Source: a virus
IMG/VR virus record: IMGVR_UViG_3300009159_000035
Reading direction: 5' to 3' (one strand)
Length of the DNA stretch: 64,000 nt
Part shown: positions 1 through 64,000 of the stretch, piece by piece
How positions within the stretch are numbered: position 1 is the stretch's first letter
Layout of the letters: each line of letters opens with the position of its first letter
Notes under the pieces: model-generated
Told to the model about the DNA's origin: nothing
Seen by the model: only the letters and a program-made list of their open reading frames with translations
Database searches by the model: none
Program-made: the position numbers and the translations under genes

Positions 1-140
1 CAAGGCTGGCTAGCCTGGTTGGGTAGAGCCGGGCTGGCTGCTGGTACTCCCTAGATCAGGTACTAATCATGGGCCTGCCCTAGACCCTGGCCTAGTTGTA
101 GCCTAGCTGGCTCTGATAGAAATAGGCTAGCGTGTTGGCC
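1..140. repeat. GC-richer non-coding tract with recurrent CTAG/GGCT/AGCC motifs
   Basis: About six CTAG plus many GGCT/AGCC words in 140 bp of an otherwise AT-rich genome; no ORF in track. Confidence 0.4.
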
Positions 141-347
141 AGTATTTTTTGTTTGTTTATTATAATAATATAGGTAGACAGTAGAGTATTTAAACTTTAG
201 TGGGTAGGGGCGCACTCTGGTCTTTATGACCCCAAATATCCACGGCTAGTCTGGGCTGGATTTAGGTATATTAAGCCTATCAAAGTAGAAACAATGTCTC
301 CCCAGTTTCTTGTTGCCTGCAGGCAAAGGATTTATCAGGAGCAATTT

Positions 348-420
348 AGTTAGGTAGCTTAAGTGGCCAGAGCAATACACTGATAAAGTAAAGATACCCG
401 TTCAAATCGGGTCCTGACTA
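348..420 (+). tRNA. tRNA-Ile(GAU), degenerate anticodon stem
   Basis: Acceptor AGTTAGG/CCTGACT plus A73; D arm GCTT..GAGC; loop CT-GAT-AA with only 3 of 5 stem pairs; T arm ACCCG-TTCAAAT-CGGGT. Confidence 0.65.
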
Positions 421-637
421 CACGTTCCGTAACAGACAACGGATAGTTCAGCTCTGAACGATGAGAAATGGTGTGATGACCATATGGGATTGCTAATAGG
501 ACAAAGTTCTATTCAGATTAACTATCTGCACCAAAAGAGCTTACTAGTTGTGATTAGCTCAGTAGTTTATTCCTAACCTAAGGTAATGCTTGGGGACAGC
601 CACAACACCTGTAAGTTGGATAAAGTAGGGTGTTACA
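421..637 (+). ncRNA. Structured RNA between two tRNA-like elements
   Basis: Successive hairpins TCCGT/ACGGA, GTTCA/TGAAC, ATGGT/ACCAT, AATAGGA/TTCTATT, CAGAT/ATCTG, GTTGTG/CACAAC, CCTAAG/CTTGGG, ACACCT/AGGGTGT. Confidence 0.55.
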
Positions 638-638
638 T

Positions 639-753
639 AGTCAGGTGGCGGAATTGGTAACGCACATTCAACGAGAGTTATGCAGACTCGCCTGTAAAAT
701 CAGTAAGTTGTATGGTGGTATAAATGCCCGTTCGAATCGGGTCCTGACTACCA
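639..753 (+). ncRNA. tRNA-like RNA with anticodon/variable region replaced by a 62-nt insert
   Basis: Perfect acceptor AGTCAGG/CCTGACT-A-CCA; D arm GGCGGAATTGGTAACGC; T arm GCCCG-TTCGAAT-CGGGT; no canonical anticodon arm. Confidence 0.65.
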
Positions 754-762
754 AAAATAGAA

Positions 763-1002
763 ATGATGAAAGCAATACTTGAATTTGACCTGGCTGAGCC
801 TGCTGATGTTGAAGCCCACCTGCGCTGTGTACAGTCCTTGGAGCTGGTGCTCTTTGTACTTAAAATAGAAGAGGAACTTAGGGCTAAACTAAAACACGGC
901 GAGCTCAGTGAATGCGAATGGAAAACCCTTGACCGCTTCAGGGAGTTCTTTTACTTAGAGCTTAATGCACGTGGCCTTAACATTGACAGCTTGGTTAGCT
1001 AG
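763..1002 (+). CDS. hypothetical phage protein
   Basis: 79-aa ORF, MKAILEFDL start typical of small phage proteins. Confidence 0.7.
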   Translation: MMKAILEFDLAEPADVEAHLRCVQSLELVLFVLKIEEELRAKLKHGELSECEWKTLDRFREFFYLELNARGLNIDSLVS

Positions 1003-1028
1003 AGCCCGATTAGGCTATATTAACCTAG

Positions 1029-1035
1029 ATAAATA
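1029..1035 (+). promoter_or_regulatory. T4-late-like promoter ATAAATA (representative copy)
   Basis: Also at 1511, 4385, 5927, 8031, 16043(-), 16080, 16763, 22003, 22632, 23478, 24871, 26405, 40394, 42860, 44491, 45512, 49936, 55028, 59016, 59992, 60423 and 60694, each 5-25 nt before a start codon; resembles T4 gp55 promoter TATAAATA. Confidence 0.75.
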
Positions 1036-1059
1036 ACCTTACAAAAAAAAATTAAACTA

Positions 1060-1443
1060 ATGAAAACAATAATTAAAGGATTTGGACAATTCATAAACGA
1101 AAACCACATGGACGATATGAATGATATGAATGATATGGGTCGTGAAGCAGTTGCAACTGCCTATTCAGGTAACAGTAACGAAGAAATGCTTAGACTTACA
1201 TTTAGTAATAAGCCAGGTAAAGAAATACTAATCAGCCTTGACTCATTAGCTAATGTATTAGATGCAGCAGTACTTGACTCTAATTCAGATGAAGATCAAG
1301 AGGCAATCAATCAGGCACTATGGACTAGAGCACAAGAAATTGCAAAACGTGCAGGCTGTTCTGTATTAATTGACAATGAATCTGACGAAGAAATTGACCT
1401 AACCGGTAGAGCTTCTAATCCAGGCTATTCTGATTTAAGGTAA
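1060..1443 (+). CDS. putative internal head protein (CTS-like leader)
   Basis: MKTIIKGFGQFINE; acidic; late motif upstream. Confidence 0.65.
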   Translation: MKTIIKGFGQFINENHMDDMNDMNDMGREAVATAYSGNSNEEMLRLTFSNKPGKEILISLDSLANVLDAAVLDSNSDEDQEAINQALWTRAQEIAKRAGCSVLIDNESDEEIDLTGRASNPGYSDLR

Positions 1444-1464
1444 TTACCAACACATAACTCTAAT

Positions 1465-1493
1465 AGGACCCTTAGCAATATCGGTCCTTTTTT
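1465..1493 (+). terminator. intrinsic terminator
   Basis: AGGACC..GGTCCT plus T run. Confidence 0.6.
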
Positions 1494-1522
1494 AGGGTAT
1501 ACTAACCTGAATAAATAACCGT

Positions 1523-2029
1523 ATGAAAGCACTAGTTAAAGGGTTTAGGCAGTTTATAAACGAGGAGCTTGACTCATTAGAGTCAGACCGTATTGAAATT
1601 GACCTAATCGCAGAATTGCCTGACCTATTTAGTCGAGCTGCACGAATTGGCAATGAAACTTCAGATGATGAGTATACTCATGATATTACAACTACCCTAA
1701 CCGCAATTAAATACAATACACCTGATGATATTGACCAGCTCAGAGAGTTGGGCCTGGCTCAAGGTGCATGGGAAACTGATCCAGACTGGATAGAGGCACT
1801 GGATGTACTAAATTACATAACTGATAAATTCATAGACGCTTCATTCTATACTGAGCCGGTCAAGATTAAAATTGTTTTTAAAGATCAAGAAAACGAATAT
1901 GGCGGCTATAGTGCACACGGTGGAGGTATGGACCGTACGGCATTTTGTGGAGCTAAAGAATTTAGCAAAGCTGGGGTGCTTGATACGTTTACCAGTTTAT
2001 TACGCTATACTGATATATTTGAATATTAA
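1523..2029 (+). CDS. putative internal head protein (CTS-like leader, LxELGL motif)
   Basis: MKALVKGFRQFINEE; DIDQLRELGL. Confidence 0.65.
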   Translation: MKALVKGFRQFINEELDSLESDRIEIDLIAELPDLFSRAARIGNETSDDEYTHDITTTLTAIKYNTPDDIDQLRELGLAQGAWETDPDWIEALDVLNYITDKFIDASFYTEPVKIKIVFKDQENEYGGYSAHGGGMDRTAFCGAKEFSKAGVLDTFTSLLRYTDIFEY

Positions 2030-2049
2030 TACCAAAATAAAAACAGAGA

Positions 2050-3666
2050 ATGACAAAGTATATTAAACTATTTGAAAATTTTATACCCGAAGCACGCGAA
2101 TCTGATTTAGAAGGTTTGGCTGATCTGGGACTTGGGCCAGCTCAGTTTGAATGGGAGGTAGAATACGATGAGGACATGCAAAATATTGAAAAGTCTGATA
2201 GGCAAGAAATTTATGATTATGAATCCCCAACCGGTGCTCACATTACTAGGGTTAAAGGTGTAATTGAAGCATTTCAAACCCAATTAGACATTTACTTTAG
2301 CAATGAAGATAAAATTCAAATGCATGTTAAATTCTCACAACACCCTGGAGACAAGGGTCGAGCCGCTTTTCAAGTTAAGCATAATAGTAAATGGCACTCA
2401 GTATTTAACCCAATAGTTAGTTATGATAAAGCTGAAGAATGGTTACAGAAATGTGAAGACTCAGGCTCAAGCGTTCAGCCAATATTCTATTATTACGAAG
2501 AGTTTTTAAAAGCCTTATCTAATGATGAAGATTACCAAATTTATTGGACAATGGAAAATCAAGGTTTAAATATTACAACCAATGAAATGATGAAGCCTGA
2601 CTATACTCGACTACAGTTATTCATTAGAGCTTTACGTGATTTACCAATTGACTCAAATATAATACTTAAAATACGCCAACTAATTAATAATCTGATAATT
2701 GATCCTTATCATAATAGGATTTCTATCTTAACTGAAGTAGACCGTGGCTTTTCGGATATTCCAGGTATTAGTGAATTGGTTGCAAAATTTAGCAGACCAC
2801 TTACTGAAGCTCGTGAGATTGAGCCACATGAAGAAGCCGAGTTAGCCAATATGAAAGACACAGTTAATGACATCAATGGCTTAATTGAATTGGGGTTAAT
2901 TGATGATTCAGGTTATCGAAAAGAGATGGTTGCTATCAGTAAAGCCTTTAATAAATTTGTTAAGGGTTTAAACTTAGATCTTAAAGATCAAGCTGATCTT
3001 GACTTGTTAAAATCGCTTGGCGAAAAAGCAGGCCAAGATTCATTAATGGGATTAAGTTTAGCTGGTGGAAAAGCACTCGCCACAAAAGGTTTACATCTGG
3101 TTTCAAGTCCAACTCAATTGGCTAATGGCTCATTGATATTTTCAGTTGATCCAAATTACAGACGTAGCGATGGCTGGGGTATTGGATTTTTTCCTGGCCC
3201 AAAGGTTATTCGGCGTATGACCCCAACACAAATTAATCTTGGGGTTTGGTCAAGAACTTTAGGCTCAATGGATATTGCAATAAAACATTTTAGAGACACC
3301 ACTAGTAATCTGGATTTTTATAATAAAGCCATGTTATGGGCAGCTGACAATATTGATTTTGACCATGCGGTAATGTATCCTGAAAAGCATGTGTGGAAAT
3401 ATTATAAAAAGAAAAAAGAAACCCGGGATAAACGAACTGAATCAGATGACTTACGTGTACAAGCAGACGCAATTATGTCAGAAGTTAAGTTTAGCCCGTG
3501 GCAATCACCAATCGGCCGGCTTGCTGCACTTGAAAAATATATTGAAGCTTGGAAATTAAGACTTAAAGCTGCTCAGCTTGATAATAACGAAAAAGCCATA
3601 ATTGATGCAAAGGACCAAATTGCACATATGGAACTTGATATTGCTAACTCAAAGAACCGCAATTAA
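2050..3666 (+). CDS. putative internal head protein, multi-module
   Basis: MTKYIKLFENFIPEAR; internal LTEAR; two Lx(D/E)LGL motifs. Confidence 0.65.
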   Translation: MTKYIKLFENFIPEARESDLEGLADLGLGPAQFEWEVEYDEDMQNIEKSDRQEIYDYESPTGAHITRVKGVIEAFQTQLDIYFSNEDKIQMHVKFSQHPGDKGRAAFQVKHNSKWHSVFNPIVSYDKAEEWLQKCEDSGSSVQPIFYYYEEFLKALSNDEDYQIYWTMENQGLNITTNEMMKPDYTRLQLFIRALRDLPIDSNIILKIRQLINNLIIDPYHNRISILTEVDRGFSDIPGISELVAKFSRPLTEAREIEPHEEAELANMKDTVNDINGLIELGLIDDSGYRKEMVAISKAFNKFVKGLNLDLKDQADLDLLKSLGEKAGQDSLMGLSLAGGKALATKGLHLVSSPTQLANGSLIFSVDPNYRRSDGWGIGFFPGPKVIRRMTPTQINLGVWSRTLGSMDIAIKHFRDTTSNLDFYNKAMLWAADNIDFDHAVMYPEKHVWKYYKKKKETRDKRTESDDLRVQADAIMSEVKFSPWQSPIGRLAALEKYIEAWKLRLKAAQLDNNEKAIIDAKDQIAHMELDIANSKNRN

Positions 3667-3676
3667 TTTTATATGT

Positions 3677-3702
3677 AAGGCTGGAAATTCCAGCCTTTTT
3701 TT
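3677..3702 (+). terminator. intrinsic terminator
   Basis: AAGGCTGGA-AAT-TCCAGCCTT plus T run. Confidence 0.8.
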
Positions 3703-3733
3703 ATGTGATGATAGTACATTAATTTAAAAACAA

Positions 3734-3952
3734 ATGGAAGCACAAACCAAACCCACTAAAACTCAAATTGCAATTGATCAAGCCAGATTAATAATGGAAA
3801 GCTTTGATGCAGGTGGAGCGCTAACCGTTGGTTATGACCAGTCTACTTATACCTTAACCTCTAATCAAATGTCAACCATTGCTGGAGCTCTGTATTTGGC
3901 AGATTGCGAAATTCAAGACATATTAGACAGACTATCAGTATTAGAGGATTAA
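3734..3952 (+). CDS. hypothetical protein
   Basis: 72-aa ORF. Confidence 0.6.
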   Translation: MEAQTKPTKTQIAIDQARLIMESFDAGGALTVGYDQSTYTLTSNQMSTIAGALYLADCEIQDILDRLSVLED

Positions 3953-3961
3953 TAAACAGAT

Positions 3962-4384
3962 ATGATTGCTGAAAACCGAAAGGCCAAATACGAATATGAA
4001 TTTATTGAGAGGTGGACCGCGGGTATTTCGCTAGTCGGGTCAGAGGTCAAGTCAGTTAAAGCCGGGCACCTTGATTTTACTGGGTCTTGGTGCGAATTAC
4101 GAAATGGAGAATGCTGGATTAGGGAACTGTATATTAAAGAATCAGCTACTGCTTTTAGCCACCAGGATAAACGAGAGAGGCGCTTACTCTTAACTAAAAA
4201 GGAACTAAAGAAGCTGGATAAGCTGATGGACAAGGGCCTCACGATCGTTCCAGTATCAATTCAGGTTAATCCAAAAGGTTTAATTAAGGTATCGATTGCC
4301 TTAGCCAAAGGTAAAAAACTTTGGGACAAGCGCCAAGTTATAAAAAATAGAGATGCTGACCGAGCTTTATTAGTTTCAGGTTAA
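3962..4384 (+). CDS. smpB: SsrA-binding protein SmpB
   Basis: IAENRKAKYEY, AGISLVGSEVKS, RRLLL, GLTIVP, AKGKKLWDKR. Confidence 0.95.
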   Translation: MIAENRKAKYEYEFIERWTAGISLVGSEVKSVKAGHLDFTGSWCELRNGECWIRELYIKESATAFSHQDKRERRLLLTKKELKKLDKLMDKGLTIVPVSIQVNPKGLIKVSIALAKGKKLWDKRQVIKNRDADRALLVSG

Positions 4385-4412
4385 ATAAATAAACCTTGAA
4401 ATAATAACAATT

Positions 4413-5261
4413 ATGAAATATATTAAACTATTTGAATCATTTATTGCAGAAGTTGCAGGTTATAAACTGGTTCCTGGCTCGTCAAAAGTTAAAGGTTGGG
4501 TTGATCAGGGTGGTGGTAGTTGGATGGTTAATTGCACATTAGGTAGAATTTATGTTGCAACAGTTGACACCCCAAATACTAGTAATGTTTCAGTATTTCT
4601 ACCAGCAAATGATCCTGCAATTATAACACAACTTAAAACAGCAGTGAAGGACCTTATTGTAACTGAACCGCCAATTGGCAAACCAAAGAGTATTACACTT
4701 GGTGGTACTACATGGAATTATGAAAAGATGCTTACGTGTATGCTAACTGATGTAACAACAGGCGATCCAATTCTATTATCAATTGCCAATGTATTAAATA
4801 AAGTGCAAACTGCAAATCCGGATCAACCAGCAGAGGCTAATAAACCGGTTACTAACTATACTGGTCTTAAACGTTCAACTACTGTTGATCCTAAAGTTAA
4901 AGAACTACAAACTGCAATTATTAATAGTGGAAATGCTAAGGCTGCTCTAGCACTCACTAAAGTGGGAGGAGCTACTGGAATTTTTGGTATTGAAACATCA
5001 TCGGCCATTGTACTTTTAATAGGTGCTCCTATTGACACAGTTATTGAAGAAATTACACCCGAGATTAATAAAAAACTTGCAGATAAACTATCAGCTGGTA
5101 AAAAATATGCAGCTGATTTCTTTGGTACAGTAGTTGATCCAACTGATCCAACCAAAAGAATTAACATTGCAGATGTAATTTCAAAGCAAAAGACGGAGGA
5201 TGATGCAAAGGCTCTTGCACCGGCTGGTATTACAACAACAACTACAACTAAAAAACCATAA
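4413..5261 (+). CDS. CTS-tagged protein with peptidoglycan-binding-like segment
   Basis: MKYIKLFESFIAE; VKELQTAI..GATGIFGIETSSAI resembles PG_binding_1. Confidence 0.55.
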   Translation: MKYIKLFESFIAEVAGYKLVPGSSKVKGWVDQGGGSWMVNCTLGRIYVATVDTPNTSNVSVFLPANDPAIITQLKTAVKDLIVTEPPIGKPKSITLGGTTWNYEKMLTCMLTDVTTGDPILLSIANVLNKVQTANPDQPAEANKPVTNYTGLKRSTTVDPKVKELQTAIINSGNAKAALALTKVGGATGIFGIETSSAIVLLIGAPIDTVIEEITPEINKKLADKLSAGKKYAADFFGTVVDPTDPTKRINIADVISKQKTEDDAKALAPAGITTTTTTKKP

Positions 5262-5325
5262 GTATTTAATTAAATTAGCCAAATCCTTTAATTAATTGGT
5301 ATTATTTAATTTAATAAACAATGTT

Positions 5326-5523
5326 ATGGAACCTACTTTAAATAAGCGTGAAATTTTTGCAGTTGCTGCAATGCAAGGAATGCTAATGGACCACACCTAT
5401 TCAGTTGAAATTATTCCTGAATTAGCAGTAAAAATTGCAGATAACCTAATTAATCAATTAGATCAAGCCAAGTCAGATACTGATCTTGAATCATTAACCA
5501 ACACATCTCACAATGATGAATAG
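5326..5523 (+). CDS. hypothetical phage protein
   Basis: KREIFAVAAMQGML motif; ATG at 5326 preferred. Confidence 0.6.
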   Translation: MEPTLNKREIFAVAAMQGMLMDHTYSVEIIPELAVKIADNLINQLDQAKSDTDLESLTNTSHNDE

Positions 5524-5719
5524 CCAAATAGTACATGGAATTCTAGAATATTTAATAATTGGAATTGGTTGGGCAATCTTAGTTGAATACTTAGATTCTC
5601 GACAGTCCTCTTCAAAACTAAAAAAGAGTATTACAACTCGGCTTATACTTGTATTGCTTTGGCCAGCTACTGTATTTATAGCAATAGTTAATGTATTAAG
5701 TAATCTAATAAAAAAGTAA
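5513..5719 (+). CDS. small membrane protein
   Basis: two hydrophobic segments. Confidence 0.6.
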   Translation: MMNSQIVHGILEYLIIGIGWAILVEYLDSRQSSSKLKKSITTRLILVLLWPATVFIAIVNVLSNLIKK

Positions 5720-5720
5720 T

Positions 5721-5930
5721 ATGTCAAAATCAATATTAGTACACGATAGATTTAGAACTAATGAATTAAGTGTACAACCAGGCGGATCAACTGTAACTGT
5801 TGAATATGCAGATGGCTCTAATCGATCCTATAATAAAGTTAAAAATCCAAGAGCTTATATTAATTCAATAATTAAAGATGAGACTATCTCTTCAGTAAAA
5901 GTAGACGGTCAACCTTATTGGGCCAGATAA
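5721..5930 (+). CDS. hypothetical protein
   Basis: 69-aa ORF, tightly packed with neighbours. Confidence 0.65.
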   Translation: MSKSILVHDRFRTNELSVQPGGSTVTVEYADGSNRSYNKVKNPRAYINSIIKDETISSVKVDGQPYWAR

Positions 5931-5952
5931 ATAAACTAAAGTTTTTTAATAA

Positions 5953-6549
5953 ATGCAATATCAAATTTTACAAGAGATTTATAAACATAAACCTGACTCA
6001 ATTCATACAGTTGTTAAGTCAGAATTTTTTACAAAATATGATTCATATGACTATGTATGGTCAGGCAATTGTTTTGAATGGTACTATGCACTAGGTAAAG
6101 CACTCCAGCCCAAATCATTTTTAGAAATTGGAGTAAGATTTGGCTTTAGCTTCCTACCAACCATGCTTGGTTCCGATTCATTGGACTATGCATTAGGTTG
6201 GGACCTTGAAACCTATGGTAATAACCAAATTGCACATACTAATATTAAAGAATATTATCCAGGTTCAGCAAACTGGGAAATTAAGCATATTGATTCTCAA
6301 CTAGAGACTGAGTTACCCCAATTCTTTGACCTGATCTCAATTGACGGGTGTCATGATTATGATTGCAAAGTTCACGATCTTAAATTATGTATTGGCAAAA
6401 CCAATTACGTAATATTAGATGACTATGATTATCATAAAGACGTAAGAGACTCAACTGATTTCTTTTTAAAGGAATACGCTGAGCACATTGAGTGGAATGC
6501 ATATATTCCAACATTCAGAGGAAGCCAATTAATTAAATTTAAAGTGTGA
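5953..6549 (+). CDS. class I SAM-dependent methyltransferase (Methyltransf_24-like)
   Basis: FLEIGVRFGFS, FDLISIDGCH, ILDDY. Confidence 0.85.
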   Translation: MQYQILQEIYKHKPDSIHTVVKSEFFTKYDSYDYVWSGNCFEWYYALGKALQPKSFLEIGVRFGFSFLPTMLGSDSLDYALGWDLETYGNNQIAHTNIKEYYPGSANWEIKHIDSQLETELPQFFDLISIDGCHDYDCKVHDLKLCIGKTNYVILDDYDYHKDVRDSTDFFLKEYAEHIEWNAYIPTFRGSQLIKFKV

Positions 6550-7220
6550 GATATTTAGATTTTTTTGAAGATGTATATTATATCAATTTAGATTATCGAA
6601 CAGACCGCCGTCTTTTATTTGAAGATCGGTCACAAGTAGTTGGTATAGAAGCAGTTAGATTTTCAGCAGCTCAACCGGCTGAAGAAGATTGCCCATTACT
6701 ACCTGGATCAGTTGGTGAAACTCGCCGTCGTTTTAAAGTTGGGTGTACAATGTCTCATCAAGGTGTTGTACAATTAGCAAAGTCTAGAGGGTTGGCTAAT
6801 GTATTAATATTTGAAGATGATTGTATATTTGAACCAGAGTTCAAGGAAGAGGCACAAAAATGTGTTGACGAACTTCGGCAAATTGATTGGGATATTCTTT
6901 ATTTTGGCGGAGAGGTTAACAATTATTGTAAATCAATATCTAAAAATTTAGTTACAGTAAATAATGGTGGCGTTTATTGCTGTCATGCATATGCAGTTAA
7001 CGCAAAGTTCTATGATAAGTTTTTAGCAATAAGCCCGCATCACACTGATATTATTGACATTTACTTATTAAATTATCCAGCAAACCAGCGTAACTACATC
7101 TTAAGTCGAAAACTATTAGCTTTGCAGGATCCAATTTTCTCAGATTTAAAAAATGGTCCTAGTGAATTGGCTAATGGCTATATGCTTAATAGCTGGAAAA
7201 AATTTATATCTAATGAATAA
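6546..7220 (+). CDS. glycosyltransferase family 25
   Basis: YYINLDYRTDR, GCTMSH, LIFEDD, HAYAVN. Confidence 0.85.
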   Translation: MRYLDFFEDVYYINLDYRTDRRLLFEDRSQVVGIEAVRFSAAQPAEEDCPLLPGSVGETRRRFKVGCTMSHQGVVQLAKSRGLANVLIFEDDCIFEPEFKEEAQKCVDELRQIDWDILYFGGEVNNYCKSISKNLVTVNNGGVYCCHAYAVNAKFYDKFLAISPHHTDIIDIYLLNYPANQRNYILSRKLLALQDPIFSDLKNGPSELANGYMLNSWKKFISNE

Positions 7221-8019
7221 ACTAAGTTTTGTTTGCACAACCTTTCGTCGATATCGTTGTGTTGAACGTATAATTGAACAATATCTACAACAGGATTATC
7301 GAAATTCAGAATTAATTATTTTTAATACTGACAAAGAAAATCCATTTAATTTGGACCCAAGTCTTGACTATTCAAATATTATTGTAGTTAACAATGAAAT
7401 TGACTATGAGACTCAACTGCCTTACACTAATCGTGGAGCTATTTGCAGAGATGCAGTGACTCATGCAACTGGAGACTATTTTATGCTAGCAGATGACGAT
7501 GACATTTATTTGCCATGGCATTTTAGACAAGCAGTTGAAGGAATTTTAGCAAATGGTAAAGACTCATGGAAACCTGAACAAAGCTTCTTTGCAACTTCAC
7601 ATAAGCTTGAAATGGTTCGCAATACACTGGAGGCATCAGTAATTGTTAAGATGAGCCGAATCAGAGAAATTGGATTTAGAACTGATGCAACTGGGTATGA
7701 AGGTTTAAGTTGGTATACTAAGCTCAGAGATGAGGGCCAATTGGACGAGCATAACCCTGAATACGTTCCATCATACTGCTTTAATTGGTCTGATCCAGCT
7801 GAACTTGCTGGGCATAAGCAGAGCGGAGATATTAATAACCCTAATAATTTTGATAATCATAAGCACAGCTCAAATGATATTTCAAATAAGCCTTTAAATC
7901 GCTGCGGCCTTGCAATTATAACCGAATGTTATTCAAAGTATTATAATTACCTACAATTAAACTCAAAAAGGTTTAATCCTATTATCTGGGATAAATATGT
8001 AAAACAATATATCAGTTAA
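7213..8019 (+). CDS. glycosyltransferase family 2
   Basis: LSFVCTT..QDY..ELII; GDYFMLADDDDIYLP; start moved to MNKLSF. Confidence 0.85.
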   Translation: MNKLSFVCTTFRRYRCVERIIEQYLQQDYRNSELIIFNTDKENPFNLDPSLDYSNIIVVNNEIDYETQLPYTNRGAICRDAVTHATGDYFMLADDDDIYLPWHFRQAVEGILANGKDSWKPEQSFFATSHKLEMVRNTLEASVIVKMSRIREIGFRTDATGYEGLSWYTKLRDEGQLDEHNPEYVPSYCFNWSDPAELAGHKQSGDINNPNNFDNHKHSSNDISNKPLNRCGLAIITECYSKYYNYLQLNSKRFNPIIWDKYVKQYIS

Positions 8020-8043
8020 ATAGTCGACTGATAAATAACATAG

Positions 8044-9204
8044 ATGAAACACTTAAAACCATATATATCATTTATTAATGAGGGTCGATTTTATAACGAG
8101 GAACTAAATCCAATCTTTTGGCAAGATAATACATTTAATCCAGAGGTTAGAACTAAACTATTACAAATAGCCCATGACTTTTATGCAGATTTAAAAGTTA
8201 CTGTCCCAATTGAAGATATTCAATTGACTGGCTCTTTAGCAAATTATAACTGGACAGAACATTCTGATCTTGATGTCCATGTCATAATGGATTTATCTAC
8301 AATTAATCCAGATCTTGAACTGGTTAAGACAGCAATGGAAGGTCTTAAAACTACCTGGAATCAAAGGCACCCAGTTACTATTCACGGATTTGATGTTGAA
8401 CTCTATGCTCAAGATATTAATCAATTACACTTGGCTTCTGGCTTATATTCATTAATGAAGAATGAATGGCTTAGAGAACCTGAGTTTAACCCACCAATTA
8501 TTGATCCTAAAGACGTTGATGTAAAAGCTGATTCATATATTTTTGCAATCAAGCAAATAATCAATGACTTAAAAGAGTCTAGTCCACAAGAAGCTAGAGA
8601 TATTATGGAAAGAGCGTCAGTTCTAAAGAAAAAGATTTCAAAATCAAGAGATGAACAGCTTGCAAATAAAGGCGGAGAATTCTCAATTGAAAATCTAGTA
8701 TTTAAAAAACTTAGAAATGAAGGTTGGATTGGTAAACTAATTGATATTAAAGCGCAAGCCTATTCCCGTATTTATTCTGAACCAACTGGTGCAATTGATT
8801 CAGAATTATCAACTGAAGTAGACGTGATTGATGAATCACTAGTTGGAAAAGGCAGTACAATATTGGTACTTGGGCCAGAGGTTGAAGGTGCTAAACGATT
8901 ATTCCTATTTCATGCTGATTGGTCAAAGCAGGTAGAAAGAAACGGTTGGACTGTAAATATGGTTGGTCTTACTGCACCAGTTTATATCATTCAAGAACAA
9001 GAAGGCCGATTAGTTGCAAAGGTTATATCGATAAGTCCAGGTAATTTAAAGAAATATGTAGGCCTTACTGACTATAATGTAGTCCTAAATTCCAAAACAA
9101 AAACTCCGTTTTGGCATCAAACTGTTAACTATACAAATGCTGCTGCTTTATTAAAAGATCTATCAGCCAGCATTCGTTCAATACCGGAAGTTACCTTTAA
9201 TTAA
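8044..9204 (+). CDS. Pol-beta superfamily nucleotidyltransferase with CTS-like leader
   Basis: MKHLKPYISFINE; LTGSLANYNW..SDLDVHV; FDVELY. Confidence 0.8.
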   Translation: MKHLKPYISFINEGRFYNEELNPIFWQDNTFNPEVRTKLLQIAHDFYADLKVTVPIEDIQLTGSLANYNWTEHSDLDVHVIMDLSTINPDLELVKTAMEGLKTTWNQRHPVTIHGFDVELYAQDINQLHLASGLYSLMKNEWLREPEFNPPIIDPKDVDVKADSYIFAIKQIINDLKESSPQEARDIMERASVLKKKISKSRDEQLANKGGEFSIENLVFKKLRNEGWIGKLIDIKAQAYSRIYSEPTGAIDSELSTEVDVIDESLVGKGSTILVLGPEVEGAKRLFLFHADWSKQVERNGWTVNMVGLTAPVYIIQEQEGRLVAKVISISPGNLKKYVGLTDYNVVLNSKTKTPFWHQTVNYTNAAALLKDLSASIRSIPEVTFN

Positions 9205-9256
9205 ACCTATGAATTTGCAACTATACCGAACCTCTTAACGTAAACGTATTTTACCG

Positions 9257-9285
9257 TGGGTCCTAGCAATAGAGACCCATTTTTT
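9257..9285 (+). terminator. intrinsic terminator
   Basis: TGGGTC..GACCCA plus T run. Confidence 0.65.
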
Positions 9286-9294
9286 GGTATATTA
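9286..9294 (+). promoter_or_regulatory. second promoter class RGTATAWTA (representative copy)
   Basis: Also at 265, 11921, 21397, 23356, 24435, 29090, 30695, 33289, 35917, 36021, 43560, 50727 and 53653, upstream of non-virion genes or tRNAs; extended -10-like. Confidence 0.7.
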
Positions 9295-9319
9295 GATTAG
9301 ACTCATTTAAAAAGACACT

Positions 9320-9682
9320 ATGAAACAATTCGTAACTGATAAGTATGACTTGTTGTTAAGTAAAAATCCTTGCGATATATTTACTTATTATAATGTTAAT
9401 GAGATGCATGGCCTAAATTTAAAAGATTGTTTAAATTATAATAATACAACTCAAGATTCTTATATTACTGGATGGTGTAATTATATTCCAAACTCAGATA
9501 GACACTTTGTATTTATTAACCTTAGTCGATGCAATAATAATATTGAAATGTTTGGTATTATAATGCACGAGCTTATGCATCTTAGCTTTGACCTACACAC
9601 TGACGAAGAGGCTATTATTACTTGGGCAGAACTTGAATCATATAAAGCTTATAAATTAATAAAGAATAATAAAAACTTTTAG
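9320..9682 (+). CDS. putative HExxH metallopeptidase-like protein
   Basis: IMHELMH followed by EE. Confidence 0.55.
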   Translation: MKQFVTDKYDLLLSKNPCDIFTYYNVNEMHGLNLKDCLNYNNTTQDSYITGWCNYIPNSDRHFVFINLSRCNNNIEMFGIIMHELMHLSFDLHTDEEAIITWAELESYKAYKLIKNNKNF

Positions 9683-9706
9683 TACTTTTACAAATACAAT
9701 AAAAAT

Positions 9707-11542
9707 ATGGCATCTAATAAAGACATAGGAAAGAAGTATCAATTGCTAGACGAGATTGAACACGTACTAAAAAGACCCGGCATGTATATTGGTTCTACTA
9801 AACCTCATACCGGAAATGAATGGATCCTAGAAGATGGAGTCTATGAAAAATATGAACTCACATATAACCCAGGTTTTCTTAAGTTGTTTGATGAGATCAT
9901 TTCAAATTCAGTTGATGAGCATAAGCGATCAGGTAAAATCAATACAATTAAAGTAACTACTACCCTAGACACTATTACCATTTGGGATAATGGCGGAATC
10001 CCAGTAGTTCAACATCCTGAACATAAGGTTTGGATTCCTGAATTAATTTTTGCTAATCTTAGAGCTGGTTCAAATTTTAATGACGATGAAGGTCGTACTG
10101 TTGCAGGTACAAATGGAGTAGGTGCATCGCTGGTTAATATATTCTCAAAGAAGTTTGTTATTGATACAGCGGATGGTAAGAATCGTTTGCTACAAACATT
10201 TACCAATAACATGGCAAACCGAACCCCTGCCAAAATTAGTCGCAGCAGCCAAGGTTTTACTGAGATTACGTATGTTCCAGATCTGGCCAGATTTGAAATG
10301 AAAGAGATTAATGCAAGCAATTGGAAGATGATGCGTAAACGTGTTATTGATATTGCTGCCGCAAATCCAGGTCTTAAATTAGAATTCAATGGGGAAAAGT
10401 TTAAGTTTAAAACATTTAAAGAATACGTTGATCTTTATGTAAAGGATTCAATTTGGGAAAAGTCAAAAGACTGGGAATTTGCAATGGGAGTTTCAAAAGA
10501 AGGTTTTCAATCTATTTCATTTGTTAATTCAATTCAAACCAAAGACGGCGGAACTCATGAAGCTTATATCTTAAATCAAGTCATTGAGTACTTACGTATC
10601 ATGATTAAGAAAAAACATAAGGTTGAAGTTAAACCTTCTGAAATAAAAAACCATCTATTTCTTTTTATAAATTGTACAGTCTTAAATCCAGCGTTCTCTT
10701 CCCAAACTAAAGAGAAGTTAATTACTGAACCTAAAGATTTTGGTACAAAACATGATGTAACTGAAAAATTTGCAAAAGCGGTATTTACGTCAGAAGTAAT
10801 TCAGTCTCTACTAGATTGGATTGAACAAAAGAAAAATGCAGATGAGAGAGCTGAACTTCGTAAATTAAATAAGTCTCTTGCAAATACTAAAGTCCTAAAG
10901 CTAATTGATGCAAAAGGTAAGGACCGTAACAAATGTGTTCTTGGAATATTTGAAGGTATGTCTGCTCTATCAGCAGTTCGTAAATTTAGAGATCCTCAAA
11001 GCTTTGGAGCATTTCCATTAAAGGGTAAGTTCCTAAATGTAAGTGAGATGACAAACTCTGGAGTTATACAGAATGACGAGGTTGTTCAGTTGATGGCTTC
11101 ATTAGGAATTAAGTTAGGCGAAGAACCCAAGGATCTTAGATACGGCAAGGTCTACATCTACACTGATGCAGACCCAGACGGAGACTCAATTGCTGCTCTC
11201 CTAATAAACTTCTTTAATAAGTATTGGCCAGAACTATTTGATCAAGGTCGAATATTTAAAGTAATGACTCCACTTGTTGTTGCAAAGAAAGGTAAAGAAG
11301 TAAAGCCATTCTATTCAAATGAAGAATATTCTGCATGGGAAAAGAAAGCCGGCTCAAAGGGTTGGGATGTTGAATATAAGAAAGGACTTGCTGCTCTTGA
11401 AGATGTTGAGTACCGAGATATTATACACAGCCCAGTTCTGGTTAAACTTCAAAATGATAAGTTATATAAAGACAGTCTTAGTGATTGGTTTGGTTCTGAC
11501 TCTGAACCTCGTAAAGAAAAACTTCTTAAGCTTTCAATATAA
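9707..11542 (+). CDS. type II DNA topoisomerase large subunit (GyrB-like, T4 gp39+gp60)
   Basis: EHVLKRPGMYIGS, DEIISNSVDE, DNGGIP, GTNGVG, PLKGK, DADPDG, YKKGL. Confidence 0.95.
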   Translation: MASNKDIGKKYQLLDEIEHVLKRPGMYIGSTKPHTGNEWILEDGVYEKYELTYNPGFLKLFDEIISNSVDEHKRSGKINTIKVTTTLDTITIWDNGGIPVVQHPEHKVWIPELIFANLRAGSNFNDDEGRTVAGTNGVGASLVNIFSKKFVIDTADGKNRLLQTFTNNMANRTPAKISRSSQGFTEITYVPDLARFEMKEINASNWKMMRKRVIDIAAANPGLKLEFNGEKFKFKTFKEYVDLYVKDSIWEKSKDWEFAMGVSKEGFQSISFVNSIQTKDGGTHEAYILNQVIEYLRIMIKKKHKVEVKPSEIKNHLFLFINCTVLNPAFSSQTKEKLITEPKDFGTKHDVTEKFAKAVFTSEVIQSLLDWIEQKKNADERAELRKLNKSLANTKVLKLIDAKGKDRNKCVLGIFEGMSALSAVRKFRDPQSFGAFPLKGKFLNVSEMTNSGVIQNDEVVQLMASLGIKLGEEPKDLRYGKVYIYTDADPDGDSIAALLINFFNKYWPELFDQGRIFKVMTPLVVAKKGKEVKPFYSNEEYSAWEKKAGSKGWDVEYKKGLAALEDVEYRDIIHSPVLVKLQNDKLYKDSLSDWFGSDSEPRKEKLLKLSI

Positions 11543-11922
11543 TGACAGATAACAAAACCTTAATCCTTGCAGAGTTTGAACAGCTTAAAGGCCAATTCGT
11601 AATCAATGCCAGCTGGGAAATTGAAAGACTTGTAGCAGTTGGTGAAGACGATATGGACTACTACTGGATAACCTATAATGGCCGAAAACTAAAATGGAAT
11701 ACTTGTGTCGGGCGCATCATGCCGCTTAAAGGCCATTTACAAAATAAAGATTATTCAGAATTAATTAGAATAGCTAAGCTAAATCATTACGATCAGGTCA
11801 CTCTTTGGGGTAATAAAGAACCTGAGAAATTTCAGACAGCCTGTGACGAACACATTAAAGAAGTTTTAACTTTACCAGAAGACCACCGTTTTTTAACTGA
11901 GGTCTATATGGAACTAAATTAG
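11542..11922 (+). CDS. hypothetical protein between topoisomerase subunits
   Basis: 126-aa ORF, TAATG-coupled. Confidence 0.7.
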   Translation: MTDNKTLILAEFEQLKGQFVINASWEIERLVAVGEDDMDYYWITYNGRKLKWNTCVGRIMPLKGHLQNKDYSELIRIAKLNHYDQVTLWGNKEPEKFQTACDEHIKEVLTLPEDHRFLTEVYMELN

Positions 11923-11936
11923 TATATTAATAAAGC

Positions 11937-13298
11937 ATGAATCAACTACAAAATAAAACAGTTACTGAGTATCTTGACCAGGACTATGCAATGTACGGCA
12001 TGTACACGTTAGAGAGTAGAGCAATTCCATCTGTGATTGATGGTTTTAAACCTACTGCTCGTAAAATTATCTACATTGCAGATAAAGTTTGGAAATCAGG
12101 TAATGAGAAACCCTTAAAGATATTTCAATTAGGCGGACGTATTGCAGCTGATGCACATTACCACCATGGCGATGGATCCTTAAATGGTGCAATTATTGGA
12201 ATGGCTCAATCATTTAAGAACTCGTTACCTCTACTTGAAGAACTTGGTCAATTTGGTTCGCTTCGATCTCCTGAAGCTGGAGCTGCTCGTTATATTTCAA
12301 CCAAATTAACTTCAAACTTTAGATTATTATATAAAGACTTTGAACTATTAGAAAATCAGGTTGAAGAAGGCAATACAATTGAACCTAAATATTTCTTACC
12401 AGTTATTCCAACTGTCCTATTAAATGGAAGTTCAGGTATTGCTGTAGGTTTTGCAACCAATATTCTTAATCGTAATCCACTTGACCTAGTTGATGCTTGT
12501 GTTAAAGTGCTTGATGGTAAAAAGGTTGGCAAATTACTTCCATGGTGGAAAGAATATTCTGGCCCAGTTGAGTCGGTTGCTGGTACCAATCAATATGTAA
12601 TGCGTGGAGTATACGAGATTCAAAATACAACTACGGTTAACATTACAGAGTTACCGCCATCAATGACCTTTCAAAAATACGAAGTATATCTTAACTCTTT
12701 AGTAGATAGAGGAATTGTTTATTCGTATGAAGACAATTCAACTAACGGCATTAATTATACAATTAAATTTGCACGAGCAACCCTAGCTGATCTTATTGCA
12801 AAGGGCAAGCTTGATCAAACCCTTAAAATGGTTGAGACTGAAACTGAGAACTTAACGTGTTTAAATGAACGAGGTAAATTAATAATCTTTGAAGAGGTTT
12901 CTCAAGTTGTAGAATACTTTGTAACTTTCAGATTAAGTTTCTATTCAAAGCGAAAAGCTTTCCTAATTAATAAGTACACTGACGAACTTAAATATCTTTC
13001 AAACCGAGCACGCTTTGTAAAACTTATAGTGGATGAAAAATTAAAGGTTAATAATGTTCCACGAAAAGAAATAGTAGAATACCTGCAAGCAAATGGATTT
13101 GACGAAGTGAATGGGTCTTACAGTTACTTACTAAACATGCCAATTCATTCCTTAACCAAAGAAACCTATGAGCAATTATTAAAAGAGGTTGCGGATAAGA
13201 AAATTGAATTGGCTGAAATTAAAAAATTAGAACCAATTGATATGTACAGAACAGATTTAACTGATCTTAAAAAGAATTTAAAAACAACACTAAAATAA
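11937..13298 (+). CDS. type II DNA topoisomerase medium subunit (GyrA-like, T4 gp52)
   Basis: RAIPSVIDGFKP, YHHGD, AARY, NGSSGIAVGF. Confidence 0.95.
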   Translation: MNQLQNKTVTEYLDQDYAMYGMYTLESRAIPSVIDGFKPTARKIIYIADKVWKSGNEKPLKIFQLGGRIAADAHYHHGDGSLNGAIIGMAQSFKNSLPLLEELGQFGSLRSPEAGAARYISTKLTSNFRLLYKDFELLENQVEEGNTIEPKYFLPVIPTVLLNGSSGIAVGFATNILNRNPLDLVDACVKVLDGKKVGKLLPWWKEYSGPVESVAGTNQYVMRGVYEIQNTTTVNITELPPSMTFQKYEVYLNSLVDRGIVYSYEDNSTNGINYTIKFARATLADLIAKGKLDQTLKMVETETENLTCLNERGKLIIFEEVSQVVEYFVTFRLSFYSKRKAFLINKYTDELKYLSNRARFVKLIVDEKLKVNNVPRKEIVEYLQANGFDEVNGSYSYLLNMPIHSLTKETYEQLLKEVADKKIELAEIKKLEPIDMYRTDLTDLKKNLKTTLK

Positions 13299-13300
13299 AG

Positions 13301-13672
13301 ATGGAAAGACACGAAGTAATTTCGCAAACTTTAGGTTTTCCAGGAAGAATGATTTCTGGTTCAAAGAGCGGATATCGAGATAGATACCCAAACAATCTAG
13401 TAATATTCAATGCAAACGTATGCACTGCTCAAAATAAAATATGGTATGGAGACTTAGACTTAGCACTAGATAAAGAAAAACTTTCCTTATTGGCAGTAGC
13501 ATTAGGTCAAGATCTATATGTTCTATACGAAATGGATGGCCGATTTGAAAATGAAAAGTCTCCAATAATTAAATCAGCCCAAGTTGTTTTTAAAGCAGAT
13601 GGAACTTGGGAACTTGGACAAAGACCGAGCTATTCAAGTATTGATATTGAAACATTAACCATACAAAACTAA
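13301..13672 (+). CDS. hypothetical phage protein
   Basis: GRMISGSKSGY..IWYGDLD. Confidence 0.7.
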   Translation: MERHEVISQTLGFPGRMISGSKSGYRDRYPNNLVIFNANVCTAQNKIWYGDLDLALDKEKLSLLAVALGQDLYVLYEMDGRFENEKSPIIKSAQVVFKADGTWELGQRPSYSSIDIETLTIQN

Positions 13673-13676
13673 GTTA

Positions 13677-14141
13677 ATGGAATTAATTAGCACATACATT
13701 TGTAAAAAAGGAGATATTGGGGTCCATGATAATATGTTTGGCGGAACCATTCTTTCAATAATAGACGATGCATCAGCCAGCTATTCTTCTCAAGTTTGTG
13801 ATACTCAACGTATTGTTACCCTAAAGATTGATGAACTTGTCTTTAAAAAACCAGTTAAGGTTGGCAATATCCTAAAAGTATATGCAAATGTAAAAGAGTT
13901 TGGTACAACATCAGTTACTTTGTATATTGAAGTTCGCAAGCACAATGTCTATACTGGTTTACAAACAGTTGTAACCCATACCAATATTAAATTTGTTAGA
14001 ATAGACGATGAAGGTAATTCACTTGCAATAAGTAATTTAGTTAAAGAGAGGTATGCTGATCGTATGAAAGAATTTGGCAGAGCTCTATTTACTCCAGAAG
14101 AAATGATACAGCTAACAAAGAAATCTAAGAATAAGAATTAA
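13677..14141 (+). CDS. acyl-CoA thioesterase (HotDog fold)
   Basis: HDNMFGG..IIDD; FKKPVKVG; FGTTS. Confidence 0.85.
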   Translation: MELISTYICKKGDIGVHDNMFGGTILSIIDDASASYSSQVCDTQRIVTLKIDELVFKKPVKVGNILKVYANVKEFGTTSVTLYIEVRKHNVYTGLQTVVTHTNIKFVRIDDEGNSLAISNLVKERYADRMKEFGRALFTPEEMIQLTKKSKNKN

Positions 14142-14142
14142 T

Positions 14143-14889
14143 TTATAGGGTAATACCTACAATAATTGAAGCGGTCTCCTGTAAAGGGCTGACCGCTTTA
14201 TTTATGTAATATGGATAGCCTTGATAGCTTAGTACATATAATAACCCAATCGAATATTTCTTGGTTAGGCTTAATGTAATTGAATTTGTACTACGAATAT
14301 TTAAGTTGTTATTGAAACTAACTTGGCGATCTGAATAAATTGCTGGTTGAAATAGGGTAATTGATGATACTTTAACTAGCGAATGGATTGCATCAAACCT
14401 AAATCGGGTTGATGCTCTAACTGTAAAATTATTCATATCAGCATTTGAGCTTGATGAATAGTATTCTGGTAAAATTAATTCAGAAATATTAAGCGTACAT
14501 TTTTTAGTCTTAATAAAGGTTAACCCAAAACCCAAACCTATTGAGCTTCTAAGATTAATTTTACGTTGAAACGATTTTTCGTTCTCAGTAAAACCCATTA
14601 ATTTCCAATTACCAGTTAGTGTCTTTGTTAAGTTGGCGGTTGTATAGAATTCGTTCTCATATAAATTCATATGTGCTGTACCATATGGAGACAGTTTACT
14701 CCATCTATAATTGGAATTGACCGACCAGGTATATTTACCAGTATCCTTTTTGATTTCTAGCTTAACCGTAAGCCCAAGAGAACTAAAATTTCCCTTGGAA
14801 CCATCAGCTCCAAGGGAAAGATTTTTAGCAATTTGGCCATTGCTTATTTGAGCCAATAATAGTACAGCTACTAATAATAAGTATCTCAT
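14143..14889 (-). CDS. putative outer-membrane beta-barrel (DUF481-like)
   Basis: Signal peptide; alternating strands; EKSFQRKINLRSSIGLGFG; C-terminal strand IVGITL. Confidence 0.6.
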   Translation of the reverse strand: MRYLLLVAVLLLAQISNGQIAKNLSLGADGSKGNFSSLGLTVKLEIKKDTGKYTWSVNSNYRWSKLSPYGTAHMNLYENEFYTTANLTKTLTGNWKLMGFTENEKSFQRKINLRSSIGLGFGLTFIKTKKCTLNISELILPEYYSSSSNADMNNFTVRASTRFRFDAIHSLVKVSSITLFQPAIYSDRQVSFNNNLNIRSTNSITLSLTKKYSIGLLYVLSYQGYPYYINKAVSPLQETASIIVGITL

Positions 14890-14903
14890 TTAACTAATTG
14901 AGT

Positions 14904-15194
14904 TTATGGACGCATTGGATATTCGCCAGCGATTGCAATATAAAACGGAATATATTGTTTATCACGATAATGCGTTTGACCAGGAACATGATCTAAGATA
15001 TTTCCTCTATCATCTCTAAGTCTTAGGTCAGGTAGTGCAAATGTATGTTGGCCGTCTCCGCCATACGCTCCACCGATTAAAGAGAATAGGGCAGGATTTT
15101 CTTCTGCTGATAAAATTTGACCTTCACATTTTGCCCAGCCTTCTGGTGCCCAATCCCATGAGAATTGTGCAATTGTTCCAATAAAAGTTTCCAT
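14904..15194 (-). CDS. stand-alone phage tail collar domain protein
   Basis: FIGTI..APEGWAKCEGQ..ALFSLIG..YGGDG..FALPDLR. Confidence 0.85.
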   Translation of the reverse strand: METFIGTIAQFSWDWAPEGWAKCEGQILSAEENPALFSLIGGAYGGDGQHTFALPDLRLRDDRGNILDHVPGQTHYRDKQYIPFYIAIAGEYPMRP

Positions 15195-15206
15195 TGTTTT
15201 ATTTTA

Positions 15207-16025
15207 TTATTTTAATAACGCGTAATATTCGTTAAAGTGTTTTAGCCTATCGTCTAAACCTAACGTTCCACCATTTACTCTTTTAGTAACTGCAGTTACG
15301 GTTGCAGTATCTGCACCCTTATCGCAAATTGCCCAAAGATTATTTGATTGAAAAAAGAAAGCAGCTGATGCTAATGGGTATTTAGTAGCAACCAGATCTG
15401 GATTAGCTAAAATATCTTCACTAACCGTTTTATCAAATCGGGTATAGTTTTCTTTACCGGTTAATTGAATATAACCGCGACCTCTAAATTTCCAACCGTC
15501 TCCGCTAGCTTCAGCACCATTGCCCATACGACTACTATAAACTCGGTTTGCAATTTTTTCAGGTTGTCTTTGATATGGTAAAGCAGCAGCTTCATTAACA
15601 AAATACTTACCAAATGTTCCAGTAAGACCCTTTGCTGAATAGTTTAAATTTTCTTGTACAGCTTTAAATCCGCCACTTTCGTGTCCACATTGAGAAAGAA
15701 AGTGTGCAAGTCTTAACGATGTAGTAATTCCAAATTTAGCAGCAGTATCTGGGATTTGAGCAATAACTGCATCTGGTACAAGCCCTTTAAGTGCAAAAAG
15801 TTTAAATTCACTAGTTGGAATTACTGGTTGGGCAGGTGTAACCGGTCCCATTAATTTGTCCCAAGAAGATTGAACGATTGTGCCATCTGCGGTTAAACCA
15901 TTAGCCAGTTGCCAGTCTTTCACCTTTTTTTCAGTTACTGGCCCAAATTGGCCGTCTGCTGTTAATCCAAGCTTGGTTTGAAGTTGGCTAACATCTGGCC
16001 CGGTTGATCCATTTTTTAATAACAT
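15207..16025 (-). CDS. endolysin: PG-binding domain plus GH19 domain
   Basis: LQTKLGLTADGQFGP; AHFLSQCGHESGG; ENLNYS; FRGRGYIQLTG; TKRVNGG. Confidence 0.9.
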   Translation of the reverse strand: MLLKNGSTGPDVSQLQTKLGLTADGQFGPVTEKKVKDWQLANGLTADGTIVQSSWDKLMGPVTPAQPVIPTSEFKLFALKGLVPDAVIAQIPDTAAKFGITTSLRLAHFLSQCGHESGGFKAVQENLNYSAKGLTGTFGKYFVNEAAALPYQRQPEKIANRVYSSRMGNGAEASGDGWKFRGRGYIQLTGKENYTRFDKTVSEDILANPDLVATKYPLASAAFFFQSNNLWAICDKGADTATVTAVTKRVNGGTLGLDDRLKHFNEYYALLK

Positions 16026-16093
16026 AAATATGAGTTTCTTGTTATTTATTCAGTGGGTTCATCCTATCTAAATAGAAGAATAAATAATCAAGT

Positions 16094-16465
16094 ATGAGCC
16101 TATACATTAACAAACGAACTTCAAAATTAATATTAAATTGGTGTATTGAAAAATATGGACCAAGTGCATATGCTAATGTGAAAACGTTAACAATTAACTT
16201 AGATCCTAACCTGGGATGCTTTGGTCAATACTTTCCATACCCGAATACAATTATGATAAATCCCAAGAAGCACAGATCGCTTATTGCACTATGTTCAACT
16301 ATCATACATGAGTATACACATTTTCAACAAGATATGGTAAAGTATTTGGAATACCGAACCAGCTATGAAAATCATCCATATGAGATAAGCTCAAATAATC
16401 GAGGTGATCGTGATAAGCTTGAGGCCAGGCGGTATGTTTTAGGGAAACTACGCAAGCGATTGTAG
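16094..16465 (+). CDS. small HExxH zincin-like protein
   Basis: TIIHEYTHFQQ..PYE. Confidence 0.65.
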   Translation: MSLYINKRTSKLILNWCIEKYGPSAYANVKTLTINLDPNLGCFGQYFPYPNTIMINPKKHRSLIALCSTIIHEYTHFQQDMVKYLEYRTSYENHPYEISSNNRGDRDKLEARRYVLGKLRKRL

Positions 16466-16505
16466 TATAATTACTCTATAAATAACAAAAATAAAACAAG
16501 AACAA

Positions 16506-16700
16506 ATGAGAAAGTCAATTTTCGCTATCGTTGCTATCACTGCAATGCTTGCTGTTGCTAGCTGTCAAAACGCAGCAACTGAGACGCCAGTTACAATTGG
16601 AGCTGATTCAACACTAGTTGATTCAACCGACTGTATTACTCCGGATTCATGTACTGTAGTTAATTTAACTTCAGCGACTGATACGATAGTGTCTAAGTAA
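16506..16700 (+). CDS. small lipoprotein
   Basis: Signal peptide with VAS-C lipobox. Confidence 0.7.
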   Translation: MRKSIFAIVAITAMLAVASCQNAATETPVTIGADSTLVDSTDCITPDSCTVVNLTSATDTIVSK

Positions 16701-16723
16701 TTAGTTAACACTTTTTACTATCT

Positions 16724-16760
16724 AAATGCTCAAAGTGCAAACTTTGAGCATTTGTTTTTT
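16724..16760 (+). terminator. intrinsic terminator
   Basis: AAATGCTCAAAGT-GCAA-ACTTTGAGCATTT plus T run. Confidence 0.8.
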
Positions 16761-16793
16761 GTATAAATAACAAAAAATATCCTAGGCTTAATT

Positions 16794-17078
16794 ATGTCAG
16801 AAAATACAAACCCAATTACTGGATTTGCAGATGTATTTCTTAGTAAATTAAAAGAACAATCATTTGTAATCATTCTTATGCTTGGTGTGATTTATTACCA
16901 ACACCGGTTAATGGAAGAACGTGTTGCATTTTGGCAAAAGCAATACGAAGAGAAAGAATTGTATATTAAAGAAACTGCAGAGAATGATAAAGCAATTCTA
17001 TTAGAAAGAATTAAGTATTTACAAGATCAACGTGATAAGTACGTAGATGAAGCACTTAATGAGGCAAGAACAAAATAG
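16794..17078 (+). CDS. membrane-anchored coiled-coil protein (holin/spanin-like candidate)
   Basis: One TM segment then coiled coil; late motif; near endolysin. Confidence 0.5.
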   Translation: MSENTNPITGFADVFLSKLKEQSFVIILMLGVIYYQHRLMEERVAFWQKQYEEKELYIKETAENDKAILLERIKYLQDQRDKYVDEALNEARTK

Positions 17079-17095
17079 AAAAAAATATTATAAAA

Positions 17096-17353
17096 ATGAA
17101 CGAAACATCAATAGTTGGTATAGTTTTAGCATTAATTGGTATTCTTAAAGGTAAAGATATTTGGGAATTCTTTAAGCACCGAGCGGATGTTAAAAGTAAA
17201 TCAACTGATAAAGTTATTGAAGTATATGAAAAGCAATTAAATAATTGCGAAACCAAGGTTCAGAATCTTGAAAGTAAAAATGAATTACTATCTAAAAGGT
17301 TTGAAGCTAAGTTAAAGAGTAGAGGAGCCAAAAAAACTGAAACTAAATCTTAG
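17096..17353 (+). CDS. membrane-anchored coiled-coil protein
   Basis: N-terminal TM, basic coiled coil. Confidence 0.5.
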   Translation: MNETSIVGIVLALIGILKGKDIWEFFKHRADVKSKSTDKVIEVYEKQLNNCETKVQNLESKNELLSKRFEAKLKSRGAKKTETKS

Positions 17354-17406
17354 TTTAGTAGAACCAAATTTTAGAAATTGAGTATTATAATATAAAATAA
17401 AATTCA

Positions 17407-17652
17407 ATGGATCAAAATGTCAGAGTGGGCCTTGAAAACTCAAGCCCAATTATTTGCGAGTCGTGCGGTGGAGACACTTTTACTGAAGCAACCTATTTAC
17501 GAAAAATTTCAAAATTATTAACTGGCTCACCGGAAGATATGATCGTACCGGTTCCAACCTTTATATGTACCAAATGCGGTCATGTGAATATTCAATTTCA
17601 GGTAAAAGATGCCAAGCCTCAGCCTACCGATACTCCCAAAATAATTTCATAA
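17407..17652 (+). CDS. zinc-ribbon protein
   Basis: CESC..CTKC. Confidence 0.7.
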   Translation: MDQNVRVGLENSSPIICESCGGDTFTEATYLRKISKLLTGSPEDMIVPVPTFICTKCGHVNIQFQVKDAKPQPTDTPKIIS

Positions 17653-17653
17653 C

Positions 17654-18340
17654 ATGGAGATAACATTTATATCAGATACTCATTGGCTTGTTTCAGATGC
17701 CAGTGATCGAGCTGAATTAACTGAGCTTTTACCTGGTGGCCCAATCTTGGTACATGCAGGAGACGTAAGCGGTAGAGGTACTGAAAGAGAGATCCGGATT
17801 TTCTTGGACTGGTTTCATAAGCTACCATACATGCATAAGATTTTAATCTCAGGTAATCATGACTTCTTTTTTGAAGTTGCAAAACCTGAAGAGGTTCAAG
17901 CATTACTTGCTGAATATCCTGGAATTACCTACTTAAATGATAGTGGAGTTACAATTGAAGGTATAAAATTTTGGGGTAGCCCAATAACACCCGAGTTTCA
18001 TAATTGGGCATTTAACCGTTTTGCAAATGAAATTGGTGCCCATTGGGATCTTATACCTGAAGACACCGATGTCTTAATAACACACGGTCCTCCTTATGGA
18101 GTACTCGATAAAACAATAAGAGAAGGTTGGAGTGTTGGTTGTAAACACCTATTAAAGAAGGTTGATCAAGTTAAACCGCAAGTTCATGTATTTGGTCATA
18201 TTCATGAAGCCATGGGCCAAATTAAAATTGGCAAGACCCAGTTTATTAATGCATCAGTTGTTGATGCCAGATATTCGCTGTACTATGAGAACCCTCCAAT
18301 TATTAATGTTGAACCAAACGCTAAATCGTTAGTACAATAA
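17654..18340 (+). CDS. calcineurin-like metallophosphoesterase
   Basis: ISDTH, HAGD, GNHD, THGPP, FGHIHE. Confidence 0.9.
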   Translation: MEITFISDTHWLVSDASDRAELTELLPGGPILVHAGDVSGRGTEREIRIFLDWFHKLPYMHKILISGNHDFFFEVAKPEEVQALLAEYPGITYLNDSGVTIEGIKFWGSPITPEFHNWAFNRFANEIGAHWDLIPEDTDVLITHGPPYGVLDKTIREGWSVGCKHLLKKVDQVKPQVHVFGHIHEAMGQIKIGKTQFINASVVDARYSLYYENPPIINVEPNAKSLVQ

Positions 18341-18346
18341 TTGTAA

Positions 18347-19300
18347 ATGGCTGACCTAATTATAATTACCGCATTTTGTCCAACTGAAGAACAGGAAAGT
18401 GCACTAGACCGGTGTATTGAGTCAGTGCTAAAATGCGGATTCCATATTGCTTTAATATCACATACTCATATTCCAATTCACATACAAAAAAAATGTAATT
18501 ATTATGTTTATGATTATTTGAATGATGTTTCGGATGAGGTTGATTTGTTAGGCCATGAGTATTTTATATTTGACAATTCAAGAATTCAATCTAGATTTTT
18601 TAATAAAACTTTTTATGGATTTGCAATTTACCGAATGTTTTCAATTGCAAGTCAACTTGCAATAAACTTTGGATATGATAATATACATCATATTGAATAT
18701 GATTGCGAACTATTAGATAAGTATCTTATTCTTGAAAACTCTAAACTGCTTGAAACTTATGACTCGATTATTTATACTGATAGTGGAAATGAAGATGGAA
18801 TGTTGTTTGGTTCTTTTAAGTCATTTAAAGTAAAATCATTACCTGATAAATTTAAAAACTATGATCGTGATTTTATTGAAATAGAAATTAAAAAAGCGCA
18901 ACCGTCTAGGCTTGAATATTTAACAAAAGATCTTTTCATAAATTCAGGAAAGGTTTTATTTGGACCTGAACCGTCAGTCAATCGATTTAAAAGAGGTGCT
19001 ACTTTCTATAATAGAAATTTACATCATACTTTATATTACAGTGAACAGGATCAGAATTTACATTTATTTTATAAATCAGTAACTAATGTAAGTGAACTGA
19101 TTTGCGTAATCATAAACAACAGTCAAGTAATAATGATTGAGGTTTTACCTAATACTTGGAGCATACGACATTTGGGCCTGTTCGATGAAATTAATCATGT
19201 TAGAATTGATAACTCTGCAAAAATCATTTATCAAAAATCATTTGACTCACAAGACAAAGAACTTTTTAAAATTAAATCATATCTACTAGAAGTTAAATGA
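18347..19300 (+). CDS. hypothetical protein, possibly glycosyltransferase-like
   Basis: HIEYDC DxD-like motif; first gene of sugar-modification operon. Confidence 0.45.
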   Translation: MADLIIITAFCPTEEQESALDRCIESVLKCGFHIALISHTHIPIHIQKKCNYYVYDYLNDVSDEVDLLGHEYFIFDNSRIQSRFFNKTFYGFAIYRMFSIASQLAINFGYDNIHHIEYDCELLDKYLILENSKLLETYDSIIYTDSGNEDGMLFGSFKSFKVKSLPDKFKNYDRDFIEIEIKKAQPSRLEYLTKDLFINSGKVLFGPEPSVNRFKRGATFYNRNLHHTLYYSEQDQNLHLFYKSVTNVSELICVIINNSQVIMIEVLPNTWSIRHLGLFDEINHVRIDNSAKIIYQKSFDSQDKELFKIKSYLLEVK

Positions 19301-20124
19301 AAAAAATAATTAATTTTACACCAACTGGTACTCAAACAACCAGAACCAATTCATTAGCTCCATTAATACCAAATGAAATAATTGATTCCGTTCATGAAGC
19401 AAATGAGATTGGTATATCTATTGTTCATTTACATGCCAGGGATGAGGTTACATTAGAGAATACATACAAGAAAGAAATATATCAAAAGATTATAGAGGGG
19501 ATAAAGAAATATTGTCCTGACCTACTAATCTGTGTATCTCTTACGGGAAGAAACTTTCCTGAATTAGAGAAAAGATCTGAGGTATTACAGCTATTACCTG
19601 ACATGGGTTCATTAACAATGTCATCATTAAACTTTCCGTCTGGTGCATCAGTTAACCAACCTAATATGATTTTATCATTGATTGATGAGATGGATAAGTA
19701 TGGGGTACAACCTGAGATAGAATGTTTTGACGCAGGTATGTTAAACTATACAAATTACATTATTTCAAAGAACATATTAATGCCACCATATCATATAAAC
19801 ATCATACTAGGAAACATGTACAATGGTCAATGTGATTTGGGTACCTTATCAACAATCAAAAACAATCTACCATCAAACTCATTCACCTGTTTGGGTGGAA
19901 TAGGTTCACAACAACTAAAGAGTACAACATACGGGTTATTAGATTTTGATGGTGTTAGAATCGGGTTGGAAGATAATCTATATTACAAAGGTAAGGAAAA
20001 AACGACAAACATGATGTTATTAAAACGTATTCATAGGATAATGAATGAGTTGGACATGAAACACTATACATCAAATGAATTAAAAGAAAAAGGATATGGC
20101 AACAAAGTTACTAATATTAGGTAA
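19297..20124 (+). CDS. beta-keto acid cleavage enzyme (BKACE/DUF849)
   Basis: IINFTPTG, IVHLHARD, GSLN-like SSLNF, PEIECFD, RIGLEDN. Confidence 0.9.
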   Translation: MKKIINFTPTGTQTTRTNSLAPLIPNEIIDSVHEANEIGISIVHLHARDEVTLENTYKKEIYQKIIEGIKKYCPDLLICVSLTGRNFPELEKRSEVLQLLPDMGSLTMSSLNFPSGASVNQPNMILSLIDEMDKYGVQPEIECFDAGMLNYTNYIISKNILMPPYHINIILGNMYNGQCDLGTLSTIKNNLPSNSFTCLGGIGSQQLKSTTYGLLDFDGVRIGLEDNLYYKGKEKTTNMMLLKRIHRIMNELDMKHYTSNELKEKGYGNKVTNIR

Positions 20125-20737
20125 GGGGGATAATATCATAACAATGATATTGGATAACTTATACTCACACAATACAAGACAACCTGAGATTCATATATAT
20201 AATAATTTGAATCTACCAATCCTAAACACATTCGAGCACGATAGATTTAATATTGAAGTATTAGATAATATCAATATGGATGATTACGACTTGATTACAC
20301 TTGGGGTTTATCAACCATCACATAAAAGAAAAATTGTGGAGACATTAAATCCTGACATCAATATGTTCATGAATATAATACATGATGGTTTGGATATTTC
20401 TTATATGAGTAAACTTGGACGTGGACTTCTTATTAACTCAAATGTATCAATAGCGGCGCACACAACAATTTGGAACTTTGTGTCGATCAACCGGCATGTA
20501 TCGATCGGACATCATACAACAATAGGTGATTACTGTTCAATCAATCCAGGAGTTAATATTGCAGGTAATGTAACCATAGGTGAGGGAACAACAATTGGTA
20601 TGGGTGCAAACATATTAAACACGGTGAAGATAGGAAAGAATTGCATTATCGGTGCTGGTTCAGTTGTGACAAAGGATATTCCTGACAATGTTATAGCATA
20701 CGGTTCACCTTGCAAAATTATTAAAGACAATGGCTAA
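20096..20737 (+). CDS. sugar N/O-acyltransferase (PglD/NeuD-like hexapeptide repeat)
   Basis: SIGHH; hexapeptide repeats; IGAGSVVTKDIP..GSPCK. Confidence 0.9.
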   Translation: MATKLLILGKGDNIITMILDNLYSHNTRQPEIHIYNNLNLPILNTFEHDRFNIEVLDNINMDDYDLITLGVYQPSHKRKIVETLNPDINMFMNIIHDGLDISYMSKLGRGLLINSNVSIAAHTTIWNFVSINRHVSIGHHTTIGDYCSINPGVNIAGNVTIGEGTTIGMGANILNTVKIGKNCIIGAGSVVTKDIPDNVIAYGSPCKIIKDNG

Positions 20738-21359
20738 CGGAGCATATAAGATAACTGAAGATTTTGAAAAATTATTATGTGATTATACTGGAGCTCGATA
20801 CGCTGTTGCCCTAGATAATCAGTCAAACGCTTTATTCTTGGCTCTATACTACGAAAATATTAAAGGGCAAGAAATAACAATACCGTCAAGAACTTATCCA
20901 TCGGTACCATGTGAGATAATACATGCAGGCGGCACCGTTAAGTTTGAACCAACAGGCAAGAAAACATTAACTGGAGCGTATCAACTAAAACCAACTAAGA
21001 TATGGGACAGTGCACTAAGGTTTACAGCAGACATGTTTATTCCAAATACACATATGTGCATATCTTTTACTGGACCATATAAACATCTTAAATTATCAAA
21101 GGGCGGCGCAATATTAACAGATGATGAGGCGGCATATGCTTGGTTTAAAAGAGCTAGGTATAGCGGGCGAAGAGAGTGTTCATATCATGAAGATGACTTA
21201 GATATGTTGGGATGGAATTTTTATATGATACCTGAACTAGCGACCAGAGGCGTATTATTAATGAATCAGTTTTATAATTATAATGGCAGTAAAAAGGCAA
21301 ACCCTGATATTGAGCTTCCCTATCCAGATCTTTCAAAGTTCCCAATATATCAAAAGTAA
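20730..21359 (+). CDS. DegT/DnrJ/EryC1 family aminotransferase, short form
   Basis: FEKLL..YAVA; WDSA; SFTGPYKHL..GGAILTDD; only 209 aa. Confidence 0.8.
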   Translation: MANGAYKITEDFEKLLCDYTGARYAVALDNQSNALFLALYYENIKGQEITIPSRTYPSVPCEIIHAGGTVKFEPTGKKTLTGAYQLKPTKIWDSALRFTADMFIPNTHMCISFTGPYKHLKLSKGGAILTDDEAAYAWFKRARYSGRRECSYHEDDLDMLGWNFYMIPELATRGVLLMNQFYNYNGSKKANPDIELPYPDLSKFPIYQK

Positions 21360-21413
21360 ATTGTTTTATCTTAATAAAAACAATTTTAAAATTGTTAGTA
21401 TAATAATATAGAG

Positions 21414-21635
21414 ATGGATCAATTAGAAAACAAAAGAACCTATTCATTTAAACTTGGTGGGTTATATCCAATCCTTGCCTTTTGTACTGCAATGATAGGT
21501 TACACAATTCATACCAGTATATTTTGGAGTATAATGGATTTCTTTTTTGCTCCATTTGCTTGGATGAAATGGTTAATCATGCATCAAGTAAATATTACAA
21601 TCATTAAGGAAACGTTTTCCTTTTTTATACAATAG
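21414..21635 (+). CDS. small membrane protein
   Basis: hydrophobic 73 aa. Confidence 0.6.
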   Translation: MDQLENKRTYSFKLGGLYPILAFCTAMIGYTIHTSIFWSIMDFFFAPFAWMKWLIMHQVNITIIKETFSFFIQ

Positions 21636-21647
21636 TTCTTTACACAT

Positions 21648-21735
21648 GGAGAAATGGCAGAGCGGTCGATTGCGGCAGTCTTGAAAACTGTTGTACCGAA
21701 AGGTACCTGGGGTTCGAATCCCTATTTCTCCGCCA
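21648..21735 (+). tRNA. tRNA-Ser(UGA)
   Basis: GGAGAAA/TTTCTCC-G-CCA; loop CT-TGA-AA; long variable arm. Confidence 0.95.
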
Positions 21736-21749
21736 ATTTAATTAACAAA

Positions 21750-22010
21750 ATGAAGAAAGGTTCCCAAATTCGTGCTGAAATACTTGATAAGGACTTACGT
21801 AACTTGGCTGCAGAATTCGCAGAGAAATTAGAAACTGATCCATACCAGCCTGGCGTGGTCCACCCACAAATATACCCAGACGATTTACAAGAAGTAGTTG
21901 AAGACCTTTTCTATATTAGGGGTTATTCTGAGGCAACCATTAAAATATTTAGAAATAAGGACGGGGTTTCAATTAGGGTTGAAGTATTAGACCGAGCTGG
22001 GAATAAATAA
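21750..22010 (+). CDS. hypothetical protein
   Basis: Start moved to MKKGSQ, downstream of tRNA-Ser. Confidence 0.65.
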   Translation: MKKGSQIRAEILDKDLRNLAAEFAEKLETDPYQPGVVHPQIYPDDLQEVVEDLFYIRGYSEATIKIFRNKDGVSIRVEVLDRAGNK

Positions 22011-22029
22011 CTAAAAGTTATTACCCTAA

Positions 22030-22584
22030 GTGAAAGCTAAGAAATTCAAACAGTTTGTAACTGAAGCAATTAAGCACAGATCTGCTAGTATTAGTGTTGA
22101 CGTAGAAGAGTGCGTATTTGTTATTAATGATACCATTTATTTTATGACACTTACCCTTGATGCAACAGTTGACCATGAACCAGCAGATTCGTCAGTTGGG
22201 CTATCTGCTTCAACTTATGTAGACGAATGGTGGGTAGCTAATATTCCCTTTTGTGAAAAATTCACAGATCCAGAAATTAACCAACAGGTATTTGCTGAAA
22301 TCTCTAATATTATAAATGATACTACTAGCCTTCGTGAATTAGACTTAGTTTCTGACTCGGTTGAAAAAGCAGTAAGTGACTATCTTTGGAAGGCATTAAA
22401 CTTGTATCCAATGGAAGAGGTACAGGCAACTGAATTATCTCAAGTAACCTCAATCCTAGCTAAACAAATTGATGACTCTAGTTATAAGAATTTGATATAT
22501 CAAGATTTAACTGGAAACTTTGACGAGCGAGCTACTAGGGAATTAGATAATGAAGTTGAACATTATGATAATGGTAGATGGTAA
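22030..22584 (+). CDS. putative internal head protein (CTS-like leader)
   Basis: MKAKKFKQFVTEA; DTTSLRELDL. Confidence 0.6.
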   Translation: MKAKKFKQFVTEAIKHRSASISVDVEECVFVINDTIYFMTLTLDATVDHEPADSSVGLSASTYVDEWWVANIPFCEKFTDPEINQQVFAEISNIINDTTSLRELDLVSDSVEKAVSDYLWKALNLYPMEEVQATELSQVTSILAKQIDDSSYKNLIYQDLTGNFDERATRELDNEVEHYDNGRW

Positions 22585-22660
22585 TGAAAGTGATGATTAT
22601 CATTATGATCGTTAGTAGAAACTATGCCTATATAAATAACCTAAAATAGTTAAAACACTT

Positions 22661-23209
22661 ATGCAAATGCTGAAATTTACACAATTTATAAATGAAGCTA
22701 ATTTAACAGATAAGACTCTTACTGTTAAATTAGCCAGAATCCATGAAATTAAAAAACGCCTTAAAGAGCTAACTGCTGAAACCAAGTCAATTGAAGGTGA
22801 GTTAAAAGACTTTGATGCTAGTATTAAACCAGTATTTGATGCAATGAAAACCTTAAATGATAAGTTAGCCTTAACTGAGGAATATGTAATTAAGATTACC
22901 AAATATGGTGGAGAAGGTAGTGCAGTTTCTTATGGTAAAGCCGTTGAACAAGCTCTTACTCAAGTTGATGAAGCTGCTCAAGCAATTATTAACGAATGTG
23001 TTAGAGTAAATACTGCAGTAACTAGTGTAAAACACTCTTATGAAATTCAAAAAGTTAACGAATCTAAATTATCTGATAAAGTAAAGGCAGTAGTTGCTAA
23101 ATTATCTAATAAAATAAAGTCAGCAGTTGCAAATTTTAAATCAATATTTGCAACTAAGACAGCTAAGATCGATCAAGCTAACCAAAAATTAGCAGATATT
23201 TTAAAGTAA
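22661..23209 (+). CDS. putative internal head/core coiled-coil protein (CTS-like leader)
   Basis: MLKFTQFINEA; internal KVNES. Confidence 0.6.
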   Translation: MQMLKFTQFINEANLTDKTLTVKLARIHEIKKRLKELTAETKSIEGELKDFDASIKPVFDAMKTLNDKLALTEEYVIKITKYGGEGSAVSYGKAVEQALTQVDEAAQAIINECVRVNTAVTSVKHSYEIQKVNESKLSDKVKAVVAKLSNKIKSAVANFKSIFATKTAKIDQANQKLADILK

Positions 23210-23318
23210 TTAAAATTTTAGCAAGAAATAATGATCTAAGCAATGAAGCCGGTCTTACTTATTTTTATGGATCTAAAGACTAATTAAAACCTTTTTTTAA
23301 AAGGTTAATATAATAACC

Positions 23319-23361
23319 TAAGAAAACCTTGAACCTAAAAAATTCAAGGTTTTTTGGTATA
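23319..23361 (+). repeat. 43-bp direct repeat, copy 1 (hairpin plus promoter start)
   Basis: TAAGAAAACCTTGAACCTAAAAAATTCAAGGTTTTTTGGTATA, identical at 24398-24440. Confidence 0.9.
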
Positions 23362-23377
23362 TTAATAATATAAACAT

Positions 23378-23449
23378 AGCGGGTTAGAGCAGTGGTAGCT
23401 CGCGAGCCTCATAAGCTCGAGGTCGGGGGTTCAAATCCCTCACCCGCAA
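23378..23449 (+). tRNA. tRNA-Met(CAU), initiator-like
   Basis: AGCGGGT/ACCCGCA with 1:72 mismatch; loop CT-CAT-AA; stem CGAGC/GCTCG. Confidence 0.9.
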
Positions 23450-23505
23450 CCGTGACTATTTTGGCATTTGTACTTAGATAAATAAATTAAAAGTATAAAT
23501 CTAAA

Positions 23506-24138
23506 ATGTCAAAACAGCATAAGTACAACTACATTTATAAGACAACTTGTAGTATGACTGGCAAATACTATATAGGAATGCACTCAACGTTCAACTTAGA
23601 AGATGGGTACATCGGAAGCGGAAGAAGATTATGGTTGTCTATTAATAAACATGGTAAGGAAAATCATTCTATCCAAATTTTAGAATGGTTACCTGATCGA
23701 AGTTCTTTGAAATTAAGAGAGCGAGAATTAGTTAATGAGGAATTATTAAATGATTCAATGTGCATGAATTTGCAACTAGGAGGCGGCGGAGGATTTACCG
23801 GAGGTGAGCATGCTCAAAAATTCCATAAAGCCGGTAGGCTTGCTACAAATAAGGTCCTTCATGATAGACTTCAGAATGATGTTGATTATCGAAAAAGATT
23901 TTGTGAGTCAGTTAGCAACTCGAAGAAAGGAAATCAATTTTGGCTAAATAAAAAACACACTAAAGAGACTAAGCTGAAAATTGGAGAAGCTAATTCAATA
24001 AAACAATTGGGAATTGCTAATTCTCAATACGGAACATGTTGGATAACTGACGGTTTCGAAAACAAAAAAATAAAGAAAACCGAAGATCTTCCACAAGGTT
24101 GGTCTTACGGTAGAAAGACCCGGATCCATGCAAGTTGA
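23506..24138 (+). CDS. GIY-YIG homing endonuclease (Seg-like, NUMOD3-like segment)
   Basis: YIYKTT..YYIGMH..YIGSG; KHTKETKLKIG. Confidence 0.85.
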   Translation: MSKQHKYNYIYKTTCSMTGKYYIGMHSTFNLEDGYIGSGRRLWLSINKHGKENHSIQILEWLPDRSSLKLRERELVNEELLNDSMCMNLQLGGGGGFTGGEHAQKFHKAGRLATNKVLHDRLQNDVDYRKRFCESVSNSKKGNQFWLNKKHTKETKLKIGEANSIKQLGIANSQYGTCWITDGFENKKIKKTEDLPQGWSYGRKTRIHAS

Positions 24139-24230
24139 GCGCAACCCAAATTGCTCTTCAGGTAGATTTGTATGGATTAAACACCCCGTCACGGTATGCT
24201 CTAAGTGGCAGGAGTGAACTGAAGAGAAAC

Positions 24231-24304
24231 GGACTGGTAGTTCAGCTGGTTAGAATGCCGCCCTGTCACGGCGGAGGTCACGGGTTCGAGTCCCGTCCAG
24301 TCCG
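24231..24304 (+). tRNA. tRNA-Asp(GUC)
   Basis: GGACTGG/CCAGTCC-G; loop CT-GTC-AC. Confidence 0.95.
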
Positions 24305-24397
24305 CACATCATATTAGGGTCGAGCCGTATTGTGCCATGATATGAAATAGACTTGAGAGGATTAGAGACGGCCGTGACTACCTCAAGTCAAATTATT

Positions 24398-24440
24398 TAA
24401 GAAAACCTTGAACCTAAAAAATTCAAGGTTTTTTGGTATA
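24398..24440 (+). repeat. 43-bp direct repeat, copy 2
   Basis: identical to 23319-23361. Confidence 0.9.
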
Positions 24441-24459
24441 ATAACCCTAAAATAAAAAA

Positions 24460-24849
24460 ATGACACATACAACATTATCAAACACAGCAGAGCGGTTAAT
24501 GCAACTGCCAAAGGAAATTGAAAGCTTGCAGTATTCTATCCTAAAAAAGATGACATCATCTACTATAATTGCAGCAAGTGCTTCAAGTATTGAATCAAAG
24601 ATTAGACTTGAAATTAATTCAGAAGTAGATGCAAACGGTAAAAAAGTTTACTCAAATGCTGAAACTCGTGGAGCTGAATTTGAAGAAAGAGCTCAATTTA
24701 ATTCCGAGTTATTGGCAATTCGAGAAGACTATGACTCAATGCAAAGAGAGATTCAGGAAATGAAAATTCAGGTAGAGACCCTAAATAATGAACAGCGCAA
24801 TATCCGTTCAATTCTGCACTTCTTTGCCGGCAGTAATGACCAGCTATAA
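24460..24849 (+). CDS. coiled-coil hypothetical protein
   Basis: 129 aa helical; GKKVYSNAETR. Confidence 0.65.
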   Translation: MTHTTLSNTAERLMQLPKEIESLQYSILKKMTSSTIIAASASSIESKIRLEINSEVDANGKKVYSNAETRGAEFEERAQFNSELLAIREDYDSMQREIQEMKIQVETLNNEQRNIRSILHFFAGSNDQL

Positions 24850-24900
24850 TTAAAAGGACCTGGTCTTTATATAAATAACCTAAAATAATTACTCAATAAT

Positions 24901-25401
24901 ATGAAACTATTAAAATTTACACAATTTGTAAATGAAGAACATTCATCAATGAATGAAAATGAACCGCCAAGACGCCAATATGGTACTATTGATAAATTAA
25001 GATCAATTTTGAAAGGTAAGAAAGTCAAAATGATTGGGAGCTCAACTAAATTAAATCCAATGCTAAAGATAGAAAATGTGGAGGCAATAAGTTCGACTGG
25101 AGGTAATGTCAATGCTCCAGGCTTTACGAGAGATGTTGTTTACTTGGATTGTTCAATAGTAAATGATTACGGTGAAGAACTGGGTGGAATAGCTGATTCG
25201 GGTATTGGAGGTAATGTTGATGTATTTTATAATTGTACTAATAATCCTACAAAAATGTTTAAAATTGACACTGAAATTATGGGTATAGCAAATCGTGAAA
25301 TTGGGGGTGAAACCTATGTTAATCCAAATTTGGCAAAGGAAATTGACACCTATTATGGTTCTTTATGGAAACTAACCCCAACTGTAAAAACGGATTATTA
25401 A
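24901..25401 (+). CDS. putative internal head protein (CTS-like leader)
   Basis: MKLLKFTQFVNEE. Confidence 0.65.
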   Translation: MKLLKFTQFVNEEHSSMNENEPPRRQYGTIDKLRSILKGKKVKMIGSSTKLNPMLKIENVEAISSTGGNVNAPGFTRDVVYLDCSIVNDYGEELGGIADSGIGGNVDVFYNCTNNPTKMFKIDTEIMGIANREIGGETYVNPNLAKEIDTYYGSLWKLTPTVKTDY

Positions 25402-25418
25402 AATAATTAGGATATATT

Positions 25419-26333
25419 ATGAAATTATTAAACTTTACACAATTTGTAAATGAAAATATATTAGAGGCAGTAGCTGGTCTAGAGCCAGTATTTACTCCAC
25501 GAAACGACTCTAAGCCTATGAATTTTCAATTTGAAGAAGGCCAGTTTAAATTAAATGCAGAGCAGTCAGCCAAGGCCATTGCGTTCATAAAAGATCATAT
25601 TAAATCGTCAATTCCAACAATTGAAAAATTTATTTCTACCAGTGGACCAATTTCAAAATCACAAACTGAACTTTCAATTTCAAAATCTACACTACCATCA
25701 ATCATTCAGTTTTACGTTGGAACATCATCAACTGGTACTCAAACTGTCAATTCAAACATTGCACAAAAACGAATGGACTACTTAACAGGTCTTTATCTTG
25801 AGGTTATGAATAGTTTTGGAATTAAGGACAGTATTTCCCGTAAATTAATGATTCAAGCCCCTAAGGACTATCAACCCGCCCCAGTTAATAACAATTTCTA
25901 TGACTCAACTAAACTTGCACCAGTTGCAAAAGATAGATTGTGCCAAATAATTATTAATCCAATTACTACAATGGGTAATACGCCTGGCCAAATTGGTAAT
26001 ATACAAGGTAAGTTAATTGATGCAAGTTCAATTATTAATACTTGGCATGGTGATTTTGTTGATGAAGATGCAATTGTTAGCGGAATAGCAAAGTTACAAA
26101 CCTATTCTGATATTACCGACTTAAATACTGCTTTGAAAAATGCTCGTATGGGTACGTTAGAAGAATTTCTAAATAAACAATTAGCTCACAATGATGCTCT
26201 TGAACTTAATAAAATTGTAAAAATGTTAAATGATGCAGCAACCCGTAGTTTAGATAAAAACGGCAACCCTATAGGATATATTGCAAAAAAGGTTGATAGT
26301 GATACTATCTCAATCATGCTTGCTACCGTTTAA
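25419..26333 (+). CDS. CTS-tagged protein with OmpA-like and annexin-like segments
   Basis: MKLLNFTQFVNE; FEEGQFKL..GTQTVNSNIAQKR; DEDAIVSGIAKL. Confidence 0.5.
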   Translation: MKLLNFTQFVNENILEAVAGLEPVFTPRNDSKPMNFQFEEGQFKLNAEQSAKAIAFIKDHIKSSIPTIEKFISTSGPISKSQTELSISKSTLPSIIQFYVGTSSTGTQTVNSNIAQKRMDYLTGLYLEVMNSFGIKDSISRKLMIQAPKDYQPAPVNNNFYDSTKLAPVAKDRLCQIIINPITTMGNTPGQIGNIQGKLIDASSIINTWHGDFVDEDAIVSGIAKLQTYSDITDLNTALKNARMGTLEEFLNKQLAHNDALELNKIVKMLNDAATRSLDKNGNPIGYIAKKVDSDTISIMLATV

Positions 26334-26369
26334 TTTTATAAATAACCAACTTAATTAATACTAATAATT

Positions 26370-26397
26370 AAACCGGTCTAATTAGGCCGGTTTTTTT
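26370..26397 (+). terminator. intrinsic terminator
   Basis: AACCGGTCTA-AT-TAGGCCGGTT plus T run. Confidence 0.8.
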
Positions 26398-26431
26398 ATG
26401 TGAGATAAATAAAATAAAGTAACTAAACTAA

Positions 26432-27028
26432 ATGAATTATACAAGGGAACAAGTTGAATCGGCAGTAAAAGCTAAGGGTTATACCTGGTTTGATGATATC
26501 GCAAATAAGGGTTATGACTTAAATATTGTAGGAATTAGAAATGCTGGTACAGGCCAAACGGTTACAAATATATTTGATGATTTATTAACAGTTTCATATA
26601 AAGTGGATGGTGCTTGGCAGTTTAATAGTTGGCAAGCTACTACTGATCCAGGTAAAAAAGGTGTTATGGAGTATCATAATGCGGCTGGGGTTGCACGACT
26701 AGTTGAAGGTCAATATAGAGGGTCTCATACAATTAGACTTCATCAAGGTAAATACGAAGCATTAGGTCAGGCAAAAAATGTAAAGGTTTACCGAGACGCA
26801 GACCGTAACCTTATCTATAGCGAGGATAAAATTCAGGAAGGTATATTTGGTATTAATATCCATAAAGCTGGAGCTGACTCTACTTATGTAGAGAACTGGT
26901 CAGAAGGCTGTCAAGTATTTAAGCGATCCGCTGACTTTGACAAGTTTATGGCAATTTGTCGACTTGCGGTACCTATCCATAAAAACTCATTTAGTTATAC
27001 CCTAATCAAGTCAACCGATATAAAATAA
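26432..27028 (+). CDS. putative L,D-transpeptidase (YkuD)-fold cell-wall enzyme
   Basis: GINIH..WSEGCQV His/Cys motif. Confidence 0.55.
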   Translation: MNYTREQVESAVKAKGYTWFDDIANKGYDLNIVGIRNAGTGQTVTNIFDDLLTVSYKVDGAWQFNSWQATTDPGKKGVMEYHNAAGVARLVEGQYRGSHTIRLHQGKYEALGQAKNVKVYRDADRNLIYSEDKIQEGIFGINIHKAGADSTYVENWSEGCQVFKRSADFDKFMAICRLAVPIHKNSFSYTLIKSTDIK

Positions 27029-27038
27029 TTAAGACTAG

Positions 27039-27908
27039 ATGAGTACTACTCCATTTGCATATAATCCTGGACATTCTACTATTGCTGGAACAACCAATTT
27101 AGTTGATTTAGCAATAGGCACAACCGCTCAACACTATGGAGCTAATCCTGGAGGTTTGACTTGGTGGATGGGACCTGAAGATATAACTGGTTATCTAATT
27201 TGCAGGCCAGTACCTGCTGGAAATCAGCCAACTCAAATGGGTGCAATTGGAACAGTCAGATTTGCTAGAAGCACAGCTAAAACTGATCAATCATTTTTGG
27301 AACTAGCCAATTATATCAAAAGAGATTTAGGCGGATCCCCTAACCTGGCTAGTGCATCAGCTGCTCTTACGTGGTTAACCGATAATGGCTATTGGACTTC
27401 ATGGGTTCAACCATATATTGCAGGTTTATATAAAACAACATACAATGGATATTTTGCCGATTCGGTTAGTTTCTTTGCAACTGCAACTCCACAAGCTTTT
27501 TTAAACAATCCAATAACTGAAGTCCAAACAACATCTATTTTTGAACCAGCAACGGATGATGGGTCAGATTTTAGTTGCCAATGGTTGGGGTATTTTAAAC
27601 CAGCTACTTCTGAAACTTATACATTTTATACATCAAGTGATGATGCATCGTATATGTGGATCGGTGCAAATGCTCAAACTGGTTTTACGACAGCCAATGC
27701 AACGGTTAACAATGGTGGATTGCATGGAACAACTGAAAAATCGGGATCAATTACATTAACTGCCGGCGTTTATTATCCAGTTAGAATTCAATTTGGCGAA
27801 CGCGGTGGTGGAGATGTGTTAACCTTTAATTACTCAACTCCGACTATCTCTAAAACGACTAATGTTACTGGATTAGTTTTCTATAATTCAACAACTAATA
27901 ATTTTTAA
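27039..27908 (+). CDS. virion-surface candidate with PA14/GLEYA domain
   Basis: FSCQWLGYF..YTFYTSSDDASY..YYPVRIQFGE. Confidence 0.8.
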   Translation: MSTTPFAYNPGHSTIAGTTNLVDLAIGTTAQHYGANPGGLTWWMGPEDITGYLICRPVPAGNQPTQMGAIGTVRFARSTAKTDQSFLELANYIKRDLGGSPNLASASAALTWLTDNGYWTSWVQPYIAGLYKTTYNGYFADSVSFFATATPQAFLNNPITEVQTTSIFEPATDDGSDFSCQWLGYFKPATSETYTFYTSSDDASYMWIGANAQTGFTTANATVNNGGLHGTTEKSGSITLTAGVYYPVRIQFGERGGGDVLTFNYSTPTISKTTNVTGLVFYNSTTNNF

Positions 27909-27923
27909 AAATAAAATATTATA

Positions 27924-29084
27924 ATGGCTAGTACAAAACCATTTTCTAGAAATCCATCACATACTGCAATTTCAGGGGTAACCAATCTTGGAGATATTGC
28001 AATAGGAACCTCTGCTCAAAACTATTCAGCTAATCCAGGCGGATTAACTTGGTGGATGGGGCCAGACGAATCAACTGGCTATGTGATTGGTGCACCAGTT
28101 GCTCTAGAAAATCAATCAACTCCAATTGGATCAGTAGGAAATGTTCAATTTTGGAGAACCAATTCCTTAAGCGATTCTGAATTTCTTTCATTAGCCAATT
28201 ATGTTAAACGGACATTCGGTGGAGCTGCTGATTTAGCAACTGCAACAGATGCTAATGTATGGTTAGCTGCAAACAATTACTATACAAACTGGACTTTGCC
28301 AGCAACTACAACTACTACGACGGCCGCGCCAACTACAACTACAACAACGGCAGAGCCAACTACAACTACAACAACGGCAGCGCCGACTATAATAACCTCT
28401 GGCCTTATTTTAAATTATGATATTAGTAAGCCGGCCTCATACTCAGGCAGTGGAACTACTATAACTGACTTACAGGGAAATTCCAATGCAACAACCGTTA
28501 ATAGCCCAACGTATACTTCTTCTGGAGGTGGCTACTTAACATTTAACGGAAGCAATCAATACTTTGTTACTAACACCTCATTAAATTCTAAATTATCACC
28601 AGCCAATACGTCAACCGTATTATCAATATTTGTTTGGGTATATCCTATGGATAATGGTGTTATAGTAGCAGAATTAGGACAGGCAACGGCAAATACCTTA
28701 TGGCATGATTCTCAAATCGAAATGGTTGCTGGAACAATTAAATTTTCTGTTTGGAGCGGTGTTGTACAAAACTTATCATCATCTATTTCAACGCCTTTAA
28801 ATAACTGGTATTATGTTGGGTTCACTTATGACGGAACAAATTTAAGAGGATATGTTAATGGTTCATTGGCTGTAACTTCCGGTACAATAACCAGACAAAC
28901 TCCTTATAACAACGGAGGCGGCGTAGGACTGCACTATGCAGTAGCTTCAGAGGATCTTACAAAGCTTGGAGATGGCTCGTATGCTAACATGAGATTTGGT
29001 GGAATGCAAATCTACAATACGGCATTAACTGGCAACAACGTGTTGACTAATTTTAACGCAACTAAATCAACCTACGGTCTGTAA
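27924..29084 (+). CDS. virion-surface candidate with Thr-rich linker and LamG-like domain
   Basis: N-terminal domain shared with 27039; SYSGSGTT; WYYVGFTYDG..YVNG; IYNTALT. Confidence 0.8.
   Translation: MASTKPFSRNPSHTAISGVTNLGDIAIGTSAQNYSANPGGLTWWMGPDESTGYVIGAPVALENQSTPIGSVGNVQFWRTNSLSDSEFLSLANYVKRTFGGAADLATATDANVWLAANNYYTNWTLPATTTTTTAAPTTTTTTAEPTTTTTTAAPTIITSGLILNYDISKPASYSGSGTTITDLQGNSNATTVNSPTYTSSGGGYLTFNGSNQYFVTNTSLNSKLSPANTSTVLSIFVWVYPMDNGVIVAELGQATANTLWHDSQIEMVAGTIKFSVWSGVVQNLSSSISTPLNNWYYVGFTYDGTNLRGYVNGSLAVTSGTITRQTPYNNGGGVGLHYAVASEDLTKLGDGSYANMRFGGMQIYNTALTGNNVLTNFNATKSTYGL
28304..28384 (+). repeat. 3 x 27-bp tandem repeat encoding TTTTTTA(A/E)P
   Basis: AACTACAACTACAACAACGGCAG(A/C)GCC-type units. 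Confidence 0.85.
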
Positions 29085-29103
29085 TTCTTGGTATATTAAT
29101 ACC

Positions 29104-29775
29104 ATGATGAATGAATTCCAAAAGTATGCAATGAGCGAGCACGGGGTGTCCTCATTGAAATTAGATTATTACGGTAAACAAGTTGAGTCATCAATGACTC
29201 CTTATATCTTAGAAGAACGCGAGTTACGTGTTACTCAAATGGATATTTTTTCCAGATTAATGAGAGACCGTATTCTTTGGGTTGCTGGTCCAGTAAATGA
29301 TTATATGTCAACAATTGTGCAGGCTCAGTTAATGTTCCTAGATTCAGTTGATGGTACGGATATTACAATGCATATTGATTCTCCAGGCGGATCAGTTAAG
29401 TCTGGACTTTCAATGGTAGACGTAATGGATTATATTAAAGCCGATATCCGAACAGTAAATACTGGAATGGCTGCATCAATGGGATCAGTTCTCTTAGGTG
29501 CTGGCACAAAGGGTAAGCGTAGTTCCCTAAAGCACTCAACCACAATGTTACATCAATCTTCTGGAGGTTTTAGTGGAAATATTCAAGATGCTGAAGTTGA
29601 CTGGGCTGAATGGCAAAAAGTTAATCATGAACTATTTGTATTATTAGGTAAATACTGCGGTAAAAAACCTGATCAGGTAAAGAAGGATGCAACTAGAGAC
29701 TTTTGGTTAAGTGCAGAAGAAGCCGTAAAATACGGAATCATTGATGAGATTGTAAAATCTAAAAAATCTAAATAA
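29104..29775 (+). CDS. clpP: ATP-dependent Clp protease proteolytic subunit
   Basis: MDIFSRLMRDRI, IDSPGG, GMAASMG, MLHQ, RDFWLSAEEAVKYG. Confidence 0.95.
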   Translation: MMNEFQKYAMSEHGVSSLKLDYYGKQVESSMTPYILEERELRVTQMDIFSRLMRDRILWVAGPVNDYMSTIVQAQLMFLDSVDGTDITMHIDSPGGSVKSGLSMVDVMDYIKADIRTVNTGMAASMGSVLLGAGTKGKRSSLKHSTTMLHQSSGGFSGNIQDAEVDWAEWQKVNHELFVLLGKYCGKKPDQVKKDATRDFWLSAEEAVKYGIIDEIVKSKKSK

Positions 29776-29781
29776 TAATAT

Positions 29782-30201
29782 ATGCATGGTAAAGTATTAG
29801 TACTCCTACGTGGAGTTCCTGGAGCAGGCAAAAGCTCGTTCGCAAATTTTGTATGGAATAGCGGTGTAATTTTTGAAGCTGATAAATTCTTTGATACACC
29901 GGATGGAGGTTATAAGTTTGATGGAGCTAAATTAAAAGAAGCCCATGAATGGTGTAGGCTTGGTGTACAAACTGCAATGGAAGAAAATATTCAAACCAAC
30001 GGTCAGTATTATCCAGAAATAATTGTATCAAATACATTTACTCGTGAATGGGAAATGCAAGCTTACGTAGACCTAGCCAAAGAATTTGGGTATACAGTAG
30101 TCTCCCTAATTGTTGAGAACCGTCATGGCGGAGTTAATCAACATGGAGTACCTGAGGAAAAGGTGCAAGAAATGCGAGACCGGTTTGAAGTAAAATTATG
30201 A
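29782..30201 (+). CDS. P-loop kinase (AAA_33/polynucleotide kinase-like)
   Basis: LRGVPGAGKS, EAD, VSNTF, HGVP. Confidence 0.85.
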   Translation: MHGKVLVLLRGVPGAGKSSFANFVWNSGVIFEADKFFDTPDGGYKFDGAKLKEAHEWCRLGVQTAMEENIQTNGQYYPEIIVSNTFTREWEMQAYVDLAKEFGYTVVSLIVENRHGGVNQHGVPEEKVQEMRDRFEVKL

Positions 30202-30518
30202 AGCGTCACAGAGCTCAATTTACTAAAATAGTAAAAGAATGGAATGAAGCAACCACATTTGAAGTATGGGAAGGAGTTAGGGATAATTTTACTTTTGGGT
30301 TTATTGGAGCTACTCTAGTCGTATTCATTTCAACTAAAACTGATATTGCTGTATTGATTGGGTATTTGGCATACTATTTCTTTATGGGTAAAATAGTTAA
30401 TAGACCGAAATATGTTACTGATCTTGGAAAATTAGTAGTATTTCCTATTCCTTCTGCACTTGGTGCATTTGCTGGTTATAAGTTATCATATATACTAATT
30501 CAATTAATATCAACATGA
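30198..30518 (+). CDS. membrane protein
   Basis: three hydrophobic segments. Confidence 0.65.
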   Translation: MKRHRAQFTKIVKEWNEATTFEVWEGVRDNFTFGFIGATLVVFISTKTDIAVLIGYLAYYFFMGKIVNRPKYVTDLGKLVVFPIPSALGAFAGYKLSYILIQLIST

Positions 30519-30691
30519 TTAAAGAATTTACTGGGTATCGAGCCGTTTATAAAATTAATGGTACCAATGAAAATGGTGTAGCATTTGCTAAAACCCTTAA
30601 GCAATTAAAATCATCAATTGATTTGTTTAATGTAAATAAAGATTATCGGATTGAAGGTTTTGATGGAACCGTTTGGCATTTAATAAATTAA
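30515..30691 (+). CDS. small hypothetical protein (not in ORF track)
   Basis: ATGA-coupled 58-aa ORF MIKEFTGYRAVY. Confidence 0.55.
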   Translation: MIKEFTGYRAVYKINGTNENGVAFAKTLKQLKSSIDLFNVNKDYRIEGFDGTVWHLIN

Positions 30692-30727
30692 AGTGGTATA
30701 TTATTTAAAATCAAAAACAAATAAGCT

Positions 30728-31063
30728 ATGAATAAAAAAGAATTAATTGATGCACTTCTACAGAAGTTTGGAGTGTTTATCAAAAAACTTGGTAATCTAA
30801 TTATTGTTGCCATTGCAATGTTGGCAGGTTTCTTTATTGGCTATTACTATTGGGTAATGACAAATAAGGTTGGAAAATCTCAATGGGATAGTATTAAACC
30901 GCTAACCACAACATCTGTTGCAATTAACGAACGTAATGAATTATTGGTAATTGACCGAAAGACTGGAATCTATTCGATTTATCAAGATTCAGTAGGGATT
31001 GTTATTTTTAATCTCTATGCAAATCGTATTTATAAACAAGCAGTTCCAGTAACTACTAAATAA
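30728..31063 (+). CDS. membrane-anchored protein
   Basis: TM segment; coupled to SLT gene. Confidence 0.65.
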   Translation: MNKKELIDALLQKFGVFIKKLGNLIIVAIAMLAGFFIGYYYWVMTNKVGKSQWDSIKPLTTTSVAINERNELLVIDRKTGIYSIYQDSVGIVIFNLYANRIYKQAVPVTTK

Positions 31064-31578
31064 TGACCTCATTAAAAACCATATTAATCTTAAGCAGTCT
31101 AATCTTATTTGGAGCAATATGGACGTATGAGATTAATAAAACAGCAGTTGGACTACCGGATGGAGCACGAACACTAGAAAGTGCTCCACCTTGTGTTCAA
31201 ATGTATGATCACCTTAAGGAATACGCAGATAAGTATAGAGTTCCATTTCATATTGCATATGGAGTAGCTCATAAAGAAACTGGATATAATGGTGCATTTC
31301 ATTGGGCTTATAAGCCAGCCCTAACATCAGCGGCTGCAGCATATGGAGCAATGCAAATACAGGTCCCTACTGCAAACTTTATTTGGCGGTCAGGCAAAAA
31401 GATTACCGCAAAAAGATTATTAACGGATCTAAAATTTAATGTTGAGACCTCAATGAAACTGCTTGCATATTTAAAAAAACGATATGGAAGTTGGGAACTT
31501 GCACTTGGCTGTTATAATACAGGCCGGCCGTTGGTAAATTCCTATGCCCTAGAAATTGTACACTCAAAATATAAATAA
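31063..31578 (+). CDS. lytic transglycosylase (SLT domain)
   Basis: AHKET, AYGAMQI, LALGCYNTG; N-terminal anchor. Confidence 0.85.
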   Translation: MTSLKTILILSSLILFGAIWTYEINKTAVGLPDGARTLESAPPCVQMYDHLKEYADKYRVPFHIAYGVAHKETGYNGAFHWAYKPALTSAAAAYGAMQIQVPTANFIWRSGKKITAKRLLTDLKFNVETSMKLLAYLKKRYGSWELALGCYNTGRPLVNSYALEIVHSKYK

Positions 31579-31593
31579 AAAAAATTAAATAAA

Positions 31594-31854
31594 ATGGCAG
31601 ACTTTTGTAATAAATGCGCACATGAATTATGGGGAGAAGATTTTGAACCGGAAATTGATGTTCCTAAAATTGCTAATCAACTTCCAACCGGTCATTATAT
31701 TTCGGTACTTTGTGAAGGTTGTATAATGGTTGCAGTTTCAAAGGACGAAACTGGTAAAGTTAATATTGCCTATGGTAATATCGGAGGAGATGACTTAACT
31801 TGGGGGTCTTTTGAAGACTGGGAAGCCAAAGACTCAAGTTTAAAAATTAAATAA
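31594..31854 (+). CDS. Cys-motif phage protein
   Basis: MADFCNKC..LCEGC. Confidence 0.65.
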   Translation: MADFCNKCAHELWGEDFEPEIDVPKIANQLPTGHYISVLCEGCIMVAVSKDETGKVNIAYGNIGGDDLTWGSFEDWEAKDSSLKIK

Positions 31855-31855
31855 T

Positions 31856-32110
31856 ATGACACACTTAGATAAATTTGAAATGGTTAATTTGTGCGAGACT
31901 GCTGAAGAATTAACTAATGCACTAAGAGCAATTGCTGATCAGGAAACCGGTATGATTAAAGGTCGATTACGCGAATTTGATTCACAGCGGATGTCAGGAT
32001 ATGTTTCACTAGTTATAAATGAAGGAGCTCCAGCAAATTTATTAACCAGAGAATTTGGAATTCGGCAACAAGCTCTATATTTAAGGTACTGTATACAAAA
32101 CGGAATTTAA
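31856..32110 (+). CDS. hypothetical phage protein
   Basis: LTREFGIRQQALY. Confidence 0.65.
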   Translation: MTHLDKFEMVNLCETAEELTNALRAIADQETGMIKGRLREFDSQRMSGYVSLVINEGAPANLLTREFGIRQQALYLRYCIQNGI

Positions 32111-32112
32111 TA

Positions 32113-32766
32113 ATGAAATTAACAATTGAACCTCATCAGCGTGTTTGGTTTACTTCAGACACCCACTATATGCACTCTAATATTTGTAGAGGTACGTCTA
32201 ATTGGGTAGAGGGCAGTAAGACTCGTGATTTTGACGAGCTTGAACAAATGAATGAGGTTATTATTGATAATATTAATAATTCAGTTAGGGAAGACGATAT
32301 TCTATTTCATCTAGGCGATTGGTCATTTGGAGGATACGAGAATATTGAAGGGTTTAGGCAAAAGATTACGTGTAAGAATATTCATTTACTACTTGGAAAT
32401 CACGACCATCACATTGAGAATGATAAGGGCGGCATTCAAAAACTGTTTAAGTCAGTTAATAATTATCTTAGACTTGAACTTAATATTTTAAAGCCGGAAG
32501 ATAAAGAAACCATTCGTAAAACTTTTGTACTGTGCCATTACCCAATTGCAAGTTGGCATGATATGAACCGTGGAGTTATTCAATTGCATGGACATGTGCA
32601 TTTACCGCCAGAGCTAAAGTTACATGAAGGTAAAGCAATGGATGTTGGAATGGATGGTAATTTATTGGAGCCCTATTCTTTACAAGAAATTTTACAAATA
32701 ATGAGGGACCGCCCAATTAGGTGCCTTGAATTACCAAACGATCATCATGAGGATGGTGATCAATAA
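32113..32766 (+). CDS. calcineurin-like phosphoesterase (phage RNA-repair type)
   Basis: FTSDTH, HLGD, GNHD, CHYP, HGHVH, DVGMD. Confidence 0.9.
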   Translation: MKLTIEPHQRVWFTSDTHYMHSNICRGTSNWVEGSKTRDFDELEQMNEVIIDNINNSVREDDILFHLGDWSFGGYENIEGFRQKITCKNIHLLLGNHDHHIENDKGGIQKLFKSVNNYLRLELNILKPEDKETIRKTFVLCHYPIASWHDMNRGVIQLHGHVHLPPELKLHEGKAMDVGMDGNLLEPYSLQEILQIMRDRPIRCLELPNDHHEDGDQ

Positions 32767-32784
32767 TTTTAATTAAATTAAATA

Positions 32785-33264
32785 ATGATTCAACACATTG
32801 ACGTCTTAATCAAGGACATAAATACAAAACCCAACTGGAGTGCAAAAGAACTTGCACCAAAATTACAGTCGCTATCTCATCAATTGGAGAATCAATTACA
32901 GACAGAAGGTAAGGTTGTAAATTTTACTGGCGCTAGTAAAAAATCAAAAGTCAAAGTAATCCGAAAATACGATCTTCTCTATTTAGCAATAGTTGGAGTT
33001 CCGCATTATTTCCTAATCCATAAGATAGACAGAGACACGGTCTTTGGAATTATTTTTACCTCAACCAATAAACCCGAACACTGCATTCATGAAGTTATGG
33101 AGGACCGAATTCTTGAAGGATCCTTTGCTACTTGCACCTATTTTACAGTTTCATTAGCTGAAGCAATGGACTCTTTTATCCGAGTTTACGAAAGCAAAAA
33201 GGAAGCTGACGATATTTTTGTAAAGGTAAAAGCTCATTATAAAACAGTCTTTAATTTTAAATAA
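32785..33264 (+). CDS. hypothetical protein
   Basis: 159-aa ORF. Confidence 0.65.
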   Translation: MIQHIDVLIKDINTKPNWSAKELAPKLQSLSHQLENQLQTEGKVVNFTGASKKSKVKVIRKYDLLYLAIVGVPHYFLIHKIDRDTVFGIIFTSTNKPEHCIHEVMEDRILEGSFATCTYFTVSLAEAMDSFIRVYESKKEADDIFVKVKAHYKTVFNFK

Positions 33265-33313
33265 TTAGTTCAGTATTATGTACCTTTGGGTATATTAATA
33301 TAAAGAATTAATT

Positions 33314-33856
33314 ATGAAAGCTCAAGATAATCCAAAAATTGATTGGATCATCTCTCAACACAGAGATACTAATCACATGTACGATACGTACTTACCTTAC
33401 GAATTCCATTTAAGAATGGCTGTAGAGGTTGCAACAAAATTCCAACACTTAATTACATATAAGCAAGATTTACCTAGTGTAATTCTTGGAGCATGGGGAC
33501 ATGATTTAATTGAAGATACTCGCGTTTCATATAACGATGTTAAACAAGAACTTGGAGAAATGGCAGCTGACATTATTTATGCATGCTCAAATGAAAAGGG
33601 TAAAAACCGAGAAGACCGAGCAAATCATAATTACTATAGAGTAATCCGATCAACTCCATATGCAGTATTTGTAAAGTTATGCGATCGTATTGCCAATGTG
33701 CAATATTCAAAAATGTCAGGCAGTCGTATGTTTGAAATGTACAATAAGGAAAATAAAGACTTTATGAATCAATTAGGCTGGACCTCTGAAGACATTCTTC
33801 ATGAATACTCTGATATGTATTGGTATTTAAGTCAGTTATTCAAAGCTGAAAATTAA
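33314..33856 (+). CDS. HD-domain protein, RelA/SpoT-hydrolase (Mesh1/SAH)-like
   Basis: PYEFHL, HDLIEDT, VKLCDRIAN. Confidence 0.8.
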   Translation: MKAQDNPKIDWIISQHRDTNHMYDTYLPYEFHLRMAVEVATKFQHLITYKQDLPSVILGAWGHDLIEDTRVSYNDVKQELGEMAADIIYACSNEKGKNREDRANHNYYRVIRSTPYAVFVKLCDRIANVQYSKMSGSRMFEMYNKENKDFMNQLGWTSEDILHEYSDMYWYLSQLFKAEN

Positions 33857-33941
33857 AAAAATTAAAAAATTATAAAACCGGTTTATTAAAATCAAGTAGA
33901 ACAGTAATCAATTTGAATTTTTAATAAAACGATATAACATA

Positions 33942-35087
33942 ATGGAAAACAACGACTCAGTTTGCTATGTAGCAAGAATTAACGAAATTAGGCCCATTGA
34001 TGGTGCAGACAACATTGAATTAGCAATTGTTGGAGGATGGAATTGTATTACTAAAAAAGGAGAGTATAATGCTGGCGATTTAATTGTAGTTGCTACAACT
34101 GATGCAGTCATTCCACAAGAATTATCAGACGTAATGAACGTGACCAATTACCTACGCAAAGGTCAACGAGTACGTACTGTAAAATTACGTGGAGTTTACT
34201 CTGAATGTTTAATTATTCCTTTTGCTTATTGTAAAGATGGTGCTAAATTAGCCAATACCAAATGGAACGAAGGAGAAGATATGATGTTGTTCTTGGGTAT
34301 TTTTAAGTACGAACCTCCAATTAAACAGATAAGACTATCTTCTGGTAAAAAGATTCGCTATCAAGATAACCCTAATTTCCATGTTTACTACAAGTTTCCT
34401 AACTTGAAGAATGTAGCTGGGATGTTTACTGAAGAGGATATGGTAGAAATTACTCGTAAAATCCACGGAACAAATGCTCGTTATGGTATTGTAAAGAAAA
34501 CTAAATTAGCAGTTTGGGACAAAGTTAAAAAATTCTTTGGATTGGCTGATAAATGGATTGATTATGAATTTGTAGTTGGGTCTCATAATGTTGAAAAGGG
34601 TTCTGACTCTCAAGGTTTTTACGATACAAATGTTTGGTACCAAATTTCGGACAAATATGAAATCAAAAAGAAGTTATGGGAATATGTTAAGAGCGTTGCA
34701 ATGGAACCTGAAATTGGAGCTGGTATTACAATCTATGGAGAAATTTATGGAGTCGGAATTCAAAAAAATTATGAATATGGGCTAAAGGAAATTGAATTTG
34801 TTGGCTTTGATGTCAAAGAGAATGGCGAATACTTAAGTCCAATCAATTCTAAACTTTTAATAAAGCATATTTTAGACTTACCATACGTTGAGATCCTATA
34901 TTCAGGTAATTGGTCTCAGGCAGTTCAAGATAAATTTGTATTTAATAATTTTATTGCAGGCACTAAAGTACCAGAAGAAGGAATTGTAATTAAGTACCAT
35001 ACTGGAGAAAGAAGTAAAGTTGCAAAAGTAATCAACCCTGACTATTTGATCTATGGCGAGAAACACGATATTGGAGACTCACACTAA
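33942..35087 (+). CDS. RNA ligase, DRB0094-like with N-terminal OB domain
   Basis: IRPIDGADNIE; KLRGVYSE; KIHGTN; YGEIYG; FDV; EEGIVIK; AKVIN. Confidence 0.9.
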   Translation: MENNDSVCYVARINEIRPIDGADNIELAIVGGWNCITKKGEYNAGDLIVVATTDAVIPQELSDVMNVTNYLRKGQRVRTVKLRGVYSECLIIPFAYCKDGAKLANTKWNEGEDMMLFLGIFKYEPPIKQIRLSSGKKIRYQDNPNFHVYYKFPNLKNVAGMFTEEDMVEITRKIHGTNARYGIVKKTKLAVWDKVKKFFGLADKWIDYEFVVGSHNVEKGSDSQGFYDTNVWYQISDKYEIKKKLWEYVKSVAMEPEIGAGITIYGEIYGVGIQKNYEYGLKEIEFVGFDVKENGEYLSPINSKLLIKHILDLPYVEILYSGNWSQAVQDKFVFNNFIAGTKVPEEGIVIKYHTGERSKVAKVINPDYLIYGEKHDIGDSH

Positions 35088-35093
35088 CCTCTA

Positions 35094-35444
35094 ATGATAA
35101 ATCTCAAGACACTAATAATAGGAATGTTATTTGGGCTTATAGCTCAAGTGCTAACCTTCTTTCAGCTACAAGGACAAATGCGATATGAGTGGTTTAAAAA
35201 CCACTATTGGGCAATAGTGTTAATGGGTATTCCAATATCAATGACGTTTATGTATTCGGTAAAGAATATGATAATAGCATTTGACGGTCAAATGTGGCCA
35301 TCTCGATTAATTGGTTTTAGCATAGGAGCAATCTCATTTACCTACCTAAGCTATGTTATATTTAATGAGCCTATTACCGCAAAGACATTAGTGTGCTTGG
35401 CATTAGCCGTTGCAATATTATTAATACAATTATTTTGGAAATAA
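35094..35444 (+). CDS. 4-TM small membrane protein (DMT/SMR-like)
   Basis: Four hydrophobic helices; FNEP. Confidence 0.55.
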   Translation: MINLKTLIIGMLFGLIAQVLTFFQLQGQMRYEWFKNHYWAIVLMGIPISMTFMYSVKNMIIAFDGQMWPSRLIGFSIGAISFTYLSYVIFNEPITAKTLVCLALAVAILLIQLFWK

Positions 35445-35445
35445 A

Positions 35446-35913
35446 ATGGAAGAAAATAAATTAGTTAGAATTTACCTAGACGATGTTAGAACACCAATTG
35501 AAAAGGATTGGATAGTTGTTAGAAATTATCAGGAGTTCAAGGATAGAGTCAATGAAATTGGAATAACGAATATTCATATTATCTCGTTAGATCACGACTT
35601 GGGTGACTCAGCAATGTCGGAGTATTTTACAAATGTAAGTCCAAATTATAAATTAGACTATAATAATATTACAGAAAAAACTGGAATGGACTGTACCAAA
35701 TGGTTAGTTAATAAGTTCTATGACGAAAATCCAAAACGGCTTGATATGAGTCGTCAAGATAAACGCAATGTGCCTATTAAGTTTCCAGAAGTTTACGTAC
35801 ACTCAGCAAATCCAATTGGGTCAGCTAATATGATGGGGTATTTTAATAATTTCTTTATGAATGAAGGCGAGCCTCAAAATTGTGTACGCGTTCAGATACC
35901 TCATACAGTTTAA
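35446..35913 (+). CDS. cyclic-phosphate-processing receiver-like domain protein
   Basis: YLDDVR, ISLDHDLG, TGMDC, VHSANP. Confidence 0.8.
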   Translation: MEENKLVRIYLDDVRTPIEKDWIVVRNYQEFKDRVNEIGITNIHIISLDHDLGDSAMSEYFTNVSPNYKLDYNNITEKTGMDCTKWLVNKFYDENPKRLDMSRQDKRNVPIKFPEVYVHSANPIGSANMMGYFNNFFMNEGEPQNCVRVQIPHTV

Positions 35914-35936
35914 GTTGGTATAATAATTATAAGATT

Positions 35937-36014
35937 GCCCTCTTGGCGGAATTGGTAGACGCGCTAGACTTAGGATCTAGTCTTCGGGTAAGAGTTCGAG
36001 TCTCTTAGAGGGTA
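35937..36014 (+). tRNA. tRNA-Leu(UAG)
   Basis: GCCCTCT/AGAGGGT-A; CTAGA-CTTAGGA-TCTAG. Confidence 0.93.
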
Positions 36015-36034
36015 CAAATTGGTATAATATAATT

Positions 36035-36742
36035 ATGAAATTAGTAGAATATAACGAAGATAACCTCATCACCTATACCCTATATGAAGTTGCTCCAAAA
36101 ATCTATGTAGTAGAAGCAGCCGATGATTATGCTAGAGCAATGCTATTTGTTAGAGCTCAAGAATATTACGAATCATCTTATCCTGAATTTAGAAAAAAGA
36201 ACTTTTGTATTTTTGAATATATGAATAAGTACCGTAAAGAAAGAGGCACTAAATATTTTGGATATACTAAAGATTGGAGTGGCTATAATATTCCAAGTGA
36301 TTCTCTTGAATCATGCCTTAATGGACTAGATGCTAGTAAAGTTTTAACTACTCCATATGATATTCTTATGCATGCAATATATGCAACAATTCGTAAGCAC
36401 CAACCTCGTGGAAAGTTTTATATATTGGGAGTAGATGATATTAAGTCGCAAGTAATGGATCATGAACTTTCACATGCACTATTCTATACAAATAAAGAAT
36501 ACAAGGCTGAAATGATGGAGTTAATTTTATTGTTAAAATCAAATGTATATAATCAATTAGAAGCATACTTATCTCAAATGGGTTATGTTAGGCAAGTTAT
36601 GGTTGACGAAATCCATGCATATCTTTCAACTGGCTTGATTAAGCCAATGGACCGAGCTAGAGGTTCAATTGCCGCATCAAAGAAATTTAAAAAAGTTTTT
36701 AAAGAATACAGGAAAAAATTTAATTTAAAACTTGATGTATAA
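36035..36742 (+). CDS. HExxH-containing hypothetical protein
   Basis: RAQEYYES; HELSHAL; DEIHAY. Confidence 0.7.
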   Translation: MKLVEYNEDNLITYTLYEVAPKIYVVEAADDYARAMLFVRAQEYYESSYPEFRKKNFCIFEYMNKYRKERGTKYFGYTKDWSGYNIPSDSLESCLNGLDASKVLTTPYDILMHAIYATIRKHQPRGKFYILGVDDIKSQVMDHELSHALFYTNKEYKAEMMELILLLKSNVYNQLEAYLSQMGYVRQVMVDEIHAYLSTGLIKPMDRARGSIAASKKFKKVFKEYRKKFNLKLDV

Positions 36743-36938
36743 ATTTGAATTAGTTGATTCCGAAATTAAAAAATTCGAGAAGTGGAAAAAGAAACAAAAA
36801 AAGAAGAACCAATTCATGCCAACTGCTGGTGAAAGATGGACTTTTATGTTTACTCCAACTGGAATTGGTACAGTAGTTGAAGTAAAAGACCAAACTACTG
36901 GAGACGTACTTGACTTAACTGATTGGGACTTATGGTAA
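36735..36938 (+). CDS. hypothetical phage protein
   Basis: FTPTGIG..DLTD. Confidence 0.65.
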   Translation: MYKFELVDSEIKKFEKWKKKQKKKNQFMPTAGERWTFMFTPTGIGTVVEVKDQTTGDVLDLTDWDLW

Positions 36939-37249
36939 ATTATGAAACTTGTAACTGTGGTAAAAAAGCAACCTGGCTATATGCGCCTTCAACGGATTCT
37001 ACAGAGAATCCTTTTCACTGTGATGATTGCGTTCCTCGCGGTTGTTCTTGTAATAGCTACCATACTGACCCAAACGCTTATCATCCTCCTCTCGAAAATC
37101 CTGAATTACCGGAAGGCATTGAAAACAAAGATTGGCACTGGAAGAATAAAGAAAAAACTGAATGGTGCCGATTAGATGATGAGGGCCGAGAATATCCATG
37201 TTGTGAATTTTGGTATGACGAAAATGGCTATGAAATTGAAGAAAAATAA
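36932..37249 (+). CDS. Cys-rich hypothetical protein
   Basis: CNCG, CDDCVPRGCSC, PCCEF. Confidence 0.65.
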   Translation: MVNYETCNCGKKATWLYAPSTDSTENPFHCDDCVPRGCSCNSYHTDPNAYHPPLENPELPEGIENKDWHWKNKEKTEWCRLDDEGREYPCCEFWYDENGYEIEEK

Positions 37250-37259
37250 ATTATAGATT

Positions 37260-37946
37260 ATGAGAACTTTAGTAATATCAGATATACACATTGGATCTAA
37301 AGGTTGCAATACTGAAGCAATTACAATGTTATTAAAAACAGAAACATTTGATCGACTGATTTTAGTTGGCGATATTATTGATGGATGGCTCTTTACTAAA
37401 TATAAAAAGTTTTCTCAAGACCATACTAACTTAATAAGAAAATTTCTAAAGATTTCAAAGAGAATGGAAGTTATTTGGATAGCTGGCAATCATGATGAGT
37501 TCCTAAGAAAATATTTGCCAGTTGATATTGGTAATATTATAGTAGTTGATGAATGGACTGAAGATGGAATATGGTTTTGTCATGGAGACAAATACGATGG
37601 AATTGTTAAGATGCGCTGGTTGGGAATGTTAGGTTCAATTGGCTATGACTTGGCAATTGAACTAGACCGATTTATAAAAAGATTTGGTAAAAAAACAAGT
37701 TTGTCAAAATACTTAAAGGATAATGTAAAGGCCGCTGTTTCATTTATGGTTGATTTTGAAAATGAAATGGTTCGTCAAGCAAAAAAGAGAAACTGTCATA
37801 CTGTTGTATGCGGCCACATTCATACTCCAGCAGACAAAGAAATAGACGGAGTTCGCTACTTAAATACTGGCGACTGGATTGAAAATACTTCATATGTTAT
37901 ATATGAGTCAACTAAAAACACTAACTGGCTAACCTTATTTAGATAA
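37260..37946 (+). CDS. LpxH-like metallophosphoesterase
   Basis: ISDIHIG, VGDIIDGW, GNHD, HGD, CGHIH, NTGDW. Confidence 0.85.
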   Translation: MRTLVISDIHIGSKGCNTEAITMLLKTETFDRLILVGDIIDGWLFTKYKKFSQDHTNLIRKFLKISKRMEVIWIAGNHDEFLRKYLPVDIGNIIVVDEWTEDGIWFCHGDKYDGIVKMRWLGMLGSIGYDLAIELDRFIKRFGKKTSLSKYLKDNVKAAVSFMVDFENEMVRQAKKRNCHTVVCGHIHTPADKEIDGVRYLNTGDWIENTSYVIYESTKNTNWLTLFR

Positions 37947-38662
37947 TGATTAATGATTTAACTATTATAATTCCATGCTATAATGAAGAGGCATATATTG
38001 GTAGAACTCTTAGAGCTATATTAAGACAGAAAGAATGTGCTGGTGTTAAAATAATTATAGCAGATGCTGGATCAACCGATCAAACCGTTAATATAATTAA
38101 TTCAATAGCTCTAAAATTTAATCTAAATGTTGAAATAATTAAAGGAGGGTTGCCTGCAATTGGCCGAAACGCTGGTGCTCAAATATCAACTACTTCATTA
38201 TTGCTATTTCTAGATGCTGATATTACATTTACACATAAAAGAGTTATTATTGAATCGGTTAATACGCTCATTGCTGGTAATTATGCAGTACTTGGAACAA
38301 ACCCTAAATATAAAGGAGAATTTGATTTACGAGCAAATTTTATATTTTGGATAAATGGATTAACTACTTGGTATCTTTCTAAAACTAAACCATTTGCAAT
38401 TGGCGGATTTATGTTGATACGTAGATTTATTTTTAATAACCTTGGCGGATTTGACGAGCTTGCACATCAAAGTGAAGACTGGTTATTAAGCAGAAAAATA
38501 AAGCCTACTAAATTTAAACTTATACCTAACCTGATTACACAGGACAATCGCCGATTTAAAAAATATGGATACCTTAATATGATTTGGCTAGTTATTAAAA
38601 ATTGGCTGAATCGTAATAATGAATTGCATTTTTATAAAGACCAAAAATATTGGCATAACTAA
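37946..38662 (+). CDS. glycosyltransferase family 2
   Basis: IIIPCYNEE, DAGSTD, GRNAGA, FLDAD, GGFDE..ED. Confidence 0.9.
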   Translation: MINDLTIIIPCYNEEAYIGRTLRAILRQKECAGVKIIIADAGSTDQTVNIINSIALKFNLNVEIIKGGLPAIGRNAGAQISTTSLLLFLDADITFTHKRVIIESVNTLIAGNYAVLGTNPKYKGEFDLRANFIFWINGLTTWYLSKTKPFAIGGFMLIRRFIFNNLGGFDELAHQSEDWLLSRKIKPTKFKLIPNLITQDNRRFKKYGYLNMIWLVIKNWLNRNNELHFYKDQKYWHN

Positions 38663-38664
38663 CT

Positions 38665-40401
38665 ATGACTAAACTCCAAGAGGAATTTGAACAATTTGTA
38701 AAAGGAAAACACCCAGGACTGGAGTTTCGGCCTCAACAAAAAGAGGCAATACTTGATATAATCTCTGCATATAACAATGATCCTAATGGTATCTACTTAT
38801 TAGATGCCCCAACTGGTTCAGGTAAATCAGTAATTGCAATGGTGTTTGCAGACTTTCTTGCATTTAAAGGCAACCGTGGTTATATTCTTGCATCTGATCT
38901 TTCGCTACATGAACAATACGTAAAGGACTTTCGTAAACTACAGTTATGGAATTGGGGTAATATCAAGGGTGTTGATAATTATAAGTGCGTAGTTAATGAC
39001 GAAAAATTTTCAATAGGCGAATGTAAAAGTAAAGGAACTTCATATGAAGCTGCTGAATCATTACCATGTTTTAAACAATGTGGGTATTTAACATCACGTA
39101 AAAAATCAATTAAATCTCCAATTGCACTACTTACTTATCCATATGCCTTAATTCAAAGAAATTATGTTGAGGATAAGCAGCAAGGCAAAGGTAAAGGCTC
39201 TCCATTTCCACAAAGAGATTTTGTAGTTTGCGATGAGGCTCATAAATTATTAGATATTGTACAGAGCCACTTTAGTCCAATAGTATCAAAGGAAATTGTA
39301 AAGAAGGCTGAAAAATTATTGGAGGGACTTGGCGATATTGGTCAAGCTGTACCAAAAATAAATCTTGAAAGACTTGAGAAAATAATAGACCGCATTTATG
39401 CAGATGATGATCAAGCAAATTTACTTAAGCTATTAAGAGAAGTTACTAAAGTACTTGGCGAAGTTATGAAAGCAACTGGCCCTCTTAGAGAAAATGCCTC
39501 AGCTGACTTTATTGAAGGTAGCGTTCCACTTGAATGGCTTGCGGTTTTTAACCTAGCCGACTGGTGTAAAGACGTGCACTGTAAACTTGAAGACTATTGC
39601 GAAATTGTTGGAAAGGTTGGCGTTGAAAAGCTAATTAAAAACCCTGGAGAAAAAGCCTTGGTTTTTAACTGTATTGACGAGTACTACTTATTAAAAAAGC
39701 ACTTCTATACTAAATTTGGGTTTAAGTTGTTAATGACGGCTACTATGGGTAACCCTAGTGACTTCATGAGAAATCACGGTATCAAGTCAGCCAAGTACTT
39801 TAAAATAGAGAGCCATTTTAATTGGGAAAAGTCGCCAATCATTTTTTATCCAGGTAAAAAAATGTCAACCCGATTTCTGGTTGATAATATGCAATGGGCG
39901 ATTGATACGGTAACCCGAATTGTCCGAGAGCATTCTGAGGACTCTGGGATCATTCATTCCGGTTCATATGAATTGAATACTAAGATTTGGACAGGGCTTC
40001 CTAAAGACGTTAAGAAACGCATTTTACTCTATAAAGGTTCTGAAGAAAAGGACCAGGCTCTAAAGAAAATGAGCAAAAAGAAAGGGCTTGTATTAATGGG
40101 GCCTTCTATTTTAGAAGGTTTAAATATGGTAGACGACCAGAGCAGATTTCAAATTTTTTTAAAGGTTCCGTATCCACATCTTGGCGATAAGTATGTTGCT
40201 GCTAAACTGGAATATTCGCAAGCTTGGTATAACTGGAAGACTGCAATTGGGGTATTGCAAGGAGTCGGTCGATCAATCCGTACGCCAGATGATTGGGCTA
40301 TTACTTATTTACTAGATGGGTGCTTTGCTGATCTTATGAAGTCAGCTGGCGATCAATTTCCACCAGAATTTAAAGCCAGACTGAAAGTAGAGTATAAATA
40401 A
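38665..40401 (+). CDS. DinG/XPD-like SF2 helicase
   Basis: APTGSGKS, Cys cluster, DEAH, TAT, KVPYP, QGVGRSIR. Confidence 0.9.
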   Translation: MTKLQEEFEQFVKGKHPGLEFRPQQKEAILDIISAYNNDPNGIYLLDAPTGSGKSVIAMVFADFLAFKGNRGYILASDLSLHEQYVKDFRKLQLWNWGNIKGVDNYKCVVNDEKFSIGECKSKGTSYEAAESLPCFKQCGYLTSRKKSIKSPIALLTYPYALIQRNYVEDKQQGKGKGSPFPQRDFVVCDEAHKLLDIVQSHFSPIVSKEIVKKAEKLLEGLGDIGQAVPKINLERLEKIIDRIYADDDQANLLKLLREVTKVLGEVMKATGPLRENASADFIEGSVPLEWLAVFNLADWCKDVHCKLEDYCEIVGKVGVEKLIKNPGEKALVFNCIDEYYLLKKHFYTKFGFKLLMTATMGNPSDFMRNHGIKSAKYFKIESHFNWEKSPIIFYPGKKMSTRFLVDNMQWAIDTVTRIVREHSEDSGIIHSGSYELNTKIWTGLPKDVKKRILLYKGSEEKDQALKKMSKKKGLVLMGPSILEGLNMVDDQSRFQIFLKVPYPHLGDKYVAAKLEYSQAWYNWKTAIGVLQGVGRSIRTPDDWAITYLLDGCFADLMKSAGDQFPPEFKARLKVEYK

Positions 40402-40423
40402 CCCTAAATACTAGGTAACTTTA

Positions 40424-40819
40424 ATGTCTATACTTAACTGGGAATTATATCACCAAACTAAAGAAGTTAGTAAAATCTATACTACTTCAATATTTGAAGC
40501 AAAGAAACCTGAAACCTTTGAACAATTTGCAAGTAATCGACTTGCTGGAGCAATTAAGATTGCTGAAACTACCAAAGCAAAAGGCGGAGACTCTCTATTA
40601 ACATATCAACACTATAAAGTTAAGTTACCGTATTATAAAAAGGCGGCAGCTGGTAAATTTAATATCCAAGAAGCTAAAGCTGAACTAAAAAAATTACACA
40701 CCTACCTTCATGCAATCATTGATAAATTTGAGGCAAAGGGTCAAACTCCATTTCAACAAGTAATGGGAAAGATTGAAGTAGTTGGTGAATTAATAATTAA
40801 ATACAATGAAACACATTAA
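40424..40819 (+). CDS. hypothetical late protein
   Basis: late motif upstream; IFEA possible processing site. Confidence 0.6.
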   Translation: MSILNWELYHQTKEVSKIYTTSIFEAKKPETFEQFASNRLAGAIKIAETTKAKGGDSLLTYQHYKVKLPYYKKAAAGKFNIQEAKAELKKLHTYLHAIIDKFEAKGQTPFQQVMGKIEVVGELIIKYNETH

Positions 40820-41621
40820 ATTATTTAGCGGTTGGATAAATGAGGCATTAACCGCTGATCAAATAGCTAATCAAATTCAAGCCGCAATTTCTGGCAATGG
40901 AACAGAAGAATTTGATTTAAGTACTGCAATTAAGTTAATTCCAGATGCAGAAACAATGGTTAAAGTAAATCAAGCTTTAAAATTGGGAATGCAAACTAAG
41001 AGTTGGGAATATGGTAGTATAGGTGATGCAGTTAATGGCGAACTTGGTATATTTGATCAAACTTATAAAGATCAAATATCTGCACATATTAAGAATATAA
41101 GCGCAAAAAAATACTCAGGATCAGTTAGTAATACTCAGTCAACCATTGCTGCTAATAAAGCAGTATTAGTTGGTGGACTAAATGATCGGCCCGGAGATAA
41201 ACCAACTGCTGAACAAACCTCTATATTAAGTAAATCAACCGGTCTTCCATTAATGAAAGGGTTTGATTATGATGAAAGTGATGATACCATATTGAGGTAT
41301 TTAAAATCTAACCCAGGTATTCCAGTGTTTTTATTTAGTGCCGGCTGTAAAAAAGCAGAAGTTTTAAGTAACTCAGCTTATGTTAATAAAAACCAGTTAT
41401 ATATTATTGAACCATTTGCCTCAAGTAAAACTACAAAAGACATTATTAATAAGGCCGTTAATAATGGAGTTCCTGCAAAGAATGTGTATGTTGGGAAAAA
41501 CTCATCAAGAGGGTACGGTGTGGTTAGCGGAACCTCTGATTCCAAAGCAAAACTTCATTGGGACGCACTTGTATCCGTTGGTAATATGGTATCTACTGAG
41601 TTAAATAAAAGTACTATTTAA
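40806..41621 (+). CDS. CTS-tagged protein with annexin-like repeat and alpha/beta-hydrolase-like domain
   Basis: MKHIKLFSGWINEA; AISGNGTEE; VFLFSAG; C-terminal HW. Confidence 0.5.
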   Translation: MKHIKLFSGWINEALTADQIANQIQAAISGNGTEEFDLSTAIKLIPDAETMVKVNQALKLGMQTKSWEYGSIGDAVNGELGIFDQTYKDQISAHIKNISAKKYSGSVSNTQSTIAANKAVLVGGLNDRPGDKPTAEQTSILSKSTGLPLMKGFDYDESDDTILRYLKSNPGIPVFLFSAGCKKAEVLSNSAYVNKNQLYIIEPFASSKTTKDIINKAVNNGVPAKNVYVGKNSSRGYGVVSGTSDSKAKLHWDALVSVGNMVSTELNKSTI

Positions 41622-41632
41622 AAAACCAAAAT

Positions 41633-42205
41633 ATGAAACACATTAAATTATTTGAAGATTTTGATCTAGATAAATTTCTAGAAAATCCTGATAAAGAATT
41701 ATCAAATGATGATTCTCCTGAAATTAATATTGGCAGTTATGTTGACTCGTATAGAGGTAAGGGTCGAGTTGTTGATATGGACGATAGTTTTGCAACAGTT
41801 GAATTACATAATTCAAAAGGAAACCGGGTAAAGGTTCCACTATTTGCTCTAACTAAAATTTCAAGTAATACAATTGAAACAGCTAAAGTAGGAGATTCTA
41901 AAGCAGAACTTGCTGAGCTTGTTAAACAAGGTACCGAATATTTAGATTATCTTAAATCAGTTGAAGACTATTCAGATGATGAAGACTCTTTTAGTGGTCA
42001 GATTAATTTTGATACTCTATTAAGTTTTATTCAAGATACAGTAGTTGAGGTAATTTCAATTAAGAATAATGATACGGCATACGATTCATATAATGAATAT
42101 CATCATTTAATTAATATTGTTGCATCACTAGCTGATGTAATTCAAACAGTAAGACCTGATTTAACTGATGAAGTTGATGCAGCTCTTGAAAATTTTCCAA
42201 GCTAA
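41633..42205 (+). CDS. putative internal head protein (CTS-like leader)
   Basis: MKHIKLFEDF; SH3/KOW-like segment. Confidence 0.6.
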   Translation: MKHIKLFEDFDLDKFLENPDKELSNDDSPEINIGSYVDSYRGKGRVVDMDDSFATVELHNSKGNRVKVPLFALTKISSNTIETAKVGDSKAELAELVKQGTEYLDYLKSVEDYSDDEDSFSGQINFDTLLSFIQDTVVEVISIKNNDTAYDSYNEYHHLINIVASLADVIQTVRPDLTDEVDAALENFPS

Positions 42206-42206
42206 T

Positions 42207-42821
42207 ATGAAAGCCTTAAGTTTTAATCAATTCATAAATGAAAATCAAGATAACGATGATTTAAAACAGTTAGCTGATCTTGGACTGTATACTCCAATTG
42301 CTGAAATTGTATATCAAACATTAATAGAAAAAACAGACTTAGCCGATTTTATGACACTAGAAGGGGATTCTATTCTGTTTAGATATGATTGGATTATGGA
42401 GCCAGCAGACTCATTAGCAGTAATGGGTTTTGATGAAGCAGAAAGTCGCGACATCATTCGTAAATTAGGTATGGGCCCAAACGACTTTTTTGGACTAATT
42501 GATATAGTTTTAGATTTTAATAAAATGACAATTAGTGTTCACTCTGATATTAATCAAAGACCTCTTAATTTTGAAGATGAGTATTCGCATGAAGGCCCAA
42601 TGTCTAACTATGTAACCGTATTAGATGACTATTATGGAAAAGCGTCAACTGGCCGCCCAGCCGGTCCAAAAGAGATAGCAGATGAACTCGTAAGGATGTT
42701 TTTGGTATGGAGTTATCAAGAAGACCCATTTGGAATTTGGATAAATATTAATACAATTATTGAAAAAGAGATTAAGAATAGGCTTGAAAGAGCAAATCAT
42801 GAATCTAGTGAAGATTCTTAG
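42207..42821 (+). CDS. putative internal head protein (CTS-like leader, LADLGL motif)
   Basis: Start moved to MKALSFNQFINE; DDLKQLADLGL. Confidence 0.65.
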   Translation: MKALSFNQFINENQDNDDLKQLADLGLYTPIAEIVYQTLIEKTDLADFMTLEGDSILFRYDWIMEPADSLAVMGFDEAESRDIIRKLGMGPNDFFGLIDIVLDFNKMTISVHSDINQRPLNFEDEYSHEGPMSNYVTVLDDYYGKASTGRPAGPKEIADELVRMFLVWSYQEDPFGIWININTIIEKEIKNRLERANHESSEDS

Positions 42822-42884
42822 TATTTAAGGTTTCACCCCAAAGTGGTGACCTTTGCCTGATAAATAATAAAAAAATCAAGAATA

Positions 42885-43484
42885 ATGGCAGACATCGCAC
42901 AACAATTTGCTGGATTACCTATTGAAGATCTTATTGTATCTCCAATCATTGGTATGGCAAAAGGACAAGCAAAATTAAACGACGTAACCTGGAAATATAT
43001 TTCAGAAGTTGCATTCGTAACGGACAAAGACGGCAAAACTTCAGCTCGCTCTTTAGACGTTGAAATGAACCGAGTAGTAACAGACGGTACTACTGGCGAA
43101 CAAACAGTTCAAACACTTTATTCAAAAGTTCCAATGTTACCATTGGTTCCACTTCCTTCATTGGCTATTACCTCAGCTGATATTGAATTTACAATGGAAG
43201 TTAAAACGTCTGAAGTAGACAAATCAAGTACTGATACTGAAGCATCTATTTCGGCTTCAGCTTCTGGCGGATTTTGGGGTATGAAATATTCAGTTAGCAT
43301 GGCAGGTAAAGTGTCAACTCATAAAGAGAACACACGTAGCACTGATAATTCAGCAAAATACAATGTAAAAGTACATGCTGAACAATTACCAGCAACTGAA
43401 GGTATGTTGAAATTATCTGATTACCTAACTCAAATGTTAGAGCCATCATTAATTCCACTTACTGCTGATCCACAGTCTAAGTAA
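42885..43484 (+). CDS. DUF2589-like protein
   Basis: QFAGLPIEDLIVSP..AKGQ; VPMLPLVPLPSLAI..IEFTMEV; RSTDNSAKYNV; EGM. Confidence 0.8.
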   Translation: MADIAQQFAGLPIEDLIVSPIIGMAKGQAKLNDVTWKYISEVAFVTDKDGKTSARSLDVEMNRVVTDGTTGEQTVQTLYSKVPMLPLVPLPSLAITSADIEFTMEVKTSEVDKSSTDTEASISASASGGFWGMKYSVSMAGKVSTHKENTRSTDNSAKYNVKVHAEQLPATEGMLKLSDYLTQMLEPSLIPLTADPQSK

Positions 43485-43505
43485 TTAGAATAAGTAGATT
43501 TAACC

Positions 43506-43538
43506 AAAGAGGCTAGCTAAACACTAGCCTCTTTTTTT
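43506..43538 (+). terminator. intrinsic terminator
   Basis: AAAGAGGCTAG..CTAGCCTCTTT plus T run. Confidence 0.85.
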
Positions 43539-43593
43539 ATAAACTAATTATTTTAAGTTAGTATAATAGAAAAGGAGTTTAACCCAAATAAGT

Positions 43594-44076
43594 ATGGCAA
43601 GATTAAATATTGAAGAGCTAGTTGGAGGTTTATTAGAAGCCGCAATGGTAGCTCAAGGAATAAGCGAAAGGCAACATATTAATGCCCTTGCAAACTATTT
43701 TAATGAAGACGGTACACCTAAAGTTAAAACTTTTAAAATTGGGGAACGTGAATTGATTGTGCCTTTGTATATTATGGCAGACCATTCATCAATTGGACTT
43801 GACGAGTTGGATATTGAATTTGAAGCCAGATTAATATTTGGAAATAGTGATAAAGAAGTGTCTGATCTTAAACGATCCCTACTTGGACTATTTAGGAAAA
43901 AGGGTTATGAGCATAATATTAACGGCATTGAAGTAGATTCAGGTAAAAATACAGATGGTTCCGGAATGTCAAAAATTCGGGTTAAATTCAAATCAGATAC
44001 TAAACCTGAAATGATTGCTAGACTAGTTGATGCCTATATTCAAAAACTTGAGGATTCCTCAAATCAAACCCCATAA
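43594..44076 (+). CDS. DUF2589-like protein, second paralog
   Basis: EELVGGL..AAMVAQ; IVPLY..HSSIGLDELDIEF; PEMIAR. Confidence 0.7.
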   Translation: MARLNIEELVGGLLEAAMVAQGISERQHINALANYFNEDGTPKVKTFKIGERELIVPLYIMADHSSIGLDELDIEFEARLIFGNSDKEVSDLKRSLLGLFRKKGYEHNINGIEVDSGKNTDGSGMSKIRVKFKSDTKPEMIARLVDAYIQKLEDSSNQTP

Positions 44077-44078
44077 GT

Positions 44079-44282
44079 ATGGCTTTACCTTGTCCAGCAT
44101 GTAGAACTCCACTTGGCATTGATTTGGCTTTTATAATGAAGCACCCAGTCTCAGTTTGTCCAAACTGTCAAGTAATTTTAGACTTTTCAGTAAATGATGA
44201 AATCAAGAAGAAATTTAGTGCAGCCATGTCTGAGATTGATGATATTAAAAAGAAATACAAGAGTATTGCAAAATTCGGATAA
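44079..44282 (+). CDS. small zinc-ribbon protein
   Basis: CPAC..CPNC. Confidence 0.7.
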   Translation: MALPCPACRTPLGIDLAFIMKHPVSVCPNCQVILDFSVNDEIKKKFSAAMSEIDDIKKKYKSIAKFG

Positions 44283-44297
44283 ATTAACAAATAAATT

Positions 44298-44474
44298 ATG
44301 ACTACTAAAGTAACAGTTACAATTGAAAAAATCCGTGAATTAGTAGCGGAGTTCCCAAATGATATGCAATTAGGAGAAGCTGTCCGTAAGCTAATTGTTC
44401 ATGGAATTGATTCAATTGTATCAACTAAGTCAACAATAGTTACTAAAACTTTTGACCATAGTAAAAGTAATTAG
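44298..44474 (+). CDS. small hypothetical protein (not in ORF track)
   Basis: 58 aa, FPNDMQLGEAVRK. Confidence 0.55.
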   Translation: MTTKVTVTIEKIRELVAEFPNDMQLGEAVRKLIVHGIDSIVSTKSTIVTKTFDHSKSN

Positions 44475-44518
44475 GTTTAGTATAGAGTTGATAAATAACC
44501 TAAAATTATCAAGCTATT

Positions 44519-45496
44519 TTGAATATTCTTAAGTTTAATGACTTTTTGCTGCTTGAGGCCAGTTTATCCAAACATGCAGATAAACGAATAACCGAACGTA
44601 TTAAAGAAAGTCTAAAGGATGGAACTTCCATTGACTTTCCAATTGAAGCACGCAGGAAAATTGCACTAACTGGCAGATCTCTTGCAGATGTGTCAAATGA
44701 GGCAACTCTGCTAATCAAAGACGAGTTTATGCGTCGTCTTACTAATAGAATAGAGCGCCCAGATTTTCCAGACGGTAACCGAATTGTTGTATTATTAGAT
44801 CCACAATTAAAATACGGTCGTGATACTTTTCCAATATCAGTATCAGTTACCTCAGAAACAGAAATAATCAATAAGAAAACTGGTAAAAAGGAAATAATTA
44901 AACGCACATATACTGGAGAAAGATTGTGTATCTATATTGCAGATAATGTAATGACCACAGTTAAAGTGTTACCTGCAAATTATACGGATATTGAAATTGA
45001 AAAGGATTCACGAAATCATTTTGATAATAAAAATATTGAAGCGGGTAATATTACAGTATTATCAGGCGACGCTGAATATATTATTGAATTGGATAAAACT
45101 GGAGAAATTAAGCATCGCACAGGTCAAGTATATTCAGGTCATGGTATTGTTACTGAAAAAGAATTTGCATTAACAACCGGTCGTAATATTAAAGTAAGCC
45201 TAGCATTTAGAAAAGATGAAAATTTAACAGAAGTTGAAGTACGTTCAATACTTAACCGGGAATCTGCTAGAACTGATAAATTTATTAAAATTGAAGTAGT
45301 AATATTTGACATAGTAATATTACCAGATGGAAAAAAAGAGATTAAAAGTACAAAAGTTCCAAAAACCCTAAGGGCTGGTGACCTAATTTCACTACCAATT
45401 GGCCCAGGTGGTAATTGGCAAAACTGTCAAGTGGCAGATAGTCTTTTTGTAGACTATGCAAATCGCGGAGGAGCATTTTCACTTAAATATAAATAA
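44519..45496 (+). CDS. putative internal head protein (CTS-like leader)
   Basis: MNILKFNDFLLLEA; SKHADKRITER. Confidence 0.6.
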   Translation: MNILKFNDFLLLEASLSKHADKRITERIKESLKDGTSIDFPIEARRKIALTGRSLADVSNEATLLIKDEFMRRLTNRIERPDFPDGNRIVVLLDPQLKYGRDTFPISVSVTSETEIINKKTGKKEIIKRTYTGERLCIYIADNVMTTVKVLPANYTDIEIEKDSRNHFDNKNIEAGNITVLSGDAEYIIELDKTGEIKHRTGQVYSGHGIVTEKEFALTTGRNIKVSLAFRKDENLTEVEVRSILNRESARTDKFIKIEVVIFDIVILPDGKKEIKSTKVPKTLRAGDLISLPIGPGGNWQNCQVADSLFVDYANRGGAFSLKYK

Positions 45497-45539
45497 CTGG
45501 TCGCTGCCCAAATAAATAACTAAAAAATATACGCAAGTA

Positions 45540-47102
45540 ATGAGTAAAATTATTAAATCATATCCAGAGTTTTTAGCTGAAAACTTAAACCAAAATGAAG
45601 GATTTAGGGATATTGCAAAAAAGGCAGTAGGCTCAATTAAAAAATTCTTTGGAAATGGCGCAAACTATTTAACCGCACTAGCTGCCCAAATTAGTGGAAA
45701 GCAGTCAAATGATGGTGCTGATGATACAATTCCATATGGTGTAACAATTTACCCAGCAGCATCTGATTTACAAGAAATTGGAGCAGATAATAATTACTCG
45801 CCGGAAGGGCTTGATGAAAATTTAATAGATGAAGAAGCTGTTCCATTAGAAGCTGGCGAAAGTATTGGTGGAGTTAGAAATGTTGACTATGATGGTTTAA
45901 TGAGAATTGTTAAACGAATTGCAAATAATCCAGATAAAGGAGAAGAAGCACCACTTATGATTTGGGGAGCTCCCGGTATTGGTAAAACTGCAATTGTTAA
46001 ACAGGTTCAAAAAATGCTAGGCGGTAGAATGATTGATGTTCAATTAACTACGTATGCACCAGAAGATTTCTTTTTACCAGTAGTTGATCCAGCAACTAAT
46101 GACAATATAATGAGTCGTAGAGCTTCAAGGGTTCCACAAAAATGGTTACCTGTATATAATGAAAGTGAAGGAGACGAAGGTAATACAAAAGCAAATGGCC
46201 CAGACGGAATGGGTGGAATGATATTTATGGATGAGTTATCCAGAGCATCTGAAGCAATTAGAAATATTGCCCTAAAATTTGTATTAGACAGAGAATTAGA
46301 CGGAGGTTGGAAATTAGGAAGCAAATGGACAATATTTGCAGCGTCTAACCGTCAAGAAGATGATTTAACAAATTCTCAAGATTTTGGTACCGCATTAGGT
46401 AATCGTTTTCAACAGGTAAATTACGTGCCAGATACTAAGACTTATGGAAAATATGCATCAGCTCAAACTGATTCAAGTGGAGTTGATACATTTGACCCAC
46501 TTATTATATCATTCTTACAATGGTCTAAAGGTAAAGAATTTTTTCATAAAATGGATGCAAGAGCGGTTGCCTTTCCTAGTCCAAGATCTTGGGAAAAAGC
46601 TGCAATTGCTTGGAAAAATTTGAAAAAAGAAGCAGAGGCAGAAGGTTATCAATTAAGTGATAAAATGATTGAAGATGAAGCTCTAGCTCCAAATGTTGGA
46701 ACTGAAGCAGCTACTGCATTTATTGCATACTATCTTTTATCTAAGAAAATTGACTTAAAGAATCTTTATAAAGTTTATACTGAGCCAGATAATGCACCAC
46801 TTCCATCAAAAACCAGAAATGATGATTATGAATTGGACGTTGCATACATCTTAGCTTCAGCAATTGCATATGAGCATAGAGGTAAAAAATTAGATAATAC
46901 TGAAATTGAAAATGTAGCTAAATATGCAATTCGAATTAATAATCCAACTGTTGCAATGCAAATAATGGGTGCACTAATTGAAATTCACCCATACTTAAAG
47001 ACTTCCGGTACTCCAGAATTTGAAGCTTATCGTATTGCAATGAGACCGTTTTTAGCAGCATATCCGGGTTCAGCAAAGGATATTCAAAATTTAGAAAACT
47101 AA
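45540..47102 (+). CDS. MoxR-type AAA+ ATPase with CTS-like N-terminal extension
   Basis: MSKIIKSYPEFLAE; GAPGIGKT; IFMDE; AASN; ALGNRF; PSPRSWE. Confidence 0.85.
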   Translation: MSKIIKSYPEFLAENLNQNEGFRDIAKKAVGSIKKFFGNGANYLTALAAQISGKQSNDGADDTIPYGVTIYPAASDLQEIGADNNYSPEGLDENLIDEEAVPLEAGESIGGVRNVDYDGLMRIVKRIANNPDKGEEAPLMIWGAPGIGKTAIVKQVQKMLGGRMIDVQLTTYAPEDFFLPVVDPATNDNIMSRRASRVPQKWLPVYNESEGDEGNTKANGPDGMGGMIFMDELSRASEAIRNIALKFVLDRELDGGWKLGSKWTIFAASNRQEDDLTNSQDFGTALGNRFQQVNYVPDTKTYGKYASAQTDSSGVDTFDPLIISFLQWSKGKEFFHKMDARAVAFPSPRSWEKAAIAWKNLKKEAEAEGYQLSDKMIEDEALAPNVGTEAATAFIAYYLLSKKIDLKNLYKVYTEPDNAPLPSKTRNDDYELDVAYILASAIAYEHRGKKLDNTEIENVAKYAIRINNPTVAMQIMGALIEIHPYLKTSGTPEFEAYRIAMRPFLAAYPGSAKDIQNLEN

Positions 47103-47103
47103 A

Positions 47104-47859
47104 ATGAAGAAATTATTGGATTGGAATGATTATCATAAGTATGCAGATTTTACAAAGTCTGACTTGATACTTGAGGCAGAAGAGTCTGATCCAGTGTTAA
47201 AGAAGGTAAAAATAAAAGTAGATTATGCAATTAGAAAAGTTGCAGTTAAATATAAATTTTTTGCCGATCTTACTTATAAGTTAAGAATTATCTACACTAG
47301 ACAGATTAAAACCGCAGCCGTTGATGGAACAAATATGTTTATTAATCCAGACTTTTTTGAACCGCTAACTGAAGATCAAATTGTATTTATTGTATGTCAT
47401 GAAGTTATGCACTGTGCACTATTTCATTTTGCACGTATTCAAGGTAGAGATGGATATCGCTGGAATATTGCTGGCGACTATGAAATAAACTGGTTATTAT
47501 CAGAAGATGGAATTCTATCATATGACGAGATTAAGAATACTTTACGCGGTATGATTGAAAAATCCTATGCTGGTAAAAATGCTGAACAGTTATACGAAGA
47601 TCCGGAAATGATAGTTCCACCAAAGGAAGAAGATCAAGAACAAGACACTACTGCTGGAGGTCAACAAGACGGAGATCCTCCTCCGGGTGGTGGAGGTAAA
47701 AAACCCAAAGAGGGCTTATTTCCTGGCAATATTATATACGACAAATCTAGCGGATCTTATGGTAAAGTTAATTCAATTGATAAAACAACTGGTGAAGTTG
47801 ATTTTTCACCATTAAGCAAACAAGAAGCTGAAATTGAATTGAAAAAACTTAAAGCTTAA
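47104..47859 (+). CDS. DUF2201 N-terminal-like metallopeptidase
   Basis: TAAVDG..NPDF; HEVMH; WNIAGDYEIN. Confidence 0.85.
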   Translation: MKKLLDWNDYHKYADFTKSDLILEAEESDPVLKKVKIKVDYAIRKVAVKYKFFADLTYKLRIIYTRQIKTAAVDGTNMFINPDFFEPLTEDQIVFIVCHEVMHCALFHFARIQGRDGYRWNIAGDYEINWLLSEDGILSYDEIKNTLRGMIEKSYAGKNAEQLYEDPEMIVPPKEEDQEQDTTAGGQQDGDPPPGGGGKKPKEGLFPGNIIYDKSSGSYGKVNSIDKTTGEVDFSPLSKQEAEIELKKLKA

Positions 47860-47863
47860 TAAT

Positions 47864-49015
47864 ATGAAAACAAACTTATCTAATATAGTTAAATTAGTAA
47901 ATCCGAATGGTGCAAAAGGCGGAGGCAAAGGAGAAAGTGGAGAAGAATCAACTGATAATGGTATTGAAACTAAGACCTTAGAGAAACCTGAAGAATTAGG
48001 CGGTGGTACTGGAGAAGAAGAAGAAGAAGGTAAAGAAGAAGAAGGTAAAGAAGAAGAAGAAAAAGAAGGTTCTGGAAAAGGTAAAGGTAAACCTGGAAAA
48101 GAAAAAGGCAAAGGCTCAGGTGAAGGCGAATCTGAAGGAGATGGGCCAATGGTAGATGCAGATGATATTAATAATATTGAATCAAATAAAAATGTTGTTG
48201 TTCGAAATGATGTCCGTGCAGGAAAAGGCCAAGGTAAAGTAGTTGGACGAGGCACAGGCGAAGTTATTTCACCAGCTGAAGGTAATCGTATTGCTAAATC
48301 AGAAGGATATGATGAGCGTAGCCCACGTACAGAAGAGGAATGGAAGAAGGATGCAAGAACATCGGCTCAAACAAATCTTTCTAAACGAACCAAAAACATT
48401 GGTAGCGGAGCAGGAGCAATATATCAAAGGATTATGGAGCTTACTGATCCAATTGTAGATTGGCGAGCTGAATTACGTAGATTTATAGGTAAACTTGCAA
48501 GTTCATCAGATTTTAAATTTCCAGCACGAAGATCAATTGGGTCAGGTGATTATCGCTATGGTATTAAATCCAAAAATAATGCTCTGGAAAATGGAATAAT
48601 TGCAATTGACGTAAGTGGATCAATTGCATCGGCTTTTCCAGAACTATTAGCTGAGGTTGTTGGAATTGCAAGCGCAAAGAAAATAAAGGAAATATCAGTT
48701 TTACCATGGAATGATAGAGTAGTTACTCCAGTAATATTTAAAAATTTTAAAAAACCAACCCCAGTTGATTTTGAAAAGGTTTCAACTGGTGGAGGTTCAA
48801 ATGGAATGCCGGATGTTATGCGCTGGATTCAGAATAATGTAAAAGATCGCCCAGACTTTGTAGTTATTATAACGGATGGATTTATTCCAACTCTACCTAC
48901 TGCTCCTAAATGGGGTAGGAAAACCATTTGGCTAATATTTGATAATAACTCATTTGATGTACCTGCCGGTTGGGGTCAAGTTATTCATGCAAAAGGCGAT
49001 GAACGCTATAAATAA
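47864..49015 (+). CDS. vWA-domain protein (DUF2201 C-terminal-like) with E/G/K-rich linker
   Basis: VDWRAELRRF; IDVSGS; GGGS; IITDG; GAA repeats at 48014-48070. Confidence 0.85.
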   Translation: MKTNLSNIVKLVNPNGAKGGGKGESGEESTDNGIETKTLEKPEELGGGTGEEEEEGKEEEGKEEEEKEGSGKGKGKPGKEKGKGSGEGESEGDGPMVDADDINNIESNKNVVVRNDVRAGKGQGKVVGRGTGEVISPAEGNRIAKSEGYDERSPRTEEEWKKDARTSAQTNLSKRTKNIGSGAGAIYQRIMELTDPIVDWRAELRRFIGKLASSSDFKFPARRSIGSGDYRYGIKSKNNALENGIIAIDVSGSIASAFPELLAEVVGIASAKKIKEISVLPWNDRVVTPVIFKNFKKPTPVDFEKVSTGGGSNGMPDVMRWIQNNVKDRPDFVVIITDGFIPTLPTAPKWGRKTIWLIFDNNSFDVPAGWGQVIHAKGDERYK

Positions 49016-49045
49016 AAACTTTTTAACTAATTAGAGTTAAATAAT

Positions 49046-49067
49046 ACTGGAAACATAGAGCCTCGCT
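49046..49067 (+). repeat. inverted repeat, left arm
   Basis: ACTGGAAACATAGAGCCTCGCT pairs with 49906-49928. Confidence 0.8.
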
Positions 49068-49146
49068 CTGTTTGTCTCGGGTTTACGAGCCCTTGAGTAA
49101 TCAATAGAAGGTTACAATGAGATAAGCATAAAATAACACAACTCTT

Positions 49147-49893
49147 ATGTACCAACAAAACATCACAACTAGTGGGTCTACTGCAGTTTACACAAGCTTC
49201 AGTAATCCACAACCATCTGCAACAATCACAAAAGGCAGAGGAAGACTAAAAACCTACGGGTCAAATGTCTATTTAAAAGACGGTTCAAATTTCGAAATTG
49301 AACTCTACAATCCAAAAACAACATCAGTATTAGCAAAAATCTGGGTCAATGGTCAAGTACTATCGGCTGCCGGTATTGTGATAAGACCTGGGCAAAGGGT
49401 CTATCTGGAAAGATTCATTGATGTTGCTAAAAAATTCAAGTTTACAACATATGAGGTTGATGACTCTAGCCAAACCAAATTAGCAATTGCAAATAATGGT
49501 AAGGTTGAAGTTCTGTTCTATGATGAATCTATTTCATATCAACCTCCGGTAATGCTTTATGGTAATACAATTACAACCAATTACTATAATCAACCTAGCA
49601 CGTTAACTGTTGGCGGAAGCGCTGGCGTCTTTACCTGCAGCTCAAGCATTTCAGCTAACTCAGTTGAGACGGGTATTGTTGAAAAAGGCGGAAGTTCTAA
49701 ACAGCAATTTTCTAATACCTATGGTAATTTTAACTCATGGACTTGTGCAACCAGTACCTGGCAAATTTTACCAGAAAGTAAAAAACCCGTTGAAATGGGA
49801 GAAATTCGCTCCTATTGCACAGGCTGTGGAACCCGCCATAAAAAAGCAACTTGGAAATTCTGCCCTAATTGTGGAATTCCAGTAACTGAATAA
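49147..49893 (+). CDS. beta-rich protein with C-terminal zinc ribbon
   Basis: VYLKDGSNFEIELYNP; YLERF; CTGC..CPNC. Confidence 0.75.
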   Translation: MYQQNITTSGSTAVYTSFSNPQPSATITKGRGRLKTYGSNVYLKDGSNFEIELYNPKTTSVLAKIWVNGQVLSAAGIVIRPGQRVYLERFIDVAKKFKFTTYEVDDSSQTKLAIANNGKVEVLFYDESISYQPPVMLYGNTITTNYYNQPSTLTVGGSAGVFTCSSSISANSVETGIVEKGGSSKQQFSNTYGNFNSWTCATSTWQILPESKKPVEMGEIRSYCTGCGTRHKKATWKFCPNCGIPVTE

Positions 49894-49905
49894 CAATTAG
49901 TCCTA

Positions 49906-49928
49906 AGCGAGGCTCTATTTGTTCCAGT
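49906..49928 (+). repeat. inverted repeat, right arm
   Basis: AGCGAGGCTCTATTTGTTCCAGT: 13-bp plus 7-bp perfect complement to left arm. Confidence 0.8.
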
Positions 49929-49962
49929 TTGCAAGATAAATAAACTTAAATTATTTAATAAA

Positions 49963-50247
49963 ATGGAAACAAGTCATAGTAAAATTTTAAGCTTTGAAGA
50001 ATTTACTCAATCAAATACTAATCAAGAAATGGAAATGCCTATGGGTATGGGCAATGGATCACAAGATTCACAAGAAATGACTGCTGAATTACCGCTAGGT
50101 AACAATAATGAACCAGTACCAGCTAAATCTCCTGAAAATGGAGAAACTGATCATGCTCTTTCTATGAATATGATGACTGATACTGAGCCTAAGATTGAAG
50201 TTGAGCCAAGTGAAAAAGAAGCTGGCGCAGAAGACTCTACTCTTTAA
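49963..50247 (+). CDS. acidic disordered late protein (CTS-like leader)
   Basis: SKILSFEEF. Confidence 0.55.
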   Translation: METSHSKILSFEEFTQSNTNQEMEMPMGMGNGSQDSQEMTAELPLGNNNEPVPAKSPENGETDHALSMNMMTDTEPKIEVEPSEKEAGAEDSTL

Positions 50248-50271
50248 TTAAAAAAAGCAAGTTCACAAATA

Positions 50272-50667
50272 ATGAGTACTTCCAGAAATAGAGGCACGCA
50301 AGAGGTTGATTCAATGATGAATGATATTCTTGATGCCCTAGACATTATTAAAGCCAAGTTGCCAAATGGTGAACTTAAAGTAATACAAGAAAGGATCGAA
50401 AATATCGAATCGTCTCAGGGCGATATGAAAGAAGATCTACGTAATATCCGAAAGCAATTACTTGATCCAGAAGATGGAATTATTGTTCGAGTAAATAAAA
50501 ACACAGAATTTCGTAAACGAAAAGAAGAAGATGCTCGAGAGTTTGCTAAAATATTAGACGAACATAAAGAGCTTATGTCATGGAAGGGCACAGTAACCAA
50601 ATTACTTTGGATTATTGTTACCGCAGTTGTTGGGATAGCCGTTGGTTTAATATTTAGATTAGGATAA
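50272..50667 (+). CDS. coiled-coil protein with C-terminal TM
   Basis: LLDPEDGIIVRVNKN; hydrophobic tail. Confidence 0.65.
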   Translation: MSTSRNRGTQEVDSMMNDILDALDIIKAKLPNGELKVIQERIENIESSQGDMKEDLRNIRKQLLDPEDGIIVRVNKNTEFRKRKEEDAREFAKILDEHKELMSWKGTVTKLLWIIVTAVVGIAVGLIFRLG

Positions 50668-50688
50668 CGGTTCTTTATTTTTTTTTTG

Positions 50689-50717
50689 AAAAGTCCCAAT
50701 TTGTTGGGACTTTTTTT
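50689..50717 (+). terminator. intrinsic terminator
   Basis: AAAAGTCCCAA..TTGGGACTTTT. Confidence 0.85.
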
Positions 50718-50748
50718 GTTTTATGTAGTATAATAATACAAATCAAAC

Positions 50749-51006
50749 ATGAAACATTATTTTAAAATATTAGCACTGGCCCTAATTATGGCAGGCTGTA
50801 GTCAACCAAAGGTTGAAAAGGTTACACTTGAAAAGCACGCAATTGTTGAAGTATTTAAACAGGCTCCAATTAGTGTACATGATTATCTTTCACCGAGATA
50901 TTATGCAATTCTTGAAAATGGAGATACCGTACCAGTAAGATCAAGAACCCAAAAAGGCGATACTATTACATACAAATATATTAAATATGCTAAAGCCTCG
51001 AATTAG
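50749..51006 (+). CDS. lipoprotein
   Basis: MAG-C lipobox. Confidence 0.65.
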   Translation: MKHYFKILALALIMAGCSQPKVEKVTLEKHAIVEVFKQAPISVHDYLSPRYYAILENGDTVPVRSRTQKGDTITYKYIKYAKASN

Positions 51007-51196
51007 TGAAGATGCCATATATAAAGAGGCAATCAAAGAGAGAGCACTACACTATCTTGAGAATTATCAAGGGTTAGATATTGTGAAGTATTTAGAATTT
51101 TATGGAACTGGCCTAATCTTATCAGATATGGTACGTTTATATGGAGTCAAACACGTAGTTAACCATTTGACTATTATGATTAATGAATTAAAATAA
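50987..51196 (+). CDS. hypothetical protein
   Basis: 69 aa, operon packing. Confidence 0.55.
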   Translation: MLKPRISEDAIYKEAIKERALHYLENYQGLDIVKYLEFYGTGLILSDMVRLYGVKHVVNHLTIMINELK

Positions 51197-51213
51197 AAAA
51201 CAAATAAAAAACA

Positions 51214-51534
51214 ATGAAAAAACTAATTTTTATATTAGCGATTGTATTATCGAATACAGTAAACGCGCAAACTAAGTTTTCTGACCATGCCCAGCCTACT
51301 TTTAAAAAAGACACTCTATATCTTTTATGTGATGATCCTATGTCAATTCAAACCTATAAAATTTGGTTACAGGATACAACCTGGAAAGGCGTCAACCCAG
51401 TAATAAATTGGGTAGATCCAAAACAAATGAAATTAATTAAAGTTATGTATGCAACTACCCGTAAACGTAGAGATAATTCAAGTTTAGATAATAGCTATAC
51501 ACCAATTAATGTAAATGACTATGGCCGCAACTAG
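51214..51534 (+). CDS. secreted hypothetical protein
   Basis: MKKLIFILAIVLSNTVNA-Q signal peptide. Confidence 0.65.
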   Translation: MKKLIFILAIVLSNTVNAQTKFSDHAQPTFKKDTLYLLCDDPMSIQTYKIWLQDTTWKGVNPVINWVDPKQMKLIKVMYATTRKRRDNSSLDNSYTPINVNDYGRN

Positions 51535-51748
51535 TAAACATTACGGAGATGTAGCTCTTTGGATTAAAAAGGTAATTGACTCATGCGAGACTCAGGAACA
51601 AGACCTAGCTGCTAGAAAATTAATAGCACAATTCATGGTAGTCCATCATGATTTAGAATTTGTGGTATTAAACAAATTAACTAGGGACCTTAGTATGAGG
51701 CTTGATGATAGAACAATGGACCGATTGGAAAATATTCAATTTCACTAA
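51515..51748 (+). CDS. hypothetical protein
   Basis: KVIDSCET. Confidence 0.6.
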   Translation: MTMAATSKHYGDVALWIKKVIDSCETQEQDLAARKLIAQFMVVHHDLEFVVLNKLTRDLSMRLDDRTMDRLENIQFH

Positions 51749-51751
51749 AGC

Positions 51752-52090
51752 ATGCCAATATTAATTAAATTACACGAGGACGGTGGAGAAGAGGTCAAAG
51801 AACAAGGTGCTCGAGTTGAAGCCATTGCCTGGAATGAGGACCGCACTTATAAAGAAGTGGTTGGTAGTGAGCCGGTTATCGGATGTTCTATGCTAGTTGG
51901 ATCAGTTACAGCACGGTCATACTCAAATCAAGATTATTGGCTGACAACTAAAGTAACTGAAATACTTGAAAAACAGCTAGACTCAGCAGGTCATATTGAC
52001 TTTGTAAAGTTTAGGACTGAAAAGTCAGTATATGTACTGGTTGGAGATCTAGAAGAATGGAAAAAATATAAAAATAATATCTCTAAATAA
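51752..52090 (+). CDS. hypothetical phage protein
   Basis: DYWLTTKVTEI..FRTEKSVY. Confidence 0.65.
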   Translation: MPILIKLHEDGGEEVKEQGARVEAIAWNEDRTYKEVVGSEPVIGCSMLVGSVTARSYSNQDYWLTTKVTEILEKQLDSAGHIDFVKFRTEKSVYVLVGDLEEWKKYKNNISK

Positions 52091-52091
52091 T

Positions 52092-52343
52092 ATGAACACT
52101 GAAAAACAAGTAGGCGACATTACTCATGGAATTGCAGCAGTTACCAAAGATGAAAAGGATGGCTCAATTTTTGTTTACCACTTTTGCGGCTATTTTGAAG
52201 AACCTAGTTTAGCTGATTTTGAAGCATTAAGAAAAGAATTAGAAACTGATGCTGAGTTTGGATTGGTTGGCATGGACTTTGAGTTAATTGCAGCAACTGA
52301 AGACATGATAAATCACGTGAAGAATGAAAGTAATATTTCTTGA
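52092..52343 (+). CDS. hypothetical protein
   Basis: HFCGY. Confidence 0.6.
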   Translation: MNTEKQVGDITHGIAAVTKDEKDGSIFVYHFCGYFEEPSLADFEALRKELETDAEFGLVGMDFELIAATEDMINHVKNESNIS

Positions 52344-52911
52344 TCATGATGGCGTTATTTGCTTAGCAACTGAATGGGGCGGCAGACTTAAGAAGCGACA
52401 TAAAGCTGGATATAAGAGAAATAATAATGCTAAAGATATGCCACTTGATTTTCGTTTTGATAATTTTAATCAAAAGGCTATTGATATTCTTAATGATATT
52501 ATCGATCAAACTGGAGCAGAGATTGTTGTAAGTTCAGATTGGACACGTTGGGCAACCGTAGAAGAAATGGGAGAGTATTATGAATCTAAAGGTATTTGTA
52601 AAAAACCTATTGCATTTACTCCAACCTTAAGTAATTGTACTTGGCATAATGAATCAGTATTTGTATGGAGTCCAAAATGGGATCTTGAACAAACTCGAGC
52701 AGTTGAAATTAGGCAATATTTAATAGACCATCCAGAGATTACTAATTGGGTTGCAGTTGACGATCTTAATATGGGAGCTCCGTATACTGACTTAACTTGG
52801 GGAGATACTGATAGAGAATGGGGGCTTAAAAATTTCGTATTGACTCCAAAATCTAAAGAAGGTATTAAACAGTCTGGCATTAAAGAAAAAATCTTAACAT
52901 TTTTATTATGA
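52324..52911 (+). CDS. HAD phosphatase (Swiss Army knife RNA-repair type)
   Basis: IFLDHDGV, IVVSSDW, RAVEI, VAVDD. Confidence 0.8.
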   Translation: MKVIFLDHDGVICLATEWGGRLKKRHKAGYKRNNNAKDMPLDFRFDNFNQKAIDILNDIIDQTGAEIVVSSDWTRWATVEEMGEYYESKGICKKPIAFTPTLSNCTWHNESVFVWSPKWDLEQTRAVEIRQYLIDHPEITNWVAVDDLNMGAPYTDLTWGDTDREWGLKNFVLTPKSKEGIKQSGIKEKILTFLL

Positions 52912-53087
52912 GCACCGAAACAATTGTTACTAAGCAAGATGCAAAATACAGCAGAAATGCTTATCTTAAAATAGTAGATGATAAAGTTGTATTTGACTGT
53001 TCAGATACTGAGTATGGGCCAATCGAATTTGACTTAGCCTTATTAGAAGAAAAAATTAAACAACACAAATCACAATATGGAAAATAA
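52908..53087 (+). CDS. small hypothetical protein (not in ORF track)
   Basis: ATGA-coupled 59-aa ORF MSTETIVTK. Confidence 0.55.
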   Translation: MSTETIVTKQDAKYSRNAYLKIVDDKVVFDCSDTEYGPIEFDLALLEEKIKQHKSQYGK

Positions 53088-53316
53088 TGAACTTGGCTTA
53101 ATTGAACAAATTGCAAAAGAAGGTGCAATTCAAACAGTTCAAGCATTAGCATCAGCTCAACAAATGGGCATGGTTACTTCGCAAGAAGACTTAACTCGAC
53201 TACTTCAATCTGGCATGGAAGTTGTAATTGAAGAGTATATTCAAAGAATCGAAAATCAATCTAAAATTATTCTAAATGAAGCTGGAAGTATTCGAAAAGA
53301 TAGTAACTCAAATTAA
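53077..53316 (+). CDS. hypothetical protein
   Basis: 79 aa helical. Confidence 0.6.
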   Translation: MENNELGLIEQIAKEGAIQTVQALASAQQMGMVTSQEDLTRLLQSGMEVVIEEYIQRIENQSKIILNEAGSIRKDSNSN

Positions 53317-53647
53317 GGACCAACAAGAAAAAAGTAGAACTCTTTATCGATTAGGAGTTGACTTGATGGACTATGAGGAGTCTTATAGTGCTACTATTAC
53401 TTTATTACTTAGAGCGTATTATGGAAAGGAGGCAGAGGATTGGATTTCTTGGTTTATTTATGAGAGGGATGATTTATCTGAAGAGCCAAATCAAGCTTGG
53501 GATAAAGACGGTACTCCAATTTGTTATGATATTCCAAGTCTTTGGAAATGTGTTGAGGAAATGAGATGCTCAACTGATTTTGTTGAATACGGTCTTGAAA
53601 AAACTAATCTTGACCTATTTGAATCTATTTTTGGCAGGCCTCATTAA
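53276..53647 (+). CDS. hypothetical phage protein
   Basis: DWISWFIYE. Confidence 0.65.
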   Translation: MKLEVFEKIVTQIKDQQEKSRTLYRLGVDLMDYEESYSATITLLLRAYYGKEAEDWISWFIYERDDLSEEPNQAWDKDGTPICYDIPSLWKCVEEMRCSTDFVEYGLEKTNLDLFESIFGRPH

Positions 53648-53666
53648 TATTTAGTATAATAGTCAT

Positions 53667-54125
53667 ATGATACAATTAAATCAAAATAAACAGGTTGATA
53701 CGGTTAGTCGAATGCATAGATTTAAACGGCTATCTCAATTATTGGCACTTCGCATAACTAAAGCACTTGATCCAACTACGATTAAATCAGCTAACTTTGA
53801 TAATAGCGAACGTGAAGCTTCTAGTGTTTTTAAAAAAATGATTAAATTATCAACTAGTGAATTATTAATTAGTCCATTACTTAATAAACAATATGTTAAA
53901 AATGAAGATAATCGTATTTTAATAATAATGGATCAAACTGAACTTACGGTTATTAATCACGTATTTGGTTATAATATTAACCTTTCACCAAAAACTTACA
54001 AAACTTTGTATAATGCTTTTATTAGAGAAGTTGAAATCAGGCGAAATGAAATGGAAGCTAGTTTTAGAAATAATATCAAACATTCATTAAAAACCTTAAT
54101 TACTAAAATCGATGAACAAGTTTAA
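53667..54125 (+). CDS. hypothetical protein
   Basis: 152 aa; promoter motif upstream. Confidence 0.65.
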   Translation: MIQLNQNKQVDTVSRMHRFKRLSQLLALRITKALDPTTIKSANFDNSEREASSVFKKMIKLSTSELLISPLLNKQYVKNEDNRILIIMDQTELTVINHVFGYNINLSPKTYKTLYNAFIREVEIRRNEMEASFRNNIKHSLKTLITKIDEQV

Positions 54126-54393
54126 TAAGTTATTCATAATTGGTGCAAGTATTATTATAATAGTAACGGCACTAGTACTTACAGGTACAGTATTTGCAAT
54201 ATTTAAACCTCAATCTAATAAAGTTATATTAGGAGTAGACCAGATCCAGCATGATACACTTAGAATTCAAACTAAGATTATTATTCATGATACGCTAAGG
54301 ATCCCAGTTTCATGTAAAAAACAGCATTGTGAAGTACCTGTAACTAACCCAAGTTCAAGTACTCCAGATACAATTAAAAAACAAATAGATTAA
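54112..54393 (+). CDS. membrane-anchored protein
   Basis: TM; repeated HDTLRI. Confidence 0.6.
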   Translation: MNKFNKLFIIGASIIIIVTALVLTGTVFAIFKPQSNKVILGVDQIQHDTLRIQTKIIIHDTLRIPVSCKKQHCEVPVTNPSSSTPDTIKKQID

Positions 54394-54395
54394 TT

Positions 54396-55028
54396 ATGGA
54401 AGTAGGATTTGCAGATACATTCTTTGATAGTTTCAAAAGAATGATTAATAGAGAACGTTGGTATTGGAAAACCTGGGATTTTCTTAGATATGATTTACCT
54501 AGAGGTTTAAAAAATATGCGGATGTTTCATAAAGCTATCTGGAATTATACATGGTGGAGTGGTCAACATGCAGTATTACCATTACTACAAGTTGCGCTTG
54601 ATAATATAGCAATCCGAATTGAAAGAGACGGAATTGAAGAAGAAACCAGCTCAGGTAAAAAGGTTAAAGCTATGAAACGTGCATCAGAACTTATGCAACA
54701 CTTTATTGCTGATGATTTTATCCAAATGGCTGAGGCTGAATTAGGCGAAATCATACATCATCCTTGGGAATTTGAAGAAGTTCCAGATAAACCTGGATAT
54801 TCTCAATTAGTAGATCACAATACGGCAGAAGAAAGTGAGCACAATAGTAAAGTATTTGCAAGATCCCGTGAAATTGAAGAACAGGAATGGGCCGAATTAT
54901 GGCACTTAATAAAAGGTCAAGATTATTCAAAATTTGAAAGGACTTTAGAAGATAGTGATCATCAAACGGTATCTGATACTTGGCAAAAACAATTTGACGG
55001 CAGCGGATTACGAGGCTGGTGGGACTAA
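54396..55028 (+). CDS. hypothetical phage protein
   Basis: C-terminal GLRGWWD. Confidence 0.7.
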   Translation: MEVGFADTFFDSFKRMINRERWYWKTWDFLRYDLPRGLKNMRMFHKAIWNYTWWSGQHAVLPLLQVALDNIAIRIERDGIEEETSSGKKVKAMKRASELMQHFIADDFIQMAEAELGEIIHHPWEFEEVPDKPGYSQLVDHNTAEESEHNSKVFARSREIEEQEWAELWHLIKGQDYSKFERTLEDSDHQTVSDTWQKQFDGSGLRGWWD

Positions 55029-55051
55029 TAAAATAACTACAATACATATAC

Positions 55052-57031
55052 ATGGCAAAACAGAATAGCAAAACCGGCAAAACACCAATGCTTGATTCAT
55101 TTGGTAAAGATCTTACTCAACTTGCCTTAGAGGGTAAATTAGATCCAGTAGTTGGCAGAGAGAAAGAAATACGTAGATGCAGTCAAATATTGGCTAGGCG
55201 AAAGAAAAATAATCCTCTCTTAATTGGAGAACCTGGAGTAGGTAAAACTGCAATTGTTGAAGGTCTTGCTACCATGATTATTGATAAAACCTGTCCAAGA
55301 GTTCTATTTGATAAAAAAATAGTAACACTTGAATTAGCAAATTTGGTAGCAGGTACCAAATATAGAGGTCAGTTTGAAGAGCGCATGGAACAAATAATAG
55401 AAGAGGTTCAGGTAAATCCAAACGTTATTCTATTTATTGATGAAATTCATACCTTAATTGGAGCAGGTTCAGCAAGTGGATCACTAGATGCAGCAAATAT
55501 CCTAAAGCCAGCTTTGAGTCGTGGAGAAATTCAGTGTATTGGTGCAACAACAATAGATGAGTTTAGAGGATCAATTGAAAAAGATGGTGCTCTTAGCCGC
55601 CGATTTCAACAGGTTATAGTAAATCCATCTACACTAGAACAGTCACGTCAGATCATTGAAAATATCCGATCTAAATACGAAGATCATCATTCAGTTAAGT
55701 ATACTGATGAGGCCTTAGATGCATGTGTTGCATATAGTGACCGATATTTACAGGACAGATTTTTACCAGATAAAGCAATTGACTTAATGGACGAAGCTGG
55801 GGCAGCAGTCCATATCAATGGAGTAGTTGTGCCAGACGCAATTAAGAAATTAGAAGAGAAATTTGTTGAGGTAAGTGCTAAAAAACAAAAAGCAGTTGAG
55901 GCACAACAATACGAAGCGGCAGCAAAACTTAGAGATGATGCTCTTAAAGTAATGAAAGATATTGATGATGAAAAGATTCAATGGGAAGAGTCATTAAAAA
56001 TTAATAGGTTAACTGTATCAGAAGAAGATATTGCAAATGTTGTTGCAATTATGACAGGCATACCAGTTACCCGACTAAAGGGCTCTGAACTTGAAAGATT
56101 AGCAACAATGGCTAAATGGTTAAAGGAAAGAGTTATTGGGCAGTCTGAAGCAGTTTCTAAATTAACTAAAGCAATTCAGCGCTCAAGAGCAGGTCTTAAA
56201 GCTAAAAATCGCCCAATTGGTACATTCATGTTTCTAGGTCCAACTGGAGTTGGTAAAACTGAATTAGCTAAACAGTTAGCAAAATTTCTGTTTGATACAG
56301 AAGACTCCCTAATCAGAATTGATATGACTGAATTTGGAGAAAAATTTACAGCATCAAAATTAATAGGAGCTCCTCCAGGCTATGTTGGATATGAAGAAGG
56401 CGGGCAGTTAACCGAAAAAGTAAAACGTAAACCTTATTCAGTTATCCTACTAGATGAAGTTGAGAAAGCCCATCCAGATATTTTCCATACCTTATTACAA
56501 GTGTTAGACGAAGGCCATATGACTGATGGTCTTGGCCGAAAAATAGATTTTAAGAATACTGTAATTATTATGACTTCAAATTTGGGAGTTAAGGAATTAC
56601 AAGATTTCGGTGGAGGTATTGGATTCTCATCGTCAACTCCATTTGAACAACAAAAAGAATTGGCGTCAGGTATTTTAAGAAAAGCGGTTAGTAAACAGTT
56701 TGCACCAGAATTTATTAATCGACTAGATGATATTATTATATTTGAGTCCCTAAAGAAAGAGGATGTTGCTCAAATAATCGAAGTTGAATTGTTAGATCTT
56801 TATTCAAGAGTAAAAGAAAATGGTTATACTGTTGAATTAACAAAGTCCGCAAAAGAATTCTTAATTGAAGCAGGTTATGATCATAAATTTGGAGCTCGTC
56901 CATTAAAAAGAGCTATTCAAACTCATGTTGAAGATCTTATAGCTGAAGCATATATTGACGGTAAAATTAAAGATGGAGATCACTTAGTGATTAACCATAA
57001 GGCTAAAGATACAAAGTTAACTATTAAATAA
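55052..57031 (+). CDS. clpC: ClpC-like Hsp100 ATPase lacking the N-terminal Clp repeat domain
   Basis: Two NBDs (GEPGVGKT, GPTGVGKT); UVR-type linker; GIGF ClpP-docking loop; begins at KTPMLDSFG. Confidence 0.9.
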   Translation: MAKQNSKTGKTPMLDSFGKDLTQLALEGKLDPVVGREKEIRRCSQILARRKKNNPLLIGEPGVGKTAIVEGLATMIIDKTCPRVLFDKKIVTLELANLVAGTKYRGQFEERMEQIIEEVQVNPNVILFIDEIHTLIGAGSASGSLDAANILKPALSRGEIQCIGATTIDEFRGSIEKDGALSRRFQQVIVNPSTLEQSRQIIENIRSKYEDHHSVKYTDEALDACVAYSDRYLQDRFLPDKAIDLMDEAGAAVHINGVVVPDAIKKLEEKFVEVSAKKQKAVEAQQYEAAAKLRDDALKVMKDIDDEKIQWEESLKINRLTVSEEDIANVVAIMTGIPVTRLKGSELERLATMAKWLKERVIGQSEAVSKLTKAIQRSRAGLKAKNRPIGTFMFLGPTGVGKTELAKQLAKFLFDTEDSLIRIDMTEFGEKFTASKLIGAPPGYVGYEEGGQLTEKVKRKPYSVILLDEVEKAHPDIFHTLLQVLDEGHMTDGLGRKIDFKNTVIIMTSNLGVKELQDFGGGIGFSSSTPFEQQKELASGILRKAVSKQFAPEFINRLDDIIIFESLKKEDVAQIIEVELLDLYSRVKENGYTVELTKSAKEFLIEAGYDHKFGARPLKRAIQTHVEDLIAEAYIDGKIKDGDHLVINHKAKDTKLTIK

Positions 57032-57867
57032 TGAAGATACTTGTAACTGGCGATCAGGGATTTATCGCAAAAAATCTAATAGGTAAATTAGATAAAAACT
57101 TGACGGTTTATGGAATAGACGTTAATGATTTTATGGTGGTTGACGATTGGCAAAGCCAATTAATTGATATTGTTGCAAGCTTATCGCCTGACGTAATATT
57201 TCATGTTGGAGCATGTTCTGATACGCTAGAACAGAATGTAAATTACATGATGAATCTTAATTATGAAGCCACTAAAATATTATCTGAATATTGTTATATG
57301 GCAAATTGTAAAATGATCTATTCATCATCTGCTGCAAACTATGGGGTTAATGGAAAGAACCCATCTAACCTATATGGCTGGAGCAAATATGCAGCTGAAG
57401 ATATAGTAAAAGCAAAGGGCGGAATTGCACTTAGATATTTTAATGTGTATGGACCTGGTGAAGAACATAAAGGCAAAATGGCATCAGTTGCATATCAATC
57501 ATGGTTAAAAAGTCAAGCTGAAGAAAGGGTAATATTGTTTCCAAAGAAACCAACTAGAGATTTTGTTTATGTTGATGATATTGTTTCTGCAAACTTACAT
57601 GCACTTGAGAATTACGAGCAATTTGCAGGCAATCATTTTGATGTAGGCAGCGGAGAGTCAAGATCTTTTGAAGAAGTTATGCAATTGATGCAAATACCAT
57701 TTGAATACACTGAGGACTTAATAATTCCTAGCGGATATCAATTTTTTACAATAAGTAACAAAAATGAATGGTTACCTGGCTGGACACCTTTATGGACAAT
57801 TGATACTGGAGTTCCAGCATATTTAGAATACTTAAAAAAATCAAAAGAAAATGGGTCATCAAATTAA
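57031..57867 (+). CDS. ADP-heptose 6-epimerase-like SDR (HldD/RfaD-like)
   Basis: TGDQGFI, FHVGACSDT, YSSSAA, YGWSK, NVYGPGEEHKGKMAS, RDFVYV. Confidence 0.85.
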   Translation: MKILVTGDQGFIAKNLIGKLDKNLTVYGIDVNDFMVVDDWQSQLIDIVASLSPDVIFHVGACSDTLEQNVNYMMNLNYEATKILSEYCYMANCKMIYSSSAANYGVNGKNPSNLYGWSKYAAEDIVKAKGGIALRYFNVYGPGEEHKGKMASVAYQSWLKSQAEERVILFPKKPTRDFVYVDDIVSANLHALENYEQFAGNHFDVGSGESRSFEEVMQLMQIPFEYTEDLIIPSGYQFFTISNKNEWLPGWTPLWTIDTGVPAYLEYLKKSKENGSSN

Positions 57868-58231
57868 ACCAACCGTTTGTAAAGGTTGTGAAGTTCCAAA
57901 AGGTTGGGGCAAAGAAATTATAATTGAAAATAACGATAAGTACTGTGGCAAGATTCTACAATTTAACGAGGGTTGTAAATTCTCAATGCACTATCATTTG
58001 CTTAAGGATGAAACTTGGTATGTTAACTCTGGCATATTCATATACAGATGGATTGATACTGAAACGGCAGAAGTTCATGAGCAGCAACTTACGGCAGGTG
58101 ATGTTGTTCGGCAGTTACCCGGACAACCTCATCAACTTGAAGCAGTGTTTGAAGGAGAAATATTTGAAGTTTCAACCACTCATATGGATGAAGATTCGTA
58201 TCGAGTGTGGAAAGGTAATAGCCAAAAATAA
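57851..58231 (+). CDS. cupin (sugar isomerase-like)
   Basis: VPKGWG..SMHYH..KDET..PHQL..EVST. Confidence 0.8.
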   Translation: MGHQIKPTVCKGCEVPKGWGKEIIIENNDKYCGKILQFNEGCKFSMHYHLLKDETWYVNSGIFIYRWIDTETAEVHEQQLTAGDVVRQLPGQPHQLEAVFEGEIFEVSTTHMDEDSYRVWKGNSQK

Positions 58232-58240
58232 TTTAATAGC

Positions 58241-59023
58241 ATGAAAAAAATTCTTGTAATAGGCGAAGCCTGTATTGATATATTTGAATACGGCAAATGT
58301 ACTCGACTTAATCCAGAAGCACCAACTCCAATCTTTCAGTCAAACCATATTGAAACAAATGGTGGAATGGCAAGTAATGTATATGAAAATATCAGAAGCA
58401 TTTCTGGAAATTGGGAAATTGATGTTGATTTTATAGGTCAAGCAAATGGAAAAATTACCAAACACCGATTTGTTGATATTAATTCAAACTATATTCTATT
58501 ACGGGTAGATAATGATGGTCCAGTTGAACCACTTACAATTGGTTCACTTGATTCGGAAATTCTATATCAAATTACATCAGCCGATATTGTGGTAGTTTCT
58601 GACTATAATAAAGGCTTCCTAACTGAAGCCATTTTGGAAAGGATTGCACTACATTCCAAATTAAGTTTCATTGATACTAAAAAACCTCTTGGCTGGTGGG
58701 CTCATGATTTTAACTTTATTAAAATTAATAAAAAAGAATTTGAAAACCCAGCACATGACAAAGACTTTATTGACAGTAGTCTAGATAAGCTAATTATCAC
58801 GCTTGGAGCAGAAGGCGCCAAATGGAACGGAACTCAAATATATCCACTTAACCCAACTGAAGTAAAGGATGTATCTGGTGCTGGTGATAGCTTTATTGCT
58901 GGTCTAGTGGTTGAATACCTAAAAAGTAATGATATTATTCAAGCTATTCAATTTGCTAATGTCTGTGCAGGTATAGCAGTTTCACAAAAGGGCGTAGTTT
59001 CAGTAGAGTGTCCAGATAAATAA
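58241..59023 (+). CDS. PfkB-family heptose-phosphate kinase (HldE kinase domain-like)
   Basis: RLNPEAPTP, GGMASNV, SDYNKG, DVSGAGD. Confidence 0.85.
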   Translation: MKKILVIGEACIDIFEYGKCTRLNPEAPTPIFQSNHIETNGGMASNVYENIRSISGNWEIDVDFIGQANGKITKHRFVDINSNYILLRVDNDGPVEPLTIGSLDSEILYQITSADIVVVSDYNKGFLTEAILERIALHSKLSFIDTKKPLGWWAHDFNFIKINKKEFENPAHDKDFIDSSLDKLIITLGAEGAKWNGTQIYPLNPTEVKDVSGAGDSFIAGLVVEYLKSNDIIQAIQFANVCAGIAVSQKGVVSVECPDK

Positions 59024-59042
59024 TTAAAAATATCCATATACA

Positions 59043-59924
59043 ATGGGAAAATTTGGTAAAAATAAACTACCTAAGTTCATGAATACAGCTGACAATAGAA
59101 TGGGTTCAAACCCTCACATCCAAGAGGACAACCAGGATGATGAAATGCAACCAGTAATAGTATCTATGGCTGGCCACGGAGATGACCATGCAATGATTGT
59201 AATTAAAACTAAAAGCGGCGAAGAATTAGAGCTTAGATTTGACTATGACGGTAATGGTATGCTAACGGCAACTCACAATGATCATGAGTATTCTATTCCA
59301 GTAGAAATTGAAGTAGTATCTGACGAAGATCACGAAGAGGAAGAGGTGCACATGAGCCCAAGCGGTAGAATGACAAATATGAGTCCAGCGGACGATGATT
59401 ACGAAATTAATTACGGAAGAGCTGAAGAAGTTGATGAAGCCGCTAAAAAACTTAGTGCTAAACAGAAAAAGTTTCTAGATAAAGACGGAAATGGCGAATT
59501 AAACAAAAAAGATTTTCTATTACTAAATAAAAATAAGAAAAAGGATACTGAAGGTAAAGTTGCTGAAACTTTTGAAAGTTTTGTAAATGAATGCTGGACT
59601 CCTATTGAAGAAAGTTACAATCTAGCAATGTCAGAAGAGGCAAAGCGCGCAATTAAAGCATTATGTGAAGAAATGTTAATTCAAGAAGCTCAAAGATGTG
59701 ATGAAGATGCTGACCCAATGCATACTTACGAAAATTACTTAAACGAATGCGGTTCATATATGACAGAGTGTATGATGGAATCAGCAGCTAGTCTACCTAT
59801 AACCGAATCTACTTCATATAGTTGTGATACTTGTGGAGAACGTGCAGAACATGAAGAAATTGACGAGAATCCTAATATGAAATGCTCTAATTGTGGACAT
59901 CGTAATTGGAGTCCAGAACAATAA
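59043..59924 (+). CDS. acidic prohead core/scaffold-like protein with EF-hand-like loop and Zn ribbon
   Basis: LDKDGNGELNKKDF; many (I/L/V/M)xE sites including FESFVNE; CDTC..CSNC. Confidence 0.55.
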   Translation: MGKFGKNKLPKFMNTADNRMGSNPHIQEDNQDDEMQPVIVSMAGHGDDHAMIVIKTKSGEELELRFDYDGNGMLTATHNDHEYSIPVEIEVVSDEDHEEEEVHMSPSGRMTNMSPADDDYEINYGRAEEVDEAAKKLSAKQKKFLDKDGNGELNKKDFLLLNKNKKKDTEGKVAETFESFVNECWTPIEESYNLAMSEEAKRAIKALCEEMLIQEAQRCDEDADPMHTYENYLNECGSYMTECMMESAASLPITESTSYSCDTCGERAEHEEIDENPNMKCSNCGHRNWSPEQ

Positions 59925-59944
59925 TCTTAATTAGTTAAATTAAT

Positions 59945-59973
59945 AAAAAAGCTCGAGTAATCGGGCTTTTTTT
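59945..59973 (+). terminator. intrinsic terminator
   Basis: AAAAAAGCTCGA-GTAA-TCGGGCTTTTTT. Confidence 0.8.
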
Positions 59974-60003
59974 ATTTAGTCTGAACCTAGAATAAATAAC
60001 CAT

Positions 60004-60426
60004 ATGAAATATTTAAAGATATATGAACATTTTATAGAAGAAACAACACTGCCGGGTGATGATATTCCTTCTGATGACTATGCAAAATCTGGAGCAGAAA
60101 CCTATTGGCAGCTAGAAGATGGAACAATCGTACAGATTAATCAAATTATGAAGTTTTTAGATGATGAAAACATTCCAGTCGTTGAAATACCAACTGCAAA
60201 ATTAAAACATCTATTAATAGACGTAGAAAGAAATCCATCCAGAGTTGAGGCCGCTAACCTTGATTTTCCAATTATAGTATCTACGTATAAAAATGAATAT
60301 TATAGTATTTTAGATGGTCAACATAGATTAGTAAAATCTGTAAAAAACAAGATTAAAAAAATTAAATGTCGAGTTTTAGATTTAGAAAATTGCCCTGAAG
60401 AATTCAAAAAAGTATTTATTAGATAA
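60004..60426 (+). CDS. ParB/Srx-like domain protein with CTS-like leader
   Basis: MKYLKIYEHFIEE; ANLDFPIIV..ILDGQHRL. Confidence 0.75.
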   Translation: MKYLKIYEHFIEETTLPGDDIPSDDYAKSGAETYWQLEDGTIVQINQIMKFLDDENIPVVEIPTAKLKHLLIDVERNPSRVEAANLDFPIIVSTYKNEYYSILDGQHRLVKSVKNKIKKIKCRVLDLENCPEEFKKVFIR

Positions 60427-60434
60427 ATAACCAT

Positions 60435-60701
60435 ATGGATAGTTCAAAAATGTCATCTGGTGAAGTTACTGTTCCTGCAAGTTCGTTTAATCAACAAACT
60501 GACCGGAATATTCAACCGAGCCTAACTGGAATGAGCATTGGTGGAATACCAACTCACTGGTTATCAAGTCAACCTATTTCCAGACGTGATATGACAGCTA
60601 ATACAACGCCACTTGGCTCAAATCCAAGAAGTTATAAGGTTATTAGATTTGAAGAATTCCATTCTGGTAAATACCAAGGTGATCCAGAAATTGATAAATA
60701 A
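60435..60701 (+). CDS. late hypothetical protein
   Basis: late motif; KVIRFEEF near the C-terminus. Confidence 0.55.
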   Translation: MDSSKMSSGEVTVPASSFNQQTDRNIQPSLTGMSIGGIPTHWLSSQPISRRDMTANTTPLGSNPRSYKVIRFEEFHSGKYQGDPEIDK

Positions 60702-60716
60702 TAAAAAACAATTACT

Positions 60717-61076
60717 ATGAGTAACAAAATTTTAAATTTCAAAGACTTTAAAACTGGTGGAAAACTTAGTGACCCAAAAACTGCAACTAGTGTAAAAGCA
60801 GCAGATCCAGTTAAAAAGGAAAAGTCAATAGACCAAGTAAAAAGAGCTGACTTAACTCACCCTAAGATTACTTTACCAGATTACACAAAAGTATCTAAAA
60901 ACCCTATTCAAGAGAGCTCTGCTGATACTCAAGCACAGATTGATGTACTTAATCAGACAAAAGCACTTAGGGCTAAGGTGGCAGCTGCTGCAACGGAAGA
61001 AGAAAAGATTAAGTTATTGGCTCAAATCAAGCAAATTGAACTACAGGCTGAACAAAAGGCAGCTAAGGCTGTATAA
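60717..61076 (+). CDS. late hypothetical protein (CTS-like leader)
   Basis: NKILNFKDF; PIQES. Confidence 0.55.
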   Translation: MSNKILNFKDFKTGGKLSDPKTATSVKAADPVKKEKSIDQVKRADLTHPKITLPDYTKVSKNPIQESSADTQAQIDVLNQTKALRAKVAAAATEEEKIKLLAQIKQIELQAEQKAAKAV

Positions 61077-61090
61077 AATTACTTAACTAA

Positions 61091-61831
61091 ATGACTTTAG
61101 ACGAATTAATATTAGATGTACAGAATGAATTGACATTTGCTAAAGCATTGCCGTATTCTATTCCTGAACAAGAGATTAAGCGTATTATTACAATTGCTGA
61201 AAGATATTTTTATGATAATTGGAAACACGCAGTTGAGCCAAGATATTTACTAATACCTAATACCGTATTTACAAATCCAGCATTTAAAGTTGACCGTTCA
61301 ATTCTATTACCTGATTGTGTAGGATTTGTCCATAATGTAATCGAAGCAAAGGGTGGAGCATCATTGTTTGGAACAATGGATTTAGACTTTGCTGATAATA
61401 AATTTATTGGATCAGAAATGTTCTTAACTCCATTTATTGGAGAGTCAATCATGTATCGTACTGTTATATTTTCTTTTCTAGACCTAGTTAAAGGTTTTAC
61501 AATTGATACATTTGCATATGACTATAATAAAAATACCAGAAAATTAGCAATTCTTGGAAGAACGCCAAAGGGTTCTCAAATGGTAGTTCATATTGCTAAA
61601 AAGATTCCAGCGGATGATCTATACAATGATGAAGTATTTCAAAGATACGTTAGAGCAAAAGCTAAATTAAGACTTGGTGATCTACTTACAACATTTGACT
61701 ATAATTTACCAGGTGGAATAAAACCAAATTATGCAAATCTAGTAACCAAAGCTGAAGCTGAATTAGCTGGAGTTATGGATATGATGAAAACTGAAAATAC
61801 TGCCGACTTCTTGTATTTTGCAAGATGGTAA
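61091..61831 (+). CDS. neck/head-completion protein (T4 gp13-like)
   Basis: LYNDEVFQRYVRAKAK..DYNLPGGIKPN. Confidence 0.7.
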   Translation: MTLDELILDVQNELTFAKALPYSIPEQEIKRIITIAERYFYDNWKHAVEPRYLLIPNTVFTNPAFKVDRSILLPDCVGFVHNVIEAKGGASLFGTMDLDFADNKFIGSEMFLTPFIGESIMYRTVIFSFLDLVKGFTIDTFAYDYNKNTRKLAILGRTPKGSQMVVHIAKKIPADDLYNDEVFQRYVRAKAKLRLGDLLTTFDYNLPGGIKPNYANLVTKAEAELAGVMDMMKTENTADFLYFARW

Positions 61832-61838
61832 TTAATAT

Positions 61839-62225
61839 ATGATTCAACCAGTAGGAATAGACCTTTATTTAAGAGCACCAGGCGATCCAAATTATCAAGA
61901 AGGGGTATTTGAATCAAATGACTCAATTGAAAATGCGCTTCAACAAATACGGATGGTATTACTAACTCGCCCTGGAGAAGTATTAGGTGAAGATATTGGA
62001 TTTAATGCTGAGAAATATCTTTTTGAATTTGAATTTTCAAGTCTTGCTCCTATGGAAAAAGATGCAAATGACCAAATTAATGAGTATGTACTTTTTTCTA
62101 AACCATATAAAATATCAGCTGAAGGATTTACAATGGAAGATATTGGCGATCCATATAAAGTTGGATTAGGCCTAGATATTAAAGTAGATGGTAAATCTGC
62201 ATTTGCTACAATGTTTGATCTTTAA
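61839..62225 (+). CDS. baseplate gp25-like protein
   Basis: QIRMVLLTRPGEVLG..YLFE. Confidence 0.7.
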   Translation: MIQPVGIDLYLRAPGDPNYQEGVFESNDSIENALQQIRMVLLTRPGEVLGEDIGFNAEKYLFEFEFSSLAPMEKDANDQINEYVLFSKPYKISAEGFTMEDIGDPYKVGLGLDIKVDGKSAFATMFDL

Positions 62226-63099
62226 TCCAAGTTTCAAAATCAATCTCAGGTTTCCAAGATAATATTAAATTGGCTCTATCAATATTAGCAAGACTAGCAT
62301 GTGGTTCAAGCCTAAACCCAATTGATTCAGTTTTTCCTCCTAATATGGCCGCAATTTGATTAACGCTAAGAGATTTTCCCGAACCTATATTAATAACTGA
62401 GTGTAAAAATTTAGATGACATTGCTAAGAAGTTGGCTCGGGCAACGTCCTTAACATTGATAAAATCTCGGGTTTGATTACCGTTATTTACAATTGGTAAT
62501 TTTTTACCGAGTTTAAAATTTTCCAAAAAGATTGGAATAACCGATCTGTATGAACTTTTTGGATTGGTTCTTTCCCCAAATACATTAAAATACCGTAAGC
62601 AAGTTGTAACTATTCCATAATTGTGAGAATATAGCTTACAGTATTGTTCACCAACTTGTTTACTTAAAGCATATGGTGAAATTGGATCGGGTTCAACTTG
62701 TTCAGAAGTTGGAGTGCTTACTGTATTTCCATATACTGAGCTTGATGAACTAAATACGAATTTTTTAACCTCAGCTAGTCTACACGCTTCAAGCATATTA
62801 ACTGTACCAGTAATATTAACTTGATTATACGGCTTAGGATCCTCTAATGATCCCTGTACTGAGGTTAATGCTGCTAAATGGAATACACATTCAGAACCTT
62901 TAATGATGGTAGCAATCTTCTTGGGATCATCTGCAATATCATAGACTCTAAGATCAACTTTGCCCTTAGGTAAATTTGAACGTTTTCCACTAGACAAATC
63001 GTCTATTACAGTTACTGAATAACCTTTGCGTAAGAGAAGATCAACTAGGTGAGAGCCTATAAAACCAGCTCCACCGGTTACTGTTACTTTTTGAGTCAT
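62206..63099 (-). CDS. NAD-dependent nucleotide-sugar epimerase
   Basis: TGGAGFIGSH, HLAA, SSSSVYG, YALSK, RYFNVFG. Confidence 0.9.
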   Translation of the reverse strand: MTQKVTVTGGAGFIGSHLVDLLLRKGYSVTVIDDLSSGKRSNLPKGKVDLRVYDIADDPKKIATIIKGSECVFHLAALTSVQGSLEDPKPYNQVNITGTVNMLEACRLAEVKKFVFSSSSSVYGNTVSTPTSEQVEPDPISPYALSKQVGEQYCKLYSHNYGIVTTCLRYFNVFGERTNPKSSYRSVIPIFLENFKLGKKLPIVNNGNQTRDFINVKDVARANFLAMSSKFLHSVINIGSGKSLSVNQIAAILGGKTESIGFRLEPHASLANIDRANLILSWKPEIDFETWIKDQTL

Positions 63100-63110
63100 C
63101 TATATTAAAA

Positions 63111-64000
63111 TTAAAGTTGTCCTTTAGTTCCAACTTCTGAAGAAGTTTCACCAGTTGGCGGAGTTTCTCCAGCTGGAGCAGCCGGTGCTCCACCTGCTCC
63201 AGCAGCAGCTCCACCTGCTCCAGCAGCAGCTTCTGCTGCTTGACCAAATGCAGCTAAGTAATTACGATTCTTTTCAATATCTTCATCACTTAGTTTTAAG
63301 TATTCTTTAATTAGGTACTCAGTTGAGAAATACGGTTTGTTTTCATCATCAACAACCGCTTTCATTGAATTTAGGGTTGCAAGACGCTTATTCAATAATT
63401 CCTGATTCTTGATTTCTTCAAATACGTTATCGTCATGAAATGTTAAACCAACTGCATTTGCAAATTTGTGATCAGCTTTAAGATCCTTAACATCTAAACA
63501 CATTTGTAAATAAAGAGGTTTTGTAATAAGCTCTTTATATGCAGAACGTAAACGTTTTACAAATTTATTGTATCTAATCTCTTCGCGTGAAATACCTTCA
63601 GCATTCATAGTATATGCGCCTTGACCTTCAGACCAACGTGAATAAGGTAATTTAGAATCAAGTTTTAATTTATCATGGAAGTATTTTAATAATTCTGAAC
63701 CTGATAAATTTGGTCCTGGATATTCAAGAGCTTCAATATCAATTTTCTCTCCACGATCATTTACTGGAAGTACATAATTCTTATAGAATAGAATATTAGG
63801 TTTTCCATCAACACTTAATTCTCCAGTAGAACCATTAAATGAAATATCTTCTTTTAGGGTATTTGTAAATTCCCTAACGTCTTCTTTTGCTTTTTGCATT
63901 GATTTAGTTCCAACTGGCACAGTCGTCTTTAACCTAATTGGCGCATTCATTGTATGCCAAATAACCTTAGAGTGTTCAATTAAACGAAGTAGATTAAATG
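63111..64000 (-). CDS. portal protein (T4 gp20-like), C-terminal part; open at window edge
   Basis: Frame open past 63950 (FNLLRLIEHSKVIWHTMNAP); ISREEIRYNKFVKRLR; YFSTEYLIKEYLKLSDEDI. Confidence 0.85.
   Translation of the reverse strand, partial: FNLLRLIEHSKVIWHTMNAPIRLKTTVPVGTKSMQKAKEDVREFTNTLKEDISFNGSTGELSVDGKPNILFYKNYVLPVNDRGEKIDIEALEYPGPNLSGSELLKYFHDKLKLDSKLPYSRWSEGQGAYTMNAEGISREEIRYNKFVKRLRSAYKELITKPLYLQMCLDVKDLKADHKFANAVGLTFHDDNVFEEIKNQELLNKRLATLNSMKAVVDDENKPYFSTEYLIKEYLKLSDEDIEKNRNYLAAFGQAAEAAAGAGGAAAGAGGAPAAPAGETPPTGETSSEVGTKGQL

Follow-up and report, generated by a model that had tools for sequence, protein, structure and literature searches.

The tRNA clusters of phages T4 and T5 contain stable RNAs whose functions have long been unexplained. 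The minihelix formed by the acceptor and T arms of a tRNA is recognised by RNase P and by 3′ processing enzymes, and RNAs flanked by tRNAs are released in this way in mitochondria and in the tRNA clusters of T4 and T5. Elsewhere, tRNA punctuation is represented by mitochondrial transcripts, the spacer tRNAs of rRNA operons and the small RNAs that murine gammaherpesvirus 68 carries linked to tRNAs, and a synthetic "tRNA scaffold" is used for RNA expression. A different use of RNA structure is seen in HIV-1, where the DIS hairpin is a kissing-loop dimerisation site with a 6-nt palindrome in the loop. In the genome of phage T5 (AY543070), RNA1, RNA2 and RNA3 are annotated as "tRNA-like stable RNA with unknown functions", and RNAI, III, IV, 2H and X as "stable RNA with unknown functions".

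The window analysed here is a stretch of 64,000 nt from the IMG/VR virus record IMGVR_UViG_3300009159_000035 (66.5 kb, approximately 25% complete). Region 348-753 probably comprises three separate phage RNA genes, not a single tmRNA-like molecule, with the outer two serving as punctuation: a tRNA-Ile(GAU)-like gene (348-420), a 218-nt non-coding RNA, hereafter ncRNA (421-638), and an anticodon-less tRNA-like RNA (639-753), all on the plus strand. They are probably co-transcribed, upstream of an ORF starting at 763. The first gene is preceded by a conserved leader (265-347, plus strand), which is 86-89% identical (blastn) to the leaders of the relatives L058 and L059. The leader contains a palindromic hairpin (313-326), altered on both sides in L059 from GCCTGCAGGC to CCGTGCACGG, and a putative promoter GGTATATTA (265-273, plus strand). 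The promoter function is proposed conditionally, because a consensus sigma-70 scan gave no call at 265-347; the promoter and terminator scan of positions 1-1600 yielded nothing useful.

The gene at 348-420 is called as tRNA-Ile(GAT) by ARAGORN and scores 54.9 bits with the canonical tRNA model (RF00005), for which a cloverleaf with an anticodon arm and at least 29 bits are required. The acceptor is formed by 348-354 and 413-419, the anticodon occupies 382-384 in the loop CUGAUAA, and the discriminator is A420. The anticodon stem consists of three standard pairs and two A·A pairs, so "degenerate", the word applied to this tRNA-Ile in an earlier note on the sequence, is fair. The gene may simply be a working tRNA-Ile. 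Its score of 38 bits with the tRNA-like model R1 comes via the shared upper body only. Compared with the superfamily of frame-bearing elements described below, it has the acceptor (with one U·G pair), the T arm and A73, but the D arm is of class I and the anticodon arm is tRNA-like, and it is therefore regarded as a partial member. The acceptor and T arms of the two tRNA-like genes had been described as near-identical, and they are: the shared 3′ ends (397-422 and 727-752) are identical but for two positions, namely the first T-stem base and the R in the T loop.

The tRNA-like RNA at 639-753, also recognised in the earlier note, was borne out in its acceptor, D stem, T arm, discriminator and encoded CCA. 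The acceptor has 7 bp (639-645/743-749) and is followed by the discriminator A750 and CCA at 751-753. The D arm (648-663) is of the Leu type, and the T arm is formed by 726-730/738-742. An anticodon arm is missing; ARAGORN made no call at 639-750 of the window and the Rfam tRNA model gave no match there, whereas homologues reach 40-45 bits with the latter, only as a tRNA with an insertion of at least 40 nt. In place of the anticodon and variable arms, an 8-bp arm (665-672/707-714) leads through an internal loop to a 4-bp hairpin (675-678/686-689). This is capped by the loop UAUGCAG (679-685), which has UGCA as a self-complementary core. The 11-nt linker GUGGUAUAAAU (715-725) joins the arm to the T arm. 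The R1 family is characterised by the five helices, the GUGGUAUAAAU linker and a self-complementary apical loop; all are present at 639-750, with self-complementarity limited to the 4-nt loop core, and the element scores 113.7 bits with model R1 against 27-60 bits for other frame RNAs.

Covariation was found in all five helices of this family. Among 38 distinct homologues, 97.9% of the alignment cells are paired and 21 of the 27 pairs change on both sides, a result matched by none of 500 shuffles. The family occurs in approximately 53 viral contigs, and its contexts vary: in one, for example, it follows a tmRNA and a tRNA-like gene, in another it precedes tRNA-Val, and in small phages it lies near the terminase. 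No protein neighbour is common to these loci, the largest real cluster (terminase) being present at 10 of 53. The top-ranking neighbour "clusters" were spurious ORFs running across the RNA itself.

The apical loop of the family is self-complementary in each of the 38 variants. Nine of the 13 distinct loop hexamers are self-complementary (binomial 2e-9), as are all eight central loop tetramers (binomial 1.5e-7), compared with 1 of 14 in the control register. Three loop variants are self-complementary only through G·U pairs; the constraint therefore acts on RNA, not on DNA. Loops that vary but stay self-complementary are the expected signature of loop-loop homodimers, and the sequences thus point to an RNA homodimer, in which two copies of 639-750 would most likely be joined through their identical loops to give a two-headed dimer. 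In the window's own loop, the self-complementary core is just 4 nt (UGCA) and is flanked by an A·G mismatch, and the predicted dimer would be weaker than that of most relatives.

The frame of this RNA is shared far more widely than its insert. In total, 236 distinct elements with a constant frame were collected. They often form arrays, and between them they carry approximately 185 inserts of 69-259 nt that are unrelated to one another. The frame is a leucine-tRNA-like upper body in which a standard T arm accompanies the acceptor AGUCAGG/CCUGACU and the discriminator A73, and its D arm is that of the window's own tRNA-Leu. The superfamily is defined by these features, the D arm being of the Leu type with the sequence GCGGAAU(U)GGUARACGC, and by an insert, unrelated between elements, that replaces the anticodon and variable arms; every one of these features is present at 639-750. 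The ncRNA is also present in only 1 of 192 frame-bearing loci. An origin of the frame from host tRNAs was considered and rejected: the 18 matches to the constant 3′ end in genome collections are MAG contigs, mostly of Bacteroidota, and ARAGORN, run on 10 of them, found no tRNA at any matched site, so these contigs look like binned phage or prophage DNA. The syntenic site holds five other cassettes in L059, and in L058 a small ORF whose end is a T-arm/acceptor remnant. The constant tRNA-like ends may serve as recombination handles at which cassettes would be exchanged between phages.

The RNA between the two tRNA-like genes belongs to a widespread family of phage ncRNAs of approximately 200-230 nt. 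It scores 189.5 bits with model R2 (418-638), which was built on the 46 sequences of alignment A5. The spacer of 217 nt with about eight hairpins described in the earlier note is in fact 218 nt long (421-638), while the comparative model does contain eight helices. From the 5′ end, these include P1 (426-430/439-443), P2 (446-450/455-459) and P3 (468-472/479-483) with the loop GUGAUG, followed by a variable middle (489-567), the conserved motif UAUUCCUAAC (568-577), P5 (577-582/589-594) and P6 (604-609/629-634), which closes a conserved 19-nt loop. A pseudoknot joins 452-454 with 486-488. The P2 loop GCUC (451-454) does pair, as had been suggested, but covariation identifies GGG at 486-488 as the partner. 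The AGAGCT at 535-540 suggested earlier is the 5′ strand of a local hairpin and pairs with 555-559, where one homologue shows the compensatory change GAGUG/CACUC. The family is defined by P1, AUAGU, P2, GAUGAGAAA, P3 with a GUGAUR loop, the pseudoknot, UAUUCCUAAC, P5 and P6 with its conserved loop, and 421-638 carries every one of these elements.

Homologues of the spacer were collected, and six helices, including the pseudoknot, covary among them. In the A5 alignment, 97.1% of cells are paired and 17 of 27 pairs are changed on both sides, whereas slid controls are 30-45% paired. There are 59 full-length members (122-210 bits) in viral contigs, many of which are 100-320 kb long. The homologues were found only via the pattern CACAACACCTGTAAGTTGG and two further patterns; blastn with the spacer gave no match in the early loci or in the records of three relatives, and the pattern GGTGTGATGACCATATGGG had no match in IMG/VR. 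The scores of both comparative models, at 639-750 and 418-638, are above chance. Single-sequence folds, in contrast, are not more stable than those of shuffled sequences for 639-753 (z = -0.40), 348-753 (z = -1.33) or the two strands of 421-638 (z = -0.79 and -0.56). Such folding is therefore uninformative, and the structure was decided by the comparative data.

Searches with Rfam covariance models, also proposed in the earlier note, placed the ncRNA in no described family. Region 150-1000 gave no match to tmRNA, YrlA, GOLLD or ROOL, nor to T-box leader, RNase P RNA, skipping-rope, DUF2693-FD or salivarius-1 tRNA-mimic models at E up to 10. The T-box, RNase P, YrlA, GOLLD, ROOL and tRNA-mimic families were likewise not found in the homologous RNAs of six loci (E up to 1) or in the homologous locus L203 (E up to 10). 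A likeness to T-box or RNase P RNAs was a motif-based idea that the Rfam models do not support; it drew on GAUGAGAA and AAUUAGGGUG, which we take to resemble T-box motifs, and the T-box model did not confirm the resemblance. A tmRNA-like reading of the ncRNA, based on AUAGU, the pseudoknot and a UAA in the conserved motif, was also rejected, because the elements come in the wrong order, no reading frame is shared by the copies and insertions and deletions do not come in steps of three.

The two tRNA-shaped RNAs probably help to cut out the 218-nt RNA. Host RNase P would act at 347/348 and 638/639, and the borders at 420/421 and after 750 would be processed by a 3′ endonuclease or by trimming with CCA addition; these border cuts would mature both tRNA-like RNAs and free the 218-nt RNA with defined ends. 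The suggestion in the earlier note that tRNA mimics act as punctuation releasing a novel ncRNA gains support from the covarying spacer, its borders and metatranscriptome contigs, cleavage at the borders being a proposal. Among the distinct ncRNA copies with an exact 3′ motif, 32 of 48 start directly after the 3′ end of a tRNA-like element, and 22 of the 46 copies with a recognisable 3′ domain lie between two such elements, ending directly at the 5′ end of the second. The remaining copies end at a U-run (P6 plus U-run) or in other sequence. Many members lack a flanking tRNA-like element and have a terminator of their own, so punctuation is an option, not a requirement, for release. The ncRNA is present in contigs of three lake metatranscriptome libraries from three studies (335-583, 440-596 and 452-651), which, as assembled contigs that may contain DNA, do not report ends, strand, level or absence. 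None of the RNA contigs covers 652-2500 or the tRNA-like gene 639-750, and assembled contigs cannot show absence.

Other readings of the cassette must be weighed against that of three separate genes. According to the earlier note, AGUUAGG (348) could pair with CCUGACU (743-749), making 348-753 one tmRNA-sized molecule of 406 nt and a non-canonical partner of the phage SmpB. The acceptor strands are interchangeable, so this pairing is physically possible, and the minimum-energy fold of 348-753 uses it, although that fold is no better than the folds of its shuffles. The SmpB gene that had been placed approximately 3.2 kb downstream is real (3962-4384, plus strand, Pfam PF01668, 149.5 bits) and lies outside the RNA cassette as its context. 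SmpB occurs in 3 of 50 contigs with the tRNA-like family and 6 of 50 with the ncRNA, and this 6-12% is somewhat above an impression-based expectation for phages; it is nevertheless missing from the other 47 and 44, and among nearly complete genomes it was found in none of 10 (at least 90% complete, tRNA-like family) and 1 of 5 (ncRNA). No tmRNA was found in the 66.5-kb record, where the tmRNA model detected only the T loops of ordinary tRNAs (12-14 bits), but the record is about one-quarter complete, and the genome of the close relative G042 has both a canonical tmRNA (111 bits, with a tag that ends in EELLAA) and an SmpB identical to that of the window at 137 of 139 residues. A canonical tmRNA beside a near-identical SmpB is the kind of finding that the note itself had named as speaking against an SmpB partner. 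Moreover, all three parts are complete units, and each occurs alone in other phages. The cassette has no tag frame, no tmRNA call by ARAGORN and no match to RF00023 (gathering threshold 47 bits) in 150-1000 at E up to 10. The G3-U70 pair is absent, as had been stated when a canonical tmRNA was dismissed: 348-420 and 639-750 both have U-A at position 3:70, and the members of the 639-750 family have UA there in 31 cases, UG in 5, AU in 1 and CG in 1. A 406-nt SmpB partner is accordingly regarded as extremely improbable. Very unlikely, too, is that 639-750 and its relatives are decoding tRNAs with short introns or oversized anticodon arms that are removed or tolerated. The 40-45 bits of the homologues with the Rfam tRNA model would fit this, as would the perfect anticodon loops of a few frame elements (Lys UUU, Ile UAU and the window's Ile GAU). 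Yet ARAGORN calls tRNAs at just 42 of the 236 frame elements, with scattered and partly unused anticodons; the 639-750 family has no conserved anticodon, and its apical loop is free to vary if it stays self-complementary. The junction is unlike a bulge-helix-bulge site, and the insert covaries as a helix continuing the arm. To our knowledge, the group I introns of bacterial tRNA genes are far longer than the inserts (20-110 nt).

Two further alternatives concern the 218-nt element. It could be a cis-acting leader (riboswitch or attenuator) in which P6 and a U-run form the expression platform for downstream genes. At six loci, L203 among them, 7-11 U come directly after P6 and an ORF then begins within 35-60 nt, and the conserved 5′ pseudoknot module is aptamer-like and joined to different 3′ parts. 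The downstream genes, however, show no conservation, with 34 unrelated clusters among 40 first ORFs. A tRNA-like gene instead of an ORF follows about half of the copies, a plain terminator would not usually have a loop as strongly conserved in sequence as the 19 nt of P6, and no known riboswitch or T-box model matches. A cis-acting role is therefore considered unlikely, though it deserves some weight. We find it hard to credit that the spacer encodes a micro-protein. An ATG-started ORF of 30 codons (484-576) does end in the conserved UAUUCCUAA, with its stop codon inside the motif, and the corresponding site of L058 holds a small ORF. The start codon of 484-576, however, falls within the pseudoknot strand and varies, with AUGAG, AGGGA, AAGAG or AGGUGG in relatives; in one group of relatives the frame is closed within 7 codons, length changes in the middle region are not divisible by three, and helix changes are compensatory. 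Micro-ORFs between tRNA-like elements were also seen in other phages.

The three-gene reading can be extended, with a low probability, to a phage RNA toolkit working via the translation machinery. LeuRS does not read the anticodon, and the upper body would be retained because host LeuRS would charge it regardless of the insert; the self-complementary loop would give a two-headed chargeable tRNA mimic, and the 218-nt RNA, tRNA-binding or catalytic, would act on or with tRNA mimics. The 218-nt RNA has a GNRA-capped helix and a receptor-like UAUGG/CCUAA pair. New here are the 639-750 family with its self-complementary loop and the conserved pseudoknotted RNA at 421-638. Neither family was found described in full-text literature searches, and both may be present, unnamed, among the 10,006 candidate viral RNAs catalogued in bulk in PMC10690425.

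The locus suggests that uncultured freshwater phages show the stable-RNA phenomenon on a much larger and more organised scale, in that one tRNA-like frame both carries approximately 185 unrelated inserts and brackets free-standing structured RNAs. It yields two testable families, both now with alignments and covariance models: a tRNA mimic with a self-pairing loop constraint, which predicts a dimer, and a pseudoknotted RNA of 200-230 nt present in many large phages. Their functions, if found, could show how phages use the tRNA-processing or charging enzymes of the host, and both might provide compact natural scaffolds for RNA expression in bacteria.

Among the known systems, T5 is similar in that its true tRNA genes are interspersed with tRNA-shaped RNAs that contain extra sequence, as well as with other stable RNAs. 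T5 RNA1 and RNA2 align end to end with R1 as a tRNA-like RNA with an insert, but they are not sequence relatives: their R1 scores (14-18 bits) are below those of real T5 tRNAs (20-29 bits), and R2 has no match. T5 also lacks both a constant frame common to many RNAs and unrelated phages and a family with a self-complementary loop. In T4, the small stable RNAs rnaC (species 1, 139 nt) and rnaD (species 2, 119 nt) adjoin tRNA-Arg inside the tRNA cluster (AF158101), and the 3′ end of rnaC is a tRNA-type T arm, acceptor-like. However, rnaC reaches just 16 bits with R1, has no R2 match, and differs in its acceptor sequence and in lacking a Leu-type D arm.

The tmRNA/SmpB system (RF00023) is comparable in that a tRNA-like acceptor/T-arm domain is set on a larger non-tRNA body, with pseudoknots nearby and SmpB in the phage, and phage tmRNAs lie in the same kind of tRNA-rich region in three contigs, G042 among them. 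Unlike tmRNA, the RNAs of the window have a D stem, lack G3-U70 and a tag frame, and belong to families independent of SmpB. The 639-750 family resembles kissing-loop sites such as the HIV-1 DIS, since its loop hexamer varies yet stays self-complementary, but here the loop tips a tRNA-shaped RNA of a DNA phage, is 7 nt long with the palindrome on the 3′ side, and the dimer is predicted. By analogy with the punctuation systems, the tRNA-shaped elements would recruit RNase P and 3′ enzymes, releasing and stabilising neighbouring or embedded RNAs. In contrast to those systems, the setting here is double-stranded DNA phages of bacteria, in which one leucine-tRNA-like frame is reused for many different embedded inserts and is found next to free-standing ncRNAs as well.

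The cassette at 348–753 consists of three independent, conserved, structured RNA units, and the main new result is that its "spacer" (421–638, 218 nt) is a conserved structured RNA. A comparison of the window with contigs of public runs showed that relatives retain 458–489 and 592–635 with the middle replaced, and three search patterns were drawn from these conserved parts. The scans returned 11 loci in IMG/VR, 94 loci in metagenome contigs and, again in IMG/VR, 86 loci, of which many lie on contigs 100–320 kb long. Sequence of the cassette is also present in RNA libraries: contigs from three lake metatranscriptome libraries, belonging to three studies, cover 335–583, 440–596 and 452–651.

The 46 distinct full-length ncRNA sequences align well at both ends. 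The 5′ module comprises P1, AUAGU, P2, GAUGAGAAA and P3 (loop GUGAUR), and the P2 loop forms a pseudoknot with the three or four bases that follow P3. The middle is variable, with at least four different forms, and the 3′ part contains UAUUCCUAAC, P5 (usually GNRA-capped), GGACAGCC and P6 with a conserved 19-nt loop. Paired bases occupy 97.1% of the alignment cells, compared to 30–45% in slid controls, and both sides change in 17 of 27 pairs, among them all four of the pseudoknot. The covariance model of the family, R2, finds a single copy in the window (189.5 bits), and its members are 59 full-length RNAs (122–210 bits) and about 11 RNAs with the 5′ module alone. No Rfam family matches the ncRNA, either in the window or among the homologous RNAs compared with it. 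A coding reading of the spacer was rejected, the 30-codon ORF at 484–576 being without conservation. In several loci (L303, L321, L332, L364, L301, L302, L306, L320, L335 and L371) the 5′ module, comprising the same elements and pseudoknot, is joined to very different 3′ parts, scoring 41–80 bits on R2; one such 3′ part holds GGCAAUGCGAAAAUCCU...GGAAGCAAC. Several RNA classes seem to have this module in common.

The third unit, at 639–753 (+ strand), received no call from ARAGORN or Rfam within the window. Visual inspection shows an acceptor of 7 bp (AGUCAGG/CCUGACU), a D arm, a standard T arm, a discriminator A and an encoded CCA. The D arm nearly matches the one in the window's tRNA-Leu (GUGGCGGAAUUGGUA(G/A)ACGC), and 60 nt replace the anticodon and variable arms. 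One GenBank phage, MW202828, matches 639–750 at 77% identity, and the differences in its acceptor and T stems are compensatory. Two scans of IMG/VR with exact patterns yielded about 53 contigs with 38 distinct variants, and the covariance model built from the family, R1, separates true members (89–132 bits; window, 113.7) from other tRNA-like RNAs (27–60 bits). In the 38-sequence alignment, standard pairs fill 97.9% of cells and 21 of 27 pairs show double-sided changes, statistics matched by none of 500 shuffles; slid controls pair at 31–42%. The RNA at 639–750 is a member of a well-defined family, whose architecture runs from the acceptor, D stem, 8-bp arm and internal loop (5′ GA; 3′ RMCCAUAAAGAGA or a longer form) to a 4-bp hairpin with a 7–8-nt loop, the linker GUGGUAUAAAU and the T arm. 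Some members (L035:3151–3288, L036:168–294 and L056:1316–1447) carry an extra 19–30-nt hairpin within the D loop, and the same insert occurs in other RNAs with this acceptor and T arm (L028, L029).

The apical loop differs widely in sequence among variants, with hexamers including CUGCAG, UGUACA, CUCGAG, AGUACU, UAGCUA, CACGUG, CUGCGG, CGUGCG and GUGCAU. Of 13 distinct forms of the 3′ hexamer, 9 are self-complementary (binomial tail 2e-9), as are all 8 distinct forms of the central tetramer (1.5e-7), compared to 1 of 14 in a control register. In UAGGCCA and UAGGCCG self-complementarity is limited to the GGCC core, and in the window's loop, UAUGCAG, it is reduced to UGCA. Three forms reach self-complementarity only by G·U pairing, so that the constraint acts on RNA rather than DNA. 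Since the hexamer is unable to pair inside a single loop of 7 nt, the most straightforward interpretation is that the RNA would form a homodimer through a loop–loop (kissing) contact or an extended duplex, a specific and testable prediction for this family.

The first unit, at 348–420 (+ strand), is called as tRNA-Ile(GAU) by ARAGORN and Rfam (tRNA, 54.9 bits). Its anticodon stem is 3 bp long and flanked by two A·A mismatches. The near-identity of the acceptor and T arms of the two tRNA-like elements, described in the earlier note, was confirmed: their 3′ ends (397–422 and 727–752) differ at only two positions. Its acceptor and T arm are those of the shared frame, defined by the constant acceptor, A73, the T arm and a Leu-type D arm, yet its D arm is of class I; the chances that the element is a working tRNA-Ile on this frame are roughly even.

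A search of all collected loci for the T arm followed by CCUGACUA, with a matching 5′ strand, gave 236 distinct frame elements of 69–259 nt, often in arrays of 2–7; clustering of their inserts gives about 185 unrelated groups. At least 120 IMG/VR contigs contain the exact 22-nt frame 3′ end, as do 18 MAG contigs, mostly Bacteroidota; in the 10 MAG contigs on which ARAGORN was run, it called no tRNA where the match lies. Among the 236 elements, ARAGORN recognises only 42 as tRNAs, with scattered anticodons, and the anticodon loop is perfect in a few (Lys UUU, Ile UAU and the window's Ile GAU). Textbook anticodon arms are seen in L117 (71 nt, Lys CUUUUAA) and L143 (73 nt, Ile CUUAUAC), and such elements may be working tRNAs with one common acceptor stem. 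Cassettes are exchanged at constant ends among the window's relatives, which were found via the adjoining ORF 763–1002 (81–89% identity). At the same site, L059 has five different tRNA-like cassettes behind a homologous leader, and L058:832–1000 has a small hydrophobic ORF (MIEIIVIASFFAIIAALLYLIYLG...) whose 3′ end runs into a T-arm/acceptor remnant; the latter is direct evidence of coding and RNA cassettes replacing each other. Window positions 1–323 lie outside the numbered contig and are homologous to the upstream region of L058 and L059. Several copies of GGTACTCCCTAG(T/A)CC, about 40–60 nt apart, precede the cassette (window 1–120; L058:380–580; L059:1930–2120) and look like iterons or a packaging/replication site.

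Frame elements lie at the borders of the ncRNA. Of 48 copies carrying the exact 3′ motif, 32 begin directly after a tRNA-like 3′ end (...CCUGACUA followed by CACGUUCCG), and of 46 copies with a recognisable 3′ domain, 22 also finish at the next AGUCAGG, which supports the earlier proposal of tRNA punctuation releasing a novel ncRNA. Others end with P6 and a U-run, terminator-like. The genes downstream of the copies are unrelated to one another, which argues against a gene-specific leader. The acceptor/T-arm minihelix is recognised by RNase P and tRNA 3′ processing enzymes; host enzymes would thus excise the tRNA-shaped parts and free the 218-nt RNA. CCA, encoded in the window only (relatives have ACAA, ACUA and so on), would be added where it is not encoded. 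More speculatively, the Leu-type D arm and A73 may be retained because LeuRS charges the frame RNAs.

The alternative put forward in the earlier note, a tmRNA-sized, non-canonical SmpB partner, was rejected. An SmpB ORF does lie at 3962–4384 (+ strand, 149.5 bits), and no tmRNA was found in the 66.5-kb record, which starts at window position 324 and is rated about 25% complete. SmpB is found in 3 of 50 contigs with the tRNA-like family, all near relatives of the window, in none of 10 nearly complete genomes with that family and in 6 of 50 ncRNA-bearing contigs. The cassette fails every tmRNA feature tested. A close relative, G042, whose SmpB differs from the window's at 2 of 139 residues, also encodes a canonical tmRNA (111 bits, gathering score 47; ARAGORN tag ending EELLAA), the tmRNA and SmpB genes lying about 76 kb apart. 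Because the record covers about a quarter of the genome, the part that is missing probably holds a canonical tmRNA. By the refuting condition that the earlier note had set, a canonical tmRNA elsewhere in the genome, these findings count against the SmpB-partner option.

Other phage RNAs were met in the compared loci. In a complete 69-kb phage with terminal repeats (L006:3181–4063), four consecutive frame RNAs come after a canonical tmRNA (ARAGORN tag ...NEYKVAA); no SmpB gene was found in this genome, and the phage would need to use the SmpB of its host. L198:3059–3090 (IMGVR_UViG_3300046008_000687), some 180 nt downstream of an ncRNA copy, has a tmRNA-type 3′ end (GGACGAGGGUUCGAAUCCCUCCAGCUCCACUA) scoring only 24.6 bits against Rfam tmRNA; a matching 5′ acceptor strand was looked for and not found, and this may be a phage tmRNA that is broken, split or permuted. 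A 235-nt RNase P class A-like RNA lies between tRNA-His and tRNA-Met in a phage tRNA array (L002:1366–1600, − strand; IMGVR_UViG_3300042485_002236). It spans the whole model at 49.7 bits (under the gathering score of 100; E = 2.4e-12), and its GAGGAAACUCAGGAC and ACAAGAUCCUGGUUAC resemble P4 strands. The element is a candidate minimal, phage-encoded RNase P RNA.

A literature search found no published description of either the 639–750 or the 421–638 family, and both may be present, unnamed, in a bulk catalogue that lists candidate viral RNAs. The closest known analogues, in kind and not in sequence, are the stable RNAs of T5 (RNA1, RNA2 and RNA3, annotated as "tRNA-like stable RNA with unknown functions", and five further stable RNAs among the tRNAs) and of T4 (rnaC and rnaD), which score 14–18 bits with R1 and nothing with R2. 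The cassette belongs to a known kind, that of phage tRNA-cluster stable RNAs and tRNA punctuation, and what is new is the two well-supported RNA families.

Follow-up and report, generated by a model that had tools for sequence, protein, structure and literature searches.

The window analysed here is a 64,000-nucleotide stretch of DNA from a large, uncultured T4-like phage in which the products of many otherwise unrelated genes begin with the same short peptide (Table 1). The first-pass annotation had proposed that about 17 unrelated genes share such a tag, and all 21 starts that it listed were translated. Thirteen of the proteins open with M-K-x-[I/L]-K followed by [F/Y]-x-x-[F/W]-[I/V/L]-x-E, a leader of approximately 13 residues. 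With the strict pattern defined as [FYW]xx[FW][IVL]xE inside the first 14 residues, 13 N-terminal copies were observed as compared to 0.2 expected when each protein was shuffled (maximum of 2 in 500 shuffles), and internally the pattern occurred only twice in 20,034 residues. A looser half-motif was found at 17 N-termini, a count that takes in one doubtful minus-strand ORF, versus 0.9 expected; shuffled sequences and internal windows of real proteins gave the same expectation. Within the strict tags the first aromatic (F/Y), the second aromatic (F/W), the aliphatic residue (I/V/L) and the Glu are each present in 13 of 13. When the first 16 residues were removed and the remainders compared by all-against-all BLASTP, no pair scored below E = 0.08. 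The proposal therefore stands, as 13 strict, two near and two half copies on proteins that are unrelated beyond residue 16.

Table 1. Tagged genes, other copies of the peptide and the portal gene in the window
Coordinates	Strand	Leader or match	Product	Upstream context
1060..1443	+	Strict	127 aa, acidic orphan	ATAAATA 31 nt upstream
1523..2029	+	Strict	168 aa, acidic orphan	Promoter motif 12 nt upstream
2050..3666	+	Strict, Pro at P2	538 aa orphan	21 nt behind 1523
4413..5261	+	Strict, ends F-I-A-E like T4	282 aa	Promoter motif 28 nt upstream
8044..9204	+	Strict	386 aa, Pol-beta-type nucleotidyltransferase fold and C-terminal beta domain	
22030..22584	+	Strict, GTG start	184 aa, acidic orphan	Promoter motif 27 nt upstream
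22661..23209	+	Strict	182 aa, coiled-coil-like	Promoter motif 29 nt upstream
24901..25401	+	Strict	166 aa orphan	Promoter motif 30 nt upstream
25419..26333	+	Strict	304 aa orphan	17 nt behind 24901
40424..40819	+	Alternative leader, L-N-W-x-x-Y-H, I-F-E-A at 23-26		Promoter motif 30 nt upstream
40806..41621	+	Strict, Trp as second aromatic	271 aa orphan	In string behind 40424
41633..42205	+	Near match, intact targeting half, Asp for Glu	190 aa, acidic orphan	
42207..42821	+	Strict, L-A-D-L-G-L past tag	204 aa, acidic	
44519..45496	+	Near match, TTG start, one additional residue ahead of Glu	325 aa orphan	Promoter motif 28 nt upstream
45540..47102	+	Strict	MoxR-type AAA+ ATPase	
47104..47859	+	Alternative leader, L-D-W-x-x-Y-H, I-L-E-A at 22-25	DUF2201_N metallopeptidase-like	
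49963..50247	+	Half tag only, without aliphatic-x-Glu	94 aa, acidic	
59043..59924	+	Strict internal copy, residues 177-183 (nt 59571-59591)	293 aa, very acidic	
60004..60426	+	Strict	140 aa, ParB/sulfiredoxin fold, invariant DGxHR motif	
60717..61076	+	Half tag only (N-terminal half)	119 aa, basic	
63111..63950	-	PF07230, E = 8.9e-40	T4-type portal (gp20 family), C-terminal part	

The codons for the conserved residues differ synonymously from leader to leader, and identical runs of 18-21 nt are confined to three pairs (40806/41633, 2050/4413, and 24901/25419, which have 21 nt in common), so that conservation acts mainly at the level of the peptide. The L-A-D-L-G-L stretch of the 42207 protein, whose real start lies 1 nt after the 41633 stop, also stands immediately past the tag of the 2050 protein. 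Net charge is between -11 and -35 in 10 of the 21 listed proteins, and the largest tagged proteins have 520 and 538 residues. A peptidoglycan-binding-like stretch in the 4413 protein is a weak lead only.

Four further places had been put forward as weaker or internal copies, with mixed results. The one at 59043 is a true internal copy, situated where the acidic half of the protein gives way to a Cys-rich half, and no in-frame start codon was found near it. Those at 40424 and 47104 proved to be a separate pair with a different leader, L-[D/N]-W-x-x-Y-H and then [I/L]-x-E-A at residues 22-26. The remaining candidate, at 60435..60701 (+), was unconvincing. A VWA-like gene (47864-49015) comes after 47104.

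We then considered how the tagged genes are transcribed. The T4-late-promoter-like motif ATAAATAA occurs 26 times on the plus strand (1029..60701) and five times on the minus strand, nearly always 12-31 nt ahead of a start codon. It lies directly upstream of 10 of the 15 strict or near-match genes, and each of the other five (2050, 25419, 40806, 41633 and 42207) begins no more than 21 nt after a gene that is itself tagged or preceded by the motif. All 15 thus agree with the earlier description of tagged genes as lying behind ATAAATA or downstream in such an operon, and a Fisher test on the association with the promoter motif gave p = 9e-5. Within the window the tag is missing from all genes for replication, sugar metabolism, lysis and tail fibres, and it is absent from approximately 60 untagged genes scanned against Pfam, including topoisomerase, helicase, RNA ligase, glycosyltransferases, Clp, lysin and tail-fibre-like genes. 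(With one exception, the scan took in every ORF of at least 195 aa; the topoisomerase II large subunit (9707-11542) was recognised by tblastn instead.) Judged at sequence level, the tag is confined to late transcription units, and other late genes have the same promoter motif without the peptide.

Homologues and structural models indicate how the peptide is attached to its proteins. The 8044 protein belongs to a large phage family (2165 matches), and 107 of 113 full-length homologues have aromatic-[ILVM]-x-E within the first 18 residues, ending at residues 12-14 in 102 of those 107. The peptide pattern persists in orthologues at 47-70% identity, with the residues themselves changed. The 8044 orthologue of Maribacter phage Molly has that phage's own leader, ending L-V-E. 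In AlphaFold models the tag is detached from the folded domains of both the 8044 and the 60004 proteins (residues 1-20 and 1-28, respectively, are of low confidence) and forms only a short helix at residues 7-13. The MoxR protein encoded at 45540 bears its tag on an N-terminal extension of approximately 135 aa that its homologues lack; the MoxR homologue in the complete genome of a related phage, LR756502, and the PHROG profile have neither tag nor extension. Of 78 homologues in the 60004 family, 73 retain the targeting half, but only some 16 of those 73 also have the [I/V/L]-x-E half, so cleavage would not be universal. This suggests that in this family cleavage may be dispensable, or that the conserved half may have another role.

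The peptide resembles the capsid targeting sequence (CTS) of phage T4, MKTYQEFIAE (PMC8442874), which directs proteins to the prohead core and is then cut off by gp21 (PMC8442874; PMC9026906), as the first-pass annotation had correctly stated. Amber-suppressor work assigned CTS residues 4 and 7 to targeting and residues 8 and 10 to processing, and Asp at position 10 blocked processing but not targeting (PMC9026906). The internal proteins of T-even phages are diverse and have only the CTS in common (PMC3012670). The four fixed positions of the tag correspond to Y4, F7, I8 and E10 of the CTS, and the same pattern fits residues 59-65 of T4 gp23, at which the 65-residue propeptide removed by gp21 ends. 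In both phages a peptide of roughly 10-14 residues, with aromatics three apart and then I/L/V-x-Glu, stands at the N-terminus of otherwise unrelated proteins that are expressed late (in the present phage, as predicted from promoter motifs), and both have a T4-type head module. The two systems differ in that T4 has three internal proteins while here at least 15 genes are tagged in 64 kb, and in the additional [I/L]-K element that stands ahead of the first aromatic here. The cargo here is mostly acidic and includes nucleotidyltransferase, ParB/Srx and AAA+ folds, whereas the T4 internal proteins are small, basic and DNA-associated. Since charges reach -35 and sizes 538 aa, the tagged proteins would not be members of the IPI-III type, even though the address system would be the same. 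Unlike in the T4 CTS, the cleavage half appears optional in some families of tagged proteins.

The head module itself is only partly in view. The portal gene (559 aa in full) extends past the end of the window, and no Peptidase_S77 protease was found on the 66.5-kb record, estimated to cover 25% of the genome. Such a protease is encoded in the related genomes LR756502, Lak-B5 and G003, the last being the closest relative examined. In LR756502, G003 and 80 IMG/VR loci it is fused to 9-17 tandem NLDKNISYSEYLAE-like repeats; no such fusion was found among the cultivated phages of the collection searched. Each repeat is 14 residues long, a spacing that is modal in 56 of 150 cluster representatives, and ends in aromatic-x-x-aromatic-[I/L]-A-E, the same motif as the tag. 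Phe and, at P2, mostly Asn are found in the tags, as compared to Tyr and Ala in the scaffold repeats; no lineage-specific co-variation of tag and scaffold was found, and the resemblance as read from these residues is one of pattern only. As with T4 gp21 and gp22, the protease domain is a Peptidase_S77 and the scaffold is rich in I/L-x-Glu sites; T4 gp22 has 16 of them in 269 residues, and gp21 breaks it down at many such places. However, T4 has two proteins where the relatives have protease and scaffold in one polypeptide, and the relatives' scaffold is a regular 14-residue array in which every repeat ends CTS-like, while gp22 contains no strict aromatic-x-x-aromatic copy. LR756502 also has 27 N-terminal tag copies among 965 ORFs, as compared to about 4 estimated from the internal match rate, and its tagged proteins include an RNA ligase and a polyphosphate kinase 2 (PPK2).

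With moderate confidence, we interpret the peptide as a T4-type CTS that is used far more widely than in T4. The phage probably packs many more kinds of protein into its capsid than T4 does, enzymes included, and from these sequences we infer packaging, scaffold binding, cleavage and ejection of the tagged proteins. Late in infection, many unrelated proteins would be made with the M-K-x-[I/L]-K-x-[F/Y]-x-x-[F/W]-[I/V/L]-x-E start. The N-terminal half of this peptide, with its two aromatics three apart on a short amphipathic helix, would bind the helical scaffold core of the prohead, formed by the tail of the head protease with its tandem 14-residue repeats ending aromatic-x-x-aromatic-[I/L]-A-E. 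A T4-type (S77) protease would then cut after the Glu, digesting the scaffold and freeing cargo in the head wherever the site is intact, and the freed cargo would be delivered together with the DNA. The earlier notion of a portable packaging tag is favoured by the T4 key positions, the T4-type portal, the protease-scaffold repeats of relatives, the restriction to late genes, the retention of the peptide in orthologues and its detachment in the AlphaFold models; it is weakened by the scarcity of the cleavage half in the 60004 family and by the listing itself, in which 4 of 21 copies are weak or differ in kind. Counting against capsid loading are also the acidic and sometimes large cargo, unlike the small basic internal proteins of T4, and the tagged RNA ligase and PPK2 of LR756502, enzymes that are usually regarded as cytoplasmic.

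Alternatively, the peptide could be a docking or sorting tag for a place other than the prohead interior, whether elsewhere in the virion, in a multi-enzyme complex, or in an assembly or compartment that the phage builds inside the infected cell; the Glu half would then be incidental or serve later release. The far better retention of the N-terminal half than of the cleavage half in the 60004 family fits such a destination, as does the tagging of normally cytoplasmic enzymes, to which the MoxR ATPase of the window can be added. However, the match to the T4 CTS spans targeting and processing positions alike, the scaffold tail of the relatives' head protease consists of the same motif, and the tail-fibre-like and lysis proteins, although late, are untagged; we regard another destination as unlikely. 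Proteolytic control without packaging, through a propeptide that keeps late enzymes inactive until it is clipped by a phage protease or through a degradation signal for the phage ClpP and Clp ATPase, appears more improbable still. The motif does close with a protease-type site, and genes for ClpP (29104-29775), SmpB and a two-ring Clp ATPase (55052-57031) lie in the window, but Clp genes are also found in LR756502, so their presence or absence gives no discrimination. T4 has the same motif without a Clp system, orphans and structural-looking coiled-coil proteins are tagged as well as enzymes, and the Clp recognition signals known to us are unlike the tag.

Could the conservation reside in the nucleic acid instead, as a translation-start context of late messages in a host that does not use Shine-Dalgarno sequences, or as a recombination cassette carrying promoter and leader from gene to gene? 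The regions upstream indeed lack Shine-Dalgarno-like sequences, several leaders have an extended promoter string in common, and three pairs have identical runs of 18-21 nt. Most pairs, however, share no DNA run past the promoter and vary synonymously in their codons, late genes without the peptide have the same promoter motif, and the orthologues at 47-70% identity keep the pattern with other residues, which makes this explanation very unlikely. Recognition of the leader by a modifying enzyme of the radical-SAM type is hardly credible, as no radical-SAM, SPASM or maturase-type domain was detected by Pfam among approximately 60 window proteins and the tag has no Cys, Ser or Thr at a fixed position.

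On its sequence features we class the system, under the CTS interpretation, as the known T4 capsid-loading system in a much-expanded form. In the giant phages phiKZ, 201phi2-1 and SPN3US, propeptides of head, inner-body and ejection proteins are cut after Glu by gp21-like proteases (PMC9026906, PMC5694885, PMC10052503). These phages are comparable in that a diverged T4-type protease processes many of the proteins inside the head after a Glu and the host receives a large load of internal protein, as the genes lead us to infer here; they differ in that the phage described here reuses one short peptide. Phage P1 packages its Dar antirestriction proteins into the head and injects them to counter host defence, a loading into the capsid and injection that is predicted from sequence for the present phage. 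To our knowledge, Dar loading follows a hierarchy of partner proteins without a common clipped N-terminal tag, and the propeptides of the giant phages are long and dissimilar, no short shared N-terminal address peptide having been described for them.

A more specific and decidedly tentative possibility is that the tag is in effect a detached single unit of the repeat that builds the scaffold. Cargo would then co-assemble with an array of the same aromatic-x-x-aromatic-[I/L]-x-Glu helices tethered to the protease, and a single protease would both dissolve the scaffold and free the cargo, making the peptide a general packaging code of large Bacteroidota phages that can be read from sequence. If so, such phages would deliver dozens of ready-made enzymes together with their DNA, among them nucleotidyltransferases, ParB/Srx-type proteins, AAA+ ATPases, RNA ligase and polyphosphate kinase.

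Translation of all 21 starts named in the first-pass annotation, which had proposed a capsid-targeting-like peptide at the head of about 17 unrelated genes, confirmed this N-terminal tag and yielded 13 strict copies, two near matches and two half copies (genes are named by the first nucleotide of their ORF). Anchored on the Glu, the tag columns read M-K, a variable residue, I/L (9/13), K (9/13), a variable residue, F/Y (13/13), two variable residues, F/W (13/13), I/V/L (13/13), a residue that is mostly N (8/13), and E (13/13). In 13 ORFs the pattern [FYW]xx[FW][IVL]xE fell within the N-terminal 14 residues, against 0.2 expected from per-protein shuffling, and the 20,034 residues encoded by the 106 called ORFs contained only two more strict copies. 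A looser half-motif was present at 17 N-termini, compared with 0.9 in shuffles and 0.95 in internal windows of real proteins, and base composition was therefore ruled out as its cause. A paralogous family was also rejected, since the 21 listed proteins showed no mutual similarity once their first 16 residues were removed (all E > 0.08), as was a secretion signal, the tag being charged and amphipathic without a hydrophobic core. The features with their coordinates are collected in the table.

Features of the window and of G003, the closest reachable relative (an IMG/VR contig of 29,556 bases)
Sequence	Gene or coordinates	Strand	Feature	Observation
Window	1-323		G+C-rich stretch	Many short GGCTGG/CTAGCC-like words; outside the matching IMG/VR record
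Window	324-64000		IMG/VR virus record	Same sequence as the record (66,573 bases, judged about 25% complete)
Window	1523		L-x-E-L-G-L	Inside the protein; similar to the stretch in 2050
Window	2050-3666		D-L-x-x-L-A-D-L-G-L right after tag (residues ~16-30)	Otherwise unrelated to 42207; L-x-E-L-G-L again further along
Window	3962-4384	+	SmpB
Window	4413		Possible peptidoglycan-binding-like stretch	Weak lead, ESM Atlas
Window	8044		Pol-beta-type nucleotidyltransferase fold plus beta domain	Best matches CD-NTases and aminoglycoside nucleotidyltransferases, weak scores
Window	22661		Coiled-coil-like
Window	29104-29775	+	ClpP
Window	40424-40819		Other, longer leader L-[D/N]-W-x-x-Y-H (~residues 4-11)	[I/L]-x-E-A at 22-26; unrelated to 47104
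Window	41633		Near match to tag	Asp in place of Glu
Window	42207-42821		D-L-x-x-L-A-D-L-G-L right after tag (residues ~16-30)	Otherwise unrelated to 2050
Window	42885-43484		DUF2589, first of tandem pair	Untagged, amid the densest tagged-gene cluster; late-promoter-like motif 25 nt upstream
Window	43594-44076		DUF2589, second of tandem pair	Untagged, same cluster
Window	44519		Near match to tag
Window	45540		MoxR AAA+ ATPase	Next genes DUF2201 metallopeptidase-like, then VWA-like
Window	47104-47859		Longer leader as in 40424	[I/L]-x-E-A at 22-26
Window	49963		First half of tag only
Window	55052-57031	+	Two-ring ClpA/ClpB-type ATPase
Window	59043-59924		Strict internal tag copy, residues 177-183	Between a very acidic half (EF-hand-like stretch) and a Cys-rich, zinc-ribbon-like half
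Window	60004		ParB/sulfiredoxin fold	All top matches in ParB/sulfiredoxin superfamily; DGxHR invariant in 78 homologues
Window	60717		First half of tag only
G003	4498-6816		773-aa protein	Ends in at least 4 basic repeats containing K-F-[I/M]-[E/N]-D, ~30-40 residues apart
G003	8539-10128		Portal-like	Adjacent to the next; similar N-termini
G003	10132-11772		Portal-like

No family was found for the remaining tagged proteins; PDB sequence searches returned no significant match for 60004, 4413 or 8044, and the ESM Atlas gave no usable hit for 2050. The stretch common to 2050 and 42207 may act as an additional sorting or binding element, and the leader of 40424 and 47104 may represent another class of leader, although with just two proteins carrying it the likeness could be due to chance. 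No in-frame ATG, GTG or TTG was found near the internal copy in 59043; the position of this copy between two unlike halves would be in line with a bipartite protein that is cleaved inside the head.

Aromatic-[ILVM]-x-E is retained within the first 18 residues by 107 of the 113 full-length 8044 homologues (47-97% identical); for 102 of the 107 its end lies at residues 12-14, with a linker of 7-8 residues before the first invariant block of the domain. The 8044 tag segment is modelled by AlphaFold at low confidence (pLDDT 42-61) as a short helix separate from the confident nucleotidyltransferase-type fold, and residues 1-28 of 60004 are likewise modelled as detached. Within the 60004 family the first half of the tag is kept in 73 of 78 homologues but aliphatic-x-Glu in only about 16, most reading E-Q-P in its place. 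In the MoxR ATPase 45540, the tag sits on an extension of ~135 residues that is missing from the PHROG profile and from the homologue in LR756502, a huge uncultured phage. Of the 965 ORFs of LR756502, 27 carry a strict N-terminal copy; they are scattered genome-wide, and their products include polyphosphate kinase 2, an RNA ligase of the T4 Rnl1 type and proteins that are methyltransferase-like or DHH-like. Homologues in LR756502 exist for only 26 of 106 window genes and, among the tagged ones, only for 8044 and the ATPase core of 45540; the putative cargo set therefore turns over fast, as do the T-even internal proteins. Maribacter phage Molly_1 (MT732451, 1-34344) carries at least six unrelated proteins, including an 8044 orthologue, with a common leader of their own, M-x-x-x-[L/I]-K-[S/T]-L-[V/I]-E-[S/T], unlike the window tag; this cultivated flavobacterial phage, with its distinct address peptide, is open to bench testing. 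In the Synechococcus phage S-CRM01, the 8044 homologue and two neighbours (g125-g127) start with short peptides ending in aliphatic-x-Glu or aromatic-x-Glu, and leaders resembling the T4 capsid targeting sequence (CTS) may be common in T4-like cyanophages too.

The tag is also associated with the late-promoter-like motif ATAAATAA, of which there are 26 copies on the + strand and 5 on the - strand, nearly all of them 12-31 nt upstream of a start codon. This motif lies directly upstream of 10 of the 15 strict or near-match genes, and the other five follow the preceding gene of the same gene string by at most 21 nt (Fisher test, p = 9e-5). Untagged genes behind the motif include a GH19 lysin, a GIY-YIG-like gene (read by eye; no Pfam family), the first DUF2589 gene (42885) and 26432, which heads the PA14 and LamG fibre-like genes 27039 and 27924. 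In keeping with the first-pass proposal, the motif proved not to be equally common in early or metabolic genes, since within the window it was not found on topoisomerase, helicase, RNA ligase, phosphoesterases, glycosyltransferases, sugar enzymes, ClpP, the Clp ATPase or SmpB.

The window probably belongs to a jumbo phage with a genome near 270 kb, because relatives of 8044 in the protein database (92-97% identity, one labelled uncultured Caudovirales phage) lie on contigs of up to 270 kb and the window's own copy of 60004 is also recorded on a 153,955-base contig. Given that contig, the window, with its first 323 bases outside the matching record, seems to derive from a longer assembly of this phage. 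The window has a G+C content of 32-38% and five tRNA genes, and its topoisomerase II large subunit shares 47-55% identity with the counterparts in LR745206, LR756502 and LR756504, uncultured huge phages of 634-642 kb. The gene at the end of the window encodes a T4-type portal (PF07230, E = 8.9e-40), 34% identical to portals of the LR756502 group. A/T-rich stretches without any Shine-Dalgarno-like sequence precede the start codons, a pattern that fits the Bacteroidota hosts proposed for relatives.

A PF03420 profile search found no prohead protease of the S77 family, to which T4 gp21 belongs, on the 66.5-kb record, and the protease is present in LR756502, Lak-B5 and S-CRM01. The LR756502 ORF continues past its protease domain with a tandem array of 14-residue units, at least 11 in number, all with the ending Y-x-E-Y-[I/L]-A-E, an architecture also seen in 80 IMG/VR loci and in no cultivated phage of the collection. 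When the IMG/VR protease L087 was searched against representatives of 50%-identity clusters, 56 of 150 showed the modal 14-residue spacing. G003 encodes a protease with 15 repeats and an 8044 orthologue (52% identical) that starts with the tag; all viral-contig relatives reached for 8044 were at or below this identity. Upstream of both its portal-like genes lies a 119-aa ORF whose start resembles, by eye, the T4 late sigma factor gp55, and no match to it was found on the window contig. The last seven residues of the scaffold repeat and of the tag follow one common pattern, the repeats carrying Tyr and Ala where tags carry Phe and Asn. No co-variation between tag and repeat was found across lineages, because the repeat hardly varies between them while tags do.

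The T4 CTS is MKTYQEFIAE (PMC8442874), and amber-suppressor work assigned targeting mainly to residues 4 and 7 and processing to residues 8 and 10, with Asp at position 10 blocking processing but not targeting (PMC9026906). These four residues correspond exactly to the four invariant tag positions. Since Asp there stops processing only, 41633 would, on T4 precedent, be loaded yet unclipped at that point. Residues 59-65 of T4 gp23, the end of the 65-residue propeptide removed by gp21, also fit the tag pattern. T-even internal proteins are diverse, with the CTS as their only common part (PMC3012670). Whereas those of T4 are basic, 10 of the 21 listed window proteins are strongly acidic.

From these sequence comparisons we consider it reasonably probable that the tag belongs to an expanded version of the T4 capsid-targeting system, with its N-terminal half as the address and aliphatic-x-Glu as an optional release site; packaging, cleavage and ejection are all putative. 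The tag might instead arise from an mRNA or DNA cassette effect, a less likely reading: identical 18-21-nt leader runs are common to only three gene pairs and codons for the conserved residues vary synonymously, so that selection acts on the tag peptide and the leader has to some extent been copied locally. Proteolytic control or a Clp degradation signal is also less likely. Taken together, SmpB, ClpP and the Clp ATPase resemble a set for protein quality control or degradation carried by the phage, and both Clp genes have LR756502 homologues (50% and 57% identity). Delivery of the tagged proteins to another destination and service of the tag as a maturase leader are both regarded as less likely than capsid targeting.

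Among the huge-phage matches listed, no description of such tags was found and none used the term 'capsid targeting'. Should the tag act as it does in T4, the injected proteins of a large uncultured phage could become readable from its genome, among them many candidate host-takeover or counter-defence proteins that arrive ahead of any phage gene expression. Protein delivery could likewise profit from a short, portable tag able to load enzymes into a capsid of very large size. The link between tag and scaffold repeat offers a concrete, testable idea of how the head core might be located by the targeting sequence of T4.

Follow-up and report, generated by a model that had tools for sequence, protein, structure and literature searches.

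The motif and its carriers in the window

The window, i.e. the whole stretch of 64,000 nucleotides from the IMG/VR virus record IMGVR_UViG_3300009159_000035, encodes a set of proteins with an N-terminal tag resembling the T4 CTS, some of which carry a second short motif (Table 1). In its strict form, D-x-x-x-L-x-[DE]-L-G-L, the motif has exactly 4 matches in the six-frame translation of the window, all of them in three carrier ORFs, versus 0.0065 matches expected from the amino acid composition of the proteome (21,003 aa); in 2000 shuffles the number of strict matches never exceeded one. An earlier note on this DNA had listed five peptides, all of which translate as quoted and belong to the reading frames of real ORFs of the + strand; four of the quoted ranges begin one codon ahead of the Asp. 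It had also assigned the pattern to four tagged proteins; the strict form is indeed present in three ORFs, but the fourth has only a copy with Gly replaced by Asp. Its description of the carriers as acidic, CTS-tagged and otherwise dissimilar holds: all carriers in the window possess the tag, their pI values range from 4.26 to 5.31, and no BLASTP match between them was found at E<=1e-5. As had also been noticed, two copies closely follow the predicted cleavage site, beginning 3-4 residues past the final Glu of the tag.

Table 1. Copies of the motif in the window and the ORFs that carry them
Feature	Position	Strand	Description
Motif copy 1	1727-1756	+	Residues 69-78 of ORF 1523-2029; internal; kept in 6 orthologues (alignment A2)
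Motif copy 2	2104-2133	+	Residues 19-28 of ORF 2050-3666; 3 residues past the last Glu of the tag
Motif copy 3	2869-2898	+	Residues 274-283 of ORF 2050-3666; opens the C-terminal module
Motif copy 4	42258-42287	+	Residues 18-27 of ORF 42207-42821; 4 residues past the tag
Degenerate copy (Gly-9 to Asp)	22318-22347	+	Residues 97-106 of ORF 22030-22584
Carrier of copy 1	1523-2029	+	168 aa; pI 4.29; tag 1535-1564; without known family
Carrier of copies 2 and 3	2050-3666	+	538 aa; two tagged modules fused; tag 2062-2091
Carrier of the degenerate copy	22030-22584	+	184 aa; pI 4.31; tag near 22039-22065
Carrier of copy 4	42207-42821	+	204 aa; pI 4.26; tag near 42216-42242

The fused protein retains a relic tag in its interior (2785-2808, with L-T-E as the last residues), and its C-terminal module is encoded separately in relatives, where it forms a tagged protein of its own (about 299 aa); in the alignment of these module orthologues (A1) the Gly of copy 3 is invariant. 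For the carrier of copy 4, an alternative start is possible at 42168 in the open frame. The site at 22318 falls outside the strict pattern, as it has Asp where all other copies have Gly. However, an intact motif occupies the same place in the orthologue from G002 and in a paralogue from G001, and therefore we regard this site as a decayed copy of the motif rather than a chance match.

Comparison of all copies reduces the conserved core to h2-h5-h8-G9-h10 (h, hydrophobic), which in the tagged proteins commonly reads h-x-x-L-x-x-L-G-L, with an invariant Gly and often directly behind the tag. The next residue, at position 11, is usually small (mostly Ala), with Asp, Glu or Pro after it at position 12. 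The acidic residues D1 and D/E7 are confined to the version of the window genome and lie outside the conserved core; compared with the R-L-x-x-L-G-L form of the relatives, the window copies have Gln or Gly instead of Arg-4, and Asp at position 1.

In the AF2 models, both of which are weak around the motif, copy 2 is an isolated helix (19-25) inside residues 1-55, with pLDDT<50 and no predicted packing on its own domain, while copy 3 comprises the final turns of helix 259-280 (pLDDT 77-80) and runs across Gly-282 into a loop, with a second helix next. In the 42207 protein a helix is predicted directly after the motif, in a model (pLDDT 47.5) too weak to judge packing. The motif is predicted to form a short helix that ends at the Gly, located in a low-confidence leader and without packing on the domain; for some copies the role may be purely structural, e.g. 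for copy 3, whose helix is longer, is predicted with moderate confidence and belongs to a folded module.

Association with the putative capsid-targeting tag

The tag follows the consensus h-K-x-F-x-Q-F-[IV]-N-E in all genome groups, and its last Glu is invariant and forms a gp21-type h-x-E site. It is present in 18 ORFs of the window genome and in 32 ORFs of a 94%-complete relative (G003). A late-promoter-like sequence, ATAAATAA, precedes tagged genes in 12/18 cases versus 11/81 otherwise. No head genes were found in the window's own record, a 66.5-kb fragment; two relatives (G003 and G007) encode a T4 gp21-type Peptidase_S77 (E-values of 1e-9 and 3e-14), fused to a tag-like repeat scaffold. 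We infer that the tag is a capsid-targeting signal, in which case the tagged proteins would be loaded into proheads and the tag would be removed. In T-even phages, the sole element common to the internal proteins is the conserved CTS, which encapsidates them into the scaffolding core (PMC3012670). The likeness to the T4 CTS (of IPI-III and Alt) consists in a short peptide common to otherwise unrelated proteins, and the tag of the window also ends with h-x-E. In contrast to the T4 CTS, the motif is a second element behind the cut site, has a helix-Gly-cap form, is limited to about one quarter of the tagged proteins, and is genome-specific. We know of nothing comparable to this second motif in T4, and a motif of this kind was mentioned in no paper found in our literature search.

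The earlier note had proposed an HMM scan of the relatives, and had raised the prospects that the motif might occur at background frequency in untagged proteins or might be missing from orthologues. At a threshold of at least 8 bits, the motif HMM matches 24/92 tagged vs 5/614 untagged ORFs of the training genomes. In four phage contigs held out from model building (G004-G007) it matches 8/49 tagged vs 0/470 untagged ORFs (p=4e-9), although the relatives are few and mutually related, and three of the held-out contigs (G005, G006 and G007) have common orthologues, so that these statistics overstate independence. The motif is specific for proteins with the tag, including in genomes outside its definition. 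Its start lies 2-11 aa behind the tag in 19/43 copies, the whole range being 2-460 residues behind the N-terminal tag, and it is C-terminal in none of the 43; several proteins have 2-4 copies. The 12 residues ahead of the motif have a net charge of -2, and the median pI of the carriers is 4.41, compared to 5.37 for other tagged ORFs and 5.80 for untagged ones. A search with a tag-plus-motif profile retrieved some 30 additional protein clusters whose leaders are built in the same way.

As regards conservation, orthologues in the relatives keep the motif at the same places, even though the carrier orthologues that retain it are only 38-66% identical overall; in the orthologues of copy 4 (alignment A4) the position is kept and the dialect (see below) is switched. 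For ORFs 1060 and 59043, compared with G002, L021 and G003, some orthologues are without the motif, hence it is dispensable for these proteins.

Genome-specific dialects and a putative docking partner

Each genome group was found to use its own version, or dialect, of the motif: D..L.[DE]LGL in the window genome, N-h-x-R-L-x-x-L-G-I in G002, Q-M-x-x-[YF]-G-L in an ENA contig (L021), and R-L-x-x-L-G-L in G003, the last form being found also in G004-G007. In each genome 6-10 copies show the dialect, among them internal ones and some in clear orthologues, and the internal copies at residues 69, 97, 274 and 472 obey the dialect of their genome; contig L074 has one carrier only and is uninformative in this respect. 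In L021, position 5 has changed from Leu to Met and position 8 from Leu to Tyr/Phe in 6/6 copies, five of which have clear orthologues in other genome groups, in addition to a P0112-type orthologue on an unlinked contig. Copies in different families of the same genome share on average 6.36 of 11 motif residues, compared to 4.20 for orthologues across genome groups and 3.91 for unrelated copies, and the observed same-genome value was not attained in any of 10,000 shuffles of the labels. The tag, unlike the motif, has no dialect. As judged by comparison of the sequences, all copies in a genome have changed in concert while the tag has not.

These genome-wide concerted dialects of the motif are new. 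That unrelated proteins within a genome change their motif jointly, with a constant tag, supports a shared, co-evolving constraint on all copies, most simply one partner, and we infer that the constraint is binding to such a partner. The earlier note had proposed an amphipathic docking helix for a common partner; the helix, the link to the tag, the retention in orthologues and the concerted change are in agreement with this proposal. The acidic residues D1 and D/E7 of its pattern do not belong to the core, and the partners that it named (capsid interior, ejection apparatus, ClpC or MoxR) are guesses.

We consider it about an even chance that selection maintains the motif as a short linear element, through whose helix the carriers dock on one phage-specific, co-evolving partner; it is because all copies in a genome changed together, and the tag did not, that a single docking partner is suggested. 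The helix would be amphipathic and comprise about two turns; positions 2, 5 and 8 are hydrophobic, the invariant Gly-9 terminates it, and another hydrophobic residue follows at position 10. In the copies located just behind the terminal Glu of the tag, it would stay on the mature protein once the tag is cut off. It would mark the motif-bearing subclass (about one quarter of the tagged proteins) for docking. The partner would be distinct from the reader of the tag, so that the motif would act as an address of a second tier, and might reside in the prohead or head, i.e. in the scaffold core, on the inner capsid surface or at the portal.

It is tempting to extend this scenario to a two-part code, in which a universal cleavable tag is read by a conserved component and a lineage-specific dialect helix is recognised by a head receptor that co-evolves rapidly with it, so that the acidic subclass is sorted to a defined site or in an order of ejection. 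We regard this extension as possible but doubtful. Under such a code, the dialect could serve as a compatibility code that excludes the cargo of co-infecting relatives.

Other readings and possible analogies

The motif could be an intramolecular helix-cap, namely the Gly-capped first helix of a small unit that precedes the mature domain and binds no other protein. Helices are commonly terminated by a Gly C-cap with a hydrophobic residue behind it, untagged proteins such as topoisomerase II also match the loose pattern, and the predicted helices of copy 3, together with the one directly behind the motif in the 42207 protein model, would fit such a unit. However, the sequences downstream of the motif are unrelated, copy 2 shows no predicted packing on its own domain, and unrelated domains give no reason for the joint change of positions 5 and 8 in six copies of L021; hence we consider this explanation rather unlikely.

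A similarly low probability is assigned to a homotypic zipper, in which the helices of the carriers would bind each other in a coiled-coil-like bundle, the acidic cargo would co-assemble and the copies would co-evolve mutually. It predicts the concerted change equally well and fits the proteins with 2-4 copies, but with 8-9 residues the helix would hardly be long enough to form a stable bundle. It also draws on the nearest local look-alike that the tag-plus-motif profile retrieved from 1.8 billion proteins, D-A-V-N-x-x-Q-L-K-x-L-G-L, a unit repeated 26-40 times in trimeric autotransporter adhesins (one of these matches, P0136, contains 27 copies of the Pfam YadA_stalk domain PF05662). The YadA_stalk unit is a short Gly-ended helix that begins a three-stranded coiled coil in the adhesins. 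Unlike the phage carriers, these adhesins are bacterial surface fibres without the tag; PF05662 is not among the Pfam matches of the phage segments even at E<=10, and the A-V-N core is present in no phage copy. The likeness may thus be treated as a lead for oligomerisation only.

Alternatively, the helix might bind one host protein after ejection, and the dialects would then follow the hosts. The carriers are small and very acidic, like many phage inhibitors, and the dialects differ between phages with possibly different hosts; on the other hand, the motif is strictly linked to a cleavable tag and placed immediately after it, which points to a role in assembly, and 6-10 unrelated proteins per phage are unlikely to be all aimed at one host protein, which makes this reading quite improbable. 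Even less can be said for a second cleavage site or exosite of the prohead protease, with L-x-E cut in the T4 style or the helix positioning the protease: L-x-E-L is present in 3/5 sites of the window genome and relatives encode the S77 protease, but two of the window copies have Asp at position 7, where relatives have Gln, Gly, Lys or Asp, so that the cut motif is not conserved, and h-x-E is not enriched upstream of internal copies (0.79 vs 0.58 per 25 aa). We therefore reject an L-x-E cut in the motif, and the reading as a whole is very improbable. Finally, copying of a functionless 5' tag-plus-motif cassette between genes is barely credible: almost one in two copies directly follows the tag and there is gain and loss between orthologues, but the internal copies share the dialect, the motif persists in the divergent orthologues mentioned above, and identical residues are coded by identical codons at a frequency of 0.36, vs 0.35 expected from codon usage, i.e. 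at chance, which largely refutes gene conversion or homogenisation of the DNA.

Database searches revealed no known family behind the motif. The whole carriers had no match in Pfam or PHROGs, and ten motif-centred segments (47-54 aa) yielded only noise in Pfam at E<=10; SAP, HeH, Rho_N and UBA were absent from these matches, with the reservation that HMMER filters can drop very weak ones. A profile search of the PDB with alignment A1 gave no significant match, Foldseek gave none against the PDB at E<=0.001, and the wide search with VIA-align retrieved only generic helical hairpins, aligned to residues 460-538. The tagged module had no tblastn match in 50,697 phage records. Phage LR756501 (735 kb) was sampled over 40 kb, in which tags are present and the motif was not found; the DNA pattern for R-L-x-x-L-G-L is at background level in LR756501 and in Chryseobacterium phage MA9V-1.

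A docking partner on the capsid interior, one of the sites considered in the preferred reading, would have a concrete model in encapsulins, in which the inside of an HK97-fold shell offers hydrophobic pockets to the targeting peptides (PMC10960027). Like the phage motif, the family-1 peptides (G-S-L-x-I-G-S-L-K; in T. maritima G-G-D-L-G-I-R-K) are short and cargo-borne and have 2-3 hydrophobic residues around Gly, with a D-L-G-I/L core. However, they are C-terminal and extended when bound, while the phage motif is N-proximal or internal and predicted to be helical, and common descent is unsupported. Tiered loading of head cargo occurs in the Dar system of phage P1, in which some internal proteins enter only through others; the Dar signals are, to our knowledge, unrelated to the motif in sequence, and we know of no description of a shared short second motif among them.

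So far, the choice of the proteins that accompany the DNA in the head is understood for the single T4 tag only, and a second, separable signal, if true, would mean that cargo is sorted in tiers. By means of the motif, a subclass of probably injected proteins could then be defined in a widespread group of uncultured freshwater jumbo phages, and the genome-specific versions of the motif make the idea directly testable. The same logic could yield orthogonal packaging handles for foreign proteins in capsids.

A motif associated with a putative head tag

The predicted helical motif D-x-x-x-L-x-[DE]-L-G-L (positions 1-10) is real and non-random: its pattern has four matches in the window versus 0.0065 expected, and 2000 shuffles never gave more than one. 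The earlier note had quoted five peptides, all of which occur as described, and had tied the pattern to tagged, acidic but otherwise dissimilar proteins. The six-frame translation contains these four matches and no others, and the three proteins that carry them are tagged, acidic and mutually unrelated according to BLASTP. In the fifth peptide, Asp replaces the otherwise invariant Gly; because the motif is intact at this position in the orthologue from genome G002 and a paralogue from genome G001, we regard the site as a decayed copy.

The tag, h-K-x-F-x-Q-F-[IV]-N-E, begins many ORFs of the window and resembles the T4 capsid targeting sequence (CTS). The late-promoter-like element ATAAATAA(C) lies at most 60 nt upstream of 12 of the 18 tagged ORFs in the window versus 11 of the 81 untagged ones (p=1e-5), and is present in the window 26 times on the + strand versus 5 times on the - strand.

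Relatives compared were the closely related G001, then G002 and the ENA contig piece L021 (79%, 60% and 64% identity in the 538-aa protein, respectively), with further genomes G003 (253 kb, 94% complete) and, at a greater distance, G004-G007. Trained on 33 copies and used together with a tag HMM, a motif HMM detected the motif in 24/92 tagged versus 5/614 untagged ORFs of the training genomes. The scan of relatives that the earlier note had proposed bore out the association: in four held-out genomes the counts were 8/49 versus 0/470, the effective sample being smaller since G005, G006 and G007 share orthologues. The motif is present on about one in four tagged proteins; it is missing from some orthologues and has therefore been gained and lost. 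The combined tag and motif profile retrieved about 30 more clusters with the same leader layout from 1.8 billion representatives; among its metagenomic hits, P0138 (382 aa), P0122 (615 aa) and P0128 (368 aa) contain 3-4 evenly spaced motif-like copies, in P0138 every 90 residues. Neither the motif nor its carriers match a known family in Pfam, PHROG or the PDB, and the motif did not turn up in the sampled part of a 735-kb relative, nor in Chryseobacterium phage MA9V-1. Five tandem small genes of the 735-kb phage LR756501, judged by their sequences, display a tag-plus-second-motif layout with a different motif in a huge phage.

The window (34.5% G+C) matches a 66.5-kb IMG/VR fragment whose CheckV completeness of 25% implies a genome of about 260 kb. 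Its gene products include T4-type topoisomerase II subunits, a helicase and an RNA ligase; a MoxR ATPase is accompanied by a vWA partner, and a ClpC-like ATPase seems to be devoid of the usual N-terminal domain. According to the topoisomerase, the nearest named relatives belong to the LR7565xx series of huge uncultured phages (about 53% identity), followed by Xanthomonas, Chryseobacterium and T4-like phages; one homologue is named after the uncultured Caudovirales phage UFOVP1604.

Coordinates of features in the window and in related phages
Feature	Position	Strand	Detail
Copy 1	1727-1756		ORF 1523-2029
Copies 2, 3	2104-2133, 2869-2898		ORF 2050-3666 (538 aa)
Fifth site	22318-22347		ORF 22030-22584
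Copy 4	42258-42287		ORF 42207-42821
Relic tag	2785-2808		K-F-S-R-P-L-T-E, then Ala
M-N-D-M-N-D-M-G	1117-1140		ORF 1060-1443; place of intact motif in G002 orthologue
ATAAATAA(C), examples	within 60 nt before ORFs 1060, 1523, 4413, 8044, 22030, 22661, 24901, 44519, 45540, 60004	+	
MoxR-type ATPase	45540-47102		tag-like peptide at its start
ClpC-like ATPase	55052-57031		PHROG match only from position 164 onward
Window start	1-323		outside the IMG/VR record covering the remainder; by eye richer in G and C than downstream phage sequence
Protease-repeat protein	G003:64429-66411 (L070)		660 aa; S77 prohead protease domain, about eleven 14-residue tag-like repeats
Tandem genes, LR756501	L073:2177-4184		tag-like M-I-K-K-F-x-h-F-E, then common D-P-Y-G-E-E-x-W

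Placement of the motif in its carriers

The 538-aa protein consists of two fused tagged modules, as follows from a relic second tag that aligns with the N-terminal tag of its approximately 299-aa homologues. Its C-terminal half exists as such a stand-alone protein in dozens of metagenomic relatives, each beginning with the tag and carrying the motif about 20 residues further on. Since the N-terminal tag and the relic tag precede them, both motif copies of the fusion lie shortly past a tag-type cut site, and the protein may be cut in two. In all genomes examined, 19 of 43 copies start 2-11 residues past the final Glu of the tag and 5 more within 17-24, the remainder being internal. The preceding segment is acidic, and Ala predominates at position 11, Asp, Glu or Pro at position 12; the median pI of the carriers is 4.4.

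In AlphaFold2 models, copy 2 forms a short helix (19-25) within a 55-residue N-terminal stretch of pLDDT <50, and copy 3 (residues 274-283) runs from the final turns of helix 259-280 into the loop behind; for the 42207 protein, the model is of too low quality for use. Many leaders in an alignment of window ORFs 2050 and 42207 with loci L012, L017, L018, L021 and L064 have an aromatic-x-aromatic-acidic segment some 5-7 residues past G-L, which resembles an initial strand of the domain that follows; several carrier families may thus possess a common, distant beta-rich domain.

Genome-specific dialects

The main new result is the evidence for concerted change. Conservation in orthologues, another point raised in the earlier note, holds for the place of the motif, while its sequence varies with the genome and not with the family of the protein. 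These dialects read D-[IL]-x-[QG]-L-x-[DE]-L-G-L in the window and G001, N-h-x-R-L-x-x-L-G-[IV] (usually followed by Ala) in G002, h-x-[QY]-M-x-x-[YFM]-G-[LYF] in L021 and [NR]-h-x-R-L-x-x-L-G-L in G003. Position 5 is Met and position 8 is aromatic or Met in five L021 proteins whose clear orthologues from the window, G001 or G002 have Leu at both; P0112, which comes from a different contig and is orthologous to the 42207 protein, has the L021 version. Within one genome, copies from different families have 6.36 of 11 residues in common, a value reached by none of 10,000 label shuffles; the figure is 4.20 for orthologues across genome groups and 3.91 for unrelated copies. Homogenisation of DNA is largely ruled out as the source of this likeness: identical residues use the same codon at a frequency of 0.36, versus 0.35 predicted by codon usage, hence the likeness is held at the protein level. 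The M-N-D-M-N-D-M-G run could be related to the motif but diverged, or else constitute a third signal; a similar H-M-G-D-M-N-D-M-G is kept, with no dialect change, in a paralogous family of G002 and L021.

A putative common partner

The motif is probably functional. Its restriction to tagged proteins, conserved place and concerted change support the core of the earlier proposal of a second-tier sorting signal. A helix with these three properties would be expected if every copy fitted one common surface, a mechanism we find plausible, at roughly even chances. The tag consensus is identical across all genome groups while the motif changes, so this surface would differ from the reader of the tag. 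A live alternative is that the helices bind one another: the nearest look-alike in sequence is D-A-V-N-x-x-Q-L-K-x-L-G-L, a unit that recurs in trimeric autotransporter adhesins (hit P0136 has 27 YadA_stalk copies). That the motif is a protease cut site is unlikely, as its Glu is not conserved.

In T-even internal proteins the CTS has been described as the sole common element (PMC3012670), and our literature search found no description of a second motif beside it. Encapsulin targeting peptides, which sit in hydrophobic pockets lining the inside of an HK97-fold shell, could serve as a mechanistic model. For the common partner, the most economical guess is a head component. Three points favour it: the link of the motif to a putative cleavable head tag; the gp21-type protease of relatives, which is fused to a scaffold made up of 14-residue repeats resembling the tag; and the position of the tagged genes behind the late-promoter-like ATAAATAA.

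Follow-up and report, generated by a model that had tools for sequence, protein, structure and literature searches.

Covarying complementary arms point to an RNA helix joining the ends of a conserved mRNA in very large phages of Bacteroidota

The mRNA for a conserved viral protein of 248 aa appears, from the comparison of homologous loci, to carry a selected RNA helix that joins its two ends. This helix, named P1 here, is formed by one arm located immediately upstream of a structured leader and another arm located shortly after the stop codon, and the complementarity of the arms is kept although their sequences turn over. Both P1 and the leader, which is predicted to fold into a three-way junction, were found in a 64-kb stretch of viral DNA (hereafter, the window) and were followed in 62 distinct homologous loci, designated by numbers such as L019 below. 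The window belongs to a record of 66.6 kb, which is estimated to represent 25% of a genome. Features of the locus are summarized in Table 1.

Table 1. Sequence and predicted RNA features around the P1 gene (positions in the window)
Feature	Position	Strand	Remarks
Late-promoter-like box TTAAATAA	49037-49044	+	Adjoins 5′ arm with a gap of one base; putative promoter
P1 5′ arm, outer	49046-49052	+	7 nt; partner 49922-49928
P1 5′ arm, inner	49055-49067	+	13 nt; partner 49906-49918
Alternative local hairpin	49057-49069	+	5 bp, 3-nt loop; uses part of 5′ arm and excludes P1
Three-way-junction leader	49070-49127	+	Predicted from folds, covariation, RNAalifold and covariance model R1
P2	49070-78 with 49119-27	+	Encloses P3 and P4
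P3	49079-83 with 49088-92	+	Leader helix
P4	49097-102 with 49110-15	+	Leader helix
A-rich unpaired spacer	49128-49146	+	Before start codon; no Shine-Dalgarno sequence; unpaired in both folds
Gene for 248-aa protein	49147-49893	+	Predicted Ig-like beta sandwich, disordered loop and zinc ribbon
P1 3′ arm, inner	49906-49918	+	Partner 49055-49067
P1 3′ arm, outer	49922-49928	+	Partner 49046-49052
Late-promoter-like box of next gene	49934-49945	+	Next ATG at 49963

In the window, P1 consists of a 7-bp helix and a perfect 13-bp helix with a 2x3 internal loop between them, and the 838 nt between its arms contain one gene and its leader of ~100 nt. The right arm begins 12 nt downstream of the TAA stop codon (49891-49893). 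An earlier, sequence-only reading of this DNA had described an inverted repeat of 20 bp with one internal loop and a spacing of ~840 nt, whose right arm lies 12 nt past the stop codon and whose left arm lies just past TTAAATAA; its letters, coordinates and placement were all verified in the sequence. The 13-mer of the inner arm has no further copies in the window beyond the two arms. Perfect 13-mer inverted pairs separated by 2 kb or less are found seven times in the window, against 5.5 +/- 2.7 expected from first-order Markov resamples, and the 13-bp core alone, in a single genome, is at chance level and not significant. The P1 core has the highest G+C content among these seven pairs and is also extended by 7 bp. 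When the 5′ and 3′ flanks of 91 gene-like ORFs in the window were hybridized in silico, the P1 gene gave the strongest duplex (-35.3 kcal/mol, z = -3.4), which is a moderate outlier only; no other end-paired gene was found among these ORFs, the runners-up giving only patchy and non-specific duplexes. In the fold of the full-length mRNA, both in the minimum-energy and the centroid structures, P1 and the three-way junction are present together. The alternative hairpin in Table 1 appears in a leader fold computed with the 3′ end left out, and it is also kept in L056, where the 3′ arm is lost.

Because these window-only statistics are weak, the case for P1 depends on its relatives. Flanks were compared between the 28 nt upstream of P2 plus the first 2 nt of P2 on one side and the 50 nt past the stop codon on the other. 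A strong 5′/3′ duplex was found at the matching position in ~52 of the 62 loci: its 5′ arm ends 0-6 nt before P2, and its 3′ arm starts 0-26 nt (median 8) past the stop codon, within 0-12 nt in most loci. The arms belong to at least 14 unrelated sequence types, some of which have a short G+C-rich core in common with the window, while others are wholly different, such as those of L019 (11-nt pair) and L108 (22-nt pair). When 19 lineages, five of them lacking the pairing, were represented by one locus each, the matched flanks summed to -357.9 kcal/mol versus -186 +/- 18 for permuted flanks, and none of 100,000 permutations was as good. Covariation of the arms across homologues had been named as a check in the sequence-only reading, and its proposal of an RNA helix closing the mRNA is borne out by the number of arm types, by this permutation result and by the position of the arms, one at the predicted transcript start and the other in the 3′ UTR. 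In 47 of the 62 loci, no other segment of the mRNA pairs better with the 5′ arm than the 3′ UTR does. Furthermore, four loci fetched later (L112, L113, L114, and L118) have paired arms as predicted, two of them with new sequences; L112 contains two new wobble pairs in P1, L113 a new two-part helix, and L114 and L118 further variants. In L118 (LR756500.1, a 462-kb phage), complementary blocks of 7 bp and 12 bp, at ~485-505 and ~1413-1440, link the 5′ end with the 3′ UTR in crossed order, and both can form together only as a pseudoknot.

Changes within the lineage of the window (11 sequences) show how the pairing is kept. The coding region has a mean column identity of 71%, and arms and leader are almost unchanged. 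In the pair tally by script, double changes in P1 convert A-U to G-C and C-G to U-A, and single-sided changes yield U.G or G.U on the sense strand. Two pairs of the outer helix are changed on both sides and several become G.U; the internal loop has a constant place with a variable sequence. At internal positions of all arm pairs, wobbles number 11 versus four A.C, and because this excess is small overall, strand-specific selection is clear only within the window lineage.

Since P1 is absent in five of the 19 lineages, it is dispensable. L056, L098, and the L086 group have a local 5′-end hairpin instead of P1, and L027 starts directly at P2. L022 and L023 retain an orphan 5′ arm, the matching 3′ arm of related lineages being missing. 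L022 also differs from L023 by a hairpin insertion of ~36 nt at ~2880-2920, located between the orphan 5′ arm and P2, with a stem of 9 bp and a promoter-like box in its loop.

The helices P2, P3, and P4 of the leader were obtained from folding of the leader alone and of the whole mRNA; two leader hairpins picked out in the sequence-only reading correspond to P3 and P2 of this predicted fold. Among 36 leaders covering all lineages, 89.5% of the cells are paired and double changes are seen in 19 of the 20 pairs, whereas slid partners are paired in 38-49% and no shuffle attains the observed values. RNAalifold, unprompted, gave the same three helices. A covariance model of the leader (R1) has one match each in the window and in its 66.6-kb record, and exactly one match, directly 5′ of the gene, in 62 of 62 distinct homologous loci. 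Outside these, it matches five of nine loci drawn from two further collections, among them two records of huge phages; in three Lak phage loci and L119 the leader was not detected with R1. A search of 48900-50100 against Rfam 15 at a permissive threshold returned chance matches only (E 0.3-4.5), far under the gathering scores. From these comparisons, the three-way-junction leader appears to be a previously undescribed conserved structure that is absent from Rfam. The spacer between junction and ATG is 17-33 nt long in relatives. Bacteroidota mRNAs are without Shine-Dalgarno sequences.

The stems of the leader vary while its junction bases stay fixed: U49093, A49096, and A49117 are each conserved in 59 of 59 rows, and G49095 in 58 of 59. 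The pattern fits that of a k-junction, a three-way junction with a third helix on the non-bulged strand and two conserved adenines (PMC10573300); this is a lead rather than a filing of the leader in that class, and the kinked three-dimensional fold of a k-junction would be putative here. Read in this way, P3 and P4 would correspond to the C and NC helices, with P2 as the extra helix of the non-bulged strand; the G1b position is G in 58/59 rows, and A2b and A1n are both A in 59/59. The extra helix on the non-bulged strand is shared with the k-junctions of TPP riboswitches and the DUF-3268 RNA (PMC4005666, PMC10573300). The tandem sheared G.A and A.G pairs that these have beside the NC helix may have a counterpart in the leader, in positions of that type with both adenines invariant. 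Unlike in a standard k-junction, the 2n position is more often A than G (A in 36 rows, G in 21, U in two), and the bulge, with two nucleotides (U, N) before the G, is 2 nt instead of three unless the last P3 pair opens. No match to the DUF3268 or TPP families was obtained in the Rfam search of the leader region.

A box equivalent to TTAAATAA is retained 5′ of the arm in related loci; in the window lineage, this T4-late-like box lies a few bases before the arm. In the window, [A/T]TAAATA is found 23-32 nt 5′ of the ATG in ~17 other genes, and ATAAATA is strand-biased, with 30 occurrences on the + strand versus 13 on the - strand. These boxes look like late promoters of the T4 type, and the leaders behind them are very short. 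Because of the short box-to-ATG spacing of the ~17 other genes, the leader of the P1 gene is unusually long, ~100 nt versus ~15-20 nt for the other late-type genes of the window. The sequence-only reading had already pointed to an unusually long, structured leader, and its fold is now seen to be conserved across loci. Distant lineages have a good -35/-10 pair 5′ of the arm, and the arm starts 6-7 nt past the -10 hexamer. Wherever such sigma-70-like promoters are visible, the 5′ arm would begin at the predicted +1, that is, with the putative first nucleotides of the transcript.

The downstream side of the locus differs among lineages. In eight lineage types, the 3′ arm is followed immediately by a canonical intrinsic terminator, and P1 is of -12.9 to -23.5 kcal/mol with 11-18 paired positions and 9-14 contiguous bp. 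Six types, including that of the window, have no terminator, and their P1 is of -28.6 to -33.3 kcal/mol with 17-23 paired positions. The separation of P1 strength by terminator status is complete (p = 0.0003, for types that are not fully independent). In five of the six terminator-less types, represented by L070, L065, L093, L108, and L013, a U run follows the G+C-rich 3′ arm; it is absent in the type of the window. The duplex program pairs U runs past the 3′ arm with A runs of the 5′ arm, which blurs the scoring of terminator-likeness. A scan of the window revealed no intrinsic terminator between the 3′ arm and the box at 49934-49945, nor any 5′ of the promoter box TTAAATAA, and the first terminator-like site on the + strand 3′ of the arm is at 50688-50715. 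With no terminator on either side, the arms in the window may sit inside read-through transcripts, which favours a processing role here.

The product of the enclosed gene is predicted by AlphaFold (pLDDT 81) to be an Ig-like beta sandwich with a C-terminal zinc ribbon (CxxC...CxxC) and a disordered loop at ~residues 140-168. More than 1,700 relatives of near length were found in a word-indexed search, and an exhaustive HMMER search gave 1,672 clusters at 50% identity, all labelled viral and none with a functional name (“hypothetical protein” only, in the protein atlas). Homologues are located on viral contigs of 116-350 kb and also in Bacteroidetes and Cytophagaceae metagenome bins, and Lak Prevotella megaphages and other phages of 460-640 kb have homologues at 29-47% identity; the P1 gene is common to very large phages of Bacteroidota. 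With the 248-aa protein as a query, PHROGs gave no match, Pfam gave sub-threshold zinc-ribbon matches only, and a profile search against PDB sequences gave zinc-ribbon fragments only. With the predicted fold, Foldseek found no match in the PDB, and a wide VIA-align structure search found generic Ig-like sandwiches only (Z about 6). In a BFVD/Foldseek search, the predicted fold resembles uncharacterised proteins of eukaryotic large DNA viruses, giant viruses included, at E values of the order of 1e-10 to 1e-4 (lowest 7e-10), namely of Pithovirus, Marseillevirus, nudiviruses, and baculoviruses, as well as iridovirus ICP-18, ISKNV ORF098, and WSSV wsv390. The homologues of Lak-C1, Lak-A1, and Lak-B4 (L115-L117) contain in-frame TAG codons close to their starts, and their reading frames are open only with TAG translated as sense. 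By eye, the same three leader helices are possible in their very A+T-rich upstream regions, which R1 missed; no convincing 5′-3′ pairing was seen by eye in the Lak loci.

Other genes of the window include one for a MoxR-like AAA ATPase (45540-47102), followed by a DUF2201 protein that is split into two ORFs 4 nt apart, a metallopeptidase part (47104-47859) and a VWA-like part (47864-49015), both matching one PHROG. The gene at 33942-35087 encodes a PHA02142 OB-fold domain and an RNA-ligase-family domain. Topoisomerase II subunits, a BKACE-family enzyme, a PA14/GLEYA protein, a laminin-G-like protein and a ClpB-like double AAA ATPase were assigned in the regions 9707-13298, 19297-20124, 27039-29084, and 55052-57031. 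The sequence at ~23414-23450, 5′ of the gene at 23506, resembles a T arm and 3′ end of a tRNA.

From the helix, its covariation, the structure of the leader and the placement of P1 with respect to the promoter, the leader, the stop codon and the terminator, we infer the transcript ends, a stabilization of the message and a possible binding site in the junction. Probably, though by no means surely, P1 serves for sequestration of the ends of the message together with their definition. P1 would pair the first nucleotides of the mRNA with the 3′ UTR and close a message of ~880 nt into a loop, and, lying beside the junction, it would hold the start and stop codons close together at the loop base. 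With the 5′ end sequestered and the 3′ end held, end-dependent ribonucleases could not begin decay. Where a lineage has no terminator of its own, as in the window, the longer P1 may in addition contribute to forming or marking the 3′ end. The common denominator across lineages seems to be a base-paired 5′ terminus, usually partnered by the 3′ UTR. A base-paired 5′ terminus is an arrangement known to slow end-dependent decay. With only 0-12 nt between stop codon and 3′ arm in most loci, part of P1 should be melted by ribosomes as they terminate, and such partial melting fits oddly with pure protection.

Processing by a ribonuclease has to be weighed against this role. Stalks for RNase III, as in 16S/23S rRNA and phage T7, are duplexes of ~20 bp, often with an internal loop, that bracket a mature RNA. 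P1 of the window resembles them, being a duplex of about 22 bp, or two helical turns, with an internal loop. By analogy, cleavage across P1 would excise a monocistronic mRNA with paired, stable ends from read-through late transcripts, and it is consistent with this that the window has no terminator on either side, that all of the six terminator-less types have 17-23 paired positions, and that the internal loop of the window lineage keeps its position while its sequence changes. However, the eight types with 9-14 contiguous bp have their own promoter and terminator and need no excision, and because many lineages have only such short helices, a stalk would not be the family-wide role. Excision, which we consider rather unlikely overall, is plausible only for the terminator-less lineages with 17-23 bp; for the window, it is a serious alternative and can coexist with end protection. 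In the terminator-less types with a U run straight after the G+C-rich 3′ arm, P1 may work as a split intrinsic terminator: the 5′ end of the mRNA, ~900 nt off, would provide the upstream strand of its hairpin. This idea is a long shot; if it is true, termination and end sealing would take place only when the 5′ end is intact and free, and P1 would be a built-in check that couples termination to the state of the 5′ end.

Instead of protecting the ends, P1 and the k-junction-like leader might form a platform for translational control, through protein binding or through re-initiation from stop to start, with the encoded zinc-ribbon protein or a ribosomal component as candidate binders. The junction bases (U, G, A ... 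A), fixed in 58-59 of 59 rows between covarying stems, would suit such a platform, and so would the constant company of leader and gene among the 62 loci, the short and conserved junction-ATG and stop-3′ arm spacings, and a leader of ~100 nt where other late-type genes have ~15-20 nt. On the other hand, the protein fold resembles generic Ig-like sandwiches only, the start region is unpaired in all folds with no obvious occlusion switch, and k-junctions are known only as architectural elements, no function beyond this having been reported so far (PMC10573300); a platform of this kind seems unlikely to us. At the DNA level, inverted repeats of 13-20 bp around a gene and downstream of a promoter resemble a gene-inverting switch, and the repeat might delimit an inverton, or else a recombination cassette or small mobile element with the gene as its cargo. 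This is very improbable, since 62 of 62 loci have one orientation relative to promoter and flanks, no direct repeat lies beside the arms in the window, the gene borders on one for a VWA protein and on small unknown ORFs, the arm sequences turn over with the pairing kept and with wobbles on the sense strand, a local 5′ hairpin substitutes for the repeat in some lineages, and the arm is fixed at the predicted +1. Two specific candidates were rejected: transposon or MITE ends, on the lack of a flanking direct repeat, arms that are unique in the window and a leader occurring once in the record; and an inverton, whose second orientation is absent among the 62 loci. The preference of the sequence-only reading for an RNA helix over transposon ends accordingly stands, with covarying arms, sense-strand wobbles and no target duplication. 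Lastly, P1 could hold processed ends for a phage RNA ligase and lead to circularization of the message, by analogy with the end-holding stems whose geometry ligases use, and the window does have an RNA-ligase-family gene (33942-35087). This is hardly to be expected, as the 5′ triphosphate of a primary transcript would first need processing and, in most lineages, a terminator hairpin and U tail after the 3′ arm would have to be removed.

End sequestration and definition by P1 have counterparts in known RNAs, among which the long-range interaction of the Bacillus subtilis hbs mRNA appears, by analogy, to be the closest system. The 5′ and 3′ UTRs of hbs interact over 14 nt, the 3′ segment directly preceding the terminator; as compensatory mutations demonstrate, this pairing keeps endonuclease cleavage in check and makes the transcript more stable (PMC5737220). 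P1 is likewise a short helix between the 5′ UTR and 3′ UTR of a small monocistronic mRNA with a structured leader, and in eight lineage types its 3′ arm is just upstream of a terminator. The 5′ segment of hbs lies inside the leader, downstream of hairpin 2, whereas the P1 arm is at the predicted +1; the k-junction-like element of the P1 family is absent from hbs; and P1 is family-wide in phages, with over a dozen arm sequences and some 20-bp helices without a terminator. In Staphylococcus aureus, the icaR mRNA is described as pairing its 3′ UTR with its own 5′ UTR (PMC3868564). P1 also joins the 3′ UTR and 5′ UTR of one mRNA. In icaR, the pairing reportedly masks the ribosome-binding site, so that translation is repressed, and attracts RNase III; unlike this case, the start region of the P1 mRNA stays unpaired. 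Full-length type I toxin mRNAs of the hok family have a fold-back inhibition element through which their 5′ and 3′ ends are paired, and these systems are characterized by toxic peptides of ~50 aa, an antisense RNA and 3′ trimming for activation. The sequence-only reading had likened P1 to type I toxin mRNAs, and this kinship did not hold: the product is a conserved, soluble-looking protein of 248 aa, not a small hydrophobic toxic peptide, and no antisense partner was seen, a consensus scan giving no convincing promoter-terminator unit on the minus strand. The likeness is one of geometry only. Complementary 5′ and 3′ sequences are also described as closing flavivirus genomes into pseudo-circles (PMC7999817); P1 similarly joins 5′ and 3′ sequences of a viral RNA, whereas flavivirus cyclization serves replication of an RNA genome in eukaryotic cells and P1 is on the mRNA of a DNA phage.

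Experimental cases of end pairing in bacterial-type mRNAs have so far been a few single genes (hbs, icaR, hok), and with P1, end pairing would be a trait of a whole gene family, kept up by evolution in very large phages of Bacteroidota. The leader accompanying it is a new candidate family of k-junction RNAs, absent from Rfam, and the 248-aa protein would represent an abundant, uncharacterised viral fold that also seems to occur in large DNA viruses of eukaryotes. The arm types of P1 provide a ready set of variants in which end pairing may be related to mRNA decay, termination and translation.
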